Origin: Gammaproteobacteria bacterium
GTDB lineage: Bacteria; Pseudomonadota; Gammaproteobacteria; Eutrophobiales; Eutrophobiaceae
Length of the DNA stretch: 64,000 nucleotides
NCBI GenBank assembly: GCA_965221695.1
Contig: OZ244905.1
Location: forward strand, 64,001 to 128,000
Reading direction: 5' to 3'
Position numbers and translations under genes: made by a program. Positions 1-64,000 of the stretch are shown here, piece after piece. The notes under the pieces are model-generated. The model saw only the letters and a list, made by a program, of their open reading frames with translations, was not told where the DNA came from and did not search any database. Every line of letters starts with the position of its first letter. Within the stretch, counting starts at the first letter, position 1.

Positions 1-2
1 CC

Positions 3-1427
3 GGCGATGTGATTCTGTATAACTGGCCGTTTGGCACGGGTTCACATGCGCAGGATACGGCCATGGTCCAACCGGTATTTACCGAAGAGGGGGTTCTGGT
101 CGGTTATTCGGCTATCAAGGCCCATTGGCTGGATATCGGCGCGGTAGCGCCGTACTGCACCGACACAACAGACGTTTTCCAGGAGGGAACATTTTTCCCG
201 GGGGTAAAACTCTACCGGGGAGGAGAACTGGTTGATGATATTTACCGTTTAGCGCTTGCTAATTCGCGCATGCCCGCATTCGTTGCCGGGGATATTCAAG
301 CGCAAGCTAGCGCTGTGGGTGTCGGCGCGCGCAACCTGGTTCGTATCGTTGAACGTTATGGACTGGAGGTATTCCGCAACGCGGTCGAACGTATTTTCGA
401 CCACGGCGAGGCAACGGTTCGCAGCTATTTTGAAAATATCCCCGACGGGCGTTACGTGGGGCGCGGCATGATGGACAACAACGGCGTTGACGACAAGCCA
501 ATTCCTTTCAGTGTCATTATCGAAGTAAACGGTTCGTCGGTGCGGGTGGATTTCACCAATTCTCCGGAAGTGCAGCCCGGGCCGGTAAACTGCCCGGTTG
601 CGTCAACCGTTTCAGCCAGCCGCGTCGCCATTACCATGCTGGCCGGAGGCAACCAGGCGCCTTGTGACGGGCATTTCCGGCCGCTGGAGATTGTCACGCG
701 CCGTAATTCCATGTTCGATCCCAACCCGCCGGCCCCTTGTTTCCTGTATGGCTGGCCGGCCATGCAATCCATGGAAGTCATCTACCATGCGATGTCCAAA
801 GTCAATCCGGAGACCGTGCCGGCTTGTTCAGGCGGCGACCTGTGCGCGCTGGTATGGTGGGGGACAAAACAGGATACGGGTGAGATGTGGGGAGATGGCT
901 CGCCGTTTCCGGTCGGCCACGGCGGCAGTGTGAAAGGAGATGGCAGTACGATGATGCACGCGGCCGAAGCGGCAACCCGGTTTGCTTCCATGGAAGTAAT
1001 GGAGTCAAAATTTCCCTGGGTGGTTGAACAGTGCGAGTTCGCGCCGGACAGTTGTGGCGCGGGACAATATCGGGGTGGCATGGGTTATGACCTGGGATTT
1101 GAGTTGCTTGAAGACGCGTATTGCACCCCGACCCTGGAACGAACCCGAACCAGACCCTGGGGACTGGCCGGCGGTGGCGAGGCACGCGCCAACAGCGGAA
1201 CCCTGCGTTTCCCGGATGGCAGGATGGAGTCCTTTACCAAGGCCACAGGGATGCCGGTACCCAAGGGCGCGGTGTTGACGGTCCATACCGGCGGCGGAGG
1301 CGGCTACGGGCCGCCCCGAAAACGGCCACCGGAGCAGGTCTTGAACGATCTGCAGGAAGGTTATATCACTGAAGCCTTCGCACAGGAGCGCTATCCCCAC
1401 TCGTTGGTTGACCAACAAGCGGGATAA
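3..1427 (+). CDS. Hydantoinase B/oxoprolinase family protein (5'-partial, runs off window start)
   Basis: GDVILYN.P..GSH..D, AHWLDIG, FQEG, C-terminal GGGGGYG.P motifs of HyuB-type proteins; frame open from position 3. Confidence 0.9.
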   Translation, partial: GDVILYNWPFGTGSHAQDTAMVQPVFTEEGVLVGYSAIKAHWLDIGAVAPYCTDTTDVFQEGTFFPGVKLYRGGELVDDIYRLALANSRMPAFVAGDIQAQASAVGVGARNLVRIVERYGLEVFRNAVERIFDHGEATVRSYFENIPDGRYVGRGMMDNNGVDDKPIPFSVIIEVNGSSVRVDFTNSPEVQPGPVNCPVASTVSASRVAITMLAGGNQAPCDGHFRPLEIVTRRNSMFDPNPPAPCFLYGWPAMQSMEVIYHAMSKVNPETVPACSGGDLCALVWWGTKQDTGEMWGDGSPFPVGHGGSVKGDGSTMMHAAEAATRFASMEVMESKFPWVVEQCEFAPDSCGAGQYRGGMGYDLGFELLEDAYCTPTLERTRTRPWGLAGGGEARANSGTLRFPDGRMESFTKATGMPVPKGAVLTVHTGGGGGYGPPRKRPPEQVLNDLQEGYITEAFAQERYPHSLVDQQAG

Positions 1428-1574
1428 CGCGCTGCGTCATCTCACCCTGCGTCCTGGGCCTGCCAGGAACTGGTAAAAGGTTCCGCTCCATCATTATTAT
1501 GCTCTGGCCGGTATTGGCGCGCAGGAATCTGGCGCCTTTAGCGGCGGGGCAACAGTTTGCTATCATTCCGGTCC

Positions 1575-2261
1575 ATGGCTGCGCACGTAATCGAATTCCA
1601 CCACCTGTCCAAATCCTATTGGGAGGCCGATCGCGAGCATGTCGTCTTAAATGATGTAAACGGTGTGGTACGCGCAGGAGAATTTATCGTGTTGCTCGGC
1701 AAGAGCGGGTGCGGGAAATCCACGCTGTTAAATCTTATCAGTGGTATCGATGCGCCAAGTCGGGGCGATATACTGGTCAACGGACAATCGCTGACCGCGA
1801 TGAGCGAGGACGAGCGCACGTTGTTCCGCCGCCGTCATATCGGTTTCGTGTACCAGAGCTTCAACCTGATCCCCACATTGACGGTAAGGGACAACCTGTT
1901 GTTGCCGCTGGCATTGACGCGCCAGCTTGACCGCGATAGCAGGACAAAACCGGCAGATATGCTGGCGCAACTAGGCATGGCGCAACGGTTGGACTTTTAC
2001 CCCGACAAGCTGTCCACCGGCGAACAGCAACGCATTGCCATCGGCAGGGCGCTGATCCATAACCCATCCATCATCCTTGCCGATGAACCCACCGGAAACC
2101 TCGATCATGACACCGGACAAGAAGTGTTGAACCTGCTCGACCGGCTGGTGCGCGACGCCGGCAGAACCCTGATCATGGTTACCCACAGTCGGGAGGTTAT
2201 CGGGCTGGCCGACCGGCTGATGACAATACGGGATTGCCGCTTGGAAGAAAGCGCTTGCTAA
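1575..2261 (+). CDS. ABC transporter ATP-binding protein (LolD/MacB-type)
   Basis: Walker A GKSGCGKS, signature LSTGEQQR, Walker [13 protein letters not shown]-loop MVTH. Confidence 0.95.
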
Positions 2262-4822
2262 GCTTTAACAAGGTCCTGTTCCGTTCGAGCGCGCGCTTTT
2301 TCCTGCGCCATCCGGCACAACTGGGCCTGGCCGTAACCGGCATTGCCCTGGCTGTTGCCGTGGTGGTATCCGTTGACCTGGTCAACAACAGCGCAAGGCA
2401 TTCCTTTGAACGGTCCACTGCAACCATCACCGGCGGGGCTACCCATCGCATCATTGCCGGACCTGCCGGGCTTGATGAAACGCTGTATACGCAATTGCGT
2501 GTCGACCATGGCCTGCGCGCCACCGCGCCCGTGATCGAGGCCAGGGTGGCCTTGGAGAAGAACACAAAGCGGGAGACGCTGGTCTTGCTTGGTCTTGACC
2601 CGTTCGCGGAACGAACTTTTCGCACCTATGCCGGGTTCAACAACCTGCGAAATGAAGCAGGAGAGGGGACGCTGATCCCCTTGTTGACGGAGACAAATAC
2701 CGTGCTCGTCGATGCCACAACGGCAGCCCGGCTGGGACTGCGGGCAAACGATGAAGCTGACCTGGTGACCGGCGGCCGGAGAATGCCCGTGCGTGTGGCA
2801 GGCATCATTGACGGGACCGCAGCGGGAACAGCCCACACGCCTGATAACCTCCTCGTGGCGGATATAGCCACTGCCCAGGAACTGCTTGGTATGCAGGGTC
2901 GGATCAGCCGCATCGATGTGTTGCTAGAAGACGGGGACGGCACGACCGGGAACATGCTGCAATCATTGTTGCCGCCGGGCGCGGCGTTGCTTCCCGCAAC
3001 GAGTAGAACCCGTTCTCTCGAACAGATGACCGGCGCATTTCATACCAATCTTACCGCACTGAGCCTGCTGGCCTTGCTGGTAGGTATGTTTCTCATCTAT
3101 AACACGATGACCTTCATCGTGGTGCTGCGGCGGCCCCTGTTAGGCCGGTTGCGGGCGTTGGGCGTAACGCGCCGGCAACTGGGCGGGATCATCGCGCTGG
3201 AGGCATTACTGATGGGGATCGCAGCCACTGTAGCCGGCCTGGTATTGGGCATTGTGCTGGCGCATGGCCTGTTACAGGTCGTTAACCGCACCATCAACGA
3301 GGTGTATGACCTGCTCACGGACTCGAATCTAACCCTGTCAAATTTGTCGTTGCTAAAGGGCGCGGTACTGGGCATCGCGGGCACGCTGCTGGCAGCCATC
3401 CCTGCGGCATTGGAGGCTATGCGGGTCGCGCCTAGGCAGGCGCTGTTGCGCTCGCACCTGGAAACAGCTTCACGGCGCCTGGCGCTGCCGGCTGCGTTCG
3501 CTAGCACTGTAGCGCTCTGTGTGGGTATTGCTGTCATCCGGCTCTCCGGTCACGGTATCGGACTGGGGTTCGCCGGCATCTTTATTATTATTCTGGGCAC
3601 GACCCTGCTGATACCTTTAGTGACCGTTATGCTGATGGCATGCTTAAAACCCTTGCTGGGCACATGTTTCGGTATTTCGGGGCGTTATGCCTGCGAATCG
3701 GTCACGGCTTCCCTGAGCCGTACCGCGGCCGCAATCGCGGCGCTGATGATCGCCATCGCCACAGTTATCGGTATTGGTCTGATGGTCAATAATTTCCGTG
3801 TATCTGTGCAGAGTTGGCTGCAACAGGCGCTGCGCGCAGAGATGTATGTATCCCTGCCGTCGGCGGGCACGACGGCTTCAGACTTCGCCCTGAACGCCGA
3901 GTTTGCAGAGGCCATGCTGGCGTTGCCGCAGGTGCAAGCCGTCAGCAGCGTGCGGCGCATTAACATCGAAACTTCCCGTGGGACAACAGAACTCGCCGCC
4001 TATGGGTTGAACGAGACTGCACGGGAAGGATTCCGCTTCAAACAGCGTGAAGCCGATGATATCTGGCCGGACTTTCACGAGCAGGATACGGTCATCGTGT
4101 CCGAACCCTATGCCTGGCGTCACGGGCTGGAACCGGATGACATGCTGGAACTCCGTACCGATAGCGGCTACCGGTCATTCCGCGTGCTGGGTGTGTACAA
4201 GGATTACAGCTCCGACCAGGGTGTCGTCAGTATGAGCCGGAGCGCCTATGAGCGGCATTGGCGCGATGACCGCTATTCGGGTTTTGGTTTGTACACACTA
4301 CCCGGCACGGACCTGGAGGTATTGCGCAGGCAGGTACAACAACTGGCGCCGGAACGTGACCTATGGTTGCAGGACAGGGACAAAATAATGCGCGCATCGC
4401 TGGAGGTGTTTGACAATACCTTCGCCGTCACTGACATTCTGCGAGTACTGGCGGCCATCATCGCCTTTATTGGCGTGTTCAGCGCACTGATGGCATTGCA
4501 AATGGAGCGCAGCCGGGAACATGCGCTGCTGCGGGCAATGGGTTTTCTGCCCGCACAGGCTCTACGTTTGATTATTTCAGAAACCGGCCTGCTGGGCCTG
4601 GTTGCCGGCCTGCTGGCAATCCCGGTGGGCTGTCTCATTACGGCGTTGCTGATCCTGGTAATCAACCGGCGTTCCTTCGGCTGGAGCATGGAACTCCAAT
4701 TCAGCGCGGAGATCATGTTGCAGGGGCTGGCCCTTGGGCTGGCGGCGGCCCTGCTTGCCGGAATTTATCCCGCCTGGAAGATCTCCCGTGCGCAACCTGC
4801 CGAGGCCCTGAGAAGGGAATAA
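2255..4822 (+). CDS. FtsX-like ABC transporter permease with duplicated MacB/FtsX halves (AttF/G-like)
   Basis: About 855 aa; two repeats of periplasmic domain plus TM block with LRALG/LRAMG motifs; ends PAEALRRE; TTG start overlaps ATPase stop. Confidence 0.9.
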   Translation: MLSFNKVLFRSSARFFLRHPAQLGLAVTGIALAVAVVVSVDLVNNSARHSFERSTATITGGATHRIIAGPAGLDETLYTQLRVDHGLRATAPVIEARVALEKNTKRETLVLLGLDPFAERTFRTYAGFNNLRNEAGEGTLIPLLTETNTVLVDATTAARLGLRANDEADLVTGGRRMPVRVAGIIDGTAAGTAHTPDNLLVADIATAQELLGMQGRISRIDVLLEDGDGTTGNMLQSLLPPGAALLPATSRTRSLEQMTGAFHTNLTALSLLALLVGMFLIYNTMTFIVVLRRPLLGRLRALGVTRRQLGGIIALEALLMGIAATVAGLVLGIVLAHGLLQVVNRTINEVYDLLTDSNLTLSNLSLLKGAVLGIAGTLLAAIPAALEAMRVAPRQALLRSHLETASRRLALPAAFASTVALCVGIAVIRLSGHGIGLGFAGIFIIILGTTLLIPLVTVMLMACLKPLLGTCFGISGRYACESVTASLSRTAAAIAALMIAIATVIGIGLMVNNFRVSVQSWLQQALRAEMYVSLPSAGTTASDFALNAEFAEAMLALPQVQAVSSVRRINIETSRGTTELAAYGLNETAREGFRFKQREADDIWPDFHEQDTVIVSEPYAWRHGLEPDDMLELRTDSGYRSFRVLGVYKDYSSDQGVVSMSRSAYERHWRDDRYSGFGLYTLPGTDLEVLRRQVQQLAPERDLWLQDRDKIMRASLEVFDNTFAVTDILRVLAAIIAFIGVFSALMALQMERSREHALLRAMGFLPAQALRLIISETGLLGLVAGLLAIPVGCLITALLILVINRRSFGWSMELQFSAEIMLQGLALGLAAALLAGIYPAWKISRAQPAEALRRE

Positions 4823-4902
4823 CGCATGACTTGGCGGTTTCTACCAACCCAAAAACAGCGCCAATGGATGCGATGATTTCACGGCACGAAACGTATCACT
4901 CC

Positions 4903-6066
4903 ATGGAGAAGTTCATTTCGGTCATCCTGGCAGCGCTCATACTTCCCGGCTGCATTGATAGGGACCCCGAAAAAAACCCTGTAACAAACGAGGAACCGAT
5001 ACCTGTCGTCGACATATTGCGCGGCGACCCGGCGCGATCGTTTGCCCAGGTGGACCGGCCCAAGGAGTTCCGATTTCCCGCCGACCATGGCCCGCATAAC
5101 GAATATCGCACCGAGTGGTGGTATTTCACCGGCAATGTCAACACCGGCGAGGCGCGCCGTTTCGGATACCAACTCACCTTTTTTCGCTTTCGGCCAAGGG
5201 CCGAACAACAGAACGGTTCTTCCCGCTGGCGGACCCGGCATCTCTATATGGCCCACTTTGCGCTGACCGATATCGGCAATGACAAGTTCCATACCTTCGA
5301 GCGTTTCAGTCGCGGCGCCGCCGGTCTTGCCGGCGCAAGTACGGGCAAGCTGCATGTCTGGCTTGAGGACTGGTCTGCGGCGGTGACTTCAGCGCAGACG
5401 TTTCCGCTGCGTCTGCGCGCCCGGGAGGGAAGGATTGCGCTGGACCTTACGCTGGAACAAGGCAAGGCCGTCGTTCTCCATGGTGAGGACGGCATCAGCG
5501 TGAAGAACGATGAGCCGGGCAATGCTTCGTATTACTACTCCTATACGCGTATGCCTACCTCGGGACATATCAGCATTGGCGATGAGACGTATACGGTAAG
5601 CGGCAATAGCTGGATGGACCGGGAGTGGAGCAGCAGCGCCCTGGGCGAGGAACAACAGGGTTGGGACTGGTTTGCGCTGCAATTGTCCAATGGTTACGAA
5701 GTCATGTACTACCGTTTCCGCCGCGCGGACGGCGCCGTCGACCGCTTCAGCTACGGCGCTATCGTGCTGCCAAATGGGCAAGTGAACAAGCTGGGATTCG
5801 ACCAGGTGGAGCTTGATATACTGGATACCTGGCAGAGCGCCGGGAGTGGGGTGATATATCCCTCCGCATGGCGCCTACGGGCGCCGGAACTTGCAATCGA
5901 TCTGACGATCCGGCCGGCGGTAGCCGCCCAGGAACTGGATCTCTCGTTCCGGTACTGGGAGGGCGCGGTGGAATTTGACGGCGCTGTTGACGGCAGCGAC
6001 GTTTACGGCCGTGGTTACGTCGAACTCACCGGCTACGGAGCAAACACCGCGCCGCGGGCCCGATAA
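4903..6066 (+). CDS. AttH/CrtC-like lipocalin-fold lipoprotein
   Basis: Lipobox-like LILPGC after ATG 4903; FPADHGPH..EWWYFTG, SYYYS, WMDREWS, GWDWF, YWEG, GYVELTGY motifs. Confidence 0.88.
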   Translation: MEKFISVILAALILPGCIDRDPEKNPVTNEEPIPVVDILRGDPARSFAQVDRPKEFRFPADHGPHNEYRTEWWYFTGNVNTGEARRFGYQLTFFRFRPRAEQQNGSSRWRTRHLYMAHFALTDIGNDKFHTFERFSRGAAGLAGASTGKLHVWLEDWSAAVTSAQTFPLRLRAREGRIALDLTLEQGKAVVLHGEDGISVKNDEPGNASYYYSYTRMPTSGHISIGDETYTVSGNSWMDREWSSSALGEEQQGWDWFALQLSNGYEVMYYRFRRADGAVDRFSYGAIVLPNGQVNKLGFDQVELDILDTWQSAGSGVIYPSAWRLRAPELAIDLTIRPAVAAQELDLSFRYWEGAVEFDGAVDGSDVYGRGYVELTGYGANTAPRAR

Positions 6067-6096
6067 GCGGCCGCCGGGTTGATTGAGGTCTGTAAA

Positions 6097-6516
6097 TCAG
6101 GCCCAGCCCAGTTCATTTAATGCCCAGGATGAGTTCCAGATTTTTACCATGCCGGAAATAAGGTCATTTTCATCGAGGGTCAGCACATAGACGTAGTGCG
6201 AGTTGGTCTGCTTGTTTGTCGGCGGCACCGGTCCGCCTTCGCCGGTATGGGCGCCTGAAAATGTGGCGAAAAACAGCGCGGTTCGTGTCGCTTCATCATA
6301 GGACGATGCGTGCAGTTCGTAACTGCAACCCGGCATCAGGTTAAGACCGAGTCCTGCCATCCACTCGGTGTACCCTTCAACCGTGTCTACTTCAGTTAAG
6401 GCGTCACTCTGTGCAACAAAACCAGCGCCGGGCGCTACGTATTGTTTACAGCCGTTCCAACCTTCAAGACTTTCACAGGCATGGAAAAAACGGGTTGCGG
6501 TATCAAATGCGGACAT
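6097..6516 (-). CDS. SnoaL-like/ester cyclase (NTF2-like) protein
   Basis: 139 aa, FSGAHTGEGGPVPPTNK motif typical of SnoaL-like proteins. Confidence 0.75.
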   Translation of the reverse strand: MSAFDTATRFFHACESLEGWNGCKQYVAPGAGFVAQSDALTEVDTVEGYTEWMAGLGLNLMPGCSYELHASSYDEATRTALFFATFSGAHTGEGGPVPPTNKQTNSHYVYVLTLDENDLISGMVKIWNSSWALNELGWA

Positions 6517-6543
6517 GCTTTTCTCCTGAAGTTGATTTTTGGG

Positions 6544-6580
6544 CTAAGAATGCTCTGAGGATTAAGTCAGAGGTTCCTAA
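6544..6580. repeat. TIR-only mini derivative of the dispersed MITE
   Basis: ctaa GAATGCTCTGAGGATTAAGTCAGAGGTTC ctaa; matches hairpin 1 of the 151-bp element. Confidence 0.7.
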
Positions 6581-6747
6581 ACTTTTCGTGCATTCAATGA
6601 CATACTACTTGAGGCAGGCCACACTGTCCACCAATGAACACCAATGAACACATTGCGCTTCTTCCGGAATCTTTCTTCTGCGTGCTTTTGTCGATGATTG
6701 GGTTACACTGTATATTCAGACCAATCCTATTAAATCGGAGATGAAGC

Positions 6748-7068
6748 ATGAAAACTGTCCTGGTTACCTACAATCTTCCCGGCAAGCCACCGCGCCAGGC
6801 AATCAGAGAAAAATTTGCCGATGCTGCCAACAACATTTTCAAAGGTCTTCCCGGCTTGATGAGCAAGCAATTCTGTTACGACGAGACAACAGGTGACGGT
6901 CACTCCGTGTATCTGTGGGAAACTGAGGAACAGGCCAGGGGATTCTTTGCGCCTGACTTTGATGAACATTTCCGAGAAGTCTTCGGTGTGGATCCAACAA
7001 TCACCCATCTCGATATTCAGGTATTGTTGGACAACCGGGCCGGTGATGTGGTCGTAAACAAGGAGTGA
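6748..7068 (+). CDS. YdhR-like putative monooxygenase (dimeric alpha/beta barrel)
   Basis: 106 aa, GLPGLMSK ... SVYLWETEEQA motif; RBS GGAG upstream. Confidence 0.75.
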   Translation: MKTVLVTYNLPGKPPRQAIREKFADAANNIFKGLPGLMSKQFCYDETTGDGHSVYLWETEEQARGFFAPDFDEHFREVFGVDPTITHLDIQVLLDNRAGDVVVNKE

Positions 7069-7078
7069 AAAGTTTACT

Positions 7079-7999
7079 ATGCCAACTTCTTTATGGACAA
7101 AAATAACGGGTTTGCTGACCGGTAAACCTGCATATACTCCACCCAGGGTGTGGACCTGGGATGCGCCCAGTGGCGGGCAATTTGAAAATATCAACCGGCC
7201 GGTAGCCGGCGCTACCCATGAACAGGCATTGCCCGTCGGCAAACATCCCCTGCAGCTATATTCATTGGCTACGCCGAACGGCGTGAAAGTGACCGTAATG
7301 CTGGAAGAACTCCTGGCCCTGGGGTTTGCAGGCGCAGAATATGATGCGTGGCTGATCGATATCGGAGAAGGGCAGCAGTTCGGTAGCGGCTTTGTCGATA
7401 TTAACCCGAACTCCAAGATCCCGGCCCTTGTTGATCGCAGCGGTGACAAGCCTGTGCGCCTGTTTGAATCGGGCGCCATCCTGCTTTACCTGGCGCAGAA
7501 GTTCGGCGCGCTGATCCCTGAAGAGCCGGTTTTGCAGGCGCAATGCCTGTCCTGGCTGTTCTGGCAAATGGGCAGCGCGCCGTATCTTGGCGGCGGTTTC
7601 GGGCATTTTTATGCTTATGCGCCCGAAAAGTTCGAATACCCCATTAATCGCTATGCGATGGAAGTGAAACGCCAGATGGACGTGCTCGACCGCCACCTGG
7701 CCAATAATCGATACTGCTGCGGAGAGGAATACAGCATTGCCGATATCGCCATCTGGCCCTGGTATGGCGCGCTGGTCCTGAATAAAGTCTATGGCGCTGC
7801 CGAGTTCCTGGATGCCGCTTCCTATACAAACCTGAATCGGTGGACCGGCGAAATAACAGAGCGTCCCGCGGTCAAACGCGGCCGCATGGTGAATCGGAGC
7901 TGGGGCGAACCCGCGGAGCAGTTGCGGGAACGCCATAATGCGGGCGACTTTGATACCCGGACCCAGGATAAACTTGAACCGGTCGAAAACGCGGGGTAG
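7079..7999 (+). CDS. yghU: Glutathione-dependent disulfide-bond oxidoreductase (GST Nu class)
   Basis: YTPPRVW, INRPVAGATH, LYSLATPNGVKV, INPNSKIPAL, FESGAIL, WQMGSAPYLGGGFGHFY. Confidence 0.93.
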   Translation: MPTSLWTKITGLLTGKPAYTPPRVWTWDAPSGGQFENINRPVAGATHEQALPVGKHPLQLYSLATPNGVKVTVMLEELLALGFAGAEYDAWLIDIGEGQQFGSGFVDINPNSKIPALVDRSGDKPVRLFESGAILLYLAQKFGALIPEEPVLQAQCLSWLFWQMGSAPYLGGGFGHFYAYAPEKFEYPINRYAMEVKRQMDVLDRHLANNRYCCGEEYSIADIAIWPWYGALVLNKVYGAAEFLDAASYTNLNRWTGEITERPAVKRGRMVNRSWGEPAEQLRERHNAGDFDTRTQDKLEPVENAG

Positions 8000-8035
8000 C
8001 CCGGGTATTTGCACCAGTGAATACGATAATAGCGA

Positions 8036-8248
8036 TTGATTGTGCCTGATCTGCCTAGCAACGTTTTTCGGCATATAGCAGCCGTTTGCGCCGCCCAGAC
8101 GCTGGCAATTGCAGCGTCCATCCTGTCACCACTGGCCGTGGGCAGCTTGATCATCGCCCTGGGTGTTCGCGAAGTTGAAGCGGCGACCTGGTTGAGGTCG
8201 CTCCCCAGTACGATACCACCACCAACACACCGCAATTCGACAAATTGA
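8036..8248 (+). pseudogene. Possible truncated MFS transporter remnant
   Basis: First ~50 aa (SILSPLAVGSLIIALGVREVEAA) resemble TM1 and loop of the MFS proteins at 28702 and 35334, then similarity ends abruptly. Confidence 0.4.
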
Positions 8249-8310
8249 TGCTATTTGAAATCCTGTGCCTGGTAGTCGAGAGTAAGGCCTCCGCTCAAGG
8301 CTAATCCGCA

Positions 8311-9408
8311 TTGACCATGACCTGGCTTTTTGCCCCTGTCGTCGTATTCTGGTGGCTGTTTTCACTAGCGTTGTTTTTGATCTCATTTCGGAAAAGACCA
8401 CGAAAAACAGGCGCTATCATTGATGTGCAAATTGGCCTTGCAAGCATCGCCATGGCGCTTCTCTTATTACATCCTCCGTTGACTTATGAGTTCGTTTTCA
8501 AGCTGATTGAACCTAAGGAATGTTCACGGGATATTAAGCCCGTTCGGACTGTGTTGTTGTTGCCTGATGGAAAACCAGAACTTTACGAAAGTATTGTCGC
8601 ATTGCCTGACGGCAGTTTTGTTGTCACCGCTGCAACCAGGGGCGAACTTCTCAGTGTCGGTAAAGACGGAACCATCAACATACTGGCGAGTCTGCCGACC
8701 GGCCGTTTTGATCTGCGTACTTTCAATGGTATGTTGGGTGGTATCGTACAAGGTCAGGATAAGGCGCTGTACACTATTGTCCTTGCAACAGATCTACAAA
8801 ACCGGGGTTTATGGCGAGTTGATCAGGCAGGTAACAGCAGTTTGTGGGCCAGGCTACCCATGGATGCGAGTGGAAACGGTTTGACTTTGGATCATCATGG
8901 TAATTTTTATATTGCTGACTCAAGGCAGGGTCTGGTTTGGAAAGTAGAAGCTAACGGAGGACCACCAGTAATATGGTATCAGGGGCCTTTGATCGGGGCC
9001 GGCGCCCGCTCTCTATTGCCGACTGCAAACGGCATCAAATTTACGCAATTAGCCATATTTGTCACCAATACCAAGCATAAAAGGGTTGTTCGTATTGATA
9101 TTCGGGAAGACGGCAGTGCCGGCGAGGCCAGTATTTGGGATGAAGGAATCCCTGCAGACGATTTTGCGATAGATGATCACGGGCGACTGTACCTGACGAC
9201 CCACCCATTTAACACGGTAGTGCAATTGCAGCGAGATAAACCCTGTTTGATCGTCGCTGCTGTTGATAGTGGTATAGCTGGACCTACTGCCGCCGTCATT
9301 GGGAGAGGCTCAGATGATCGCTCTTTGCTATATGTATTGAATGACGGTGGTTATTCTAGGGCCGTCAAGGGTGGCAAACCTTCAATAATCGGGTTGGAAA
9401 TAAATTAA
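8311..9408 (+). CDS. SMP-30/gluconolactonase-like beta-propeller protein with N-terminal membrane anchor
   Basis: Two N-terminal hydrophobic segments; ESI, GNGL, ANGI, ADDFAID propeller motifs. Confidence 0.75.
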   Translation: MTMTWLFAPVVVFWWLFSLALFLISFRKRPRKTGAIIDVQIGLASIAMALLLLHPPLTYEFVFKLIEPKECSRDIKPVRTVLLLPDGKPELYESIVALPDGSFVVTAATRGELLSVGKDGTINILASLPTGRFDLRTFNGMLGGIVQGQDKALYTIVLATDLQNRGLWRVDQAGNSSLWARLPMDASGNGLTLDHHGNFYIADSRQGLVWKVEANGGPPVIWYQGPLIGAGARSLLPTANGIKFTQLAIFVTNTKHKRVVRIDIREDGSAGEASIWDEGIPADDFAIDDHGRLYLTTHPFNTVVQLQRDKPCLIVAAVDSGIAGPTAAVIGRGSDDRSLLYVLNDGGYSRAVKGGKPSIIGLEIN

Positions 9409-9409
9409 T

Positions 9410-9500
9410 GAGAACTCAGAACAAGCCCGTCCAGGACTTGTTCTGAGCGCATAGAATAAAAATGCGATTTTGTTTTACTTGGAACCTCTGACTTTAATCC
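9410..9500 (-). mobile_element. Degenerate, internally deleted copy of the 151-bp MITE
   Basis: Reverse-complement hairpin 5 (CTCAGAACAAG...CTTGTTCTGAG), hairpin 4 remnant and GGAACCTCTGAC arm; hairpins 2-3 missing. Confidence 0.7.
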
Positions 9501-9504
9501 GCAT

Positions 9505-11913
9505 TTAAAAGTTAAAGCGTATACTGCCTCCATATTGTCGGTCGCGCGCCCAATAATTTACCCGCTGGCTGACACCGGGTAGAAATATATCATTGAAATG
9601 AAACTCATTCGTGAGGTTTGTGCCGAAAACAGCGAATTCCCACTTGCCATTATCTGTGGTCAGCCCAGCGCGCGCATCCAGCAAGCCCAGCGCATCTTCT
9701 TTTGACAAAGGATTGTTATCGGCGTTGTGGTAGATTTCATCACGCCAAGACCATGTCACCCTGATATCGATGTTGCCGTAAGCTGTCGGCTGTGTATAAC
9801 TACCAGAGATATGCGCGGTCCATTCCGGTGTTTTGCGCAACAGGGCGCCGTCTGCCACGCCGCTGGTTGCGGCTACCAGCGGATCAATGGATTCAATTTT
9901 GGCGTCGGTATAACCTAGACTGGAAGACAGGGTAAATTGAGGATGAGGGATGACAGTTAATTCCGCTTCACCGCCCCATATTTCTGCTGTTGCGGCATTC
10001 AGCAGATACACAGAAAAACCACCTGTAGATGTTGCCTGCACGGTCTGAATCTGCAGGTCTTCATAATCATTATAATACAAAGATGCATTTAGACGCGCTT
10101 GCCGGTTCATAAACTCAGACTTGAAACCGACTTCGTAGGTGGTAACCAGTTCCGGCTCAACTGACGTTGCTATGGCTTCGGGAGCGCCACCGCGACCATT
10201 GAAAGTGCCGCTTCGGAAACCTTCGCTGAATGATACATACAATAACAGGTCGTCGGACGGTTGGAATTCAATACCGACTTTCGGTGAAAAATCAGTCCAG
10301 TTGTCGCTGAAAGTCTGCGGCGGCACAGAGAAAAATGGAAATTTCAGGACAGCTGAGGAATCTGGTAACAATTGGGACCGGTCTAAATCCTTACTCTCAT
10401 GTGTGAGACGAAAACCGGCAGTTACACTCCATTGCTCGGACAAGCGGTAGGTGCCTTGACTATAAAAAGCGATATTTTCAACATCAATTTGATTATATGT
10501 CACTATATTGTTATCTAGAATCAGGTTGAACGGGTTACCGGCGCCACCAGCACAGATGTTGGGAGGAAAAGTGCCGGGACAGACTGAACCGGGCGCTACG
10601 GGAAAAACCGGGGCAGGAAACGCTTCCAAAGCCTGCACCAGTCCGGGGAGAATTTGCACAATGTTATTGCTGGTTACTTTCTCAGTAAAGTAATATACAC
10701 CAGTGACCCAAGTCAGCTTTTCGAACTCGCCATTCAGTTGAATTTCCTGGCTGAACTGCCACTGGTCGAGTTGTTCATCTGTGGAAGCCACCTCTAGAAA
10801 ATACCCGTCGTTATCATCAATAAAATGCATATCCATATCACGATAGGCAGTAATTGACTTGATAGCGCCCCAGCTAAAAGCGTCCCAGTCCAGCATTAGA
10901 GATACACCCCATATATCCGCATTATCTCTGCTTGGGCCATTTTTTGATGATTCAGCGCTGTCTTCAGGGAAAAGTGTATTTGGGGTGACAAATGCTGGTG
11001 GTGAGCCAGGCGGGCCACCCGGTATAAAAGAAGGTGGCCCGGGGATAATGCCGAACAGCGCCAGTCCGCTCTGTAGAGCCATCAGACCAGCTCCGGTAAA
11101 TGCTGACGCGTTGCTGGGTGTGCTGTTCTGGTTCTGGTGGTAATAGTCAGCGGTCAGGTTTGCCTCGAATTCATCTGTGAATTGCCATCTAAAAGCGCCG
11201 CGCAGAGTGAGGTTATCATCATTGCCGAAATCGATCTCTGGTTCAATGTTTGAGGTTCCGTATCCGTCCCGGTCCTTGATATTAAACGAGAGGCGGGCGG
11301 CCGCGGTATCACTGATTGCCAGGTTAGCGCTGCCACTGCCTTCCAACCAGTCATCATTGCCGGCTTTGAATTCGAGGAACCCCGTGTTGGAATTAAAAAG
11401 GGGACGTGTTGAAGTCACATTAATAGCGCCACCGATGGTGTTACGCCCGAACAGGGTTCCTTGCGGCCCGCGCAATATTTCAACCTGCTCAATATCAAGC
11501 AGATTTAAAACGCCACCTACGGCGCGGCCAAGATATACGCCATCAATATATGTGCCTACCCCGGGGTCAGCGGTTGGTATGAAATCGAATTGACCGATGC
11601 CGCGAATGAATACCTGTGCATTGTTTGCGGTACCGCCGCTGCGGGAACCGCCCTGAAACCAGAGATTAGGGGTTATTCGATCTATTGACGAAAGATCTTC
11701 AAAAGCAGCAGCCTTGATATCGGTTGCAGAAATAGCCGTCACGGCGACAGGAGTAGCTTGCAGGCTTTCAGCACGTTTACGCGCAGTTACCGTGATCTCT
11801 TCAAGCGTAGCAGTTTGAGCAAAGGCAGTAGGCAAGCTGTAACTAGCTGCAAAAACGCATGCTCCCAAAATGGATACAAGTTGTCGTTGGACTTTTATGA
11901 AACAACCAGGCAT
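9505..11913 (-). CDS. TonB-dependent receptor
   Basis: Signal peptide, LEEITVTARKR, plug motif EILRGPQGTLFGRNTIGGAIN, C-terminal Phe (RFNF). Confidence 0.95.
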   Translation of the reverse strand: MPGCFIKVQRQLVSILGACVFAASYSLPTAFAQTATLEEITVTARKRAESLQATPVAVTAISATDIKAAAFEDLSSIDRITPNLWFQGGSRSGGTANNAQVFIRGIGQFDFIPTADPGVGTYIDGVYLGRAVGGVLNLLDIEQVEILRGPQGTLFGRNTIGGAINVTSTRPLFNSNTGFLEFKAGNDDWLEGSGSANLAISDTAAARLSFNIKDRDGYGTSNIEPEIDFGNDDNLTLRGAFRWQFTDEFEANLTADYYHQNQNSTPSNASAFTGAGLMALQSGLALFGIIPGPPSFIPGGPPGSPPAFVTPNTLFPEDSAESSKNGPSRDNADIWGVSLMLDWDAFSWGAIKSITAYRDMDMHFIDDNDGYFLEVASTDEQLDQWQFSQEIQLNGEFEKLTWVTGVYYFTEKVTSNNIVQILPGLVQALEAFPAPVFPVAPGSVCPGTFPPNICAGGAGNPFNLILDNNIVTYNQIDVENIAFYSQGTYRLSEQWSVTAGFRLTHESKDLDRSQLLPDSSAVLKFPFFSVPPQTFSDNWTDFSPKVGIEFQPSDDLLLYVSFSEGFRSGTFNGRGGAPEAIATSVEPELVTTYEVGFKSEFMNRQARLNASLYYNDYEDLQIQTVQATSTGGFSVYLLNAATAEIWGGEAELTVIPHPQFTLSSSLGYTDAKIESIDPLVAATSGVADGALLRKTPEWTAHISGSYTQPTAYGNIDIRVTWSWRDEIYHNADNNPLSKEDALGLLDARAGLTTDNGKWEFAVFGTNLTNEFHFNDIFLPGVSQRVNYWARDRQYGGSIRFNF

Positions 11914-11944
11914 AGGTTTTCTCCAATCAGATAGACCGTATTAA

Positions 11945-12099
11945 GAAAGCTCTTAACAAGCCCATCCAGGACTTGGAAGAGCACGTAAAACAATAAAGCT
12001 TTTTTTGTTTTACTCATAAAATCAATGATATAAAGTCATTGATTACGACGGTACATCCCTGCGTCGTTGAACCCTCTAAGACTTAATCTCAGAGGGATC
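11945..12099 (-). mobile_element. Degenerate full-length MITE copy (reverse orientation)
   Basis: All five hairpins recognisable in reverse complement; flanked by TTAA at 11941-11944 and 12100-12103. Confidence 0.8.
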
Positions 12100-12212
12100 T
12101 TAAATCTATTAAAACTCTTGTATAAATGTGTTTGATATGTAAATATTACAACATTGTATGATAATAATATCCTACATTATAACCTAATTTTATCTTAAAC
12201 GAGGAGTGTGAG

Positions 12213-12524
12213 ATGGTTTGGTATCATTTCATTGCCTATTTTTTTGCCGGCGTTTTTCTTACTAACGGCATCCCCCATTATGTGTTGGGTTCATGCGGCA
12301 GAAAGTTCCCGACGCCATTCGCCAATCCACCCGGAAAAGGCGAGTCATCGGCGATGGCAAACGCGATGTGGGGCCTGGCAAATTTTGCCACGGGGTATCT
12401 TTTACTCCAGGTTGGCCACTTTTCCAGCGGGTTTACCGGCGCTATGCTGGCATTTGTCCTAGGAATATTCTTAATGAGTATTATGCTGGCTAAACACTTC
12501 AGTAGCATATATTCGGTTGACTGA
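12213..12524 (+). CDS. Small three-TM membrane protein of unknown function
   Basis: 103 aa, hydrophobic, NGIPH...FPTPFANPPG motif; RBS GAGGAG upstream. Confidence 0.75.
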   Translation: MVWYHFIAYFFAGVFLTNGIPHYVLGSCGRKFPTPFANPPGKGESSAMANAMWGLANFATGYLLLQVGHFSSGFTGAMLAFVLGIFLMSIMLAKHFSSIYSVD

Positions 12525-12581
12525 TCGCTGCGTAGGGCCGATGCTGTTGGTCGCTGTCAGTAGAACCTGTTATTCAGCAGG

Positions 12582-13238
12582 TTAATATCCGGTTTTACGC
12601 AACAACTCGGCTGAGCTGCGCAAGTGTTTTCGCATATTTTTTTCTGCTTTGTCAGGATCGCCGCTGCATATAGCGGCAAAGATGTCTTCGTGCTGCGTTA
12701 CAGATTCATGGGTTACACCTTTTAACAGGTGTCTGAATTGCAAGTGATATAGAGGGATTCGTAATTGCGCTATGAGGTTGTTAAGCTGCAGGTTGCCGGC
12801 TATCTGAATAATTGTATCGTGAAAAATCTCATTAGCTTCGGAATATTCCGACAAGTCAGGGGAATGCTGACTTTGTATCGTGTGCTTTAACGCTTTTTTC
12901 AAGCTTTTCAGATTACCAGGTAGGTTGATGTTTTGCGCAGCTAGACGCGCGGCCAATCCTTCCAGCATTTCTCTGATCGCAAAAATGCCAAGAGCTTCTT
13001 CTTTGCTGAGGCGCTTGATGGTAACGCCATAATTTGGCCTGATCTCAACGATGCCTTCACCGGATAAACGCCACATAGCCTCTCTTAATGGACCACGACT
13101 GACATTCAATGATTTTGTCAGGTCGGCCTCCACCAGTCGCTGACCGGGGACATATCTCCCTTCTTTGATACCGGTTTTGACTTCCTTGAGCACCGTTTCA
13201 ACAGCAGTCGCTTTTCTGTCGGATTCTAGCTGTTCCAT
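12582..13238 (-). CDS. GntR/FadR family transcriptional regulator
   Basis: PGQRLVE..L...LNVSRGPLREA HTH and FCD domain (FHDTI, QHEDI, MRKH). Confidence 0.93.
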   Translation of the reverse strand: MEQLESDRKATAVETVLKEVKTGIKEGRYVPGQRLVEADLTKSLNVSRGPLREAMWRLSGEGIVEIRPNYGVTIKRLSKEEALGIFAIREMLEGLAARLAAQNINLPGNLKSLKKALKHTIQSQHSPDLSEYSEANEIFHDTIIQIAGNLQLNNLIAQLRIPLYHLQFRHLLKGVTHESVTQHEDIFAAICSGDPDKAEKNMRKHLRSSAELLRKTGY

Positions 13239-13392
13239 TGTCGGTTAATATGCCAGAAAAAGAGCAATAATCCAAATATCTTGTTGATGATAATATATCT
13301 GAATTTAAATGGACGGGCAACGATTAAGCACACGTGTAAGGACAGGGAAACAGACACAAAGCAAAACGAATGCTGATATTTTATATACGACA

Positions 13393-13409
13393 ATATTGTA
13401 ATACAATAT
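13393..13409. promoter_or_regulatory. Candidate GntR/FadR operator palindrome
   Basis: Perfect palindrome ATATTGTA-A-TACAATAT in the divergent gntR/operon intergenic region; TTGT-N-ACAA core is typical of GntR operators. Confidence 0.55.
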
Positions 13410-13455
13410 AACCTGATACAATTTACCAATCAACAATTGACAGTAACAACTTCAC

Positions 13456-14286
13456 ATGATGATTTCACATCCGGATACGGCTGAAAAACGTCAGGGATCT
13501 GCGCACAGACCTGGAGGTATCAGTTTTATTTCGCATCTCAAAGGAAACACAAATAAGCCTGACAGTTTCGATTTGATGACAGTATTTACCAACTCGGATT
13601 ATTACACGCCCAGACATCGACACAATTTTGATCAAATCCGGATTATGTTAAAGGGCAGTTTTCAGTGGAACCCCAGGTTTATTCAGAAAGAAGGCATGGT
13701 GGGCTATTTCACTGAAGGCACCATGTATACGCAACAAGGGGTGGATGACAGCGCCACGCTTTTATTACAAGTGGGGGGTGCGTCAGGCGAAGGCTATATG
13801 AATTATGAACAGATGCAGGCCGGCATCCGGGAGCTTCAACAACACGGCCAGTTTAATAAGGGTATATACGAAGGTCGGGAGGCATCGGGAGAGCCTATCA
13901 AGCGCGATGGTTATGAAGCTATATGGGAGTGCGTGTTTGGCCGCAAAATCAGCTATGCTAAACCCCGCTACCAGGCGCCCATAATGCTCTGGCCGGACCG
14001 GTTCAGTTGGACCTCAACAATAAACAAAGGTGTGTATAGGAAAAGTCTTGGGATTTTCAACGAGCGTGGTCTGGCGCTTGACCAATTACGTCTTGACGCT
14101 GCTTCTGGCTTTATAGCCAACGCGGCGGATAAGTCACGTTTACTGTATTTTTTATCCGGTGATGGACGCGCCAACGCGGAGATCTACCAACAAGCCACAA
14201 CCGTGTACCTGGATAAAGGCGAAACCGTTGAGTTGGAAGCAATGACAAACACAGAACTGTATCTATTTGACTTACCAACATTTTAG
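13456..14286 (+). CDS. Cupin-like hypothetical protein
   Basis: PRHRHNFDQIR cupin-type His motif, GYFTEGTMY. Confidence 0.65.
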   Translation: MMISHPDTAEKRQGSAHRPGGISFISHLKGNTNKPDSFDLMTVFTNSDYYTPRHRHNFDQIRIMLKGSFQWNPRFIQKEGMVGYFTEGTMYTQQGVDDSATLLLQVGGASGEGYMNYEQMQAGIRELQQHGQFNKGIYEGREASGEPIKRDGYEAIWECVFGRKISYAKPRYQAPIMLWPDRFSWTSTINKGVYRKSLGIFNERGLALDQLRLDAASGFIANAADKSRLLYFLSGDGRANAEIYQQATTVYLDKGETVELEAMTNTELYLFDLPTF

Positions 14287-14291
14287 GCTCC

Positions 14292-15395
14292 GTGACTATG
14301 AACACAATAGATTCACAGAAACAGCAGAAGAAGTTTGAGCGCGGCCACCGTTTTGTTCCTCAAGGGCTAGAGGGATACGATGAATGCTGGTATCCCGTTT
14401 GTCTGTCTGATGAGGTGTCCAAAGGTGAAGTGAAGGGGTTTGAATATCTGAATGGAAAAGTGATTGTTTTCAGACCAGAGCGCGGCGAGCTGACGGCGAT
14501 GAGTCCTTATTGTCGACACCTAGGTGTCGATTTGAGTCTCGCTACAGTCATGGGAGAGACAATTCGTTGTCCTTATCATCATTGGGAATATGATCAAACC
14601 GGCCAGTGTGTTAAGACTGCCTCGGGCGACACACCACCAAAAAAAGCTAAACTGTTTAATTTTCCTACCGCTGAAAGTAACGGTTTGATCTGGGTCTACA
14701 ACGGCTCGGAGCCAGCTTATGATGTGCCGACATTTCCAGTAGCCGCTGCGGAGCTGGATTTGTTGGTCTGCCGGGCTATTGAAGTCCCCATGGACCCGTT
14801 CATGTTGTATTCAAATACTATGGACTTGCAACACCTGATTACTTTACATGAAGCTAGGTTTGACTCACTGCCGGAAGAATTTGATATCCGCGATCGAACT
14901 ATTTCTTACACCCAGGGTATGACGATGCCTCGGATTGGTTATGCCCGCCAGGAAGTAACATTGTTCGGCACTAACTGTGTCCGTCTTTGCAGTAAGATAA
15001 AGGGCAGACAAACATTCATGATGTCGGCAGGTCTCGCGGTAATCGGCCCTCTCACCAAAACATTCAATATGACAGCAACCCTGAAAACCGAAAGCAAGTT
15101 GTCAGATAGACAACCCTCAAACCGCCAGCTCGACCGGGTTTTAAACAGACTGCATATCAGGATGGTGGACGCATTCGGCAAAAAACTGAATAAGGAAGAC
15201 GATCCGGTATTTCGCAGCATCAGTCCCAGGCTGGATAACCTGACATCTTCAGACAAGGCGCTGAGTATTTACTTCGATTATGCTCGAAACTATCCCCGTT
15301 CAAATATTGCCGAGGACCTGATCTGTAACGACTATATTGCCGGCGCGCCAAAGAAACGAGCTGCAATTGACAGTTTGAAAAGACATCCGCTTTAA
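14292..15395 (+). CDS. Rieske non-heme iron oxygenase, alpha subunit
   Basis: CRHLG...CPYHHW Rieske ligands; N..D..H...LH mononuclear iron motif. Confidence 0.9.
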   Translation: MTMNTIDSQKQQKKFERGHRFVPQGLEGYDECWYPVCLSDEVSKGEVKGFEYLNGKVIVFRPERGELTAMSPYCRHLGVDLSLATVMGETIRCPYHHWEYDQTGQCVKTASGDTPPKKAKLFNFPTAESNGLIWVYNGSEPAYDVPTFPVAAAELDLLVCRAIEVPMDPFMLYSNTMDLQHLITLHEARFDSLPEEFDIRDRTISYTQGMTMPRIGYARQEVTLFGTNCVRLCSKIKGRQTFMMSAGLAVIGPLTKTFNMTATLKTESKLSDRQPSNRQLDRVLNRLHIRMVDAFGKKLNKEDDPVFRSISPRLDNLTSSDKALSIYFDYARNYPRSNIAEDLICNDYIAGAPKKRAAIDSLKRHPL

Positions 15396-15423
15396 CGACT
15401 GTACGGATACGGCTTAGCCGAGG

Positions 15424-17049
15424 ATGATAATCCGTTCTAAACTCGCTGTTTTTGACAGGCTCCGTGTCGCGTTGAAAAATATCGTTGGCAGCGATAATGT
15501 GATCAATGAGGGCGCGCTGATTGAAATCTATTCGATGGATTTCAGCGAGCAAAACAAAGGCAAAGCCGGTCTTATCATAAAACCACAAGAAACGGGGCAG
15601 GTGCCGGAGATAATGCGGCTGATCAATACCGCGGCGATACCTGTCAGTGTCCGTGGCGGCGGTATGTCATACACGCAGGGTCATGTGCCTGAATATGACG
15701 GCAGCATTATACTTGACACCAGCGCATTGAATCGTATCGTTGAAATTAATACGGTGGATATGTATATCACTGTGGAGACCGGTATAACCTGGAAAGAGTT
15801 GTACCATGCTTTGGATGGCACAGGCTATCACCTGCGTTTTGGCGGGACCATGTCCGGTGAGAGAGCTACTGTAGGAGGCGCAATAGGCAATAATGCGACT
15901 GCGGTTAAACGTGGAGAAGTTGTTGATAACCTTATCGGACTGGAAGTGGTATTGATGGATGGTAGTTTAATACAGACCGGGAGTCGGGCGGCCGGCCGGC
16001 CGGTGCAACCCATGCAGAATTATGGGCCTGATCTCACCGGATTGTTTGTTCATGATGCCGGTATCATGGGTGTAAAAACCAAGGCGACTTTTCGCATCGA
16101 ACGCCAGCCAATGGGCGTTTGCTACGCCACGTTTGGTTTTCAGGATACACATCGACTGATAGAAGCCATGTGCCAGATATCTCGGCTGGATGTGGTGAGT
16201 GATCACGCCGCGTTTTCAGAATATCACAATAAGATGTTTGCCAGTGAGCCTCCTCCGACTCGTGAGGAAATGCTCAAAATGTCCAAGGCAGTGCTTCGTG
16301 TTGCCCCGACGCACCTTCAGGGCTGGATAAACTTGATGAGATTGACACGCCCCGGCGGGATGAAATTTCTCAAAGACTGGAAACATTCATTGCACCTGAT
16401 CGTAGATGCAAACGACCAGGTCATTGCTCGACGAAATATGCGTGAGGTTCGTAAAGTTGCTATTTCTCTTGGAGGAAAACCATTGCCAGCGGTTCTTACG
16501 ATTGCACTGCGCGCCATGCCGTTTTATCCAGTTGAGCGGTTAATTGTAGGCGCTTATCGCGAAAACAACACCTTTCCAAGCAATCGTATCACTTCGTTGA
16601 GTCGCGCCCACGAATTATACGATTGCGCGCTGGCATTTTTTGCCGAAAATAAAGACTTCATGCAACAACACGGATTGCGACACACGATAATCTTCATGTG
16701 TGTACATAATAACAATTTCGGGATCGAACCCATTATCTTCTGGCGTGATTCCATGAGCCCGTTACGCTCGGCGATACTGACCTCAACTCGTAGGGACGAA
16801 TTAATGGCTATAGAGGATGATCCGGAAACCCGCGCGGCAGCCATAGATCTGCGCGCCCGTCTCAGAGACCGTCTGAGCTCCAGAATACCCGGCGCTCATT
16901 ATCAGATTGGGAAATATTATCATTACATGCAGGACTTAAGGGATGAGCGCTGTCGCAACAGCATCATACAAATGAAAAAAACATTGGATCCAAAGGGTCT
17001 GTTAAACCCGGGTGGTCTCGGGATTGAAATAATCGATTGGAAGCAGTAA
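15424..17049 (+). CDS. FAD-binding oxidoreductase (VAO/PCMH, GlcD-like)
   Basis: RGGGMSYTQG, ATVGG, YGPDLTGLF, C-terminal LDPKGLLNPG. Confidence 0.9.
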   Translation: MIIRSKLAVFDRLRVALKNIVGSDNVINEGALIEIYSMDFSEQNKGKAGLIIKPQETGQVPEIMRLINTAAIPVSVRGGGMSYTQGHVPEYDGSIILDTSALNRIVEINTVDMYITVETGITWKELYHALDGTGYHLRFGGTMSGERATVGGAIGNNATAVKRGEVVDNLIGLEVVLMDGSLIQTGSRAAGRPVQPMQNYGPDLTGLFVHDAGIMGVKTKATFRIERQPMGVCYATFGFQDTHRLIEAMCQISRLDVVSDHAAFSEYHNKMFASEPPPTREEMLKMSKAVLRVAPTHLQGWINLMRLTRPGGMKFLKDWKHSLHLIVDANDQVIARRNMREVRKVAISLGGKPLPAVLTIALRAMPFYPVERLIVGAYRENNTFPSNRITSLSRAHELYDCALAFFAENKDFMQQHGLRHTIIFMCVHNNNFGIEPIIFWRDSMSPLRSAILTSTRRDELMAIEDDPETRAAAIDLRARLRDRLSSRIPGAHYQIGKYYHYMQDLRDERCRNSIIQMKKTLDPKGLLNPGGLGIEIIDWKQ

Positions 17050-17190
17050 ACAAAACGCATAGCATCTGGTAGGCCCAGTAAGCAGCAGGTAGCGAAGCTT
17101 GCTGTAGACGGGCTGGCGCTCGCGCTTCCCGATGGATTACGAGACCACTCGAAAAGTGTTCACGTTCAACCAGAAGCCACAATCAAACTG

Positions 17191-17886
17191 TTATGTTCCT
17201 TTTTCAATTGTAAAAGAAATACTGTAGCGTCTGGATTGGCTATCCAGTAAAGGTTCGACTGAATGCGGCAAGTATTGGGGAAAAAGGATTAACACTGATT
17301 CACGTGGTGAGATCACTTTGAGAGCTTCATAATAACGTGATTCGGGAGGTTTGATTACTTGTCTTTTTACGATATAACTGGGATCGTAGATAACAAGCTC
17401 TCCTCCTACTCCTGTTTCCTTGAAAATTAACTGGGGATTGAAGTCATCAAGATTTTCTTTCGTGCTTTGACCTGAGGCAGGAAGAGAAACAGGGTAGTAG
17501 ACTCCGGTAGCAATTACCATTCCTGAACCATGAATATGGTACATGGAATGCCCGGTGTTAGTTGAGATGCAATTGGCCCAGAGCCCTGCACATTTTACGG
17601 ACGAGACATCGGTAAATTTAATTTGAGCCAGGTAGGTTGCGGCGCTTGTTTCGATATGTTGTTTAAGTTCTAAAAAAGAATCATATTTATTTTCCAGGTC
17701 GGCTGCCGATTGCCAGGCGGACACAAAGCTTCTTGATGCAGAAGAGTTATTTTCTTCCATTTCAATATGAATATCGCGCATCAACCTGCGATTCAACTCT
17801 CTTGCGCTTTCTCCAAAATTGTCAATGACAATCGGAACCGGAAATAAGTCAGCGCAATTTATATTATGTTTTATATTCTTAGCCAT
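17191..17886 (-). CDS. Putative 2OG-Fe(II) oxygenase
   Basis: LFP.PI, LWAN, YHIH, GVYY, FPQYLPHSV, RYSISF; ATG 17886 preferred over the track's 18108 start. Confidence 0.8.
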   Translation of the reverse strand: MAKNIKHNINCADLFPVPIVIDNFGESARELNRRLMRDIHIEMEENNSSASRSFVSAWQSAADLENKYDSFLELKQHIETSAATYLAQIKFTDVSSVKCAGLWANCISTNTGHSMYHIHGSGMVIATGVYYPVSLPASGQSTKENLDDFNPQLIFKETGVGGELVIYDPSYIVKRQVIKPPESRYYEALKVISPRESVLILFPQYLPHSVEPLLDSQSRRYSISFTIEKGT

Positions 17887-17932
17887 CCTGTTCGATTTTA
17901 TTGGCCGTACTTGACATACATATTTTTCACCA

Positions 17933-18847
17933 TCAGGAATAAGCCGCAATAAATGTCGGCCACGGGACAAGTCCCGCATCCTTTGGCGTCTTTCCTGACC
18001 AAAGATATGGCGCCTTAGCGTGTTGTCGCGGGGGTATTTGTGTCGCGCCCGTTGTTTTAATTGCCAGTTCAACGGCGAATGAATTTGCGGCATGTTGCTT
18101 AATTCCATGACTCACATTGGTATCTACAAGATTTACCTGCGAAATAAACACAATGTGTTCTACTCCTGCATCCAGGCATTTCTCCGGTACTGAACAACAG
18201 GTTGCCCGGTAATCAAGATAGCCTTTTTCGGTAACAGCCGTAGGAGCGCCACTGGTGTAAACCACTTCTCCATTCCAATCACTTACCAGGACAAATATGA
18301 TGCTGTCTGCGGGCGCGCCTCCCCCCGCTAAGGAAAAAGGATTCCAACTGATATCAAGTGTATTGTTTGCGTCAATTGCATTGAGGTCAGTCACTGGCCG
18401 ATTGCTTTGAGAGAGAACAACAGGGCCGGGAACAGGTATCTGAGTTTGTTGTTGCAACCCTCCGATGCTGATAGGCTCAAGCATTCGAGATCTGGCGGAT
18501 CCCATAATTTTCCAGGTATATCGGGTATCGGGCGGGTGTGCTGTCTCCAATGAAGCCAGGTCATCATAAGACTTGGACTTCCTGGTATAATATGCTCCAT
18601 TGCTAAAAGCTCTTGGATCTTCTTCCCGGTAGCAGGCCAACGGAACTTCAGCGTGCTGCTTGTACAAGATTGCTTCAACGCCTTCCACCTGTGCTGTTTC
18701 CTGGTAAATCGTCTCCGCCAGGAAATGATAATCGGTTGGATATATCAATCCCCGGTGGTCTTGCCTGTAAGTAACATATTTTTCCACCCAGGTTATATCT
18801 ATCCCTGGTCTGACTGTTGTATTCAAGTCGTTGGCTGCGGACATCAA
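17933..18847 (-). CDS. Hypothetical protein
   Basis: 304-aa ORF in operon order between sulfotransferase and oxygenase; no recognised motif. Confidence 0.65.
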   Translation of the reverse strand: MMSAANDLNTTVRPGIDITWVEKYVTYRQDHRGLIYPTDYHFLAETIYQETAQVEGVEAILYKQHAEVPLACYREEDPRAFSNGAYYTRKSKSYDDLASLETAHPPDTRYTWKIMGSARSRMLEPISIGGLQQQTQIPVPGPVVLSQSNRPVTDLNAIDANNTLDISWNPFSLAGGGAPADSIIFVLVSDWNGEVVYTSGAPTAVTEKGYLDYRATCCSVPEKCLDAGVEHIVFISQVNLVDTNVSHGIKQHAANSFAVELAIKTTGATQIPPRQHAKAPYLWSGKTPKDAGLVPWPTFIAAYS

Positions 18848-18876
18848 GATAGAATTTCAGTTGCATTCCGTGTGTA

Positions 18877-20460
18877 TCATGTATGAATCCCGGCTGCTTT
18901 TAGCTTATCAGTCAATGGTTGTAAATGCTTTTCGAACCCGCGCCACCTGGCGACAGAAGACCGGTACAGCGGTTCCCGGACTTGGCTGGCGCTGCCTGTC
19001 ATTGAGGCCTGTTCATTCAGATGAAACTCCAAGCATGCATCCTCCCAATCCAGTCCGAGATAAGCAAGTAAATCCCTTGTTGCCTTTTTCTGATCATTGA
19101 TTACTTCTTCATACTCGATTTCATACATCCAGCCAGGGGGAAGCGTCTCCCGCCAATGTGTCATCAACTTGTGGTGCTCGATATAATATTCGCCTAATTC
19201 ATGCAAATCATAGGAGAAGGGATAGGCATTCTTGAACAAGTATTTATACATGGCAAAACAACTGGCGACCGGATGACGTTTGACGTGCACAACTTTTGCA
19301 TTGGGCAAAGCAAGGTATATCAAACCGATGTATAGACTGTTCAATGGCAACTTATCGATGAACCTGGATGAACTCTTTATCTGCATCTCGACTGTGGTTG
19401 TATAATTTTTACCCAGGCTGTTCATATCTACCGTTAACGAAGCGTCAGGCAAATCAAGACGACCCGGCTGTATGCCTTTACGATCTGCGCAAACCAGTTT
19501 CAACAGTTCAATTGCAAAATGATTGAGCTCGCCAGCAGTGACAACCAGACTGTGTGACGATATTATGCGCTCGACCAGGGTTGAACCTGTGCGCGGGAGA
19601 CCCAATACAAAAACAGGGTTCGTTGAAGGATAACCCTGACCATTCGCCATCTTCAGCGCTTCGCTATTGAAAGCCTTGATGATCGCGTCAAAAATCCTGA
19701 TATCATCTTTCAAGTCATATTTCAGGTTGCGCCGTTTAAGCGTCGCGCCTCTCTCAAGATATTTGAACGACTCATCATACTCCTCCAGGTCTTCCAATTC
19801 TTTTGCCAGCGCATACGCTACCTGCACTGCTCCGCGCCAGTTTTTTACGCCCTGTTCCAGGCGCCCTTTTAATTCCTTTATATGGTTGTCAGATTCTGTT
19901 TGCCTTCGTAAAGAGGAACGAAGATTCAACATCTCATAATCATGAGGATCAACCTGCAAGGCCTTGTTACAAGCCTGCTCTGCATTGCCCAGATCGCCTA
20001 GAAAACGGTAAACAGAAGCCATTCCACGTTGTAATTCATTCCTGTCTGGTTCTATTGCTTCAGCATTTTTATAACAGTTGAGCGCCCCCAGGTGGTCATC
20101 ACAACGCACCAGGACAGAGGCCAGCATCAATTGATCATCAACAGAGCTCACTCCCGTATTTATTGCCAGGGTCGCGGAAGTTTTTGCCTCAGTAATCAAT
20201 CCGGCAAGAACAGCGCAACGAGCCCGCTGTACATGCCTCTTGGGATTAAGTCTATCCAGCTCCACTGCGCGGTTGATCTCGGTCCATGCATGTTGGATCT
20301 TGCCTTGGCGCAGAGATATCTCACTGGCTAACGCCCAAACGGATGCATTGGAATCCGGGCTTGATTTAAGCGCTGTAACAGCAGCTTCAGCAGACTGCAA
20401 GCGGCCTTGCCGCAGCAGCTCTGTAGCTGTCTGTAATGAATTAGTTGTTGCCATATTCAT
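18877..20460 (-). CDS. TPR-containing sulfotransferase
   Basis: N-terminal TPR-like helices; FVLGLPRTGSTL (5'-PSB), DKLPLN, KRHPVASC; start uncertain. Confidence 0.9.
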   Translation of the reverse strand: MNMATTNSLQTATELLRQGRLQSAEAAVTALKSSPDSNASVWALASEISLRQGKIQHAWTEINRAVELDRLNPKRHVQRARCAVLAGLITEAKTSATLAINTGVSSVDDQLMLASVLVRCDDHLGALNCYKNAEAIEPDRNELQRGMASVYRFLGDLGNAEQACNKALQVDPHDYEMLNLRSSLRRQTESDNHIKELKGRLEQGVKNWRGAVQVAYALAKELEDLEEYDESFKYLERGATLKRRNLKYDLKDDIRIFDAIIKAFNSEALKMANGQGYPSTNPVFVLGLPRTGSTLVERIISSHSLVVTAGELNHFAIELLKLVCADRKGIQPGRLDLPDASLTVDMNSLGKNYTTTVEMQIKSSSRFIDKLPLNSLYIGLIYLALPNAKVVHVKRHPVASCFAMYKYLFKNAYPFSYDLHELGEYYIEHHKLMTHWRETLPPGWMYEIEYEEVINDQKKATRDLLAYLGLDWEDACLEFHLNEQASMTGSASQVREPLYRSSVARWRGFEKHLQPLTDKLKAAGIHT

Positions 20461-20588
20461 TAAACAATGCGGGCAAGCCTTCTGAGGGGCGTGGTTGTAT
20501 CGCACAGCAACACGTTGACTGCTGACCCAGCAAAAGGGCCAACAACCGCACAGATATACAATTACTCAGGCTGAGCGCTGAGCGAGCA

Positions 20589-22985
20589 TTATTTTCCGTA
20601 ATGCCAGTTAATTCGCACACCGAAGGTCTGTGGTTTGATAACTCCGTGCCCTTGATCTGACGCGCCGAAAAATTCTGCGCTCGATACGATGGTGCTGCCA
20701 CGAGTATTGGTCAGGTTTTCTGCAAACGCCGTCACGCGATAATTGTCTTTTTGCCAGGATAGAGAAGCATTCCAGACAGCAAATCCACTGAACTTCACGA
20801 AATTATCCGTTACCAGAGTAGGATGGTCGACAAAAGCGCTGTTTGCATTGCTACGATAAGCCAGGTCCGTATGAAAAACAATCTTTGAATCCGGTAACAA
20901 ATGTTCATAGTTGAGACCAGCGAACAACATATGTTTGGACGCTCCCGGCAATGTTGTTCCATCCGGCACCTCTGTCTCGGGGTCACCTGTACGCTGATTG
21001 AAAGGATCAGTGGTTTCAGCATCCGTGTACGTATAACTAAACCCGAATGATACCTGTTCAGATAAATAGCCATTCAATTCCAACTCAACTCCCCGCGAAC
21101 GCGCGCCAGGCACATTATCGACAAAGGCAATACCAAACGGTGATGACAATGTTGTTTGAAAATTCTGCCAGTCTACCCAGAATGCCGTCACTGTATAATT
21201 TAGCCGGTTGTTCAAGTTTCCCTTGGCCCCTATTTCAAAGTTCTCGGCATCATCTGAGTCAAATCGAAGAATTTCAGAATTATCATTGCCGAATACATCC
21301 GTTTCAGGCAACTGGTTTGCGCCACCTGCGCGAAAACCCTGGGACCAGGTGAAAAAAGCCAGCATATCATCAGTTACTTCGTAAGAGGTATTGACTTTGA
21401 AAATTTCATCAGACACTTCGTTTTCTGTAGGATTGATGCCGCCCAGCAGAAAATCATCGGTTGCCGTCCCGTAATAAAAAAACTCTAATGTGCGGGAAGC
21501 AAATGGCAACGGGATACCTGAACTGCCCTCGAGATCCTGTTTGAAGATTCGCACTCCCCCGGTCACCTGCCAACGTTCAGTGATATTCCAGGTCAGCTCA
21601 CCGAACACTGCTTGATCAGTAAATTCCTGTTCGGTTCCACCGGTTGCCAGGGTATCAGTGAAATTCAAGGGAGGATTTAAGCCGAAATAGGCATTGGTAT
21701 AGTCATTTACGCCAAACAGGGGTTGATACAGGTCGAAATCCAGATCGTTCTCCAGGTAGAACGCGCCGACAACCCATTCAAATTTCCCTTCGTGTTGGGA
21801 AACCAGACGAATTTCCTGTGTGAAAGTCTGTATATTCTGACGCCGGAAAATCGGCGAGATGATACGTGGCAAACCAAAATAATACTGGGGAATATTCGTG
21901 CGCAAAAAACCCGAGGACTCGGAAATACTGTCAAGAGTTATTTCAGAATAGCCGCTGGTGGAAGTCAATCTTGCAAAACCCAGGTCAAATTCAACATCGA
22001 TGTTCCCAAGCTGAATGGAAGCATCCTGCGGGTCGGTAAATGCCTTGTAGGTAACGTATTCATCACCAGCGCCATAATATGGATTATCTTCGTAGCGACT
22101 GTCTACCTTGGTATCCTGGTAGTGATAATTGAAATTCGCCTCTATCCGGTCATTGGGAACAAACCGTAAGCTGGCGCGAGCAAATGTCACTTCACCATCA
22201 TTCGCGTCTTCTTTGGGAGAAGCCTTGGCCGCGGGACTGCCCAGGATATCAGACGGGTCTGCCAGAATTACCGCCCCTGGATTGCGCTCGGTCCCGGTAT
22301 GTTGCACCAGTCCTTCAGCGTCGATAAAACCGACGATCTGCTCATGTCCGACCGAACCTCGAAATGCCAGGTTATCACTTATCGGCACATTCACCGTCAA
22401 GTACCCTTCATAACCTACGTCATCAGACTTCTTGGTAAAAGAGCTTTCAGCATTAACGTCCAGACTGAAACTATCGAAATCCGCTTTGTTCGGAATGAAA
22501 CGAACAGTGCCGCCCACGGAACCTGAACCGTAAAGCGTGCCTTGCGGACCGCGTAAAACTTCTACTCGATCAAGATCGACCAGTTTTATCGGGTAGAACA
22601 CCGGGGTCTCACCGACATAGGTGGAAACTGTGGACTGACCGATGCGGGGATTATCATCTTCATTACCGGCTGCATTGGCATTCAGCCCACGTATATTAAA
22701 ATTGTTGCGGTTGCCGGATACTCGCGGCCCTTCATCAAATGTGCTTAGTCCCGGGACCATACGAATCATCGCAGAAATATCATTAACACCTGCAACTTCT
22801 AGTTGTTCTGCTGACAAGGCGGTAATATTGTAGGGAACATCCAGAATTGCTTCCTCCCTACGATTGGCAGTAACCACCACTTCTTCCAGTATCGCTCCTG
22901 AATTTGTCTCCTGTGCAGGAACAACATTGGACTGCAGCGCCAGGCCAATAGCGATACTGAGCGGTTTACGCATGGGTATCTTCAT
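20589..22985 (-). CDS. TonB-dependent receptor
   Basis: LEEVVVTANRR, EVLRGPQGTLYGSGSVGG, beta-barrel C-terminus. Confidence 0.95.
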   Translation of the reverse strand: MKIPMRKPLSIAIGLALQSNVVPAQETNSGAILEEVVVTANRREEAILDVPYNITALSAEQLEVAGVNDISAMIRMVPGLSTFDEGPRVSGNRNNFNIRGLNANAAGNEDDNPRIGQSTVSTYVGETPVFYPIKLVDLDRVEVLRGPQGTLYGSGSVGGTVRFIPNKADFDSFSLDVNAESSFTKKSDDVGYEGYLTVNVPISDNLAFRGSVGHEQIVGFIDAEGLVQHTGTERNPGAVILADPSDILGSPAAKASPKEDANDGEVTFARASLRFVPNDRIEANFNYHYQDTKVDSRYEDNPYYGAGDEYVTYKAFTDPQDASIQLGNIDVEFDLGFARLTSTSGYSEITLDSISESSGFLRTNIPQYYFGLPRIISPIFRRQNIQTFTQEIRLVSQHEGKFEWVVGAFYLENDLDFDLYQPLFGVNDYTNAYFGLNPPLNFTDTLATGGTEQEFTDQAVFGELTWNITERWQVTGGVRIFKQDLEGSSGIPLPFASRTLEFFYYGTATDDFLLGGINPTENEVSDEIFKVNTSYEVTDDMLAFFTWSQGFRAGGANQLPETDVFGNDNSEILRFDSDDAENFEIGAKGNLNNRLNYTVTAFWVDWQNFQTTLSSPFGIAFVDNVPGARSRGVELELNGYLSEQVSFGFSYTYTDAETTDPFNQRTGDPETEVPDGTTLPGASKHMLFAGLNYEHLLPDSKIVFHTDLAYRSNANSAFVDHPTLVTDNFVKFSGFAVWNASLSWQKDNYRVTAFAENLTNTRGSTIVSSAEFFGASDQGHGVIKPQTFGVRINWHYGK

Positions 22986-23104
22986 TATTTTATTCCCCCT
23001 TTGTACAACTAAATGGTCAATAAGAACAACAAAACATAATTATCCTTCTTACACCCTGTTGTAAATCACAAAACGATAAACCTGGCTTTGCAGATTTACA
23101 AACT

Positions 23105-23123
23105 ACCTCTGATTAAGTCAGAG
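23105..23123. repeat. Degenerate TIR-only palindrome of the MITE
   Basis: ACCTCTGATTAAGTCAGAG. Confidence 0.6.
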
Positions 23124-23190
23124 CTTACCTGGCAAATAATATATTCCTCTCATAAGCTCCAAGAATATATGCGTATTTTATAAGGTTAAG

Positions 23191-23341
23191 GGAAACTCCG
23201 ATTAGGTCAGAGTTTCCTGCGATACAGGGATGTATCGCCAAATTCAATGACGATAAGTCATTGAATTTGAGAGCAAAACAAAAATCGCATTTTTGTTGTG
23301 CGTGCTCTGACAAGTCCAGGATGGACTTGTTCAGAGCTTCC
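23191..23341 (+). mobile_element. 151-bp MITE, variant copy
   Basis: GGAAACTCCGA...TCAGAGCTTCC flanked by TAAG/TAAG; five hairpins with compensatory changes relative to the other copies. Confidence 0.88.
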
Positions 23342-23403
23342 TAAGATAATATAAGCGGCTTAACCAGGGCAAAACATGGCTCTTGTTTCCGCAATCAGTA
23401 GTT

Positions 23404-24348
23404 ATGACACGATTTGATAACGTGCTCGGACAAATACACAATATCGATATCAAGCTTTTACGTATTTTTCATACGATCGTAAAATGTGGAGGCTTTTCGC
23501 TTGCACAGGCCCAACTCAACCTCAGCCAGTCGGCTATTAGCACGTATATGTCGCAACTTGAAATCCGGTTGGGAATGCGGCTTTGCGAGCGTGGTCATGG
23601 TGTATTCAAATTGACCGATGAAGGTCGCGCAGTATTAGTGGCAACCGAAAAGTTATTTTCAGCTCTGGAGAGTTTCCAGAACGAGGTGACCGAATCACAG
23701 AATAAATTACTGGGTGAATTGCGTATCGGATTTATCGATAACAGCGTGACTCATCCTGATGGACGCATCTGCAAAGCAATAAGAAACTTTATCGAACGTG
23801 CGCCGGACGCACATATCAAGGTCTACATAGGTGGCGCTATTGAACTTGAAGAACAGGTTATGGATGGTAGCTTGCAACTCGCAATCGGATTGTTCCACCA
23901 TCGTTTGCCAAGCCTGGAATATAGTTTTCTTTTTGAAGAAGAACATCTGCTCTATTGCGGCTACGAGCATCCTTTTTATTCCTGTAGTGATTCCGAATTA
24001 ACGCCAGACATTATTGCCAACGCAAATTATGTTAGTTGGGATTACGTGGAGTCTCTACCGGGATGGGAACCACCGTTTTCTTTTCATGACGTCGCTTCTT
24101 CTCCGTATATTGAAGGTATTGCGTTTTTGATCCTCTCGGGTAGGTATGTGGCTTTCCTGCCTACTCACTATGCAGGTTTCTGGACGGAGAAAAACCAGAT
24201 GCGTCCAATTTTGCCCGAGAAGACCAGGCGGACGACACCCTTCCACCTCATTACCAATAAATCTACCAGCAAGTCTCAATTATGCCGAACTTTTCTGGAA
24301 GCGTTGGGGAATCTTTCCAGTATTCCCGGGGACCATAAAGTTCAGTAA
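23404..24348 (+). CDS. LysR family transcriptional regulator
   Basis: DIKLLRIF..IVKCGGFSLAQAQLNLSQSAIS HTH; LTDEG; substrate-binding domain. Confidence 0.93.
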   Translation: MTRFDNVLGQIHNIDIKLLRIFHTIVKCGGFSLAQAQLNLSQSAISTYMSQLEIRLGMRLCERGHGVFKLTDEGRAVLVATEKLFSALESFQNEVTESQNKLLGELRIGFIDNSVTHPDGRICKAIRNFIERAPDAHIKVYIGGAIELEEQVMDGSLQLAIGLFHHRLPSLEYSFLFEEEHLLYCGYEHPFYSCSDSELTPDIIANANYVSWDYVESLPGWEPPFSFHDVASSPYIEGIAFLILSGRYVAFLPTHYAGFWTEKNQMRPILPEKTRRTTPFHLITNKSTSKSQLCRTFLEALGNLSSIPGDHKVQ

Positions 24349-24436
24349 ACATGAATGCTGGTTTCAATCCTTTTTGATAGTGAAGCGCGATGAAATGTAT
24401 AGAATGTATTTGACAGGCCAGTACTAGAGCCCGCAA

Positions 24437-24715
24437 GTGCAAATAGATTATTTATATAACGTAATTGGAAGTATCGGTGTAATTTTGATAGTCGGATCAT
24501 ATCTGCTGTTAACCATACACCGCCTGTCATCCACGGACCTCATCTACTCCGTACTGAACGCGGCAGGAGCAACTATGATCATCTTGTCATTGCTGCATAA
24601 TTTCAATCTGGCCGCATTTTTAATCGAACTTTTTTGGCTGGTTATAAGCATAATTGGTATTGTGCTCGCGCTTAAGGCAAGGATGAATTCCCAAAGTAAA
24701 AACTTGCAAACCTGA
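24437..24715 (+). CDS. Small membrane protein (CBU_0592-like)
   Basis: 92 aa, three TM segments, IG.IGV.LI..SY and LIELFW..IS motifs. Confidence 0.75.
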   Translation: MQIDYLYNVIGSIGVILIVGSYLLLTIHRLSSTDLIYSVLNAAGATMIILSLLHNFNLAAFLIELFWLVISIIGIVLALKARMNSQSKNLQT

Positions 24716-24739
24716 CTCTCTTGGAATTTGTCGTCAGAC

Positions 24740-25966
24740 GTGGCATCCACACTTTTTATCAACGCAAACCTGTTTGATGGCGAACTGAATGAACTCAAGG
24801 AGGGGTATCATGTTCTTGTTGAAGGGGCGAACATTCGCGAAGTTTCTGACAAGCCGATAAATTCATCTGCTGCGCAGGTCATCAATGTCAAGAGCAGGAC
24901 ACTGATGCCTGGATTGATCGATGCGCATGTTCACGTAACCGATCACGATGTATCACCTGCCGCACTCCTTAAATTGCCGCCATCATGGGTAGCGCTTAAA
25001 GCGGCGCAACTGATGCAAAAAATGTTAATGCGCGGTTTTACCTCGATACGCGATGCCGCTGGCGCCGACCACGGTCTGGCAAGCGCGGTGGAAGAGGATT
25101 TGATTATCGGACCCAGGCTGTTTCACTGCGGTCGCGGCCTCAGTCAAACCGGAGGTCATGGAGACTTTCGAGAACCCGGCGACGACACAGATCCATGCCG
25201 CTGTGGCGGTAAAGGTATGACAATTATTGCCGATGGCGTTGACGCGGTGAGGAAAGCTGCTCGGGATGAACTGCGCAAAGGCGCTCATGCAATAAAGATA
25301 ATGGCTTCAGGAGGCGTTACATCTCCTACCGACCCGCTGATGAGCATACAATATTCGGCAGATGAAATACGGGCTGTCGTTGAAGAAGCAAAACACCACG
25401 GAACTTATGTAATGGCCCATGCCTACGGTAATGATGCAATCAGCAGAGCGCTGGATTGCGGTGTTCGTTCCATAGAACACGCCAATTTTATTGAATTGGA
25501 AACGGCCGCAGCCGCGACCCGCTTGAACGCTTATGTCATCCCTACCCTGGTAACTTATAACGCGATGATAAGCCGCGGAACAGAAATCGGCCTGCCCGAT
25601 TACAGTAGGAAAAAAGTCGTTGAAGTGCAGCAGGCCGGCCTGAAAAGCCTGGAATATTTACTGGAAGCGGGGACAAATACCGGGTTCGGAACAGATTTGT
25701 TCGGGCCTTTACACGATATGCAATCGTATGAATTTCAAATTCGCGCAGAAATCCTAACGCCATTTGAGATACTGAAATCTGCAACGAGAACCAATGCGGA
25801 ACTACTGAATATGCGAGATAAACTCGGCTGCATAAAACCCGGCGCCCTGGCTGATATGCTGATCATTAAAGGCAACCCATTGCGTAATATATCTGTTCTC
25901 CAACAACCGGAGACCGCTATAACCCATATTATGAAATCAGGCAGATTTTACAAGCGTTCGGACTGA
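24740..25966 (+). CDS. Metal-dependent amidohydrolase (Xaa-Pro dipeptidase-like)
   Basis: PGLIDAHVH, IKIMASGG, AHAYG, SIEHA, GTDL; GTG start assumed. Confidence 0.9.
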   Translation: MASTLFINANLFDGELNELKEGYHVLVEGANIREVSDKPINSSAAQVINVKSRTLMPGLIDAHVHVTDHDVSPAALLKLPPSWVALKAAQLMQKMLMRGFTSIRDAAGADHGLASAVEEDLIIGPRLFHCGRGLSQTGGHGDFREPGDDTDPCRCGGKGMTIIADGVDAVRKAARDELRKGAHAIKIMASGGVTSPTDPLMSIQYSADEIRAVVEEAKHHGTYVMAHAYGNDAISRALDCGVRSIEHANFIELETAAAATRLNAYVIPTLVTYNAMISRGTEIGLPDYSRKKVVEVQQAGLKSLEYLLEAGTNTGFGTDLFGPLHDMQSYEFQIRAEILTPFEILKSATRTNAELLNMRDKLGCIKPGALADMLIIKGNPLRNISVLQQPETAITHIMKSGRFYKRSD

Positions 25967-25985
25967 CCTGAAAAGATAATATCTG

Positions 25986-27527
25986 ATGCGACGAATAGGA
26001 ATTGACGTCGGAAGCACCCATACTGACGCCGTAATCATGGATGGTCCGGATATTATCGCCACCTGTAAAGCGCCGACCAGTCCAGATATAGCGACCGGCA
26101 TTGTCGCGGCAGCGACGACAGCTTTATCTGCTTCCCGGATGTCGCGAGCGACTATTGCTGGTGTCATGATTGGCACAACCCAATTTACCAATGCCATAGT
26201 ACAACGATGTGGTTTGTCAAAGGTGGCTGCAATGCGCATAGGCGCACAATCAACCTCGGCGCTACCGCCTTTTTACGATTGGCCACCTGACCTCAAAGAG
26301 ACAATACAAGGAGATGTTTACATGATAAACGGTGGTCATGAATTTACAGGCAAACCCCTGGCCGTTTTTGACCTGCAAGCATTCTATGCGGCTTGTGACA
26401 GTATCACGCAAGCCGGTCTCGACTCACTTTCCGTTTGTAGCGTGTTCGCTTCGGTCAACCCGGAGACCGAGCTTTGGATAAGGCAGCAGGCTACAGAAAA
26501 ACGGTTGGTTCGATATGTTTCAGTTTCCAATGAACTAGGTGGCACAGGCATCTATCACCGGGAAAATGCTACATTGCTGAATGCCGCATTGATGCCATTG
26601 GCTGCAAATGTTCTGCAAGCATATCGCGCGGCCTTCAAGGACCTGGGTCTGTCAGCAAAACTGTTTCTTACCCAGAATGACGGCACCCTGATGGAAGCTG
26701 AGTTTGCCGCGCGTTATCCGGCGTTGACAATTTCTTCCGGACCAACCAATTCCATGCGTGGCGCCGCGTATCTTTCTGGAGAGGACAATGCCATGGTCGT
26801 TGATGTAGGGGGAACTACCAGCGATGTCGGTATGCTAATGAACGGCTTTCCCCGCCGTTCTGGAATTGAGGTGGAGCTCGGCGGGGTACTGACCAACTTT
26901 CGCATGCCGGATGTGTTGGCGATCGGGCTGGGAGGAGGAAGTCTTGTCACAGAACAGGGAAGCAAACTGGGACCTGCATCAGTCGGTCACGACTTGATGA
27001 CAAAAGCAATATGTTTTGCTGGGAATGTGTTGACTGCCACGGATATTGCCTGTGCTGCCGGATCTATGGACTTCGGCCAGGCAAACCTGTTGGTGGACCT
27101 GGATACAGCCACGCTGACTGCGGCCATGTCTACAATGTTTGACATGTATAGCAACGTAGTTGATCGCATGAAGACCAGCCCGGATTCTCTCCCACTGATA
27201 GTTGTTGGCGGTGGCAGTTTTCTTGTCCCGGACAATCTTCCCGGGATCACAAAAATCATCCGGCCCGAGTACGCGGACGTAGCCAATGCTGTTGGCGCAG
27301 CCATTGGTAAAATCGGCGGTGAAGCTGAAATTGTCTATTCCCGCGCTAATCAGGAACGCGCCGCTGCCCACGATCAAGTACGAAACCAGGCAATAGAACG
27401 AGCAATTGCAGCAGGCGCGGATAAAACCACCATTGAGATCACAGAGATGGATGAAATACCAATCAGCTATCTGGAAGATCCGGTTGTAAGGTTACGAGCA
27501 AAAGCCGCGGGCGAGATGCAATTATGA
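25986..27527 (+). CDS. Hydantoinase A/oxoprolinase family protein (DUF917-associated type)
   Basis: IGIDVGSTHTD, IGTTQFTNA, QNDGTL, SGPTNSMRGA, DVGGTTSDVG. Confidence 0.92.
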   Translation: MRRIGIDVGSTHTDAVIMDGPDIIATCKAPTSPDIATGIVAAATTALSASRMSRATIAGVMIGTTQFTNAIVQRCGLSKVAAMRIGAQSTSALPPFYDWPPDLKETIQGDVYMINGGHEFTGKPLAVFDLQAFYAACDSITQAGLDSLSVCSVFASVNPETELWIRQQATEKRLVRYVSVSNELGGTGIYHRENATLLNAALMPLAANVLQAYRAAFKDLGLSAKLFLTQNDGTLMEAEFAARYPALTISSGPTNSMRGAAYLSGEDNAMVVDVGGTTSDVGMLMNGFPRRSGIEVELGGVLTNFRMPDVLAIGLGGGSLVTEQGSKLGPASVGHDLMTKAICFAGNVLTATDIACAAGSMDFGQANLLVDLDTATLTAAMSTMFDMYSNVVDRMKTSPDSLPLIVVGGGSFLVPDNLPGITKIIRPEYADVANAVGAAIGKIGGEAEIVYSRANQERAAAHDQVRNQAIERAIAAGADKTTIEITEMDEIPISYLEDPVVRLRAKAAGEMQL

Positions 27528-27566
27528 ATTATGGCGAGTTATCCACAACAGACGAAAGAAGATACC

Positions 27567-28661
27567 ATGAATATCACCGATAATGATATTGCGGATATCG
27601 CCCTTGGCGGCGCTTTTCTTGCTTGTGGGGGTGGAGGTGATGTTTTGGTCGGCCGGATGATAACCGAACGGATTTTGCGGAAACACGGAGATGTTTGCTT
27701 GCTTCCACTCCATGAAATAGCCGATGATGCGACGGTCATTGCCGTGGGAGGGGTTGGAGCGCCATCTATCATGAACGAGAAAGTGTCTAATGGGTCTGAA
27801 GCAGTGATGGCGCTGAGCTTGCTAGAAGAATACATAGGACGCAAAGCAGAAGCGCTGATTGCGTTTGAGGCGGGAGGTTTCAATTCGCTGGTCCCTGTCA
27901 TGATTGCATCACAATTGAAATTACCGGTACTGGATGCGGACGGCATGGGGCGCGCATTTCCTGAAATGCAGATGGAAACTTTCAGTATCTATGGTGTTTC
28001 GGCAACACCACTGACACTGGTCGGTAATGAAGGCAATAATGTCATCATGAATATGGCTGATGCGAGCACGGCCGAGAAACTGGTACGGCAGTTTACCATT
28101 CTTGGAGGCGGTGGCGCCTGTTACAGCGCGGAACATATCATGGATGGGAAGACCGTCAAGCGGGTGGCTGTTCCCGGCACGATAAGCCTGAGTTTACAAT
28201 TGGGCCGTTGCTTGCGGAAAAATCATGGAGATATTGACAACTTCCTGCAGGAATTGGAGGAGATTTTACAACCGTCCCATTATGGTAAACCACATATTCT
28301 GTTTACAGGCAAGGTCATTGATGTAGATCGCCAGGTAGAGGGAGGTTATGACGTCGGAATAGTCACTCTGGTTGAATTCGGCGTTGGCGGAAAAACATTG
28401 AAAATCGATGTGCAGAACGAATTCCTGACTGCCATCTCAGAAGAGAAAATCCTGGCCACAGCGCCCGACCTGGTTTGTATGTTGGATAGCGATACAGTCC
28501 AGCCAATCACACAGGAAACTCTGCGTTATGGACAACGCGTAACGGTTATAGCTGTTACCGCCCCGGAAATCCTGCAGACTGAACAAGCGCTTGAAGTGGT
28601 CGGACCCAGATGTTTTGGTATCGATCTTGAGTATATACCTGTAGAGCAGCGGCTTAAATAG
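27567..28661 (+). CDS. DUF917 family protein (thiohydantoin desulfurase-like)
   Basis: GGAFLACGGGG, GAPS, EAGGFNS, DADGMGRAFPEMQM, QNE, PDL, LRYGQRV, GPRCFG. Confidence 0.88.
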   Translation: MNITDNDIADIALGGAFLACGGGGDVLVGRMITERILRKHGDVCLLPLHEIADDATVIAVGGVGAPSIMNEKVSNGSEAVMALSLLEEYIGRKAEALIAFEAGGFNSLVPVMIASQLKLPVLDADGMGRAFPEMQMETFSIYGVSATPLTLVGNEGNNVIMNMADASTAEKLVRQFTILGGGGACYSAEHIMDGKTVKRVAVPGTISLSLQLGRCLRKNHGDIDNFLQELEEILQPSHYGKPHILFTGKVIDVDRQVEGGYDVGIVTLVEFGVGGKTLKIDVQNEFLTAISEEKILATAPDLVCMLDSDTVQPITQETLRYGQRVTVIAVTAPEILQTEQALEVVGPRCFGIDLEYIPVEQRLK

Positions 28662-28701
28662 GGAAAATTGAAAAGTCAATCCCATATATCCGGGTATTGC
28701 G

Positions 28702-29865
28702 ATGGCCGCTGATGCCGACCTGAAGAACAGGGTCATAGTTGCCGCCAGCATCCTGATGGTGGGCATAGCAGGCAATGCTTTTACACCGTTTGCTCCTTCA
28801 ATCATCGGCGCCCTGGTCGATTATCTGGAATTCTCACTGGAAGCTGCCGGCAGGCTGACTTCGTTGGAGTTTGGCGCCACTTCATTAGGTACAGTTGTGT
28901 CCACGTTGTGCCTGCACCGTCCCGGATTAAATCTTAAACGGATTGCTTTTTTCTGTTTAGTCGCGCTCATCGTCTGTAACCTGTTAACTGTCTTCAGCTA
29001 CGCAAATATGGCTTTACTTGCCACTTGTCGTTTCGTATCGGGATTTGCTGCCGGTATTACCTGGTGCGCTGCCGCTGTCACTGTCACCAGGATAAAGGAT
29101 GTGGAACGCACCTCCGCCTTGCTTTATGGCTCGCCTTATTTCATGGGAGCCATGGGATTATCTTTCTTGCCTCTGATTTATCCGTACTATGGCGTCTCCG
29201 GCGCTTATTTCACGATTATCTTCATCTGCTCGCTTGCCGTACCTGTCCTGTTATTGTATTTCCCTGCAGGCGCCCATCCACAAGCAGCCGGTAACGCAGC
29301 AAATAAAAGTTTTTCGAGCCAGGAAATCTCATGGCTTGGACTTGGCATCCTGTTGCTGGCGTTATTCATCAATTATGCCGCAAATTCCGGCATCTGGTCT
29401 TATTTTGAACGACTGGGCGTTTCCTATGGACACACAGCTAAAACTGTAGGGCCTGTCGTGGGAGCAAGCCAACTGTTAGCGTTGGTTGGCGTATTTTGTG
29501 CGGCAGTACTCGGCGGGCGTGTTGGTGAAATTAAACCAATTCTCATCGGCACATTGTTGATAACGATGAGCACGCTTTTACTGTTATTCTCATCATCATT
29601 AACAATGTTTTTCTGTGCTATGGCCATTTTCAACTTTTCGATCACCTTTCTTACGCCTTATTACTTTGTGCTGCTGGGTCGTTTGACGCCTTCTGGCCGT
29701 GGGGTGCTCTGGGGAAACCTGGTTTTATGGTTGGGTTTCTCTTCCGGGCCAGCGCTGGTATCACTCGTGATCAAGAATGGCAATTTTGATTTGTCCATTA
29801 TCCTGACAATAGTTGGTTTTATCATCAGCGCGTTATTGATCCTGGCATTTACAGTCATAGATTAA
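28702..29865 (+). CDS. MFS transporter
   Basis: About 12 hydrophobic segments, WSYFERLG motif. Confidence 0.88.
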   Translation: MAADADLKNRVIVAASILMVGIAGNAFTPFAPSIIGALVDYLEFSLEAAGRLTSLEFGATSLGTVVSTLCLHRPGLNLKRIAFFCLVALIVCNLLTVFSYANMALLATCRFVSGFAAGITWCAAAVTVTRIKDVERTSALLYGSPYFMGAMGLSFLPLIYPYYGVSGAYFTIIFICSLAVPVLLLYFPAGAHPQAAGNAANKSFSSQEISWLGLGILLLALFINYAANSGIWSYFERLGVSYGHTAKTVGPVVGASQLLALVGVFCAAVLGGRVGEIKPILIGTLLITMSTLLLLFSSSLTMFFCAMAIFNFSITFLTPYYFVLLGRLTPSGRGVLWGNLVLWLGFSSGPALVSLVIKNGNFDLSIILTIVGFIISALLILAFTVID

Positions 29866-29912
29866 CGCAATCCGGGCCAGCCTTTATGATTTATGGAGCC
29901 TCTGAGACTTAA

Positions 29913-30063
29913 GGAACCTCTGATTAAGTCAGAGGTTCCTACGATACAAGGATGTATCGTCAATATCAATGACTGTAAGGCATTGATATTGTGAGGAAAA
30001 CAAAAATCGCATTTTTGTTTTCCGTACTCTGACAAGTCCAGGATGGACTTGTTCAGAGTTTCC
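29913..30063 (+). mobile_element. 151-bp MITE nested in a TIR-only palindrome
   Basis: TTAA-GGAACCTCTGA...TCAGAGTTTCC-TTAA; outer flanks GGAGCCTCTGAGAC and TCAGAGATTCT. Confidence 0.9.
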
Positions 30064-30078
30064 TTAATCAGAGATTCT

Positions 30079-31170
30079 TTATGTTAATCCTGCTATATCT
30101 TCAGGAATTACGCCAAGTTTACAAATCACTTTATCATCCAGGCAGACTGTTGGACGCATCAGTAATATATCCCAGTGAATATGGGATACGACAGGTTCAA
30201 GTTCGGAACCATGCCACATGCGCGTCAACAGACTGCTATCACCTATCCCGCAACAAACCGTGCCCCGTAATTTTTCAAATTCCTGGTGCTGGGTCAGCAT
30301 CGCTCTTGAATTGGTACCGAGGTTGAGGTGAACAGGACCATAACGCGCAGAATCATCGGGTTGAGCATTCAGCCAATTACTGAGACGATCTCGGAATAAT
30401 GCCTCGCCTTTGATATCTACAATCTTTCCATTGTCAAACGTTAATAATACAGGCGAGTTCGGTGTTTCATGGTCGTAGGCCGGCTCATACAAGAGAAATC
30501 CGTCAACAGCCATAACGCCTTTGCCCCTGCCTTTGGGTATAACGATCCCGGGAGCTGCCGGTGGCAACGACGCCCAGGTCCCCGTCCATTTCTTCAGGTC
30601 AGGATTCCATAAGAATTCATCCGATGAAATACCTTGTAATCCTTGTATGTCGAGTTCAAAATCCGTGCCTTCTTCCGATGTCATACGCAATGTTTCGGCC
30701 TTGCTAAACAAATCAGCGATATTCCAGGCTTCCTTGCGCAATGCGTGAATGTCTGCGTTCAGCATCGTCCGTATCAGTGTGTCCTCAAGATGGTGGCCGC
30801 CGGGACCATCACCCGGCGAGATAATCCGTGCGCCCCGCTCGACTGCTTGCGCCATGAACTCTGCATACCCCACTGCAAGGTCGACTATCAAGTCTGCTTC
30901 ACGGGCGGCTGCCACAACCATCGGGTTCCATTCATACCCGGGTTGTAATGACGGTGGAGGCGGCATCGCATTCTCGGAAACCGAGACCTGTGCTCCCAAA
31001 GTCATAGCCATACCCATGAACAGGGACACGACATGATGGGGTGTGCGCGAATCTGCTATGATCAATACCTTGGCGCCTGCTTGAAGGTTACACATGTCTC
31101 GGTAGATCTTATCGACTACCACGACAAATTCGGGTTTCAAGCCGGCGCTGACATCTGTCGTCTCAGCCAT
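30079..31170 (-). CDS. Peptidase M29-fold protein, NicX (2,5-dihydroxypyridine dioxygenase)-like
   Basis: KVLIIADSRT, EGTDFELDI, HLNLGTN, HWD; clear paralogue of 31671-32750. Confidence 0.7.
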   Translation of the reverse strand: MAETTDVSAGLKPEFVVVVDKIYRDMCNLQAGAKVLIIADSRTPHHVVSLFMGMAMTLGAQVSVSENAMPPPPSLQPGYEWNPMVVAAAREADLIVDLAVGYAEFMAQAVERGARIISPGDGPGGHHLEDTLIRTMLNADIHALRKEAWNIADLFSKAETLRMTSEEGTDFELDIQGLQGISSDEFLWNPDLKKWTGTWASLPPAAPGIVIPKGRGKGVMAVDGFLLYEPAYDHETPNSPVLLTFDNGKIVDIKGEALFRDRLSNWLNAQPDDSARYGPVHLNLGTNSRAMLTQHQEFEKLRGTVCCGIGDSSLLTRMWHGSELEPVVSHIHWDILLMRPTVCLDDKVICKLGVIPEDIAGLT

Positions 31171-31240
31171 GGATGCTATACTATCAGGATTGGATTAGCT
31201 GTCATATCATCAATCGACAACCTTCTCTATTTTATGTAAA

Positions 31241-31267
31241 AGAACATCTGATTAAGTCAGAGGTTCC
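31241..31267. repeat. 27-bp TIR-only mini element
   Basis: TAAA-AGAACATCTGATTAAGTCAGAGGTTCC-TAAA. Confidence 0.75.
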
Positions 31268-31344
31268 TAAATTTAAAAAACCGAAATTTGACTTTTCAAC
31301 AAACAGATGGAGAGATGTCGAAAATCAGGTTATGGTTGGCTTAG

Positions 31345-31495
31345 AGAACCTCTGATTAAGTCAGAGGTTCCTACGATACAAGGATGTATCGTCAATATCA
31401 ATGACTGTAAGGCATTGATATTGTGAGAAAAACAAAAATCGCATATTTGTTTTCCGTACTCTGACAAGTCCAGGATGGACTTGTTCAGAGTTTCC
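31345..31495 (+). mobile_element. 151-bp MITE
   Basis: Near-identical to 29913-30063 and 56029-56179; flanked by TTAG/TTAG. Confidence 0.9.
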
Positions 31496-31670
31496 TTAGA
31501 TACAAATTCGGTTTAGGTTGCGTTTTCATGACAACGAATAACTTGAGGATATCTTCTGCATAGGGAATCTCCGGGACAATGCAACCAGGCTGCGCAGCTT
31601 GAAATGGTTTATCAGTTCTGCGCCCCGTTCACCCTGTCCATCCATGTAAATACGAGAGGATTTACACATC

Positions 31671-32750
31671 ATGGCAGCTATTACCCCAGATAGTTCATCC
31701 AGGCTCAAACCGGATTTTATTGCTGTAGTCGACCTGATATACAAAGATTTTTGCAACTTGCAACCTGAACACAAAGTGTTGATTATCAGCGATGCCCGCA
31801 CACCGGACTATGTTGTTGCAACATTTCAGGGTCTGGCGCAAACACTGGGCGCAGAGGCCATCCGGATTGAATGTCGTATTCCCAAGGGAGGCGCAACGTA
31901 TCAACCCGGCTCACATTGGCCTTCCATGCTTGCGGCAGCAGCCTTGGAAGCAGACTTGATTATTGACATGGCGGTGGGTTATGCAGACTTCATAGTGGAA
32001 GCAATCAATAATGGGGCTCGCATCCTGTGTCCTGGAGATGGTATAGGCGGACCATTTATGGATGACGTTTTGATTAGAACCGTTCTGCATACCGATATCC
32101 ATGCGCTTAGTCGCCGCGCAGATAATATTGCAGAACGCTTTACCGAAGCAAAGCGTTGCACCGTACTTACCGGAGCTGATGAGTTCAGCCTTGACCTGTC
32201 GGGTCTTGAGGGCGCTGCTGGAGACGGTTTTCTCTGGGACCGGGACAAACAAGATTGGAAAACGCCATGGGCTTTTTTGCCTCCTGCACAACCAGGGGCG
32301 CTGGTTCCTATGGGGCGCGGTCATGGTACGATCAATGTCGACGGCACATTGCTGTATCATCCCGACTATCATGAAAAACCGGATATGCCTCTCCGTCTCA
32401 CCTTTGCTGCAGGACGCCTGGTAGACATAGGCGGCGATCCTGTTCTCGGCTCGCGTTTGGAACGCTGGCTGGAGGAGTTGGGTGATGACGGCGCCTACAA
32501 TGGTCCGGTACATTTTAATATTGGCATCAATCCCAACGCCCTGCTAACCCAGAGCCAGGAATGGGAACGAGTCTACGGTTCCATCACCTGTGGCATGGGC
32601 GATTTAAGCATGCTAAGTAGGATTGGAGATATAGATTTGGACCTGGCATTGAGCAAGTCTTCCGTACATTGGGACTGGACAGTCCTGCATCCAAAAATCC
32701 TGCTTGACGACTGTGTATTTGCGGAAAATGGAAGAATATTTTGCGAATGA
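31671..32750 (+). CDS. Peptidase M29-fold protein, NicX-like (paralogue 2)
   Basis: KVLIISDART, HFNIGINP, HWDW; paralogue of 30079-31170. Confidence 0.7.
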   Translation: MAAITPDSSSRLKPDFIAVVDLIYKDFCNLQPEHKVLIISDARTPDYVVATFQGLAQTLGAEAIRIECRIPKGGATYQPGSHWPSMLAAAALEADLIIDMAVGYADFIVEAINNGARILCPGDGIGGPFMDDVLIRTVLHTDIHALSRRADNIAERFTEAKRCTVLTGADEFSLDLSGLEGAAGDGFLWDRDKQDWKTPWAFLPPAQPGALVPMGRGHGTINVDGTLLYHPDYHEKPDMPLRLTFAAGRLVDIGGDPVLGSRLERWLEELGDDGAYNGPVHFNIGINPNALLTQSQEWERVYGSITCGMGDLSMLSRIGDIDLDLALSKSSVHWDWTVLHPKILLDDCVFAENGRIFCE

Positions 32751-33802
32751 ACAAGAAACGCTCTTTCAGCTTATTCATGGGATATGGTTCCGGTTTTAGT
32801 TTCCCTTATTATCAGACTGTTGCGATTGAAGCAGAACGACTCGGTTTCGAAACTATCTGGACCCAGGATAATATAACTGGTCACGCGCCAATTCCCAGGG
32901 ATATAGAAATACTCGACACCTGGCCTTTTCTGGCAGCCATCGCTGCCTGTACGACCGAAATCCACATGGGTTCCATGGCAACTCCAGCGCTGCGACGTTT
33001 TGCCCCACTGCTGGCAAAAACAATTGCAACCATTGACGTAATCTCCAACGGCCGCGTCAAAGTTGGCCTGGGAGCTGGAGATGACTGGCGTCAGTATGAC
33101 ATGATCGGCCAGCGTTTCCCGGAAGCAATTCAAGAAAGACGGCAAATACTGCAAGAAACTATCGCCGTCATGAAATGTCTCTGGGCGGAGGATTTGGCTA
33201 ATTTCAAGGGCGAACATTTTCAACTACACGATGCAATATTAAGCCCAAAACCCGTGCAAAAACCGAATCCTTGTATTTATCTCGCATGTAACACCAGCAA
33301 AAGACTCATGCCAAGGATGGCTGCGCAACACGGCGATGCGTTGGCGCTGATGTGGGGCCATGAAGAAACAGCGCGTATCGTAGTTGATGCGTTTCAGGAA
33401 GAATGGCTGGCTGCCGGCCGCAAAGTGGAAGACTATCGGGCTCTGCGGTCAGCCTATATTGTCTTTCGCAACGATGAAAACGAGGCAAAAGCGCGTAAAA
33501 ATGTACGTGAGATCACTTCTTTTCCCATCGATACGGAGCCCCAGACCGCTACCCAAGCAATAGTCCCTAAAGGCGCAGACGCAGACCTGGTTGTGTTTGG
33601 AAGGCCAGAAACTATCGCACAACAATTAGAACAGAGAGTGTTTGGCTTGGGATTTAATGAAATGATGTGCTCCTTTGTTGCCTGTGATGATGTCAAGGTC
33701 GATACCGGAGGATATTCCGGCTGGCCGGGGCGCTGGTTGGGGGGAATGCGCCTGTTTGCAGAAGTGGTAATGCCGCTCTTGCTCAAACCGTCACAATCTT
33801 GA
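32747..33802 (+). CDS. LLM class flavin-dependent oxidoreductase
   Basis: AERLGFETIW, LAKTIATIDVISNGR..GLGAG, F.GEHF, PKPVQKP; ATGA overlap with upstream gene. Confidence 0.9.
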   Translation: MNKKRSFSLFMGYGSGFSFPYYQTVAIEAERLGFETIWTQDNITGHAPIPRDIEILDTWPFLAAIAACTTEIHMGSMATPALRRFAPLLAKTIATIDVISNGRVKVGLGAGDDWRQYDMIGQRFPEAIQERRQILQETIAVMKCLWAEDLANFKGEHFQLHDAILSPKPVQKPNPCIYLACNTSKRLMPRMAAQHGDALALMWGHEETARIVVDAFQEEWLAAGRKVEDYRALRSAYIVFRNDENEAKARKNVREITSFPIDTEPQTATQAIVPKGADADLVVFGRPETIAQQLEQRVFGLGFNEMMCSFVACDDVKVDTGGYSGWPGRWLGGMRLFAEVVMPLLLKPSQS

Positions 33803-33812
33803 AGTAACAACT

Positions 33813-34541
33813 ATGAAGATCCGCATCATAACCCCGGTGATTACCCGGGAAATACTTGCTTATAGTGAACGCGAATTCGGCAGCTCTGCGCGCGTGGATA
33901 CGGAGTTGTCTCATGTTATTCTGGAACATGGCCCTGCTTCCATCGAAAGTGAATATGATGAAGCTTTGGCATTGCCGGATACCCTGCGACTGGTGAAACA
34001 AGCCCAGGCAGATGAAATTGATGCAGTGATAATCAACTGCGCATCCGACCCAGGTTTGGATGCTGCCAGGGAGCTTGTGTCGATACCGGTAATCGGTGTT
34101 GCACAGGCCGCTTTTTCTTTAGCTACAGTGTTAGCGCAAAAATTTTCCGTAATTGCCATTCTGGAACGGGATATTCCGGATCTTGACCGTATGTTCCGTT
34201 TGTACAGCTTGACTGACCGTATCGCCTCGGTACGAGTAATCAATATGCCGGTCCTTGATCTTGTAAATGAACGTGATAAAACAGTCGACGCCATGACTGA
34301 AGCCGCATTGACCGCATTGAAAGAAGATCGTGCCGAAGCCATCACGTTTGACTGCACAGGTTTGAGCAGTATGGTCAAAGAACTACAGGCAAAATTGCGC
34401 ACAGCAGGCTTTGACGTGCCGGTCATCGACCCCGTGGCTGCAGCGATGAAACTGGCAGAGAGCCTGGTCGACTTGGGGTTGTGTCACAGTAAACTGACTT
34501 ACCCGGACCCACCAGATAAAAAAATTATCCCGCCCTGGTGA
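33813..34541 (+). CDS. Asp/Glu/hydantoin racemase family protein
   Basis: GPASIE, IINCASDPGLDAARE, DCTG (two catalytic Cys), PVIDPV. Confidence 0.9.
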   Translation: MKIRIITPVITREILAYSEREFGSSARVDTELSHVILEHGPASIESEYDEALALPDTLRLVKQAQADEIDAVIINCASDPGLDAARELVSIPVIGVAQAAFSLATVLAQKFSVIAILERDIPDLDRMFRLYSLTDRIASVRVINMPVLDLVNERDKTVDAMTEAALTALKEDRAEAITFDCTGLSSMVKELQAKLRTAGFDVPVIDPVAAAMKLAESLVDLGLCHSKLTYPDPPDKKIIPPW

Positions 34542-34568
34542 GCCGTTCTTCCTTAACGAGGTCGACAA

Positions 34569-35285
34569 GTGAAGATCTGTGTGGTTTTACCCACATCCAA
34601 TACTGAAGATATCACTCACAGGCAAAACGCTTACCAAAGGCTGGCGCAAGCTGATACAGAAATATCTGTCAGAACACTTGATAAACGGGCGCCGCCTGAA
34701 GCCGATCCAAGCGATAGTTTCATCTTGCCTGAGATATTGCGCCAGGTTGTTGCAGCCAACGATACAGGTATGGATGCAGTAATAATTGACTGTATGGAAG
34801 ATCCTGGTGTGGAAGAAGCACGGCGTCTGGTAGATATCCCGGTAATTGGCCCAGGCCAGGAAGCTATGCGACTGGCAGCAATATTAGGCTGCCGATTTTC
34901 TATACTCTATCCGTTGCGGCAAACAGTCTTGATTGAACGACTTGTAAAACAGCGCCAACTCACATCAATGCTGGCCTCAATCAGACACATACCCGGTGGC
35001 ATGGATGGCATACATTCTAGCCCTGAAACAACCCTGGAGCGCCTGGTCGTTACAGCGATAGCAGCAATCAGGGAAGACGGCGCTCATGTAATCGTGCCAG
35101 CCTGCACCCTGTTATCCGACATCACGGAAAAACTGCAAGAACAACTACACGAGCTGGGTTTTATGGCGCCGGTCGTTGATGGCCCGTCCGCAGCCATAAA
35201 ACTCGCTGAGAGTTTATCGGATTTGGGTCTGTCGCCAAGTCGTATCAGCTATCCTCCAGCCTTGGGAATCTCGCGCCCGATTTAA
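34569..35285 (+). CDS. Asp/Glu/hydantoin racemase family protein (paralogue 2)
   Basis: IIDCMEDPGVEEARR, PACTLL, PVVDG. Confidence 0.87.
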   Translation: MKICVVLPTSNTEDITHRQNAYQRLAQADTEISVRTLDKRAPPEADPSDSFILPEILRQVVAANDTGMDAVIIDCMEDPGVEEARRLVDIPVIGPGQEAMRLAAILGCRFSILYPLRQTVLIERLVKQRQLTSMLASIRHIPGGMDGIHSSPETTLERLVVTAIAAIREDGAHVIVPACTLLSDITEKLQEQLHELGFMAPVVDGPSAAIKLAESLSDLGLSPSRISYPPALGISRPI

Positions 35286-35333
35286 TCACCACCTATTAAA
35301 TACCAACTAATTCCACAACGTTATAATCTTACA

Positions 35334-36539
35334 GTGACACTCATTTCAACTGACGCCACTTCTACCACGACCGGAATCGATCGTGTATCTGTCATGGTGT
35401 CTGCTGCTATTTTGTTCGCAATTTCCGTCATGCCTGGTGCAGTCGCCCCAGGTATCGTTGGTTCGGCAGCAACATCGCTGCAGTTGTCCGAATCACAACT
35501 GGGAATTTTTATCGGGTTGTACTCCGCAGGATTTGGGATAACGGGCGCCAGCGCCTACTTGTGGATCAGGGAAATAAACTGGCGAATTGTCAGCGCCGTT
35601 GGCGTAACGTTAATGGGTCTCACCTTTATTCTTATGGGTATGGTGGAAAACTACACTACACTGCTTATTTTAATGTTTATTAACGGAACAGGCAGTGGCT
35701 TGTTCGGCGCGCCATCCATCACTATTCTGGGTGACGGCGCCAAACCTGAAAACGGTTTCAGCGCCATGATAGTTTTCTCGGTAAGCGGGGCAGCGTTGTT
35801 ATTGTTTCTATTCCCATGGGCGGATACTAAAGCCGGTTTTACCGGAGTTATGTGCCTGATGGCAATTACCACTCTTGCAGCATTGTCATTAATTCCATGC
35901 ATCCCCGTCAATAACAAAAAACAGTCAGCGCCAGCAAATAAGGGTAGCCATAACAGTTTAACAGGCACGGCAGCAGACCGAAGTAATATTTCTCAACCAT
36001 TGTTAGTCCATTTTGTCATGGTTCTGTTTGTAGTGGGTTTTATAGGCATGTGGACTTTCTTTGAAAGGATTGCCCATTACGCTCAACTTTCTCCTGTTAC
36101 TACAGGACAGACCCTGGCAATCGGCACTTTGTTCGGGGCAATCGGCGCTCCGGTTGCTGCTTTCATGCGCCACCGTATCCCTATGTATTACTGTTACATT
36201 ATTACGATTATCTGTATTGTTATTACCCTGTTGCTGCTGGATTTGGCTACTCTGACAGACTTGATTTACCTGGCGCTCGTCTGTTCATTCCAGTTTTGGA
36301 TCAATTCCGGATTTTGTCTGATCATGGCGTTGACTGCGGAGGTTGACAAGATTGGTCGTTTCGTCGCCTTGATTCCGGCAAGTGAATCTGCAGGCGCTTT
36401 TATCGGACCGATAATTACCGGGATCAGTCTCGAAAATTGGGGAGTCAGGGTAATGATTACTATCATTATCCTGGTTTTTATTCTTGGCGCTTGTGTATTT
36501 ACCTTCGTAGACCGCAAAGACCTCAAAAACAAAAAATAA
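35334..36539 (+). CDS. MFS transporter
   Basis: About 12 TM segments, WTFFERI motif, same type as 28702. Confidence 0.88.
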   Translation: MTLISTDATSTTTGIDRVSVMVSAAILFAISVMPGAVAPGIVGSAATSLQLSESQLGIFIGLYSAGFGITGASAYLWIREINWRIVSAVGVTLMGLTFILMGMVENYTTLLILMFINGTGSGLFGAPSITILGDGAKPENGFSAMIVFSVSGAALLLFLFPWADTKAGFTGVMCLMAITTLAALSLIPCIPVNNKKQSAPANKGSHNSLTGTAADRSNISQPLLVHFVMVLFVVGFIGMWTFFERIAHYAQLSPVTTGQTLAIGTLFGAIGAPVAAFMRHRIPMYYCYIITIICIVITLLLLDLATLTDLIYLALVCSFQFWINSGFCLIMALTAEVDKIGRFVALIPASESAGAFIGPIITGISLENWGVRVMITIIILVFILGACVFTFVDRKDLKNKK

Positions 36540-36606
36540 AGCATATAGAGTGGGACGGCTAGCACAGTTCTGCTACAGTTAACGCTACAGTATCCAGGAA
36601 TTTGTT

Positions 36607-37851
36607 GTGGAGAGATATTCTTTTCCTAAAATTGCCTACCATGCGCTCAGGGGACATAAGCGCTGGAAGCCGGCCTGGCGTACGCCGGAGCCGAAGAAAT
36701 CCTATGATGTAATCATTATCGGCGGCGGCGGGCATGGACTTGCCACGGCCTATTACCTGGCAAAAAAGCACGGTGTCTCAAATATCGCGGTACTGGAACG
36801 CGGTTGGATCGGCGGCGGCAACAGCGGTCGCAATACCCAGGTGACCCGGTCGAACTATTTCTATCCGGAGAGCGCCGCTTTTTTTGAGCATTCCCTGAAA
36901 TTGTATGAAACCATGAGCCGCGACCTGAATATCAACGTGATGTTCAGCCAACGCGGGGTGCTGAATCTTGCCCATAGCGATCATGATATGGAGATGTTGA
37001 CACGCTGGACCAATGCCATCCAGCTTAACGGTATCGATTCCGAGATGCTCACAGCGCAGCAAATCAAGGAGCTCGAGCCGCTCATGGACATTAATGCGCG
37101 TTTTCCTATCGCCGGTGGATTTATACAGTGGCGCGGTGGTATCTCGCGGCACGATGCAGTCAACTGGGGTTATGCTCGCGCCGCCGACGCCCTGGGTGTG
37201 GATATTATCCAGAACTGTACCGTGACCGGCTTGAAAATCAGCCACGGCATGATTACCGGCGTTGATACTTCACTGGGAGATATTTCGGCGGAAAAAGTAC
37301 ATGTCACGGTAGCCGGCCACACCAGTGTGCTAGCGAAAATGGCGGGTATCCGCCTGCCGTTGACCAGCATGGCGTTACAGGCCATGGTATCGGAGCCGAT
37401 TAAACCGGCGCTTAACCTGGTGACTGTGTCCGGCGCGATACACATGTATGTGAGCCAGTCCGATCGCGGCGAGATAGTCCTGGGCGCCGGCGCCGACATA
37501 TATAATTCCTATGCGCAGCGCGGCGGCTACGATAACATCGAATCCTGTATCGCGGCATTCCTGACCCTGTATCCCCGTTTCAGCCGCTTGAAACTCATGC
37601 GCCAGTGGGCCGGTATCGTGGATATCACGCCGGATACCAGCCCCATCATGGGTATGACTCCCGTGCAAAACCTGTATATCAACTGTGGCTGGGGGACCGG
37701 TGGTTACAAGGCCATACCGGCCAGCGGTGACACCATGGCTTATACCATCGTTAAAGACCAGCCGCACGCGCTGATTACGCCATTCTCCCTGGATCGTTTT
37801 CAAACCGGCGCGCTGGTGGATGAATCGGCGGCGGCAGGCGTCGCGCATTAA
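36607..37851 (+). CDS. soxB: Sarcosine oxidase family subunit beta
   Basis: GGGGHGLATAYYLA, GGGNSGRNT, RHDAVNWGYA, GWGTGGYK, AAGVAH. Confidence 0.93.
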   Translation: MERYSFPKIAYHALRGHKRWKPAWRTPEPKKSYDVIIIGGGGHGLATAYYLAKKHGVSNIAVLERGWIGGGNSGRNTQVTRSNYFYPESAAFFEHSLKLYETMSRDLNINVMFSQRGVLNLAHSDHDMEMLTRWTNAIQLNGIDSEMLTAQQIKELEPLMDINARFPIAGGFIQWRGGISRHDAVNWGYARAADALGVDIIQNCTVTGLKISHGMITGVDTSLGDISAEKVHVTVAGHTSVLAKMAGIRLPLTSMALQAMVSEPIKPALNLVTVSGAIHMYVSQSDRGEIVLGAGADIYNSYAQRGGYDNIESCIAAFLTLYPRFSRLKLMRQWAGIVDITPDTSPIMGMTPVQNLYINCGWGTGGYKAIPASGDTMAYTIVKDQPHALITPFSLDRFQTGALVDESAAAGVAH

Positions 37852-37877
37852 ACCGGATAGTCCACGAGACAGGCGCA

Positions 37878-38171
37878 ATGCTGCGAATCTCCTGCCCAAT
37901 TTGTGGTGAACGCGACGAAAATGAGTTTGTCTTCGGCGGTCAGGCTCATATCGCCCGGCCTGAACCTGCGGAGCAGGTATCTGACCGCGAGTGGGCTGAA
38001 TATCTTTTTTTCCGGGACAACCCCAAAGGCGTGCATTTCGAACGCTGGCAACACCGCTACGGCTGCCGGCAGTGGTTCAGTGTTGCCCGTCATACCGTAA
38101 GCCATGAGATCCTGGCCGTGTATCGTCTCGATGAAGCGCCTCCGGAGATAGGCCGGGAAGAAACGGTATGA
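37878..38171 (+). CDS. soxD: Sarcosine oxidase subunit delta
   Basis: CPICGERDENEF...NPKG...ERWQHRYGC. Confidence 0.93.
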   Translation: MLRISCPICGERDENEFVFGGQAHIARPEPAEQVSDREWAEYLFFRDNPKGVHFERWQHRYGCRQWFSVARHTVSHEILAVYRLDEAPPEIGREETV

Positions 38172-41131
38172 ATAATACTCAACCGATGCGGCTTGCAACA
38201 TGCGGCAGCATAGACCGTGAAAAACCGTTGTCATTCACGTTCGATGGCAAACAATACAGCGGCTTCAAAGGGGATACCCTGGCATCGGCATTACTGGCAA
38301 ACGGGGTGCGCGTGGTGGGACGCAGTTTCAAGTATCATCGTCCCCGGGGGATACTCGCTGCCGGCGCTGAGGAGTGCAATGCACTGGTGACTGTGGGGCA
38401 GGGCGGCCTGGAGGAACCCAATATTCGTGCGACCTTACAACCGTTGTATGATGGCTTGACGGCGCGTAGCCAGAACTGCTGGCCCGGCGTAAAGTTCGAT
38501 ATTGGCCGCAGCCTTGATTACCTGCATTTTCTCTGGCCTGCCGGGTTTTACAACAAGACGTTTATCTGGCCTCACTGGCGCTGGTACGAGGGGTTTATCC
38601 GGCGCTTGTCGGGCCTGGGCAAGCTGCCGCCCGATGCAGACCCGGATCATTATGTACAGCATAATGTTCATTGTGATGTCCTGGTCGTAGGCGCCGGACC
38701 TGCCGGGCTGAGCGCCACGCTGGCAGCCAGTGAGCAGGGGTCCAAGGTCGTTCTTATTGAACAGGACAGCGTCCCGGGCGGCAGCCTGCTCTGGAGTGGA
38801 GAGAGCATTAACGGAACGCAAGCAAATACGTGGCTGCAAGACAGTGTACGCGTCTTACGGCAACGGGACAACGTTACTTTGTTGACCAATACCACGGCCT
38901 CAGCCTGGTTTGACCATCGTATGGTGATTGCGAGCGAGATGCTGAGTGACCGGCGCAGCGCAGCGGAGAGCAAAGGGCCGCGGCAGCGGCTATGGAAGGT
39001 CCATGCACGCGCGACGGTACTCGCCACAGGCGCTATTGAGCAGCCACTGGTGTTCGCCAATAATGACCGTCCCGGCATCATGCTGGCAAGCGCCGCGCAA
39101 CAGTATTGTAACCGCTACGCGGTGGCGACCGGGAAACGGATAGCCATAGCGACCAACAACGACAGCGCATATGGCGCTGCCCGGGCGCTGAGGGACGCAG
39201 GAATTGATGTGGTTGCGATAATCGACTCCCGGCGACAGCTCACAGAAAAAAGTGCACGGTTGATACAGGCTCAAGGCATGACGGTGTTTCATAACGCGCT
39301 GGCGCTGGATAGCCGCGGCGATAAAGGTGTACGCAGCGTAGCCGTTGCCAGGCGGGGCAGTACGCAAACGCTGGCGACGTTACAGTGTGACTGTGTCGCG
39401 ATGGCCGGAGGTTGGCAGCCGGCTGTTCATCTCTTTACCCAGGCGCGCGGCAGGTTGCGCTATGATGCCGCGCTGGGGGCGTTCATGCCGGATCAGGCTC
39501 CCGCCCATATGCACGTAGCAGGCATGGTGGCCGGCGCGCTGACCCTGGATAACGCCCTGGAGCAGGGCCGGGACGCCGGTCTCGCGGCCGTTGGGGACGG
39601 GCTACAAGGGCGAACCCGGACGCGCCGGAAGAACACCGGCGCGCTGCATATTGAACGCATCGACTGTGAACATCGCACCGATCGTCAGTGGATTGATTTT
39701 CAGTATGACGTGACCTTACAGGACATCGATATCGCAACGGCTGAGAACTATACCTCTGTTGAACACATGAAACGATATACTACCGCAGGCATGGCCGTGG
39801 ACCAGGGCAAGACCGCCAACCTGAACGCGTTACTGGCGCTGGCGCAACGCACCGGACGCACGCCGGACGAGGTGGGCGCCACCACTTTTCGTCCATTTTA
39901 CCTGCCGGTAACCCTGGGTGCGCTGGCCGGGCGCAACAGGGGTGATTTCTATGCCCCGGTGCGGCACAGCCCGCTGTTTTACTGCCAACAACAGGCAAAT
40001 GCCCTGTTTGATGATTATGGTGGCTGGCGCCGCCCCCGGGTTTACCTGCGCAAAGGTGAAAACGAACAACAAGCCGTTGCCAGGGAGGCCGTGGCCGCAC
40101 GTACTTCGGTTGTGATCTTTGACGGTTCGCCGTTGGGCAAATTCGAAGTATCCGGCCCGGATGCCGCCGAATTTCTGCACCGCGTTTACATCAATAACGT
40201 TACGTCATTGAAAACGGGCCGCGCCCGTTACGGCCTGATGCTGAATGAAAACGGCATTGTTATCGACGACGGCATTTTCGCCCGGATTTCCGCCAACGGA
40301 TACCTGGTGCACACCACCAGTGGCGGCGCTGACCGGATCCATGCCTGGATGGAAGCGCTGTTGCAGGGCGACTGGCCGGATTTGGACGTGATCCTGACCC
40401 CTGTTACCAGCCAATGGGCAAACATAGCCGTATCCGGTCCGCGGTCGAGAGAACTGGTGGAACGGCTGGAAACCGGTATCGATCTCGGCAATAACGGTAT
40501 GCCCCACCTGTCCGTTATGGCTGGAACAATCGGCGAAATTCCGCTACGCGTGCTAAGAGCCAGTTATACCGGTGAGTTGTGTTATGAACTCAATGTCCCC
40601 GCCGACCGCGGAGCAGCCTTGTGGAACCGGCTGTTGGAACGGGGAGATGACCTGGACCTGATGCCGATCGGAATCGAGACGCTGACGGTACTGAGAATCG
40701 AGAAGGGTTATCTGCACATCGGCAGTGATACCGACGGTGCGAGCACGCCGCGGGATATCGGTTGGGGCCATGTGACTGACAATAAACAGGGTGAATTTCT
40801 TGGTAAGCGCTCCCTGCTGCGTCCCTTTAATACACGTGACGGGCGTCTGGAATTCGTTGGTCTCACACCCGTGCGGGAAGGGGGTGAGCTGGTTGCCGGC
40901 GCGCATGTGATTGGCGTGCAATACACAAAAGCGCCGGCGCCCACCCAGGGCTACGTGACTTCCGCGTGTTACAGCCCCAACCTGAAGCGCTACGTGGGGC
41001 TCGGACTGGTTCAGGATGGCAGGAGCCGGCTGGATGAAACAGTGCACTTGTTTGATAACGGCAAGGTGTATCCCGCGCGTATTTCCCGGCCTGCCGCCTG
41101 GGACCCACAAGGAGACAGGTTGCATGTCTGA
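38168..41131 (+). CDS. soxA: Sarcosine oxidase subunit alpha
   Basis: GDTLASALLANG, RSFKYHRPRG, GAGPAGL, KRYTTAGM, GcvT-like C-terminus. Confidence 0.93.
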   Translation: MNNTQPMRLATCGSIDREKPLSFTFDGKQYSGFKGDTLASALLANGVRVVGRSFKYHRPRGILAAGAEECNALVTVGQGGLEEPNIRATLQPLYDGLTARSQNCWPGVKFDIGRSLDYLHFLWPAGFYNKTFIWPHWRWYEGFIRRLSGLGKLPPDADPDHYVQHNVHCDVLVVGAGPAGLSATLAASEQGSKVVLIEQDSVPGGSLLWSGESINGTQANTWLQDSVRVLRQRDNVTLLTNTTASAWFDHRMVIASEMLSDRRSAAESKGPRQRLWKVHARATVLATGAIEQPLVFANNDRPGIMLASAAQQYCNRYAVATGKRIAIATNNDSAYGAARALRDAGIDVVAIIDSRRQLTEKSARLIQAQGMTVFHNALALDSRGDKGVRSVAVARRGSTQTLATLQCDCVAMAGGWQPAVHLFTQARGRLRYDAALGAFMPDQAPAHMHVAGMVAGALTLDNALEQGRDAGLAAVGDGLQGRTRTRRKNTGALHIERIDCEHRTDRQWIDFQYDVTLQDIDIATAENYTSVEHMKRYTTAGMAVDQGKTANLNALLALAQRTGRTPDEVGATTFRPFYLPVTLGALAGRNRGDFYAPVRHSPLFYCQQQANALFDDYGGWRRPRVYLRKGENEQQAVAREAVAARTSVVIFDGSPLGKFEVSGPDAAEFLHRVYINNVTSLKTGRARYGLMLNENGIVIDDGIFARISANGYLVHTTSGGADRIHAWMEALLQGDWPDLDVILTPVTSQWANIAVSGPRSRELVERLETGIDLGNNGMPHLSVMAGTIGEIPLRVLRASYTGELCYELNVPADRGAALWNRLLERGDDLDLMPIGIETLTVLRIEKGYLHIGSDTDGASTPRDIGWGHVTDNKQGEFLGKRSLLRPFNTRDGRLEFVGLTPVREGGELVAGAHVIGVQYTKAPAPTQGYVTSACYSPNLKRYVGLGLVQDGRSRLDETVHLFDNGKVYPARISRPAAWDPQGDRLHV

Positions 41132-41684
41132 ACTGAATCCGTGTTACGCATTGCAGGGCAGTGATGGACAGACGCTGGTTTTGCAGACGGATCGCCTGGC
41201 GCTGCAGGCGGTTAACAATGTTCGCAAGCTGCGCTTGCAAGCCCGGCCGGACACGGAGATAAACCCGGCGCCGCTTGAAGCGTTACTGGGCATGGCATTA
41301 CCGCAAAACCCGCGGGAAAAGGTCAACCATGAGCCGGCAGCCTACTGGCTGGCCCCCAATGACTGGCTGCTGCTCGACCCGGCGCCGGCCGGCGGCAATA
41401 TCAGCAATGTATTGCGGGAAGCAGCCGGTGGCGCCACGTGCGTTGTCACCGATGTGAGTGATGCCTGGAGCATCATAGAGATTTCCGGCGCGGATGCCGC
41501 GGCAAAATTGGCGGAAGGCTGCTCGGTAGACCTCGATGACGATGCATTCCCGGTTGGCCGGTATGCTTTGACCCGGTTGCAGCGCCTATCGGTAATCATA
41601 CACAGACTGGACGACAGGTCAAAATTCCACCTCCTGGTTGACCGCAACCTGGCGCGTTTTCTCTGGGATTGGTTACGCATGTGA
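41124..41684 (+). CDS. soxG: Sarcosine oxidase subunit gamma
   Basis: WLAPNDWL, DVSD, GCSVDL...F, A.FLW.WL; ATG 41124 overlaps soxA end. Confidence 0.88.
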   Translation: MSELNPCYALQGSDGQTLVLQTDRLALQAVNNVRKLRLQARPDTEINPAPLEALLGMALPQNPREKVNHEPAAYWLAPNDWLLLDPAPAGGNISNVLREAAGGATCVVTDVSDAWSIIEISGADAAAKLAEGCSVDLDDDAFPVGRYALTRLQRLSVIIHRLDDRSKFHLLVDRNLARFLWDWLRM

Positions 41685-43960
41685 ACCGGGACAACGCACC
41701 GGTTTTCAAGGACCTGGTCCTGGTTGGTGGAGGCCACGCCCATGTCACGGTATTGAAAAAGTTTGCAATGAAACCGGTGCCCGGGGTGCGCATTACCCTG
41801 GTTTGCCGGGACTTGCAGGCGCCTTACTCCGGCATGTTGCCGGGATATATAGCCGGGCATTACCTATTTGACGACGCGCATATCGACCTGGTTCCGCTGT
41901 GCCGATTTGCCCGCGCCCGGTTTTTCCACGATGAAGTCATCGGTCTGGATACGGATAACAGGAAGCTGATCTGCCGCAGCCGCCCGCACCTGGGTTATGA
42001 CATTTTGTCGATTAACGTCGGCTCAGCGCCCGATATCGCCGCAGTCCCCGGCGCTGACGGCAAGGTTATTCCCGTAAAACCCATTGATGGTTTCGTCGGT
42101 AACTGGCGCAAACTGTGTACGCGGATGTTGCAACGTCAAAATGGCGCGCGCATCGGTATCGTCGGCGCCGGGGCGGGCGGCGTCGAACTGGCGCTTGCAG
42201 TTCAATACCGGCTGAAAGCATTGCTGACCGGGAAATGGCCGGATAATACAAGTCCTGAATTTCACTTGTTTACCGATGCCGGCGAGGTCCTTACAACACA
42301 TAACCGCAATGTGCGCGCCAAGTTCCGGCGCGTGCTTAACGAGCGGAACATTCACGTACATACAGGGCACGAGGTGACCGAAGTCAGGGCCGGTGTGCTG
42401 CAATGTGCAAACGGCGCTACTTTTCAACTGGATGAGATCCTGTGGGTGACCAGGGCCCGCGCCCAGGACTGGCCGGGGCAGGCCGGCTTGGATGTTGATG
42501 AACAGGGCTTTATCAAAGTCAACAATACTCTCGAGTCCGTCTCGCATCCCGGCATCTTTGCGGCCGGCGATATCGCGCATATGATTAACCATCCCCGGCC
42601 CAAGTCCGGTGTATTTGCCGTGCGCCAGGGAGCGCCGCTGTCACTGAATCTCCGCAACAGGTTGTTAAATCGCTCCCTCAAACCCTATTTTCCCCAGAGA
42701 GAGTTTCTGAGCCTGATTTCCACGGGTGATCAGTATGCCATCGCCTCACGCTCCTGGTGGGCGCTGGAAGGGCGCTGGGTGTGGCGCTGGAAGGACTGGA
42801 TTGATCGCCGCTTCATGTGCAAGTACAACCGGCTTCCGGAAATGAAGGAGCCGGCACGGCGGGATATTCCCCGCGGCGTAGCCGATAAGGATGCGATCAG
42901 GGAGATATCCGCCATTGCGATGCGCTGTGGCGGGTGTGGCGCCAAGGTGGGCGCGACAGTGCTTGAAAATGCATTGGCTGGCCTTGAACCGATCTCCCGG
43001 GACGATGTGCTTATCGGGTTGCACGAACCTGATGACGCCGCCGTGGCGAGTGTGCCGGCAGGCAAGGTAATAGTGCATACGGTCGATGCCTTCCGTTCAT
43101 TTATCGATGATCCGTACATCTTCGGACAAGTGGCGGCCAATCATGCGCTGAGCGATTTATTTGCGATGGGCGCACAGCCGCAAACGGCGCTGGCAATCGT
43201 GACCGTTCCCTACGCGGACGAAAAGAAGCTTGAAGAGCTGCTGTCGCACCTGCTGCAAGGCGCTCTCAAGGCGCTGAACGGGGCTGGCGCGGCGCTGGTA
43301 GGCGGGCATACCTCCGAAGGCGAGGAACTGTCCCTGGGATTCGCCGTGAACGGGTTGGTTGATCGGGAGCAGATCCTGCGCAAACGCGGCCTGCGTGCCG
43401 GCGACAGAATCGTGCTGACCAAGCCCATTGGCACCGGGACACTGTTTGCCGCCGATATGCGGCACAAGGCTAAAGGCGCTTGGATTACGGCCGCGCTGGA
43501 TTGTATGCTGCAATCAAACCGGGAAGCTGCCAAGCGCCTGTTTGCCCATGGCGCCGCGGCCTGTACGGACGTCACCGGCTTCGGCCTGTTGGGACACCTG
43601 GTGGAAATGATCAAGCCATCTGGTGTCGATGTCGAGATTGACCTGGGCGCGATTCCGTGTCTTGATGGCGCAGAAGAGACGATTGCAGCCGGCATTTTCA
43701 GTTCCCTGCAGCCCCAGAACCTGCGACTGCGCCGGGCGATACGTGACGCTGAGAACGTATCAAAAGATACTCGCTACCCGTTGATATTTGACCCGCAAAC
43801 ATCCGGCGGACTGCTTGCCGGCGTTCCCGCAGAACAGGCCGAAGCCTGTGTTACCGCGCTGCGTGAATTGGGCTATGCCCAAACTGCAATTATCGGCAGG
43901 GTATTGCCTGAGAGTAATAGGCTGGAACCGGTTAGGCTTTTAAAAGCACAGTCTGAGTAA
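41681..43960 (+). CDS. selD: Selenide,water dikinase fused to an N-terminal FAD-dependent oxidoreductase
   Basis: N-term GGGHAH, YSGMLPG, GAGAGG, FAAGD, KSGVFAVRQG; C-term MRCGGCGAKVG, DDAA, VGGHT, TDVTGFGLLGHL, DPQTSGGLL. Confidence 0.93.
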   Translation: MNRDNAPVFKDLVLVGGGHAHVTVLKKFAMKPVPGVRITLVCRDLQAPYSGMLPGYIAGHYLFDDAHIDLVPLCRFARARFFHDEVIGLDTDNRKLICRSRPHLGYDILSINVGSAPDIAAVPGADGKVIPVKPIDGFVGNWRKLCTRMLQRQNGARIGIVGAGAGGVELALAVQYRLKALLTGKWPDNTSPEFHLFTDAGEVLTTHNRNVRAKFRRVLNERNIHVHTGHEVTEVRAGVLQCANGATFQLDEILWVTRARAQDWPGQAGLDVDEQGFIKVNNTLESVSHPGIFAAGDIAHMINHPRPKSGVFAVRQGAPLSLNLRNRLLNRSLKPYFPQREFLSLISTGDQYAIASRSWWALEGRWVWRWKDWIDRRFMCKYNRLPEMKEPARRDIPRGVADKDAIREISAIAMRCGGCGAKVGATVLENALAGLEPISRDDVLIGLHEPDDAAVASVPAGKVIVHTVDAFRSFIDDPYIFGQVAANHALSDLFAMGAQPQTALAIVTVPYADEKKLEELLSHLLQGALKALNGAGAALVGGHTSEGEELSLGFAVNGLVDREQILRKRGLRAGDRIVLTKPIGTGTLFAADMRHKAKGAWITAALDCMLQSNREAAKRLFAHGAAACTDVTGFGLLGHLVEMIKPSGVDVEIDLGAIPCLDGAEETIAAGIFSSLQPQNLRLRRAIRDAENVSKDTRYPLIFDPQTSGGLLAGVPAEQAEACVTALRELGYAQTAIIGRVLPESNRLEPVRLLKAQSE

Positions 43961-43979
43961 AGGATAGTACATTTTAGGG

Positions 43980-44201
43980 CTAAGCTACATCACGCATAGG
44001 TCTTACCTGCGGCGTCGGCAGGGTACGCCCCTCCGATTGGAAATGTTGCAAAACATCATCAACCACTTGGCATAACTCGCCATACAGCGACATTGGATTA
44101 TCTCCATGAATTCCGGTGATCAAATCGGGGCATTTTCCAATGTAGACTTGGTCTTCTTCGCTCCATTCAACCCATTTATGATAACGATCGCTTATTTTCA
44201 T
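43980..44201 (-). CDS. hicB: HicB-like antitoxin (short form)
   Basis: VEWSEED..YIG.CPDL..GIHG RNase H-like fold; 4-nt overlap with hicA. Confidence 0.75.
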   Translation of the reverse strand: MKISDRYHKWVEWSEEDQVYIGKCPDLITGIHGDNPMSLYGELCQVVDDVLQHFQSEGRTLPTPQVRPMRDVA

Positions 44202-44401
44202 TCTTTGATTCTCTCAATAGCCTTTTCTACTTGTTGCAACTGGTAAGGTTTGGCGTCGTCTCCTGGTTTGCCACTGATTGTTACCGCGCCAGGAAAGCTC
44301 TGGTGGGTGAACTTTCTATGAGCTCCTTTCCCTCCGCCTCTGATCTCTTCAAATCTTGCATCTTTGAGCATTTTTATCAGGTTTCGTATCTTTTTTGGCA
44401 C
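44198..44401 (-). CDS. hicA: HicA family toxin
   Basis: GKGAHRKFTH...VTISG..GDDAKPYQ; GTG start assumed. Confidence 0.85.
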   Translation of the reverse strand: MPKKIRNLIKMLKDARFEEIRGGGKGAHRKFTHQSFPGAVTISGKPGDDAKPYQLQQVEKAIERIKE

Positions 44402-44469
44402 AACAAGTCTTGAAAGTTGACGAGGTTGAGATATCAAATATTATACAACGGTTGTGGCTCGTCAGGAAG

Positions 44470-45420
44470 TCATAGATTATCCAGTAGGGCCTGCCACAAC
44501 TTGCTTTCGCGTTCCGGGGTGAACAAGTGTTTGCGTTTGCTTCCGTGCTCGCGCAGATGTTGCAGGAATTCTTGCTCGTTTTCCGCCCGCTGTAACAACG
44601 CGCATAATGTTTCGGTGTCTGTTACCGGATAATAACCGGGGTAATCATCGCCGAGCAGGCCGGTATTGCCGTCGATCGCGGAGGCAATCACGGGAACGCC
44701 TGCGACCAGGGCTTCGGAAATGACATTCGCGCCGCCTTCCATGGTTGAACTGTGAACCAGTGCATGGGTCTTCAGAAACTGCTCTCTGACCTGCCAGGCG
44801 CTGACCTCGCCGCGCCAATGATAACGGGGATTGATTGCCATCTCCGCGCGCCCCCGTGCAGCCCATTCAGCATTTTGCGCGTTGCCAAGATGGATTACCC
44901 GCAGGCGCGACCGTTGTGCAAGATTGCGCGCGGCGTAAGCGGTTCTGAACGGGTCTTTCTCTGCGCGTAAATGGCCGATAACGCAGACGTCGAACGTGCG
45001 TACTGAGGGACGACGCGGGCGCGCCGGCGGCGTTGCCGATTGATGGATAACATGCAGTTTGTCGTGGAATGAAGCCGGGAGCGCCCGATGTGCAAGGTCA
45101 TGCAGGCAGACCAGTGCATCGGCGGTCTGCATCGAACCCAGGGTTTCCTCCGCGTGACTGTATTGGAAGCGATAAATATCCGTTCCGGTCAGCGCAACCA
45201 CCAGCGGGTGGGTCGGATAGCGCGTACGAAAGCGCGCGATCGAAGTGGCGCTGCGCCAGGCATGCAATGCCACCATCATATCACCAGGCATCCCATCCCA
45301 GTCGGATTGTACTGATACCCTGTGGCCAATACCTCGCAGCAGTCGCGCCCAACGCGTTGCGGTCACGCGATTGCCCGTCTTCGATTGTTTTGTTGCGGGC
45401 GTGATCAGGATAATTTTCAT
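44470..45420 (-). CDS. senB: Selenosugar synthase (selenoneine pathway glycosyltransferase)
   Basis: ITP....GNRVTA.RWA, ALHAWRSA.SI, LTGTDIY, GHLR.EKDP, MEGGANV.SEA; next to senA and selD. Confidence 0.88.
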   Translation of the reverse strand: MKIILITPATKQSKTGNRVTATRWARLLRGIGHRVSVQSDWDGMPGDMMVALHAWRSATSIARFRTRYPTHPLVVALTGTDIYRFQYSHAEETLGSMQTADALVCLHDLAHRALPASFHDKLHVIHQSATPPARPRRPSVRTFDVCVIGHLRAEKDPFRTAYAARNLAQRSRLRVIHLGNAQNAEWAARGRAEMAINPRYHWRGEVSAWQVREQFLKTHALVHSSTMEGGANVISEALVAGVPVIASAIDGNTGLLGDDYPGYYPVTDTETLCALLQRAENEQEFLQHLREHGSKRKHLFTPERESKLWQALLDNL

Positions 45421-45549
45421 CCGCTGCGCACTGTCTGATGGCATTATTGTCAACAGGTTATCATAACTCCTCGGCAGTAACTCTCTATCCTGCGATGAAG
45501 CGAATGCGGTGAAGCGAATTGGTGACTGGTTCGGCTTGAGCTACAATAA

Positions 45550-46860
45550 ATGACGATGCAACAGCTAAGCGGCAAATATTTAAAGGAAATCATGCTGGAT
45601 GCCCATCAGCGTACGCTGGAGTTGATCGCTGGTCTTGATGACGCGCAGTTGATGGGGCCAAAGTTGCCCATCGTCAATCCGTTGCGCTGGGAAATAGGGC
45701 ATGTTGCCTGGTTTCATGAAAAGTTTATCTTACGCGATTTGTATGATTGCCCGCCGTTGCTGGCAAACGGTGATTCCCTCTATGATTCCATTGCCATCGA
45801 TCACGATCAGCGCTGGGATTTACCGTTGTTGAGCATGCGGGAGACGCTGGACTATATCCGGAACGTCCTGGACCACTGCCTGGCGCGGTTGCCGGATGGC
45901 GCGGCAGACCCGGAACAGAGTTATATCTACCGGTTTTCCACCTACCACGAGGACATGCATACCGAGGCCTATTGCTGGTCGCGCCAGACCCTGGCCTACC
46001 CGCAGCCCGCTTTTGCCGTTGCAGGCAAACCGGAGGATGCGGGCGCCGGGGCCTGGTCTGGGGATGTGGCGATCCCAGGCGGGGTGTTTTCTCCGGGCGC
46101 GGAGGAAGCGACGCCGTTTGTGTTTGATAACGAGAAATGGGCGCACGAGATAACCCTGGAACCGTTTCAGATAGCAAAAGCGCCGGTGACCAATGCCGAG
46201 TTCACGGAATTTGTCGCTGCCGGGGGCTACCTGTGCCGGGAGTTCTGGAGTGATGCAGGCTGGTCCTGGCGCAAGCAAGCCGACGCCCGGCATCCCGTAT
46301 ACTGGCAGAACGGCGGCAAGGATGCGTGGCGGTTGAGGTGGTTTGATGACATCGGGGAACTGCAGCCGCATCAGCCTGTTATCCATGTCAACTGGCATGA
46401 GGCCAATGCGTACTGCCGTTGGGCAGGCAGGCGTTTGCCGACGGAAGCGGAGTGGGAAGCGGCGGCGTTGGGCGAACCTGCCGATGACCACGGCAGGCTT
46501 GCTTTGAAGAAACGCAGTTACCCGTGGGGGGAACAACCTCCTGGTGAACTTCATGCCAATCTTGATGGCCGAGCGCTGGGCTGTGTCGATGTCGCATCCC
46601 TGCCGGCGGGGGACAGCGCGCTCGGCTGCCGGCAGATGCTAGGCAACGTATGGGAATGGACCGCATCCACGTTTGCGCCGTTCCCGGGCTTTTCGCCGGA
46701 TGCCTACAAAGAATATTCCGAACCGCTGTTTTATCACACGAAAGTATTGAAGGGTGGCGCCTGGGCTACCCGGAGCCGGATGATAACAGGCCGCTACCGT
46801 AATTTTTTCACGCCTGACCGGCGCGATGTGCTCGCGGGTTTCAGAACTTGTGCGCTTTAA
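45550..46860 (+). CDS. senA: Selenoneine synthase (EgtB-like DinB + FGE-sulfatase domains)
   Basis: NPLRWEIGHVAWF, HEDMHTEA metal motif, FDNE, RLPTEAEWE, GNVWEW, YRNFF..RRD..AGFR; context with senB/selD. Confidence 0.85.
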   Translation: MTMQQLSGKYLKEIMLDAHQRTLELIAGLDDAQLMGPKLPIVNPLRWEIGHVAWFHEKFILRDLYDCPPLLANGDSLYDSIAIDHDQRWDLPLLSMRETLDYIRNVLDHCLARLPDGAADPEQSYIYRFSTYHEDMHTEAYCWSRQTLAYPQPAFAVAGKPEDAGAGAWSGDVAIPGGVFSPGAEEATPFVFDNEKWAHEITLEPFQIAKAPVTNAEFTEFVAAGGYLCREFWSDAGWSWRKQADARHPVYWQNGGKDAWRLRWFDDIGELQPHQPVIHVNWHEANAYCRWAGRRLPTEAEWEAAALGEPADDHGRLALKKRSYPWGEQPPGELHANLDGRALGCVDVASLPAGDSALGCRQMLGNVWEWTASTFAPFPGFSPDAYKEYSEPLFYHTKVLKGGAWATRSRMITGRYRNFFTPDRRDVLAGFRTCAL

Positions 46861-46873
46861 CCTGTAAGCGATT

Positions 46874-46963
46874 ATCACTCCCGCAGCAGCGGGAGTCCTG
46901 TCAAACCCGGTGTCGCTCAATGAGCGACGGTTTATTCACTGGATTCCCGTTTGCACGGGAATG
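46874..46963. repeat. REP/BIME-like cluster of three hairpins
   Basis: ACTCCCGC-AGCA-GCGGGAGT, GTCGCTC-AAT-GAGCGAC, ATTCCCGT-TTGC-ACGGGAAT between senA and selA. Confidence 0.6.
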
Positions 46964-46999
46964 GAGTTGGGCGCAGTACAGTTGGCATAACATACATAT

Positions 47000-48469
47000 A
47001 TGCGTGGTAAAAAACAACAGTTGAGACGCCTGCCATCCGTGGATCGCGTGCTGCGGGAAGCGTCTGATTTGGTCGAGCGTTGGGGACATGAGCGGGTGGC
47101 TGCTGCGATACGCAATACGCTAGAGCAGGTGCGCGCAAACATGGAAGAATTCGCTGCTCTCGACAAGTCAGCGCTATTGGAGCAAGTCGTTTCCATACTG
47201 GCGTGCAGGCTGGAACAGGAGTCCGCGGGCAGCCTGGTCAGTGTGTTCAACCTGACCGGCACCGTCCTGCATACCAACCTGGGCCGCGCGGTACTGCCGC
47301 GCGCGGCGCTGGACAACGCGCTGGCCTTAGCCCAGACACCGGTAAACCTGGAATTTGACCTGGAGAGCGGCACGCGCGGAGATCGCGATGAGCATATCGA
47401 ACCACTGATCTGCGAACTCTGCGGAGTGGAAGCGGCAACCGTGGTGAACAACAATGCCGCCGCAGTATTACTGGTATTGAATACTTTGGCAAAAGGCCGG
47501 GAGGTTCCGGTCTCACGCGGCGAACTGGTCGAGATTGGCGGTTCTTTTCGCATCCCGGATATCATGCAGAGTTCAGGCTGTGCGCTGGTTGAGGTCGGTA
47601 CGACCAACCGTACCCATTTGCAGGACTACCACAATGCGATCAATGACAGGACGGCGTTGTTGTTAAAAGTTCATGCCAGTAACTATCAGATCCGCGGGTT
47701 TACCCATAGTGTTCCCGAGAAAGAGTTGGCTCAACTGGCCCACCAGCGCGGGTTGCCGCTGGTTGTCGACCTGGGTAGCGGTAATCTGATCGACTTTGCC
47801 GCATTCAACCTGCCTGATGAGCCTACGGTCGCGCAAGCGCTGAAGAGTGGCGCCGATATTGTAACCTTCAGTGGAGACAAGCTGTTGGGCGGTCCCCAAT
47901 GCGGCATAATCGCCGGCGAACACACATTGATTGCCAGGATGAAGAACAACCCGCTGAAACGCGCGTTACGGGTTGACAAGATAACCCTGGCTGTCCTGTC
48001 AGAGGTGTTGAGACTCTATCAAAACCCCGCGCGGCTTGCACAAGATCTGCCGGCTCTGGCCGCGCTGACACGTCCACCGGATGCTATCCGTGCCCAGGCT
48101 GAGCGGATTGCCCCTGCGCTCGCGGTCGCGCTGGCGCCGCATTATCAAGTCGCGGTCTGCGAATGTCACAGCCAGGTCGGCAGCGGCGCGCTGCCGATTG
48201 ATACACTGGCAAGTTACGGGTTAAGGATCAGCGCGGTGGAAGAGTCGGATGAAGCAATCAGACTGCTGGCGGCATCCATGCGCCGGCTGCCGACACCGGT
48301 CATAGGTCGGATTAACCAAGGCGCTTATTTCCTGGATCTGCGCTGCCTGGATCGGGAGGAAGATTTTATTTCCCAGTTACGGAGTACTGGCCTCGCGGAT
48401 CATTTTCCGGAACATGCGCACGCCGATGATCTTGAGCATCAGCTTTTGGAAAAGGGACGGGGGCGTTGA
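47000..48469 (+). CDS. selA: L-seryl-tRNA(Sec) selenium transferase
   Basis: RRLPSVD, NLTGTVLHTNLGRA, VNNNAAA, SRGELVEIGGSFRIP, FSGDKLLGGPQ (PLP lysine). Confidence 0.96.
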   Translation: MRGKKQQLRRLPSVDRVLREASDLVERWGHERVAAAIRNTLEQVRANMEEFAALDKSALLEQVVSILACRLEQESAGSLVSVFNLTGTVLHTNLGRAVLPRAALDNALALAQTPVNLEFDLESGTRGDRDEHIEPLICELCGVEAATVVNNNAAAVLLVLNTLAKGREVPVSRGELVEIGGSFRIPDIMQSSGCALVEVGTTNRTHLQDYHNAINDRTALLLKVHASNYQIRGFTHSVPEKELAQLAHQRGLPLVVDLGSGNLIDFAAFNLPDEPTVAQALKSGADIVTFSGDKLLGGPQCGIIAGEHTLIARMKNNPLKRALRVDKITLAVLSEVLRLYQNPARLAQDLPALAALTRPPDAIRAQAERIAPALAVALAPHYQVAVCECHSQVGSGALPIDTLASYGLRISAVEESDEAIRLLAASMRRLPTPVIGRINQGAYFLDLRCLDREEDFISQLRSTGLADHFPEHAHADDLEHQLLEKGRGR

Positions 48470-49576
48470 GTTGGCTGCGGAGACATATCGGTTGATGCCG
48501 AGTTGCTCGCACAGGTCTTCGGACATGACCTGCAGCGGCCCATCCGACGGGATGCCGGTCGCATCGGCGATGCGCACCATGCGCTGAAAGTTCGATACCA
48601 CCCCCGCTGCGTCGATCATCGCCGCCGAACCCATCTTATCCGACAAGGCCTGGCGCGCGCGGTCCAGCTCAAAGCCGTCGACGCCCATGCAGGCATTCGT
48701 GAACTGCAGCAGTTCTTGGGAATCCGGTATACCCTTGATCTCGGTGCAGGCGGGATCAGTCAGGCCATCGAAGTCGATAGACCCGCCTGTCAGCTTGACG
48801 CTCTCACGGAGCATCACCACATGTGAGGAAGTTCAGTAAAAACAGCCGTTCAGCGCGGATACCCGGGCGGCCACAATCTCGGTCTGGGGACGGGTCAGGG
48901 TTCCCTGCGGCGGCCGGGTCATATTCCAGACCTCATGCACATCCAGGTAATGCGCGTCGGACTGGTCAAGCAGGTTGCGGACTTCGTCAGGAACCAGGCT
49001 CATGGCTCGGATCACGTAACCGCGCATGTCGCCTTCCCACAGGTCCGCATCCGGCCCGCTATCGACCCGCGTCGGCAGTATCGGCACCCAGGCGCCGTCG
49101 TAGGATACATTGGCCGGACGGTAGCGGCTGGGTTCGCCCGGTTGCGGTTCCGGCAGTTCATTCAAAGGCAGGCCCAGGCAACGGCAGAACTCGTCTATGG
49201 AGAACACCGAGACCAGGGTACCGATGATCTCAATATATTTTTCTTCACTGAGACCCTGTTGCATGATCCCGTCGAACCAGGATTTCGTCAGACGCGCCGA
49301 GTCGGTGGTGACCCGGTGGATCACTTCGATCACGACATCCGGAAGATCGGTGACCGTGTCATGGGCGCCGTCAACTGTGTAAGGCGACAACGATTCCTTG
49401 CGCCGGCTGCACAGTTTGCACTGAGGCGCCTGGCGTATTTCCGTGGCAATGTCAACACGCTCAGCGCCGGTGAACCAGGTTCCCGGCGCGGCAAGCCGTT
49501 GCCAGTAGCGGTTATGGCAAGCGGCAAAGTCTGCGCGTACCGGCCAGGGGGCGTTGCTGTAGTCGATCATACTCAT
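48377..49576 (-). CDS. AhpD/CMD-like alkylhydroperoxidase-related selenoprotein (399 aa, Sec at codon 248)
   Basis: Two in-frame ORFs separated only by TGA (48833-48835) within EIVAARVSALNGCFY-U-TSSH, matching the AhpD CxxC..H motif; SECIS-like hairpin downstream; adjacent to selA. Confidence 0.85.
48796..48816 (-). promoter_or_regulatory. Candidate bacterial SECIS element
   Basis: mRNA UGAUGCUC-C-GUGA-GAGCGUCA: 8-bp stem with G-initiated apical loop 25 nt after the UGA. Confidence 0.7.
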
Positions 49577-49626
49577 GGATCGGGAGTTTGCATCAACCTG
49601 CAGTGAATATCAATGCCGGGCGAGCA

Positions 49627-52011
49627 TCACTGCCCGTATGACCAGGTGAGCTGGGCGCCGATGGTGCGGGGCTGAACAGTATACTGCCTGATCGTGTCCG
49701 GTCCCGCAGAGCTGTCTATATCGATAATCGCACGCTTATCGGTTACGTTGTTTACGAAGATACGCAACCCCAGGTTGTCATGGCGGAAGTCGGCGCTGAG
49801 GTTTAACAGGAAATAATCGCCGATATCGATAAAACCGGGGAAGTTCTCATTGAAGAAAGTATCCGATTCTCCGACGTAAGAAAAATTGCCGCGCAGTGAC
49901 GCTTCGACATTGTTCAACATAGTGACCGGAAAGGTATACTCCATCATGCCGGAAAACGCCCATTCAGGCACTTTCGGTACGTTATCGCCGTCTCTTCCCA
50001 GAGGCGGGTTAAAGCCCGGCGCGGACAACCCGGGATCGATAGCCTGATCTTTGGTCAACTCTGCGTCGAGCCAGGCGGCGCCCAGATGCAGCGCAAATTG
50101 CTCTGTCGGCCGGGCGGACAATTCTACTTCCACCCCGTCAACTTCGGCCTCTGCTGCGTTCGAGATATACTCCACCGCGCCGGTAGGTTCGACTCCGGGG
50201 ACCTGTATATCATCCCAGAACATTTTGAAGTAGGTTGCATTCAGGATCACCCGATCATCGTGCCAGGCGGTTTTGGCGCCGAATTCAACACTAAGGACCT
50301 CATCGGACGTAAATGAGGAGGGAATGACGATCCCGAAGGCCGATGCGGTCGATGCATCGTTGATGCCGCCCTGCCTGAAACCGGTTGCCCCGCGCACATA
50401 GTACATCTGGTTGTCGTTCGGGGAGAATGACAGACTCGCATCCCAGGTGATCTCATCTTCTTTGGAGGTGTCATCAACAGAGACTATAGGCGTAGTCTGG
50501 ATCGGACCGCCGAACAGAGGCGGGATGGTAAACGCAACACTGCCCTGGAATGCCTGCAAGGTCTGTTCCAGGTTATCCTGTTTTGAATCGAAATAGCGCA
50601 CTCCGCCACCCAGACTGAATTGTTCAGTGATGTCAACATCAACATGGCCGAATAGCGCGAAGAATTCAAAATCGATATCCTGGCTGCGAGCGAACGCCAG
50701 GGAAGCGGCGGCTAATTCCGGATCAGTGATACATTCATCCCGGCTGAAGCAGACAGGAATGCCGGTAGCGATGTCTCCGGCCAGGATGTCCAACTCGGAG
50801 TAGGTCTCATCATCTTCATAGAAAAAACCGCCGACGAAATTGACAGGACCATCCAGATCGGAACTGAAGCGTATCTCTGCGTTGAGCACATCACGGTTTT
50901 GGAACTGGTGAATGCCGTAAGAGCCGAGCGGCGGGCCGAAAGCCGGGGGGAAACCGAATGACATGGCAGTGGGCGAAGTATCCTCGAGAAACTCAACATC
51001 ACGCTCAAATTTGGATACGGAAGCGAGAATCGATCCAAAACCCAGGTCGTAATCGATGGTCAGGCCATACATGTCTATATCATCGCCGTAAGGCTCTTGG
51101 TGGGCATTTGAAGTTTTTAGCTCGCCGTAACGACCGTCGAACGCAGGGATAAAATAGGGGAACGGCACGACGATGACCTGGGTCGGAGTGAGCAGACCAC
51201 TGGCTACCGGCGCATAGTGCTGGACGCCGTCAACATTCGTTTCCTGCATCTGGTAAAACGCGTCGATGGTCAGGTCTTCGTTCGGCGTCCAGCGCCCCAT
51301 GATACGGCCGCCGGTGATTTCTGAATCATTCACATTCTTTAGCTCCGTAACCCCGTTCAACCCGGCATACTGGTCTATGTAACCGCCTTGTTCCTTTTGC
51401 CAGCCCACCAGGCGCAAGGCCAGGGTGTCAGCTACCAGCGGCACATTGATGGCGGTGTTCACCGAGTAACCCTCGTCGCCATGTTCAACAGTTTCAATCC
51501 CTGCAGAGACAGACATTTCGAACCCGGAAGCATCCGGTTTGTTGGTGATAATCCTTACCACGCCGCTCATGGAACTGGCGCCGAACAAGGCGCCTTGGGG
51601 TCCTTTTAACACCTCAATGCGGGCAATATCATAGGCGCCTATATCGGGAGTGCGACCACCGCCGTCCTGGAAATTACCGCCGGTAATAGGCGATTCATCA
51701 AAATAGACGCCAACAGTGCTGTCGCCTGGCGAAGAAATACCCCGAATAATTAACTGGGTATCGCCGGCGCCCTGAGTGGCGTACTGCAGTGAAGGCTCCA
51801 GTCGAGAGAAATCCTCCAGCGAACGCAGGTTATGTTTTTCAATAGTGTCCCCACCGATGGCGCTGATTCCTCCAGCTATGTCTTGCGCCGATACTTCCCC
51901 CCGCTTGGTTGCGGTTACGATGATTTCCTCGATGGTCGTCTGGGCTGATATATCAGACAGATAGAGCGCACACAGAACCGCGCTGGCGAGATATTTGTTG
52001 ATGTTTTTCAT
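49627..52011 (-). CDS. TonB-dependent receptor
   Basis: IEEIIVTATKR, EVLKGPQGALFGASSMSG, barrel C-terminus. Confidence 0.95.
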   Translation of the reverse strand: MKNINKYLASAVLCALYLSDISAQTTIEEIIVTATKRGEVSAQDIAGGISAIGGDTIEKHNLRSLEDFSRLEPSLQYATQGAGDTQLIIRGISSPGDSTVGVYFDESPITGGNFQDGGGRTPDIGAYDIARIEVLKGPQGALFGASSMSGVVRIITNKPDASGFEMSVSAGIETVEHGDEGYSVNTAINVPLVADTLALRLVGWQKEQGGYIDQYAGLNGVTELKNVNDSEITGGRIMGRWTPNEDLTIDAFYQMQETNVDGVQHYAPVASGLLTPTQVIVVPFPYFIPAFDGRYGELKTSNAHQEPYGDDIDMYGLTIDYDLGFGSILASVSKFERDVEFLEDTSPTAMSFGFPPAFGPPLGSYGIHQFQNRDVLNAEIRFSSDLDGPVNFVGGFFYEDDETYSELDILAGDIATGIPVCFSRDECITDPELAAASLAFARSQDIDFEFFALFGHVDVDITEQFSLGGGVRYFDSKQDNLEQTLQAFQGSVAFTIPPLFGGPIQTTPIVSVDDTSKEDEITWDASLSFSPNDNQMYYVRGATGFRQGGINDASTASAFGIVIPSSFTSDEVLSVEFGAKTAWHDDRVILNATYFKMFWDDIQVPGVEPTGAVEYISNAAEAEVDGVEVELSARPTEQFALHLGAAWLDAELTKDQAIDPGLSAPGFNPPLGRDGDNVPKVPEWAFSGMMEYTFPVTMLNNVEASLRGNFSYVGESDTFFNENFPGFIDIGDYFLLNLSADFRHDNLGLRIFVNNVTDKRAIIDIDSSAGPDTIRQYTVQPRTIGAQLTWSYGQ

Positions 52012-52115
52012 ATCGTCCCCCGTATGTTAATACTGCGATATACAAAAACTGGCATTAATCAGTGTAGAATAACTCACTATAGAAATTATACATAAAATTA
52101 TCAATAATTAATTAA

Positions 52116-52144
52116 GGAATCTCTGACTTAATCTCAGAGGTTCC
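52116..52144. repeat. 29-bp TIR-only mini element
   Basis: TTAA-GGAATCTCTGACTTAATCTCAGAGGTTCC-TTAA. Confidence 0.8.
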
Positions 52145-52203
52145 TTAACAAGACTGACGCTGATATTGATAGCCATCCATAGCGCTGCGCGAGGAGACAT
52201 AAA

Positions 52204-53805
52204 ATGAATCTCGACAAACCCGGGACGACAACCATCGACGAGCTGCAGGACAGCCATAATCCGCAAATGACGCCTGCAGATCTGCGCGAGTTTATCGATC
52301 TGCTGCAGGAAGAAGATGAAATTATTGTTGTAAAAGAAGCCGTTAATCCACGTGATTTTGAGTTGTCCGCGATTGTGCAACATAGCGAGAACGGGCCGAA
52401 CAAAGCGGTATTATTTGAACATGTCAAGGGTTTTGACATGCCGGTGGTGGCGAACCTGTACGGAACGATTCACAGGACCGCGATGGCTCTGGGAATCACC
52501 CCCACTGATGAGCAGATCAGAAGATACTATGACGATCCCCGCGGCAGTCCCGGGGCGTTGGCCGGCATGTCGGGCCGCAAAATGAATGGGTTTTCAATGG
52601 AGCCGCGTTCACGCGCGGAACTTATCCTGATAAAAGAACTGTTGATGGATGCCGACCGGCGCGCCTACAACAAGGAAATGCCCTATGTCATGACCTCTTC
52701 GGCTTCCTGTCAGGAGGTGGTAATCAAGAAGAATATCGATGTGTTGGGATTGTTGCCGGTAGTCTGGCACCTTAAACAGGATGCCGGCCCCTACATCACA
52801 CCTGGCGGATTGGTGCAAAAAGATCCCGACAACGGTCTGCTGAATATTGGCGTGCGGCGGCACATGGTCAGTCATGAGCGCTATGCGCCAAATCAGATCG
52901 GCGTCCAAATCGGCACGCAGACGCCAGGCGGCAAGATCATCCAGAAATATCATGACCGTGGCGAGCCCTGCCCGATGGCGATCTGCCTGGGACCGGATCC
53001 AGCCACCCAGATTTTATCGACTTATTCATCGCCCCACTATTGGATGGAGCCTCCGTATAGTGAGTTCGACATGACCGGGGTCATTCGCAATAAACCGTTG
53101 GAACTGGTGAAGTGCAAGACCATCGACCTGGAAGTACCTGCCAATACGGAAATCGTGATCGAAGGTTTGTCACCACCGCCGCCGGATAACAAGATTGATG
53201 AAGGTCCCATGATGGAGTTTACCGATTATTCGGGCACAGTGGTCGAGGCAATTCCTTATATGGAGGTTACTGCTATCACTCACAGGAACAACCCCATATT
53301 TCATACCTGTATGTCCGGTAATTCCGAAGAACACCGGGTGGGTTGCATCTGGTCTTTCTTCGGCTATGAACAGATGGGGTTGGAATTGATCAAGAAGCAG
53401 TTTCCCCATGTCGTGGATATCGGTATTTTTGCCGGTTCCCACGGTTTTCACGCGGTCGTTTCAATGAAGAAGACCTACGAGGGCGAGGATCGGCAAGTGC
53501 TCCAGTATCTGCTGGCTACCCAGTACTTCAAGTTTGTTACCGTAGTGGACGATGATATCGATCCCCATAACAGCGAACAGGTGGAATGGGCAAAAGCCAC
53601 CCGCGCCGGACGCCGGCCCGAGGATTACATCATCTCACCGCAGATGCCCACCTGGGAGATGGACCCGGAGATCGACCAGCACTGGCGGGTCACCAAGCTG
53701 GGAATCCTGGCCACCCGCGACATTAATGAGAACTATACTCAACCGGCGCCGGACTTGGCAATGATGGAAAAAATGCGCGCGGTATTTGAAAAGTATGTGG
53801 CTTAG
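52204..53805 (+). CDS. UbiD family (prFMN-dependent) decarboxylase
   Basis: DLREFIDLL, AVLFE, DAGPYIT, NIGVRR, LEVPANTEIVIEG, EGPMMEFTDY, VVDDDID. Confidence 0.9.
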   Translation: MNLDKPGTTTIDELQDSHNPQMTPADLREFIDLLQEEDEIIVVKEAVNPRDFELSAIVQHSENGPNKAVLFEHVKGFDMPVVANLYGTIHRTAMALGITPTDEQIRRYYDDPRGSPGALAGMSGRKMNGFSMEPRSRAELILIKELLMDADRRAYNKEMPYVMTSSASCQEVVIKKNIDVLGLLPVVWHLKQDAGPYITPGGLVQKDPDNGLLNIGVRRHMVSHERYAPNQIGVQIGTQTPGGKIIQKYHDRGEPCPMAICLGPDPATQILSTYSSPHYWMEPPYSEFDMTGVIRNKPLELVKCKTIDLEVPANTEIVIEGLSPPPPDNKIDEGPMMEFTDYSGTVVEAIPYMEVTAITHRNNPIFHTCMSGNSEEHRVGCIWSFFGYEQMGLELIKKQFPHVVDIGIFAGSHGFHAVVSMKKTYEGEDRQVLQYLLATQYFKFVTVVDDDIDPHNSEQVEWAKATRAGRRPEDYIISPQMPTWEMDPEIDQHWRVTKLGILATRDINENYTQPAPDLAMMEKMRAVFEKYVA

Positions 53806-53827
53806 TGGCGCGTAATGCGCGCCCCGG

Positions 53828-55174
53828 TCAGAAATCAGGGATCTTGTCGACACCCGGCACTATCGCCACCTGTTCAAAGTCTTCGCCGAAAGGCCGGGTG
53901 GCATCGATGCCCATGACGGAATAGCTGCCGTCGTCTGGCGCTGAAGGATCGAGTTGCCAGAGGGTCATACGCGGCAGGATCATTACGTCTTTCTGCGCTT
54001 GCGCCCGGGTACAGATCGCCCACATAACCTTGTCCATGTCATGGATATCGATATCTTCGTCCACAACCACGGCAAGTTTGCTGCCTTGGGATCCCAGCAG
54101 GGTTGCCAGGACTTGCCTGGCCTCGTTCCTGGCATATTGTTTCATCGCGACGATGCACATCAGCCCGACCCCCCCGGCGCCGTGAAAATGCGTCCGTTTG
54201 ACACCGGCAAACTTGCGTTTTAGCATGGCGTAGCAGGAGGCTTCCATCGGGATCATTTTCAATACGTGGTTGTCGGTTACCGGCACGCCGCTCATTCCGG
54301 CAAGCAGGATAGGATCGTGGCGGTGGGTGATCGCGCTAACCTCCAGAACGGGTTTGGGCGACCCTTGAGTGTAGTAGCCGGTGTATTCTCCAAACGGGCC
54401 TTCATGTTCCCGGATACCAGGCAGCATGCTGCCCTCAATAATAATTTCCGCGCTAGCGGGCACTTCCAGGTCTACGGTCTGACATTTGACCACCTCCAGC
54501 GGTTCGTCCAGCAATGCGCCGGCCAGGGTCAGCTCGTCAACGCCATAGCCCGCTTCCCACTGGGTCGCAATCAAGGCGCTGGGAGCAACTCCCAGAGCAA
54601 TAGCGAGTTCCAGCGGTTCATCCAGCGCTTCCGCTTTCCGGTAATGTACTCCCAGGTGATGAGGCGGTGGCGACAGCACGCCCAGGCGTCGTTTGTCCAG
54701 CACCTGGTGGCGGTATATGGAGGCATTTTTGCCGCCATCTTCGGGATCTTTGCTGATAGCGACACCCAAGGTGATGAACGGGCCGCCGTCCAGTTCACAA
54801 TAGGTTGGGACGGGAAAAGCGGTTAAATCCGCCTCGTCTCCCAGGTGTATCACCTCGTTGCAGGGTCCTTGTTCGATTAGCCGATGTTCCTTCAGGTTGT
54901 CGATGGCATCGAGATATTTGTTATTGGCCTCCAGTTCGGTCGTCTCCAGCGCCTCCAGCATCAAGCGCCGGTTTGCGAACAGTCCGCCCGCAACCCGCAT
55001 CTTATGACCTTTAATGTTCTCGAATAACAGGGCTGGTCCTTCATCGCCCATATCCGAGGCTTTGCGCAAGTAGGCTGCCAACTCATATTCCAGCGCCACC
55101 TCATTGCTGATCCGAACCAGTTTGCCGCTTGCTTCCAGATGCTCAAGGAAGCCGCGCAGGTCTTTGAAGGCCAT
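53828..55174 (-). CDS. UbiD family decarboxylase
   Basis: DLRGFL, DGGPFIT, NASIYR, EVPASAEIIIEG, EGPFGEYTGY, VVDEDID, GIDAT. Confidence 0.93.
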   Translation of the reverse strand: MAFKDLRGFLEHLEASGKLVRISNEVALEYELAAYLRKASDMGDEGPALLFENIKGHKMRVAGGLFANRRLMLEALETTELEANNKYLDAIDNLKEHRLIEQGPCNEVIHLGDEADLTAFPVPTYCELDGGPFITLGVAISKDPEDGGKNASIYRHQVLDKRRLGVLSPPPHHLGVHYRKAEALDEPLELAIALGVAPSALIATQWEAGYGVDELTLAGALLDEPLEVVKCQTVDLEVPASAEIIIEGSMLPGIREHEGPFGEYTGYYTQGSPKPVLEVSAITHRHDPILLAGMSGVPVTDNHVLKMIPMEASCYAMLKRKFAGVKRTHFHGAGGVGLMCIVAMKQYARNEARQVLATLLGSQGSKLAVVVDEDIDIHDMDKVMWAICTRAQAQKDVMILPRMTLWQLDPSAPDDGSYSVMGIDATRPFGEDFEQVAIVPGVDKIPDF

Positions 55175-55189
55175 TATTCTTCCTCTTAG

Positions 55190-55993
55190 TCAGGCCTGCG
55201 GGACATCTTCCACCTGTACCCGAAAACCGGAACGAACATGGGGAAAATAATCCCAGACCGCAAGGTGCTGGGTGCAGCGGTTATCCCAGAAGGCCACGGA
55301 ATGGGGTTCCCAGCGGAACCGGACATGGAAGTAGGGATCTTCGATCTGTTGGAACAGAAATTCAAGTATATGCCGGCCCTCGCGCTCGTCCAGTTCGTTG
55401 ATATGGCTGGTGAAACCGCGGTTGACATAAATGACTTTACGTCCGGATACGGGATGCGCGCGGATTAGCGGGTGCACCGCTTTAGGGTATTTGCCATGGG
55501 GATCAAACCGGCCAAAAGCAATCATGCCGTCATGAGTGGCGGTCAAGCCCTCCAGATAGCTCTTCATCCCGTCGGACAGGGCGTCGTAGGCCGCGTACAT
55601 GCTGGAAAAAACTGTATCGCCGCCCATGGGGGGCAGTGTGTGCAGGTAAAGAATGCTGCCCATGGGCGGAACCTCGGCGCAGGACATATCGGTATGCCAT
55701 TCTTCGCCGGATACATGTTTTGAATTTTCATCCGCATGCAGCTTGCGCACTTCCGGATGATCCGGTAATCCTTTCAAGGCATGTTTCTGCAATGGACCGA
55801 AATACAGTCCGACCCGCTTCAACGAAGCCGGGTCCAGGGCCTGGTCGCGGAAGAAAATCACCAGGTGCGCGGTCAGCGCCTTGTGCAGATCTTCCAATTG
55901 CGCGTCATTCAGCGGTTGCCCCAGGTTGATGCCAGATACGACCGCCCCGATCCGGGGAGTCAATGGCGCCACTTGAATCGTTTGGTATGTCAT
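55190..55993 (-). CDS. TauD/TfdA family 2OG-Fe(II) dioxygenase
   Basis: FFRDQ, WHTD, GGDT.F, HPLIR.HP, WDNRCTQH. Confidence 0.93.
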   Translation of the reverse strand: MTYQTIQVAPLTPRIGAVVSGINLGQPLNDAQLEDLHKALTAHLVIFFRDQALDPASLKRVGLYFGPLQKHALKGLPDHPEVRKLHADENSKHVSGEEWHTDMSCAEVPPMGSILYLHTLPPMGGDTVFSSMYAAYDALSDGMKSYLEGLTATHDGMIAFGRFDPHGKYPKAVHPLIRAHPVSGRKVIYVNRGFTSHINELDEREGRHILEFLFQQIEDPYFHVRFRWEPHSVAFWDNRCTQHLAVWDYFPHVRSGFRVQVEDVPQA

Positions 55994-56028
55994 GCTTGCA
56001 TCCCCTTGAATTCCGGTATAATCGTTAA

Positions 56029-56179
56029 GGAACCTCTGATTAAGTCAGAGGTTCCTACGATACAAGGATGTATCGGCAATATCAATGACTGTAAGGCATT
56101 GATATTGTGAGGAAAACAAAAATCGCATTTTTGTTTTCCGTACTCTGACAAGTCCAGGATGGACTTGTTCAGAGTTTCC
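56029..56179 (+). mobile_element. 151-bp MITE
   Basis: TTAA-GGAACCTCTGA...TCAGAGTTTCC-TTAA; near-identical to 29913-30063. Confidence 0.9.
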
Positions 56180-56224
56180 TTAATAATATCATAAATAATT
56201 TAAGGGGAAGGGCAGTCCTGGGAT

Positions 56225-57445
56225 ATGTACAGAAGCAATCAACACCTGATCCAGGGAACTCTGATGGTCACGCTCGGATTATTGCTCGTGTTCATCATCG
56301 GGATATTATCCGATACGTTGTTCTGGGATCGTTACCTGAATGCCTATACGTTCAAGACCTTTGTAGAGAATCCGTTTCCTACCGTGGAACGGTTATACCC
56401 ACAGGAACGGGTGGCTGGGAGCGATGACCCAATAACATTCCCTTATGCGGAGGCCGGAACAAGGACAATATCTGATGACGCGCTGGACCAGGCAATGGCT
56501 TTTGCTGAAGCAAGCAATTCGACGTCACTGATTATTTCCCACAAAGGCATTATCCAACTTGAGAAGTACTGGAAGGGGGAGGGCGCCGATCAGGTTGTAT
56601 ATTCTTTTTCCATGCACAAGAGCATAGTCGCGTTGCTGCTGGGGATTGCTATTGCGGAAGGCCATATCGGTGATATCGATGAGCCTTTGGCCAAATACCT
56701 GCCGGCATGGCGCGATGATGCGCGCGCCCGTATCTCTCTGCGCCACGCGCTGCAGATGAACAGTGGTCTTGAGCCAATGAGCTTTCCGAGTAATCCGTTT
56801 TCCAAGCACGTCAGACGGCAGATCGGGACAGACCTCGCGGCCACAGCGTTGAGCTTTCGCTTGGAGAACGAACCAGGCAGCGTGTTCGACTATAACGGCG
56901 TCAACCCCACATTGCTGGTCATGGTCATCGAAGGCGCCACCGGCCGTCGCTATGCCGAATACCTTTCCGAAAAACTGTGGCGGCCGGCGGGCAACGAGGA
57001 CGCGTCGCTGTGGCTGGATCGTCCGGGAGGCCTAGCCCGGGGCGCGACCTCGTTGTACGCAAAACCGATGGACTGGCTGCGTATAGGTCAAATGCTGCTT
57101 GACAACGGACGCGCGGACGGCGCGCAGATCATACCGGAAGCATGGTTGCGGGAGCTGACCACGCCATCGCCGACCAACTCCCGTTACGGTTTATTGACCT
57201 GGATTGGCGCCGACTACGTGCAAACCCGCACCCTGGATGCCTTCGAGGGGTTCGCCGCGGTGGCCGAGCAACCTTTTGATGCGGGCGATATTATTTATTT
57301 TGATGGTCTGGGGGGGCAGCGGGTGTACGTCATCCCGTCGGCGGAACTGGTCATCGTCAGAACCGGAACACTCGCCTGGGAATGGAATGAGACCCGTTTG
57401 CCAAACCTGGCGCTTGCGGGTATTACAGAGACCTCATCACAGTAG
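56225..57445 (+). CDS. Serine hydrolase (beta-lactamase/NylB-like family)
   Basis: SMHK (SxxK), FDYNG, LSEKLW, GLGGQ; N-terminal TM. Confidence 0.88.
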   Translation: MYRSNQHLIQGTLMVTLGLLLVFIIGILSDTLFWDRYLNAYTFKTFVENPFPTVERLYPQERVAGSDDPITFPYAEAGTRTISDDALDQAMAFAEASNSTSLIISHKGIIQLEKYWKGEGADQVVYSFSMHKSIVALLLGIAIAEGHIGDIDEPLAKYLPAWRDDARARISLRHALQMNSGLEPMSFPSNPFSKHVRRQIGTDLAATALSFRLENEPGSVFDYNGVNPTLLVMVIEGATGRRYAEYLSEKLWRPAGNEDASLWLDRPGGLARGATSLYAKPMDWLRIGQMLLDNGRADGAQIIPEAWLRELTTPSPTNSRYGLLTWIGADYVQTRTLDAFEGFAAVAEQPFDAGDIIYFDGLGGQRVYVIPSAELVIVRTGTLAWEWNETRLPNLALAGITETSSQ

Positions 57446-57453
57446 GTAACAAC

Positions 57454-58704
57454 ATGAAACAACAGAAACAAGGTATATTTTTCGGATGGTTCGTCGTCGG
57501 CGCGGCCATGCTGTGCATCTCCACAGGGCCGGGGCCGTTTGCCTTTGCCGCGCTGGGTCTGTTTATCATCCCGTTTGAATCAGAGTTCGGCTGGGAACGG
57601 ACCCAGATCAGCGCTTGTCTTACTTTGCTGGTTGGTATGACCGCAGTGTCGCTCCCGATCATTGGTCGTTATGTAGATAGACTGGGGTCGCGCATAATCC
57701 TGTTTCCTTCTCTTGTTATTTTTGCCCTGTGTTTGGCAGCCATACCGACATTTGTCTCTGAACTCTGGCACCTGGTCCTGGTTTTTTTCCTGATAGGAAC
57801 TATCGCGGCAGGGACCAACAGTGTGCCTTACATGCCTATACTGTCCGCCTGGTTTTTTAAATATCGCGGGCTGGCAATCGGCATTTCCATAGCCGGTATC
57901 GGTTTGGGCTACGCTTATGTGCCGCTGCTTCTACAGTACCTGATTGATAATGCCGGATGGCGTTATGGTTACTATGCCATGAGCGGCATTGTCCTGTTTA
58001 TTGCCTTGCCGCTGGTTTATTTTTTCCTGCGGGAATCGCCTGCGGAAATGGGTTTGAAACCGGATGGCCAAAGCTCGGGCAGCGCGCCCAAGGCGACTCG
58101 GAAGGATGTGGGACTGGAAGTAAAGGAAATCCTGAGACATCGTGAATTCTGGATGCTGGTGGCGATATTCGTGGTGTTGTCGTTCGTATTGAACGGTATG
58201 CTGGCGCACCTGGTGCCCATGCTTTCCGACCGGGGTATGGATACCCGGACCGCAGCGGCTGTAGCGGCTACGGAGGGTATTACGGTGTTTCTGAGCCGAA
58301 TCGTCATAGGCTACTTGATCGACCGCTTTTTTGCGCCCTATGTCGCGATGTTCTTTTTCAGCCTGTCCGCTGTCGGCATGGCCATATTTGCGCTGGGCGC
58401 GGTGGACACCATGGCCTTTATCGGCGCCATTTGCGTGGGTCTGAGCCTGGGCGCGGAGGTGGACCTGCTGGCCTACCTGACCGGACGCTATTTCGGATTG
58501 AAATCGTTCGGCACGACTTATGGCCTGCTGTTCTCGGCGGTATTGCTCGGCACCGCTCTGGGGCCGCTTGCTTTTGGGATCGGGTTTGACACCACCGGGT
58601 CATATATCGGCATCCTGACCCTATGCGTAGCGATCAATATTGTGGCTGTGATCCTGTCTGCCTTCCTGGGCAAATACCCGGACTGGGAAAAATCCTCGGC
58701 TTGA
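57454..58704 (+). CDS. MFS transporter (OFA/MCT-like)
   Basis: GRYVDRLGSR motif A, WF..YRGLAIG, GYLIDRF, RYFGLK. Confidence 0.92.
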   Translation: MKQQKQGIFFGWFVVGAAMLCISTGPGPFAFAALGLFIIPFESEFGWERTQISACLTLLVGMTAVSLPIIGRYVDRLGSRIILFPSLVIFALCLAAIPTFVSELWHLVLVFFLIGTIAAGTNSVPYMPILSAWFFKYRGLAIGISIAGIGLGYAYVPLLLQYLIDNAGWRYGYYAMSGIVLFIALPLVYFFLRESPAEMGLKPDGQSSGSAPKATRKDVGLEVKEILRHREFWMLVAIFVVLSFVLNGMLAHLVPMLSDRGMDTRTAAAVAATEGITVFLSRIVIGYLIDRFFAPYVAMFFFSLSAVGMAIFALGAVDTMAFIGAICVGLSLGAEVDLLAYLTGRYFGLKSFGTTYGLLFSAVLLGTALGPLAFGIGFDTTGSYIGILTLCVAINIVAVILSAFLGKYPDWEKSSA

Positions 58705-58780
58705 TGGCGGTATTCAACTATGTTTTCGCACGCCTGCACAATATATCGGCGCAATCGCCCCCATCACCTGGAGATGAGAT

Positions 58781-60502
58781 ATGCGAGATAATCGTTTCTC
58801 GGATAAGTTGATCATAGTTTTCTGTCTGATGACCGGCAGCGCACACGCGGGGCCGCAATTGCACGCGCAAGTGGAAGCCTACATTGGTCAGTGGGTTGAG
58901 TTTTATCCCAGCGAGGCGCTGAGTAACGGTCTGAAAAGCGCCGCATGGAAGTTCGAGGATGTTTCCGGCAACAGGGTTGCGCGCTGGGTCGACTATAATC
59001 AGCGCGCCCTGAAAGCGCTTGAAGCTCTATCAGGACTGTCAACCGATGAACAGATCGACGCACGGGTTTTGCGGCGTCAGATCAGGCTGGAACTGGAGCG
59101 CTGGCAGCAGGATAATACGCTGGTTGATCAGCCGACCTGGTATGCCGAGGTAATATCCCATGCCCTGACTTATATTCTGGTGCGCGATCAGCTCGCCCCT
59201 GCTGAGAAGCTGCAAGCTGTGTTGCAAAGGCTGCGCGGGATACAGTCGCTGTGCGAGATCGGCATAAGCCGCTTGCGCCACGGCAGTCCTGAAAGAACGC
59301 AGCGGGCTGCGCAAATCCTGGAGCGCACAAAGCTGTTTTATCAGGACAGTTTGCCTGATTTGATACGCGACTGGTCCGAAGAAAATCAGCGGCAAAGCAC
59401 GCAGCTTGTTGACGATACCGCCAACTCGCTGGATGCTTTGACGCGTCATATTCGCGATAGCGTATTGCCGAATGCTGCCATCCCGGATCGGCTTGGCTAC
59501 GAGAATTATGCGCGTAAGCTAAAGATATTCACAGATAGTGAACTTACTCCGGCGCAACTCAGGGATCGCTCGGCGTCGGAGATTGAAGCAGTACGGGGGT
59601 TAATGGTCATCGAGGCAAAGGCCTGGTGGAAACAGTACAGAACGCAAACGCAGATGCCCACGGATGAAAATGATCTGCTGCAAGCAGTTATGTCGATCAT
59701 GGAGGAGGCCAGGTCGGACAATCGTTCGGATTTCCTGAAATTCTTTACCGAGCTGACGGATAAGGCTGAGCGGTTTCTGATCGAACACGACCTGGCGTCG
59801 ACGCCTTTGCCTCGCACCCTTTATGTGGGTCTGTCGCCGGATCACTTCTCCGGCGCCGCGTATGGGGGCGTCTATTCCAGCGGCCCGTTCAATCCCGACG
59901 CTGGCACTCTGTTTTACCTGCCATCCATACCCGATGATTCAACGCCAGAGCAAAAGAACGGGTTTTACCGTTCTTTCAATGACCATTTCAACACCATGAT
60001 CATCGCCCATGAAATCTATCCGGGACATTATCTGCAATACAAGGTCGCAGCCACCGCCGCGCCGGCCCTGCGCACATTGTTCTCCAACAGTGTCTATGTG
60101 GAAGGCTGGGGAACGTTCAGTGAAGAGTTGATGCTGAACGCCGGCTGGGACGACCATAACAGACTGACGCGTCTTGCGCATCTGAGGAAACGCCTGGAAA
60201 ACGCGACGCGCGCTTATGTCAGTGTGATGACGCATGTTCATGGCTGGAACAACCAACAAGTGATGGAATTTGCGGTCACACGCGGTTTGTTGCCGCCACA
60301 ATTTGCGCTCAACTTGTGGGTCAGGGCGATGAATAATCCAATGCAGATCCCAAGCTACTTCCTCGGTTTTCACGGTTTCAAGGCATTGTGGGAAGAACAA
60401 AACCAGCGTCTGGGCGAGAATTTCAATCCCCGGCAATTCGTTGACAGCGTGCTGCGCGCAGGGCCGGCGCCGATGGATTTACTATCTTCAGTATTTAAAT
60501 GA
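58781..60502 (+). CDS. DUF885 family secreted protein
   Basis: Signal peptide; AHEIYPGHYLQ and YVEGWG..SE motifs. Confidence 0.85.
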   Translation: MRDNRFSDKLIIVFCLMTGSAHAGPQLHAQVEAYIGQWVEFYPSEALSNGLKSAAWKFEDVSGNRVARWVDYNQRALKALEALSGLSTDEQIDARVLRRQIRLELERWQQDNTLVDQPTWYAEVISHALTYILVRDQLAPAEKLQAVLQRLRGIQSLCEIGISRLRHGSPERTQRAAQILERTKLFYQDSLPDLIRDWSEENQRQSTQLVDDTANSLDALTRHIRDSVLPNAAIPDRLGYENYARKLKIFTDSELTPAQLRDRSASEIEAVRGLMVIEAKAWWKQYRTQTQMPTDENDLLQAVMSIMEEARSDNRSDFLKFFTELTDKAERFLIEHDLASTPLPRTLYVGLSPDHFSGAAYGGVYSSGPFNPDAGTLFYLPSIPDDSTPEQKNGFYRSFNDHFNTMIIAHEIYPGHYLQYKVAATAAPALRTLFSNSVYVEGWGTFSEELMLNAGWDDHNRLTRLAHLRKRLENATRAYVSVMTHVHGWNNQQVMEFAVTRGLLPPQFALNLWVRAMNNPMQIPSYFLGFHGFKALWEEQNQRLGENFNPRQFVDSVLRAGPAPMDLLSSVFK

Positions 60503-60557
60503 ATAAAATTATATAAATTATTGTTTATAATAACAATATATGAATTAATTTAATGAT

Positions 60558-62066
60558 ATGAGTTTGTCAGGCGCCTCGGAAATTACCAACGCCCAACCCC
60601 TCCATCCGCCCGGTCTGCGCACGCTGTTCTTCACCGAGATGTGGGAACGGTTCAGTTATTACGGTATGCGAGCATTGCTGGTGCTGTTCATGACTGCCGC
60701 GGTTGCTGAAGGCGGTCTGGGCATGGATGATGTGACTGCCACTGCAATTTACGGACTGTACTCGGCTGCCGTTTACCTGGCGGCCTTGCCAGGCGGCTGG
60801 ATCGCTGACCGTCTGCTCGGCGCCCAGGATGCTGTTTGGTATGGGGGCATCGTCATCATGTTGGGCCATTTTACATTGGCCATCCCGGCAGTTCCCACAT
60901 TCTATATCGGCCTGGTGTTGGTGGCGCTGGGCACTGGCCTGCTGAAACCTAATATCAGCGCCATTGTCGGCGAATTGTACCCGCAAGGCGGCTCCGGTAG
61001 GGACGCCGGATATACCATCTTCTATATGGGCATCAACCTGGGCGCAATGCTCGGGCCATTGGTGTGTAGCGCCTTGGGAGAGAGCGGCCGGTTCGGTTGG
61101 CATTATGGATTTGCCGCAGCCGGCATAGGCATGTTACTGGGGTTAATCCAGTACCGGCACAGCCGCCACCGACTCAAGGGTGCGGGGCTGTTCCCGGCGC
61201 ATCTTCGTCCAGATACTGAGATTGAAAGCGCCCCGCGTTTTGGCTGGTTAATCGTCGGCATTGGCCTGGGATTGGTGATTTTCATCGTATTGCTGGGTGT
61301 AACAGGTGTTGTCCGCTTTGATGCGTTGCGTTTGGCGCACGGCTCAACCTATCTGCTCACAACCATCATGGCATTGTATTTCGCGTATGTGTTCGTGTGC
61401 GGCAATCTGACCGGCGCAGAGAACAAGCACATGGTGGTGATAGTCATCCTGGTCATTGCCGAAGCTGTTTTCTGGTCGGGCTTTGAACAGGCCGGCTCAT
61501 CCCTGAACCTTTTTGCCCAGCGTTATACGGAGCGGGAACTACTGGGCTTTAATATACCGGCAGGCTGGTTTCTGAGTCTGAATCCACTGTTTATCCTGAT
61601 CCTGGCGCCATTCATGGCAGCCTTGTGGGTTAACCTGGGGCGGCGCAATCTTGATCCCTCAATCCCGATCAAGTTCTCCCTGGGCCTGATTCAGCTTGGC
61701 CTTGGATTTTTAGTCATGTTTCTGGCTGCGCGCCTGGTGGCCGCCGGCGCAAACGTGTTACCCACCTGGCTGTTTTTTACCTATCTGCTGCACACGACCG
61801 GCGAATTGTGTTTAAGTCCGGTAGGCCTGAGCGCCATCAGCAAGCTATCGCCAAAACGGTACCTGAGCCAGATGATGGGAATCTGGTTTCTCGGCTCCGC
61901 GCTGGGCAACCTGATTGCGGGCTTGCTCGCGGGCCGATTTGACCCAGAAGCGTTGAGCGATATGCCTGGTTTGTACCTGCAAATCTTTGCCGTGACAGTA
62001 GGGGCCGGGCTGGTGTTGTTGTGTTTGGCCAGACCTGTCAGGAAGTTTATCGGTGGCAAGGCTTAA
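60558..62066 (+). CDS. POT family peptide/H+ symporter
   Basis: FFTEMWERFSYYGM (ExxERF), GTGLLKPNIS, FYMGINLG, GELCLSPVGLS. Confidence 0.95.
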   Translation: MSLSGASEITNAQPLHPPGLRTLFFTEMWERFSYYGMRALLVLFMTAAVAEGGLGMDDVTATAIYGLYSAAVYLAALPGGWIADRLLGAQDAVWYGGIVIMLGHFTLAIPAVPTFYIGLVLVALGTGLLKPNISAIVGELYPQGGSGRDAGYTIFYMGINLGAMLGPLVCSALGESGRFGWHYGFAAAGIGMLLGLIQYRHSRHRLKGAGLFPAHLRPDTEIESAPRFGWLIVGIGLGLVIFIVLLGVTGVVRFDALRLAHGSTYLLTTIMALYFAYVFVCGNLTGAENKHMVVIVILVIAEAVFWSGFEQAGSSLNLFAQRYTERELLGFNIPAGWFLSLNPLFILILAPFMAALWVNLGRRNLDPSIPIKFSLGLIQLGLGFLVMFLAARLVAAGANVLPTWLFFTYLLHTTGELCLSPVGLSAISKLSPKRYLSQMMGIWFLGSALGNLIAGLLAGRFDPEALSDMPGLYLQIFAVTVGAGLVLLCLARPVRKFIGGKA

Positions 62067-62214
62067 TTACCCTGCATATTTACTTTAATGTTGTGTCAAA
62101 CCAACATTTTTTTGAAAGATTGCTATTGAAACAACAAAATATCTGGGCTAAACTCGGCTCAGATTGTTAATAATCCAAACAAAGCCAATCACACAGGTCA
62201 GAAGGGGAAAAATA

Positions 62215-64000
62215 ATGTACGGCAAAAATGTCTTTAAGAATTCATGCAGCAGCGCGCGCTGCGCGATGACGGGTTTTGGAATACTGCTGCTGGCATTTTC
62301 CAGCGCCATCGTTGCCCAGGATAGCGTCGGGATTGAGGAGGTGGTGGTCACCGCGCAACGGCGTGAGCAGAACCTGCAGGATGTGCCAATCAGCATCTCC
62401 GCGTTCAGCGCGGACGCGGTTGAGGCTAATATGTTTCAGGATGTAACTGATTATGTCGTTCGTACCCCGAATGCCGCATGGACCTCAGTCGGTTCCAGGT
62501 CGCGGCGGGAATTGTCCATTCGCGGCGCTTCAAACCTTTTGAATGTTAACCGCACAATGAGGCCTTCGACCTTTGCGTTTTACTTGGATGATTTCAGTAT
62601 CGTCGGTAGTTCGGCTAACCCCCCTGTCATGGACGTAGAGCGTATTGAGGTGCTGCGCGGCCCCCAGGCGACTTACTTCGGCAGAAATGCCATGGCAGGC
62701 GGCGTGAATATGACATCAAAAAAGCCCCATAATGACCTGGCTGGTTCGATCATGGTGGATTATTCCCGATTTGATACCAAGGATGTGGAAGGTGTTGTAA
62801 ATCTACCGATCATGAAGGATGTCTTGGCCATGCGTGGCAATATCAAGTACTCCGAATCAGATGGGAATATCAAGAATATCAATCCAATCGGCGGTGGCAA
62901 TGACTCGGAATACAAGTATGCCAGGACGATAATTCGTTTTACCCCGAATGAAAATCTAACAGTGGATGTAACAGGAACACTTGTGTCTGAGAGAGTTGGA
63001 ATGCGTGAGGGTGTCCCGAGCGGGGTTTTCTCCGATTTTGGTAATTTTCTTTATCAAAGAGACAGCATTAGATTCCCTGACGCCAACAACGATGGCATTC
63101 GTGAACCACTTCATGATGGTATAGGCTTCTATCCTGAAAATAGAAACCGGGTCAACTTTGATCATCCCCAGAAAGTGGGAACAAATTACCGAATGATAAC
63201 TGGCCGGGTAGATTATGAGTTGGGCAACCTATTGTTCACAAGCATTACTGGCTATATTGACTCCGATTTTTACCTGAGTGGCGATGTCGATGGCTCCAGT
63301 ATTGATGGATGGAACGAATTCCGCAATATCGAACGCGATAGCTTCAGTCAGGAAGTGCGGATACAAAATGCCAATGAAGGTCGCTTTCAGTGGAATATAG
63401 GAGGACTTTATGCCGAGGACAGCGGAAATTTCAGGAGCACAACATTTACCGGCGTGGATAATGGGTTTGGCGCGCCTGCTGGTGTGCCTGTCAGTGACGG
63501 TAATGACTTCGAAGGGACTGAAACCTGGGCTATATTCGGCCAGTTTGACGCAGACTTCAATGAAAAACTGTCTATTTCACTGGGTGGTCGCTATAGTGAA
63601 GAAACTCTGGATGCTGATGTAGATTATCTTGCCGCGACGTTTCGGCAAGTCGCTACGGTAAAACAAAAATATACTAATTTTTCACCCCGGTTCGCGGTCA
63701 ACTTTAGTGTAGTCGAAGACATCAACCTGTACGGAACAATCTCAAAGGGCTTCAAGTCTGCCGGGATCAATACTGATGCTGCAATTATTTCGCTTGAGAC
63801 TGGCTCCGAGGAACTTACCCGGTTCTATGAGCCAGAGACAATGTGGAATTATGAACTTGGTGTCAAAGCAGATCTTTTTAATAACCGGCTCAGAGTCAAC
63901 GCGGCAGCATTTTATATGAAATGGACGGATATGCAGGCAGACTTTCTGCAGTTTGTGGAGATAGAGGGCGCGCTGGCAGGTTTTGATATAGTCAGCAATG
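62215..64000 (+). CDS. TonB-dependent receptor (3'-partial, runs off window end)
   Basis: ATG 62215 after AGGGG; IEEVVVTAQRREQNLQDVPISI, EVLRGPQATYFGRNAMAG; absent from the ORF track, consistent with no stop inside the window. Confidence 0.9.
   Translation, partial: MYGKNVFKNSCSSARCAMTGFGILLLAFSSAIVAQDSVGIEEVVVTAQRREQNLQDVPISISAFSADAVEANMFQDVTDYVVRTPNAAWTSVGSRSRRELSIRGASNLLNVNRTMRPSTFAFYLDDFSIVGSSANPPVMDVERIEVLRGPQATYFGRNAMAGGVNMTSKKPHNDLAGSIMVDYSRFDTKDVEGVVNLPIMKDVLAMRGNIKYSESDGNIKNINPIGGGNDSEYKYARTIIRFTPNENLTVDVTGTLVSERVGMREGVPSGVFSDFGNFLYQRDSIRFPDANNDGIREPLHDGIGFYPENRNRVNFDHPQKVGTNYRMITGRVDYELGNLLFTSITGYIDSDFYLSGDVDGSSIDGWNEFRNIERDSFSQEVRIQNANEGRFQWNIGGLYAEDSGNFRSTTFTGVDNGFGAPAGVPVSDGNDFEGTETWAIFGQFDADFNEKLSISLGGRYSEETLDADVDYLAATFRQVATVKQKYTNFSPRFAVNFSVVEDINLYGTISKGFKSAGINTDAAIISLETGSEELTRFYEPETMWNYELGVKADLFNNRLRVNAAAFYMKWTDMQADFLQFVEIEGALAGFDIVSN

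Follow-up and report, generated by a model that had tools for sequence, protein, structure and literature searches.

Bacterial miniature elements resembling the one described here

Several bacterial MITEs with stable folds are known, among them Correia/NEMIS in Neisseria, ERIC in enterobacteria, and RUP and BOX in pneumococci. Correia elements duplicate TA, while insertion sequences (IS) of the IS5 group leave a 4-bp duplication at YTAR-like targets. REP/BIME palindromes have no target duplication and are associated with a RAYT gene. QMITE2 of Coxiella is a further bacterial MITE, described in the available part of PMC10969869.

The element analysed here shares many features with Correia/NEMIS, ERIC, RUP, BOX and QMITE2. 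All are short intergenic sequences that encode no protein, have a higher AT content than their host, and carry terminal repeats and target duplications; their transcripts are predicted to form stable stem-loops. It differs from these described MITEs in its ends and its 4-bp target, a separation made by description only. In addition, it comprises five separate hairpins rather than one long hairpin, and its architecture is retained even where GC contents differ widely. Because IS-derived MITEs are common, the identity of the element is ordinary; what is unusual is how well its fold has been kept.

The ends, the target duplications, the dispersed copies, the absence of coding capacity and the agreement with a real IS were all directly observed. 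Starting from these features, we consider it very likely that the repeats are copies of an IS5-group-derived MITE that are moved in trans; their fold is probably kept by selection at the level of lineages.

Copies in the window

The window, that is, the whole 64-kb stretch of DNA that was analysed, contained six copies together with several shorter related units. The copy at 29913 served as the reference.

29913..30063, + strand, reference full copy, 151 bp, 178.2 bits
29913-29939, + strand, hairpin 1 of the reference copy
29941-29960, + strand, hairpin 2 of the reference copy
29961-29991, + strand, hairpin 3 of the reference copy
29995-30023, + strand, hairpin 4 of the reference copy
30026-30059, + strand, hairpin 5 of the reference copy
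30045-30063, right inverted repeat of the reference copy
29909-29912 and 30064-30067, TTAA duplication of the reference copy
56029..56179, + strand, full copy, 151 bp, 99.3% identity to the 29913 reference, TTAA duplication
31345..31495, + strand, full copy, 151 bp, 98.7% identity to the 29913 reference, TTAG duplication
23191..23341, + strand, full copy of a second subfamily, 151 bp, 86.8% identity to the 29913 reference, TAAG duplication
11945..12099, - strand, degenerate full copy, 155 bp, 118.8 bits, TTAA duplication
9410..9500, - strand, internally deleted copy, 32.9 bits
31241..31267, + strand, solo hairpin-1 unit, 27 bp (inverted repeat plus its inverted copy), TAAA/TAAA flanks
52116..52144, - strand, solo hairpin-1 unit, 29 bp, TTAA/TTAA flanks
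6546..6579, strand not applicable, degenerate hairpin-1-like palindrome, 71% identity to the repeat reference
23097..23130, strand not applicable, degenerate hairpin-1-like palindrome, 71% identity to the repeat reference

The original prediction had been made from the letters of this stretch, and its description of the copies was accurate. The four copies at 23191, 29913, 31345 and 56029 were each exactly 151 bp long, and the reverse copies at 11945-12099 and 9410-9500 proved to be a degenerate full copy and an internally deleted copy, respectively. All six copies were intergenic, as had been claimed. Two sub-patterns of the element had 6 and 4 matches in the window, against 0.00 expected from 100 shuffles, and the density of copies was 6 in the 64-kb window. 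The solo and degenerate hairpin-1 units at 31241, 52116, 6546 and 23097 had been overlooked earlier; the last of these palindromes precedes the 23191 copy by about 60 bp.

Individual copies varied in context and in detail. The copy at 56029..56179 is flanked by a TauD-family gene (- strand) and a beta-lactamase-fold gene (+ strand), and that at 31345..31495 has A, not G, as its base 1. A TonB-dependent receptor gene in the same orientation follows the degenerate full copy, its start codon 32 bp downstream of the end of the copy. In the deleted copy at 9410..9500, the right arm of hairpin 1 and hairpins 4 and 5 were kept, and hairpins 2 and 3 were gone.

Terminal repeats and target duplications

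The ends previously read as GGAACCTCTGA and TCAGAGTTTCC were verified. As terminal inverted repeats, the left GGAACCTCTGA and the right GGAAACTCTGA (reverse complement) agreed at 10 of 11 bases, and in high-GC relatives the repeats extended to 17-19 bp. The flanking 4-mers reported for the window (TAAG, TTAA, TTAG, TTAA and TTAA) are indeed direct repeats. Among the matches listed, perfect 4-bp direct repeats flanked 33 of 64 copies and a further 13 of 64 matched at three of the four positions; as a control, the next four bases outward matched in 2 of 64. Nineteen of the 33 perfect duplications among the matches listed were non-palindromic. A YTAR sequence (TTAA, CTAA, TTAG or CTAG) accounted for 21 of the 33, and the other 12 were various AT-rich 4-mers, again among the matches listed. 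The mobility of the element would be read from its 4-bp duplications; in the one orthologous pair of loci (L065/L080), the element site was occupied in both.

The longest open reading frame overlapping the element was 57 aa. Solo hairpin-1 units and 42-bp repeat-to-repeat units bore duplications of their own, which suggests that hairpins 2-4 are dispensable for the chemistry of transposition.

Relationship to IS5-family insertion sequences

The ends of E. coli IS5 (NC_000913) matched the right end of a window copy at 15 of 19 bases. An IS5-family IS of 1198 bp on the Achromobacter xylosoxidans plasmid pA81 (NC_006830) encodes a transposase (WP_011255161.1) with 59% identity to InsH1 and with DDE_Tnp_1 and DUF772 domains. 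Its ends were identical to those of one MITE copy (L057) at 16/16 and 19/19 bases, and matched a window copy at 11/11 bases on the left and 18/19 on the right. The two copies of this IS on the plasmid were flanked by CTAG/CTAG and TTAA/TTAA. These ends, together with the varied 4-bp duplications, bear out the original assignment to the non-autonomous mobile elements of the IS5 subgroup, and the matching transposase ends that had been proposed as a check were found, on an IS of another organism. pA81 is a betaproteobacterial plasmid, outside the genomes bearing the MITE. In the blastn search of plasmids, a window copy gave a 36-base partial match only, which became interpretable when the search was repeated with a high-GC copy; the matches in a tblastn search of InsH1 against plasmids were dominated by IS5 and ISKpn26.

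The likeness to the E. coli and pA81 insertion sequences covers the terminal repeats, the 4-bp duplications of TTAA/CTAG type and a hairpin formed by the transposase-proximal repeat and its inverted partner. A hairpin-5-type stem-loop was present at the transposase-proximal end of the pA81 IS, although its loop is AGA rather than the AGGAT of the element. In contrast, the element, at 151 bp, is much shorter than the IS (about 1.2 kb) and has no transposase, its left end is a self-paired hairpin, and its interior is unrelated; hairpins 2-4 had no similarity to the interior of the pA81 IS. The absence of a transposase from the window, noted originally, was supported by a Pfam search of 46 long open reading frames, which contained no transposase domain. 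No full IS or transposase was found in 375 kb (window plus flanks), a tblastn search of the window and 90 loci with E. coli InsH1 yielded no match below E 0.2, and pairs of flank repeats 0.7-2.5 kb apart enclosed no IS-like layout. The element, the window and the flanks having no transposase, we regard the element as an IS derivative and not an IS.

Short, stable and palindromic, the intergenic units are found alone and in composite arrays. In this they resemble REP/BIME-like host palindromes, for which the agent of spread would be a RAYT-type tyrosine transposase or recombination, not a DDE transposase. However, varied 4-bp duplications flank the units, their ends are identical to those of a DDE IS5-family IS, and there was no RAYT-like gene among the 46 window reading frames scanned. 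Such an origin is therefore extremely unlikely.

As an IS5-derived MITE, the geneless element would depend for its movement on an InsH-like DDE transposase supplied in trans by a gene elsewhere. The enzyme would recognise terminal repeats of 17-19 bp with the form GGAA..TCTGAACAAGTCC and insert the element at TTAA/YTAR-like sites by a 4-bp staggered cut, which would leave the 4-bp duplication. Hairpin 5 was probably inherited from the parent IS, whose transposase-proximal end already folds in this way. Hairpin 1 is the other terminal repeat paired with its own inverted copy, and can probably move alone as a unit of 27-29 bp.

Conservation of the fold

The predicted fold of the element was highly stable on either strand. 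RNA folding gave -74.9 kcal/mol (z -11.7) for the + strand and -73.9 kcal/mol (z -12.8) for the opposite strand; DNA folding gave -54.4 kcal/mol (z -15.2). All five consecutive hairpins folded as originally claimed, and in the 23191 copy, which has compensated arm changes in hairpins 1, 2, 3 and 5, all four of the paired changes listed earlier were present.

Covariation, which had been suggested as a check, was significant, and the compensatory changes across alignments agree with the earlier claim that the secondary structure is maintained. In a 38-copy alignment made with MAFFT, 95.1% of cells paired and 24 of 61 pairs had changes on both sides, a result equalled by 0 of 500 shuffles. A 55-copy alignment, which was fitted to the structure of the model and so leans towards pairing, gave 94.0% pairing and both-side changes in 47 of 61 pairs, versus 16-28 in slid controls. 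RNAalifold applied to an independent alignment of 18 diverse copies recovered hairpins 1, 2, 4 and 5; among 39 pairs, 24 were compensated. Hairpins 2-4 retained their position, length and pairing in hosts ranging from about 40% to 67% GC. The loop positions C35, A36, G38, G39, A40 and G42 were at least 95% conserved and the stem beneath them covaried. Thus, the five-hairpin layout and two loops outlast complete turnover of the stems, which makes the family a clean natural case for studying what keeps a MITE folded.

Changes private to one copy differed from those shared by several. Pair variants private to one copy comprised 57 mismatches, 26 G-T and 22 Watson-Crick states, and those common to at least three copies comprised 9 mismatches, 9 G-T and 57 Watson-Crick. 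G-T exceeded A-C in the stems (47:18 and 78:38). Counted as distinct states, G-T numbered 26 against 12 A-C in the low-GC group (p 0.03) and 25 against 18 in the high-GC group (not significant); hairpin 2 showed no G-T excess. Private changes were mostly disruptive, implying that single loci are not under selection. Selection would then act on lineages that keep spreading or persisting rather than on individual insertions. The + strand, which runs from hairpin 1 to hairpin 5 and is antisense to the parent transposase gene, appears to be the relevant one; it may function as RNA, or as DNA that is unwound while the element transposes.

Alternative explanations of the fold

The paired changes might instead be a mutational by-product in an ordinary MITE, the fold being unselected and the quasi-palindromes kept by templated correction in replication or by gene conversion between copies. 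Covariation does not distinguish correction from selection, and the concentration of mismatches in single copies looks as if these were recent and uncorrected. The orthologous loci mentioned above are 96.9% identical across 3.2 kb; their flanks differ by 2.75%, whereas the two copies of the element differ at 14 of 151 positions. For hairpin 3, L080 has the variant that is common among other copies, as expected from conversion. However, correction preserves an existing palindrome and leaves the order and size of the five hairpins unexplained, as well as the conservation of the 151-153 nt length and of the loops through the turnover of stems (about 40% to 67% GC). Nor does it predict the excess of G-T over A-C. 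We therefore regard an unselected fold as possible but unlikely.

A different view is that the element is a mobile structured RNA whose + strand transcript is functional, the GGA loops of hairpins 2 and 5 binding the global regulator CsrA/RsmA; insertions would plant CsrA sites in transcribed regions, or the copies would jointly soak up CsrA. The CsrA SELEX consensus is RUACARGGAUGU with GGA in a hairpin loop, according to the accessible text of PMC4347634. Among the matches listed, 28 of 55 copies had this exact consensus at the apex of hairpin 2 when read on the + strand, and none of the 55 had it on the - strand; in the window it had 4 matches versus 0.03 expected. In both hairpin 2 and hairpin 5 the GGA falls on the + strand, unlike the expectation from inverted ends, although the scan pattern used had itself specified GGA in hairpin 5. 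The excess of G-T over A-C falls on that same strand, and in hairpin 2 the conserved loop positions lie above a covarying stem. Hairpin 2 also had a weak match to the Rfam RsmV family (12 bits against a gathering score of 100), and an RsmA-binding RNA derived from a 3' UTR is described in Xanthomonas (PMC7694677).

Nevertheless, the match to the CsrA motif was noticed after the fact. Orientation relative to neighbouring genes was unbiased (9 tandem sense versus 12 tandem antisense; for copies at most 60 nt from a start codon, 13 sense and 16 antisense), as counted by hand on heuristic ORF calls. RNA folding was about equal on both strands, private changes were mostly disruptive, and curated Csr/Rsm families gave no match at the gathering threshold. 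Like Csr/Rsm small RNAs, the element presents GGA in the apical loop of a short hairpin, that of hairpin 2 being the SELEX consensus, but it has two candidate sites instead of many, and is dispersed and mobile where the small RNA is a single regulated gene. No CsrA-type motif was found near the ends of E. coli IS5. We consider a functional structured RNA improbable.

Other roles received attention as well. Between 29800 and 31700 there were no terminator-like sites, and the 6 promoter-like sites were near the number in shuffles (3.5 +/- 1.9), so that a terminator or promoter role was rejected. An IHF site was likewise rejected: the exact core of its consensus occurred in hairpin 3 of just 21 of 55 copies among the matches listed.

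Resemblance to the gyrA RNA motif

At the gathering threshold, no curated RNA family matched the window copies. In high-GC copies, hairpins 4-5 and the CGTGAG junction before them resembled Rfam RF01740, listed in PMC2864571 as the Pseudomonas gyrA RNA motif. The matches spanned the whole 88-position model (37.3, 35.7, 33.8 and 30.0 bits), and a local search with high-GC copies gave E 2.9e-8. However, every score was below the gathering score of 45, the second loop of the motif lacks GGA, and the window copies did not match RF01740. These likenesses might be combined in a transposable RNA module, in which an IS5-type transposase spreads a 151-nt cassette with a + strand that folds into five hairpins, two of them bearing predicted high-affinity CsrA/RsmA-type GGA loops, and the gyrA motif is a domesticated relative of its 3' half. 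This seems quite improbable. If true, insertions would rewire how neighbouring genes are controlled after transcription, or would together titrate the regulator; the gammaproteobacteria concerned would include Lysobacteraceae-type lineages. Both the CsrA consensus in the hairpin-2 loop and the resemblance of the 3' half to this orphan motif can be tested directly and cheaply.

Distribution across genomes

A scan of reference genomes gave at least 55 full five-hairpin matches, 50 of them in 26 assemblies and 5 in the window. Among the matches listed, 43 of 55 were 151-153 nt long, and these matches include versions of 55-67% GC in Lysobacteraceae-type genomes. The element is intergenic in many gammaproteobacteria, uncultured lineages and Lysobacteraceae-type genomes included. 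Overlap with the window did not exceed 300 bp at any locus. Text searches by sequence string and by keyword returned no published occurrence of the family. The covariance model built here can be used to mask or annotate it. One assembly, CBDCSC01, contained a 100% identical copy.

Copies of the element in the window

The repeat of the original prediction was real and correctly described. All four 151-bp copies were confirmed, together with the degenerate reverse copies, and two solo hairpin-1 units absent from that prediction were also found:

9410-9500, reverse strand, copy without hairpins 2 and 3
11945-12099, reverse strand, full-length but decayed copy
23191, 151-bp copy, 86.8% identical to the reference copy
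29913-30063, 151-bp reference copy (+ strand, hairpin 1 to hairpin 5)
31241-31267, solo hairpin-1 unit, flanks TAAA/TAAA
31345, 151-bp copy, 98.7% identical to the reference copy
52116-52144, solo hairpin-1 unit, flanks TTAA/TTAA
56029, 151-bp copy, 99.3% identical to the reference copy

Two further decayed solo hairpin-1 units in the window had likewise been overlooked. The 5' termini of the four 151-bp copies were GGAAC, GGAAA or AGAAC, and the 3' termini TTTCC or CTTCC. Two sub-patterns of the element had six and four matches in the window, against none in 100 shuffles. The flanking 4-mers were as claimed, and every paired arm change of the 23191 variant was found. The reference copy folded as RNA into the five adjacent hairpins predicted for it (-74.9 kcal/mol, z -11.7); its opposite strand folded just as well (z -12.8), and so did the same copy as DNA (z -15.2). 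The placing between genes held for all six copies, each lying between ORFs, and Pfam detected no transposase among the 46 long window ORFs, again as predicted. These ORFs encoded ordinary gammaproteobacterial catabolic and transport genes.

The G+C content of the window was 46-50% at 8001-36000, 54-59% over most of the remainder and 51% at the 3' end. The low-GC stretch (8-36 kb) contained five of the six MITE copies, three of which flanked TonB-dependent receptor genes. A selenium-utilisation pair was also noted (41669-43960 and 47000-48469). In one of its ORFs, AIR-synthase-like (SelD-type) domains are joined to a pyridine-nucleotide-disulphide oxidoreductase domain; a gene for the selenocysteine synthase SelA is close by. 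Sarcosine-oxidase-like genes (38168-41684) were located upstream of the pair.

Target duplications and the matching IS

Duplications were counted at the model boundaries of 64 copies, 55 full and 9 with insertions or extra hairpins. The overlapping loci L007/L043 were removed as duplicates, and the orthologous loci L065 and L080 were each counted. A perfect 4-bp direct repeat surrounded 33 of the 64 copies and a three-of-four match 13 more; the number fell to 2 of 64 when the comparison was moved four bases further out. The perfect repeats were TTAA (14), CTTA and CTAA (3 each), TTAG, TTCA and CTAG (2 each) and seven singletons, and 21 of the 33 fitted YTAR. Because 19 of the 33 were non-palindromic, the 4-mers are duplications and not extended inverted ends. 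The terminal repeats of the MITE have the form GGAA..TCTGAACAAGTCC, and its end agreed with that of E. coli IS5 (NC_000913) at 15 of 19 positions (GGAAGGTGCGAACAAGTCC versus GGAAACTCTGAACAAGTCC). Within the window, the IS-type repeat matched only at the four MITE right ends. A tblastn search of the window and all flanks with InsH1, the E. coli IS5 transposase, found no partner transposase.

An IS with the same ends, which the original prediction had proposed to look for, was found, but on the Achromobacter xylosoxidans plasmid pA81. When plasmids were searched with a high-GC MITE copy, one end of an IS annotated as IS5-family was hit. Its boundaries were set by aligning the two plasmid copies, giving a length of 1198 bp:

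L092 1837-3034 (record 32493-33690), pA81 IS copy
L093 370-1567 (record 37269-38466), pA81 IS copy

The copies were flanked by CTAG/CTAG and TTAA/TTAA. The transposase showed 59% identity to InsH1 and contained DDE_Tnp_1 and DUF772 domains. The ends of this IS were identical to those of the MITE copy at locus L057 over 16 of 16 and 19 of 19 bases, and matched the window copy at 11 of 11 bases on the left and 18 of 19 on the right. By its duplications and ends, the element is a mobile one of the IS5 type. The two pA81 copies are inverted relative to each other and separated by about 3.6 kb with fragments of ABC-transporter and oxygenase genes, a composite-transposon-like arrangement; one of them is overlapped at its end by a 249-bp CDS annotated as 'ATP-binding cassette'.

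At its transposase-proximal end, the pA81 IS already forms a stem-loop, CTGACAGGTCC-AGA-GGACTTGTTCAG, in which the terminal repeat is paired with an inverted partner. The MITE's hairpin 5 shares this structure but has AGGAT as its loop. In hairpin 1, the other terminal repeat precedes its own inverted copy, an arrangement that accounts for the solo hairpin-1 units and the 42-bp repeat-to-repeat units (e.g. L043 1990-2031, flanks CTAA/CTAA) with duplications of their own. Deletion forms fusing hairpin 1 to hairpin 5 also occurred (e.g. L011). No similarity was found between hairpins 2-4 and the interior of the pA81 IS. The + strand of the MITE is antisense to the transposase gene of that IS.

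Correia elements carry a reported central IHF site. In the present element, hairpin 3 (e.g. window 29964-29988) exactly matched the IHF core consensus in 21 of the 55 copies listed, which resembles that site; 20 matches lay on the - strand at about element position 76 and one on the + strand at position 55.

Relatives in other genomes

The reference genomes were scanned with a 21-letter hairpin-5 core common to all six window copies. The scan returned at least 90 stretches, none overlapping the window, and all abundance and host-range figures are lower bounds. A covariance model trained on 38 full copies was finally run on 50 of 91 sources, picked from a first search of all 91. It gave at least 55 full-length matches (E < 1e-17), of which the window contributed 5 and 26 assemblies the other 50. 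The length was 151-153 nt in 43 of the 55 full matches listed, and among these matches the carriers were mostly uncultured Gammaproteobacteria. A few records bore other taxon names, for example Acidobacteriaceae and Enterobacteriaceae MAGs, which are the depositors' and were given no weight. Assemblies with the element included CBDCSC01, OZ252091 and OZ220696, and one copy in CBDCSC01 was 100% identical to the window's. The five-hairpin unit also occurred at 55-67% GC in Rehaibacterium, Arenimonas, Thermomonas and other Lysobacteraceae/Rhodanobacteraceae records, where the primary sequence of the stems was almost entirely gone.

In one subfamily, a further, unrelated palindromic repeat, G+C-rich and 20-70 bp long, was nested at a constant position in the hairpin-4 loop:

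L013 1991-2188, OZ252091
L027 1812-2031, OZ252091
L044 1833-2031, OZ252091
L056 1861-2031, OZ252091
L042 1991-2213, CBDCSC01

This is either a single insertion that later spread or a preferred site of another small repeat. At L007, where a - strand copy occupies 1991-2137, several tandem 20-bp G+C-rich units (GGGAATGACGGGGGGCGCGC) were present some 100-230 bases upstream of that copy.

Maintenance of the five-hairpin fold

The five-hairpin fold is maintained. The compensatory changes first noted in the window extended to a MAFFT alignment of 38 copies, in which 95.1% of cells paired and 24 of 61 pairs were doubly changed; none of 500 column shuffles reached the observed value, and slid controls gave 5-14 pairs. 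In the 55-copy alignment, which leans to the structure because it was fitted to the model, 94.0% paired and 47 of 61 pairs (461 cells) were doubly changed, against 16-28 in slid controls. A model-independent check, in which RNAalifold was run on 18 diverse copies aligned with MAFFT, recovered hairpins 1, 2, 4 and 5 and showed compensation in 24 of 39 pairs; it missed hairpin 3 through misalignment. The seven inner pairs of hairpin 5 were invariant because the scan pattern demanded them.

Variant pair states found in a single copy were mostly disruptive (57 mismatches, 26 G-T, 22 Watson-Crick), whereas those common to at least three copies were mostly paired (9, 9 and 57, respectively). Single insertions therefore decay, whereas the fold is kept in those lineages that spread or persist. 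The L065/L080 pair was 96.9% identical across 3.2 kb, yet the element differed at 14 of 151 positions, compared with 2.75% in the flanks; among these differences, one double change was compensated, two turned G-T into A-T and two were disruptive. Much of this pattern could arise without selection, through templated correction in palindromes or conversion between copies. Neither process explains how hairpin order, size and loops stayed constant through complete turnover of the stems.

Strand preference and a possible RNA role

Three observations point to the + strand: a G-T excess, conservation of the hairpin-2 apex and a CsrA consensus match. G-T exceeded A-C in the stems by 47:18 in the MAFFT set and 78:38 in the larger set. 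The excess was significant only in the low-GC group (26 versus 12 distinct states, p 0.03; high-GC group, 25 versus 18, not significant) and was absent from hairpin 2. The best-conserved columns outside hairpin 5 were C35, A36, G38, G39, A40 and G42 at the hairpin-2 apex, whose ATACA(A/G)GGATGT matches the CsrA SELEX consensus in sequence. That consensus is RUACARGGAUGU, with best binding when GGA lies in a hairpin loop, according to PMC4347634. Exact matches occurred on the + strand in 28 of the 55 copies listed and on the - strand in none; the window had 4, against 0.03 expected. Hairpin 5 also has CAGGATG on the + strand. With the GGA of hairpins 2 and 5 on one strand, the loops are thus direct, not inverted, relative to the inverted ends.

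These features would suit a host-level RNA role, but the surroundings of the copies argue against it. Neighbour orientation was unbiased in the 50 of 64 copies with both neighbours called (18 divergent, 12 tandem antisense, 11 convergent, 9 tandem sense). Within 60 nt of a start codon, 13 copies were sense and 16 antisense, by a hand count on heuristic ORF calls. At 29800-31700 no terminator-like sites were present, and promoter-like sites did not exceed shuffles. What is unusual in this element is how deeply the five-hairpin layout and the two GGA loops are kept, which may reflect transposition mechanics, RNA function or palindrome correction.

Comparison with known elements

The element joins the known class of IS-derived MITEs as a member derived from the IS5 group, for which a matching IS was identified. 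Similar MITEs, such as Correia and ERIC, are analogous to it in kind. Searches of the open-access literature with element sequence strings found no description, and those for a MITE with IS5, CsrA or Xanthomonas did not find the element. REP/BIME identity was ruled out by the target duplications and DDE-type ends. Prokaryotic MITEs typically yield stable stem-loop transcripts, as stated in a review (PMC10969869).

Rfam gave no family at threshold in the window. In a permissive search, hairpins 4-5 of four high-GC copies, their 3' half, scored 30.0-37.3 bits against RF01740, the gyrA RNA motif of Pseudomonas, below the gathering score of 45 yet significant (local E 2.9e-8):

L014 1957-2044
L059 1979-2065
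L017 1836-1919
L057 1963-2035

PMC2864571 tabulates RF01740 only as a probable Pseudomonas cis-regulatory RNA. This orphan motif may be related to the MITE; the matches are a lead to shared descent, not to membership. In the cultured Rehaibacterium terrae DSM 25897, which has copies at L012 and L034, the L012 copy was followed closely downstream by two adjacent cspA thermoregulator matches, at 2243-2661 (82.6 bits, exceeding the gathering score of 78) and 2850-3162 (66.9 bits, below it).

Follow-up and report, generated by a model that had tools for sequence, protein, structure and literature searches.

A MITE family with five covarying hairpins and candidate CsrA-binding loops from uncultured Gammaproteobacteria

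Here we describe a well-defined new repeat family, recognizable by its terminal inverted repeats (TIRs), its target duplications (TSDs), five covarying hairpins and subfamilies with swapped termini. The repeat is a MITE, a non-autonomous TIR transposon of 151 nt with an 11-nt TIR, a 4-bp TSD and many dispersed copies, and within it hairpins 2-5 make up a constrained module, whose stems change in a compensatory manner while defined loop bases stay fixed. Two of these loops present GGA in a CsrA-type setting. A reading in which CsrA recognizes the module is plausible but unproven, and what makes it plausible is that the hairpins covary and the GGA is conserved even across subfamilies with different stems and TIRs. 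The element may therefore be one that spreads CsrA-type sites round the genome.

The limits of the element were set from the ends of 41 copies, which run from GGAACCTCTGA to TCAGAG(T/C)TTCC and share the 11-nt TIR GGAAMCTCTGA (for locus L049, the right end used in this comparison came from a neighbouring copy). The 4-mers that flank these copies differ between copies, and those to the left and right of the same copy are identical in 30 of the 41 and match at three or more positions in 36, compared to 5.1 identical pairs on average, and never more than 12, when left and right ends were paired by permutation (2000 permutations). The duplications are rich in A/T and have TA at their centre (TTAA in 12 copies, CTAA in 4, CTTA in 3, TAAA in 3 and others, including TTAG and CTAG). 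This 4-bp duplication replaces a 2-bp TA duplication that had been considered before the 41-copy end comparison and, together with the TIRs, rules out a hairpin transposon of the IS200/IS605 or RAYT type. The identification of the repeat as a MITE in a preliminary description of this DNA is thus borne out by an 11-nt TIR and a 4-bp TSD. As no transposase occurs among the 48 ORFs of the window, which is the whole 64-kb stretch of DNA analysed, nor among the 93 ORFs that flank copies elsewhere, the element is non-autonomous and a true MITE. Inspection of the reference copy by eye found no ORF of more than 6 codons, and the idea of a small ORF within the element was dropped, the longest having 6 codons; the element involves no protein family.

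A repeat search of the window returned four direct copies on the + strand, starting at ~23186, 29908, 31340 and 56024 and 80-100% identical, and partial copies of the element are recovered by nhmmer. In total, the window holds four intact copies, one degenerate copy, one partial copy and two solo forms of hairpin 1 (Table 1). The reference copy lies between convergent genes, an MFS gene (28702-29865, + strand) and an ORF on the - strand (30079-31170), and is inserted into the loop of what remains of an older solo hairpin 1. Copy 2 sits in the divergent region between a TBDR gene (start 22985, - strand) and a LysR gene (+ strand), and copy 4 makes up most of the 231-nt divergent region between a TauD-family gene (start 55993, - strand) and the gene for a beta-lactamase-fold serine hydrolase (start 56225, + strand), with a TATAAT (56017-56022) directly upstream of its left end. 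The degenerate copy has its hairpin-5 end ~26 nt upstream of a TBDR start (11913) on the same strand, and the partial copy, whose hairpin-5 loop reads CCTGGACGG, is placed between convergent genes. The solo mini-element has a TTAA duplication of its own (52112-52115 and 52145-52148).

Table 1. Copies of the element in the window and hairpins of the reference copy.
Feature	Position	Strand	Description
Reference MITE copy	29913..30063	+	151 nt; TIR GGAACCTCTGA to TCAGAGTTTCC
TTAA target duplication of the reference copy	29909-29912 and 30064-30067		
Hairpin 1	29913..29939	+	Left TIR and inverted internal TIR copy (GGAACCTCTGA / TCAGAGGTTCC); loop TTAAG variable
Hairpin 2	29941..29960	+	8-bp stem, AGGA tetraloop (29949-29952), GGA 29950-29952
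Hairpin 3	29961..29991	+	
Hairpin 4	29995..30023	+	A/T-rich 13-bp stem, CGC loop (AAATCGCATTT)
Hairpin 5	30026..30058	+	15-bp stem; outer part TIR-like (CTCTGA/TCAGAG), inner stem with CCAGGATGG
Copy 2	23191..23341	+	~87% identity; TSD TAAG
Copy 3	31345..31495	+	TSD TTAG
Copy 4	56029..56179	+	TSD TTAA
Degenerate copy	~11936-12107	-	77% identity; GGA kept in hairpins 2 and 5
Partial copy	9406..9481	-	Right arm of hairpin 1 fused to hairpins 4 and 5; without hairpins 2 and 3
Solo hairpin 1 mini-element	52116..52144		29 nt; two TIRs back to back
Second solo hairpin 1	31241..31267		TAAA at both flanks

Beyond the window, a genome scan anchored on hairpin 3 (18 specified bases) returned at least 72 loci. 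The element is present in at least 50 loci (50 of the 72 among the matches listed), the other 22 being chance matches in unrelated taxa, and its carriers among the matches listed are MAGs of uncultured Gammaproteobacteria. Contigs of one MAG account for at least 19 loci, whose copies are ~99% identical to those of the window, and more distant versions were found, among the same matches, in Sedimenticola MAGs and one Chromatiaceae MAG. None of the 72 loci listed overlaps with the window outside the element and no alignment is longer than 220 nt, so that the window's own genome is absent among them. The element has no counterpart in the plasmid and phage collections searched.

When folded as RNA, the + strand of the reference copy forms five consecutive near-perfect hairpins with an MFE of -77.4 kcal/mol (z = -10.1), and the fold of the reverse strand is just as good (z = -11.8). 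In an alignment of 42 full-length copies, pairing of the five-hairpin structure reaches 91.5%, and 32 of the 62 pairs have changed on both sides, compared to 14.9 +/- 2.0 after shuffling (0 of 500 shuffles reach 32) and to 11-17 in slid controls. Covariation thus supports five consecutive hairpins. The distribution of wobble pairs does not favour one strand, with G-U seen in 22 pairs and A-C in 22, and a raw excess of G-U cells traces to the predicted loop-closing pairs. Three further features were considered and rejected: a promoter or terminator of the element's own, for which two copies scanned gave weak promoter-like matches (9/12) and no U-tract terminator (0 terminator-like sites); an IHF site in hairpin 3, which by eye fits one strand of one subfamily; and a GacA/UvrY box, of which there is at most a TGTAAG half-site that varies between subfamilies.

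Hairpins 2 and 5 are built on wholly different stems in loci L002, L047, L069, L070, L007 and the Sedimenticola copies, with GGA in both loops. In hairpin 2, for example, the stem is replaced to give GCGGTGCA-TGGA-TGCACCGC in L002 and TTGGCACA-GGGA-TGTGCCAA in L069. The copies of L002, L047 and Sedimenticola also have other termini (CAGGCTGTCGAAAAA / CAGGATGTTGAAAAA); their 4-bp duplications (CTAA, TTAA) are of the same kind, and the inner module is shared. As the module is common to subfamilies with swapped termini, it is more conserved than the ends that mobilize it.

What the two GGA loops resemble is the binding site of CsrA. The motif ATACARGGATGT is found four times in the window, each time in hairpin 2 of a repeat copy and on the + strand: ATACAAGGATGT at 29944 (to 29955), 31376 and 56060, and ATACAGGGATGT at 23222, all located where the preliminary description had placed them. 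With up to one mismatch allowed, these 4 compare to 0.53 expected, and 0 of 100 shuffles reach 4; the exact motif would be expected ~0.03 times in 64 kb on both strands (hand arithmetic, uniform base composition). Because all four lie in copies of one repeat, they count as one independent event. The consensus obtained for CsrA by SELEX is RUACARGGAUGU, with a preference for GGA in a hairpin loop (PMC4347634, available text), and ATACAAGGATGT at 29944-29955 matches it at 12 of 12 positions, a full match that hairpin 2 shows in the main family. In hairpin 5, CCAGGATGG lies at 30038-30046, with the CAGGATG noted earlier at 30039-30045 and its GGA (30041-30043) in the loop, and across copies this hairpin reads C-C-A-GGA-U-G or CANGGANG. 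A site consensus of A/U-CANGGANG-U/A is given for CsrA/Rsm (PMC6849547, available text), and both hairpins, as had been proposed, fit the consensus forms in the available parts of these two sources (PMC4347634, PMC6849547). Each element therefore has two GGA loops, 91 nt apart, and, as first described, GCAGGGATGT and TGGATG are retained in the degenerate copy near 12 kb. The 8-mer CANGGANG is common by itself, with 45 occurrences in the window compared to 36 +/- 6 expected, and is thus not the signal, which comes instead from the 12/12 match, from the position of the sites in loops, from their occurrence as a pair and from their conservation.

All 54 anchored copies have the GGA of hairpin 2 and 48 of them have CANGGANG, the six exceptions all being Sedimenticola loci. 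In hairpin 5, 40 of 42 copies have the GGA; those without it, L016 and L063, are orthologous copies between dnaG and rpoD. We counted non-consensus cells by class of position in 34 main-family rows. The 12 positions specified by the CsrA consensus have 4 such cells in all, compared to 32 expected from the rate elsewhere, while the averages are 7.3 per position for the 3 consensus N positions, 2.4 for the 102 stem positions and 3.4 for the 21 other unpaired positions, ratios that are descriptive because the cells are not phylogenetically independent. All 4 changes in the specified class fall at one site, which can equally well be aligned as N, and rare variants, taken as a proxy for change after insertion, number 1 in this class compared to 6.7 expected. 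In these 34 rows, the consensus N positions are thus the most variable of the element and the specified positions the best conserved unpaired ones. The GGA loops are not alone in being conserved: the CGC loop of hairpin 4 is near-invariant too (0, 1 and 1 changes in 34 rows), and so are two linkers; the conservation of hairpin 3 cannot be judged because it anchored the genome scan. Likewise, the observation that the sole position to vary between copies is the R of the consensus is correct within the window but not in the wider set, where A, G, U and C are all seen.

A display of GGA in hairpin loops is known from the Csr/Rsm small RNAs. A search of the whole window with Rfam at gathering score gave no match, Csr/Rsm families included. 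The copy at L047 aligns with all 124 positions of the RsmW model at 34.9 bits (cut-off 52), with E = 0.007 in an 11-kb search and E = 1.6e-4 when the region is searched alone. Such a match is seen in 1 of 27 copies (the reference copy of the window was examined along with 26 from the loci), a permissive Rfam search of 20 other loci gave no Csr/Rsm match, and RsmV matches 19 nt of the window copy at 12 bits. Other permissive Rfam matches, such as STnc250 (22.5 bits), microRNA models and the like, are weak and were taken as chance. A match below the cut-off in 1 of 27 copies therefore points to an architecture like that of Rsm sRNAs, not to membership of the family. Four hairpins make up the RsmW model, and GGA occupies the loops of the first and the last, as it does in hairpins 2-5 of the element; GGA in hairpin loops is also what the CsrB/RsmY/RsmZ-type sRNAs (Rfam clan CL00106) have. 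RsmW is an RNA of ~120 nt from a 3' UTR that binds RsmA with a Kd of 11.5 nM and has 7 GGA motifs (PMC4950607, available text), compared to the 2 GGA loops of the element. The element further differs from Csr/Rsm sRNAs in being multi-copy and mobile, with TIRs and a TSD, in occurring in both orientations, and in that no promoter or terminator of its own was found.

Three of the window copies end 26-31 nt upstream of a gene on the same strand. Measured to the longest ORF, the gaps are 26-31 nt for the TBDR, LysR and serine hydrolase genes and 161 nt for the ORF at 31671; copy 3 ends ~175 nt upstream of 31671-32750, and distances of about 30-175 nt had been put forward before. The LysR gap depends on the start chosen: the Pfam HTH begins at residue 24 of the longest ORF, and an in-frame ATG at 23404 would make the gap ~60 nt. 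The NicX-like label formerly given to 31671-32750 finds no backing, as this ORF has no Pfam or NCBIfam family match. The short upstream gaps, together with the TATAAT before the copy at 56029, suggest that the window copies are probably leader sequence.

Over the family as a whole, the orientation of copies relative to genes was assessed from the nearest ORFs on each side of each copy (75 of the 93 locus ORFs are Pfam-confirmed, and the orthologous duplicates L063 and L064 were dropped). There is no sense bias of the GGA strand, with 41 neighbouring genes on that strand compared to 59 on the opposite one (p = 0.089), and in tandem contexts 5 copies are sense and 14 antisense (p = 0.064), or 3 and 10 with validated ORFs alone (p = 0.09). 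Transcription of the GGA strand is implied by position at L033, where rlmE and ftsH flank the copy at gaps of -5 and 15 nt, and at L067. Antisense copies are found inside operons at L009 (hydantoinase A/B), L052 (birA-coaX) and L016/L063 (dnaG-rpoD), and at L009 and L052 position likewise implies transcription of the opposite strand. Gene ends lie within 60 nt of copies in 22 antisense and 14 sense cases, and 14 copies are at convergent-gene sites.

How such a module might work can be sketched from these features. Its most likely reader would be CsrA/RsmA. In a transcript of the GGA strand, hairpins 2 and 5 would display C-A-(N)-GGA-N-G in their loops, a CsrA dimer could bind this transcript, and the bound CsrA would then be either tethered beside the downstream gene's ribosome-binding site or titrated by the transcript, with copies in the opposite orientation presumably inert for CsrA. 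The element spreads by transposition, and any regulatory effect would be a by-product or an exaptation at particular loci, not necessarily the reason for every copy. In our judgement, the chance that the module matters through CsrA binding is slightly less than even. A more far-reaching version, in which an RsmW-like CsrA-binding module was captured by the element or evolved within it, sense insertions wire genes into the Csr/Rsm regulon, transcribed copies act as a dispersed sponge, and both regulon membership and free CsrA evolve by transposition, seems distinctly unlikely. As to the regulator itself, a query with a short CsrA protein motif (a regular expression) gave 0 matches in six-frame translations of the window and the 72 loci, an uninformative result, and csrA is reported among the top-expressed genes, and listed as the one most highly transcribed, in a Sedimenticolaceae symbiont (PMC13137333, available text).

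Element-level selection on the master copies of a MITE is expected to serve transposition over host regulation, and a reader at the DNA level is thus a serious rival: the element would be purely selfish, its loop bases recognized during transposition by the transposase or by a host factor that bends DNA or binds hairpins, and the likeness to CsrA sites incidental. The TIRs and TSD are in keeping with this, as are the near-random or slightly reversed orientation towards genes, the lack of wobble asymmetry, the equal folding of both strands and the several conserved loops beside those with GGA. Palindrome arms, moreover, can stay complementary by template switching, without selection at the RNA level, and GGA words are also found at the very ends of the element: the main family has AAGGAA there, and in L002, L047 and the Sedimenticola copies the right end gives CAGGATG when reverse-complemented. 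Yet the solo hairpin-1 forms have 4-bp duplications of their own without the module, which would make the module dispensable for insertion if these forms are insertions and not deletions, and the same module is found under different TIRs, hence probably with a different transposase specificity. A 12/12 SELEX match with variation exactly at the N positions is also unexpected for a DNA site. Taken with this evidence on both sides, a purely selfish role is in our view rather unlikely.

Two other explanations keep the function in RNA. The element could be a structural mRNA element that acts irrespective of orientation, in the manner of REP/BIME or ERIC/Correia-like repeats, as a 3' end stabiliser, a processing site or an insulator, with its loops read by an RNase or another RNA-binding protein. 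Very stable hairpins on both strands, the many copies that abut stop codons (the gene ends within 60 nt counted above), the 14 copies between convergent genes and the intra-operon copies in both orientations would all suit such a role, for which Correia (RNase III) and ERIC (RNase E) are precedents (PMC10969869, available text); but it leaves the fixation of C-A-N-GGA-N-G on one strand unexplained, and the two copies scanned had 0 terminator-like sites; we regard it as improbable. Alternatively, the reverse strand could be the functional one, its loops reading C-N-UCC-N-UG, which is anti-Shine-Dalgarno-like and could base-pair with RNAs that contain GGA or with ribosome-binding sites. The slightly better fold of that strand and its modest, non-significant sense excess (59 compared to 41, and 14 to 5 in tandem) agree with this, but an excess of this size can arise by chance (p = 0.06-0.09), we found neither a known family nor a precedent, and the Rfam searches gave no match on that strand. 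We regard a functional reverse strand as very improbable.

Set against known repeats, the element shares with the IS5 family and its MITE derivatives an A/T-rich 4-bp duplication with a central TA; the IS5 family duplicates YTAR. REP/BIME/REPIN repeats are arrays of intergenic palindromes in hundreds of copies. REPs, which are short, GC-rich and imperfectly palindromic, have neither TIRs nor target duplications and depend on RAYT (Y1) transposases for their movement, whereas the element has both a TIR and a TSD, and its stems are largely A/T-rich. The Correia elements of Neisseria, which have a TA duplication, are likewise small, TIR-bounded, non-coding and present in many intergenic copies, but they fold into one long TIR stem without GGA loops, whereas the element forms five separate hairpins, and there is no sequence similarity between them. 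They are co-transcribed with their neighbours and affect the mRNA by way of RNase III cleavage at the paired TIRs (PMC10969869, available text). The ERIC/IRU and YPAL repeats of enterobacteria and Yersinia are MITE-like, 127-168 nt long and found inside transcription units, as is the element, and ERIC has orientation-dependent effects on the level of mRNA through an RNase E site (PMC10969869, available text). They have no similarity to the element and occur in other hosts, and ERIC/YPAL are without a reported motif for a global RNA-binding regulator. Our literature search found no paper that links MITEs with CsrA/RsmA among the sources it covered, which excluded most subscription journals; for CsrA it turned up just the Rfam 12.0 database paper. 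In the available text of a 2024 review of prokaryotic MITE functions (PMC10969869) a search for the terms CsrA, Hfq and 'RNA-binding' returned nothing.

Whatever the outcome for CsrA, the new family is useful for the annotation of genomes of uncultured Gammaproteobacteria. MITEs alter the transcription, termination and RNase processing of neighbouring genes, and we infer that the present element belongs to the MITEs that act on mRNAs, here by means of a candidate regulator-binding module. If CsrA binds it, the element would offer a concrete route for the quick rewiring of a post-transcriptional regulon, and the constraint on the MITE's internal module would be explained. And if its insertions do wire genes into that regulon, the family would be a bacterial post-transcriptional counterpart of the eukaryotic transposons that spread transcription-factor sites.

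The 151-nt miniature inverted-repeat element (MITE) of this window is also represented by mini-elements that consist of just two terminal inverted repeats back to back, that is, of hairpin 1 alone (52116-52144, 31241-31267 and 23105-23126), of which those at 52116-52144 and 31241-31267 each have their own 4-bp duplication. Either deletion between the two TCAGAG..TTCC direct repeats has produced them, or they are minimal elements that are mobile independently. The reference copy has inserted at the TTAA in the loop of a solo hairpin 1 that is older and degenerate (GGAGCCTCTGAGAC / TCAGAGATTC, at 29900-29912 and 30064-30076), a case of the family nested in itself.

Promoter-like matches inside the element comprise a weak sigma-70-like pair (TTGATA, 17 nt, TATCGT) directed outward through hairpin 1, and the right junction of the copy at 56029 forms TGGACT, 16 nt, AATAAT (56160-56187, + strand). 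Among the ORFs that adjoin MITE copies, those at 30079-31170 (-), 31671-32750 (+) and 12213-12524 (+) matched no Pfam or NCBIfam family, so that the label 'NicX-like', given to the second of them in the preliminary description, is unconfirmed. Elsewhere in the window, a single ORF (41669-43960) joins a pyridine-nucleotide-disulphide oxidoreductase domain with SelD-like AIRS/AIRS_C domains, about 3 kb from a gene for the selenocysteine synthase SelA (47000-48469).

Among the loci found in other genomes by the hairpin-3-anchored scan, two Sedimenticola MAGs hold orthologous copies between dnaG and rpoD, antisense to the operon (L016 and L063); both retain the GGA of hairpin 2 and have lost that of hairpin 5 differently (GAA and AGA). 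In a Chromatiaceae MAG, an insertion of another kind, about 200 nt long and with termini CAGTGCTGTCCC, interrupts the element between hairpins 3 and 4 (L007:780-1000, - strand); it has an apparent 9-bp duplication, ATTGAATAT.

Repeats and promoter-like pairs located within MITE copies (L, loci from other genomes)
Feature	Position	Strand	Remark
GC-rich palindromic repeat	L013:1040-1112		
GC-rich palindromic repeat	L046:1042-1112		
GC-rich palindromic repeat	L001 about 1041-1089		
GC-rich palindromic repeat	L031 and L066		about 25 nt, within hairpin 5
Sigma-70-like pair, weak	window 29969-29941	-	9/12
Sigma-70-like pair, weak	window 56085-56057	-	9/12, same pair as at 29969-29941

A second repeat, GC-rich, palindromic and REP/REPIN-like, has the core GTCCCGTAC...GATACGGGA and occurs single or doubled. 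Some MITE copies have it inserted in the hairpin-4 or hairpin-5 loop, which suggests that it targets hairpin loops.
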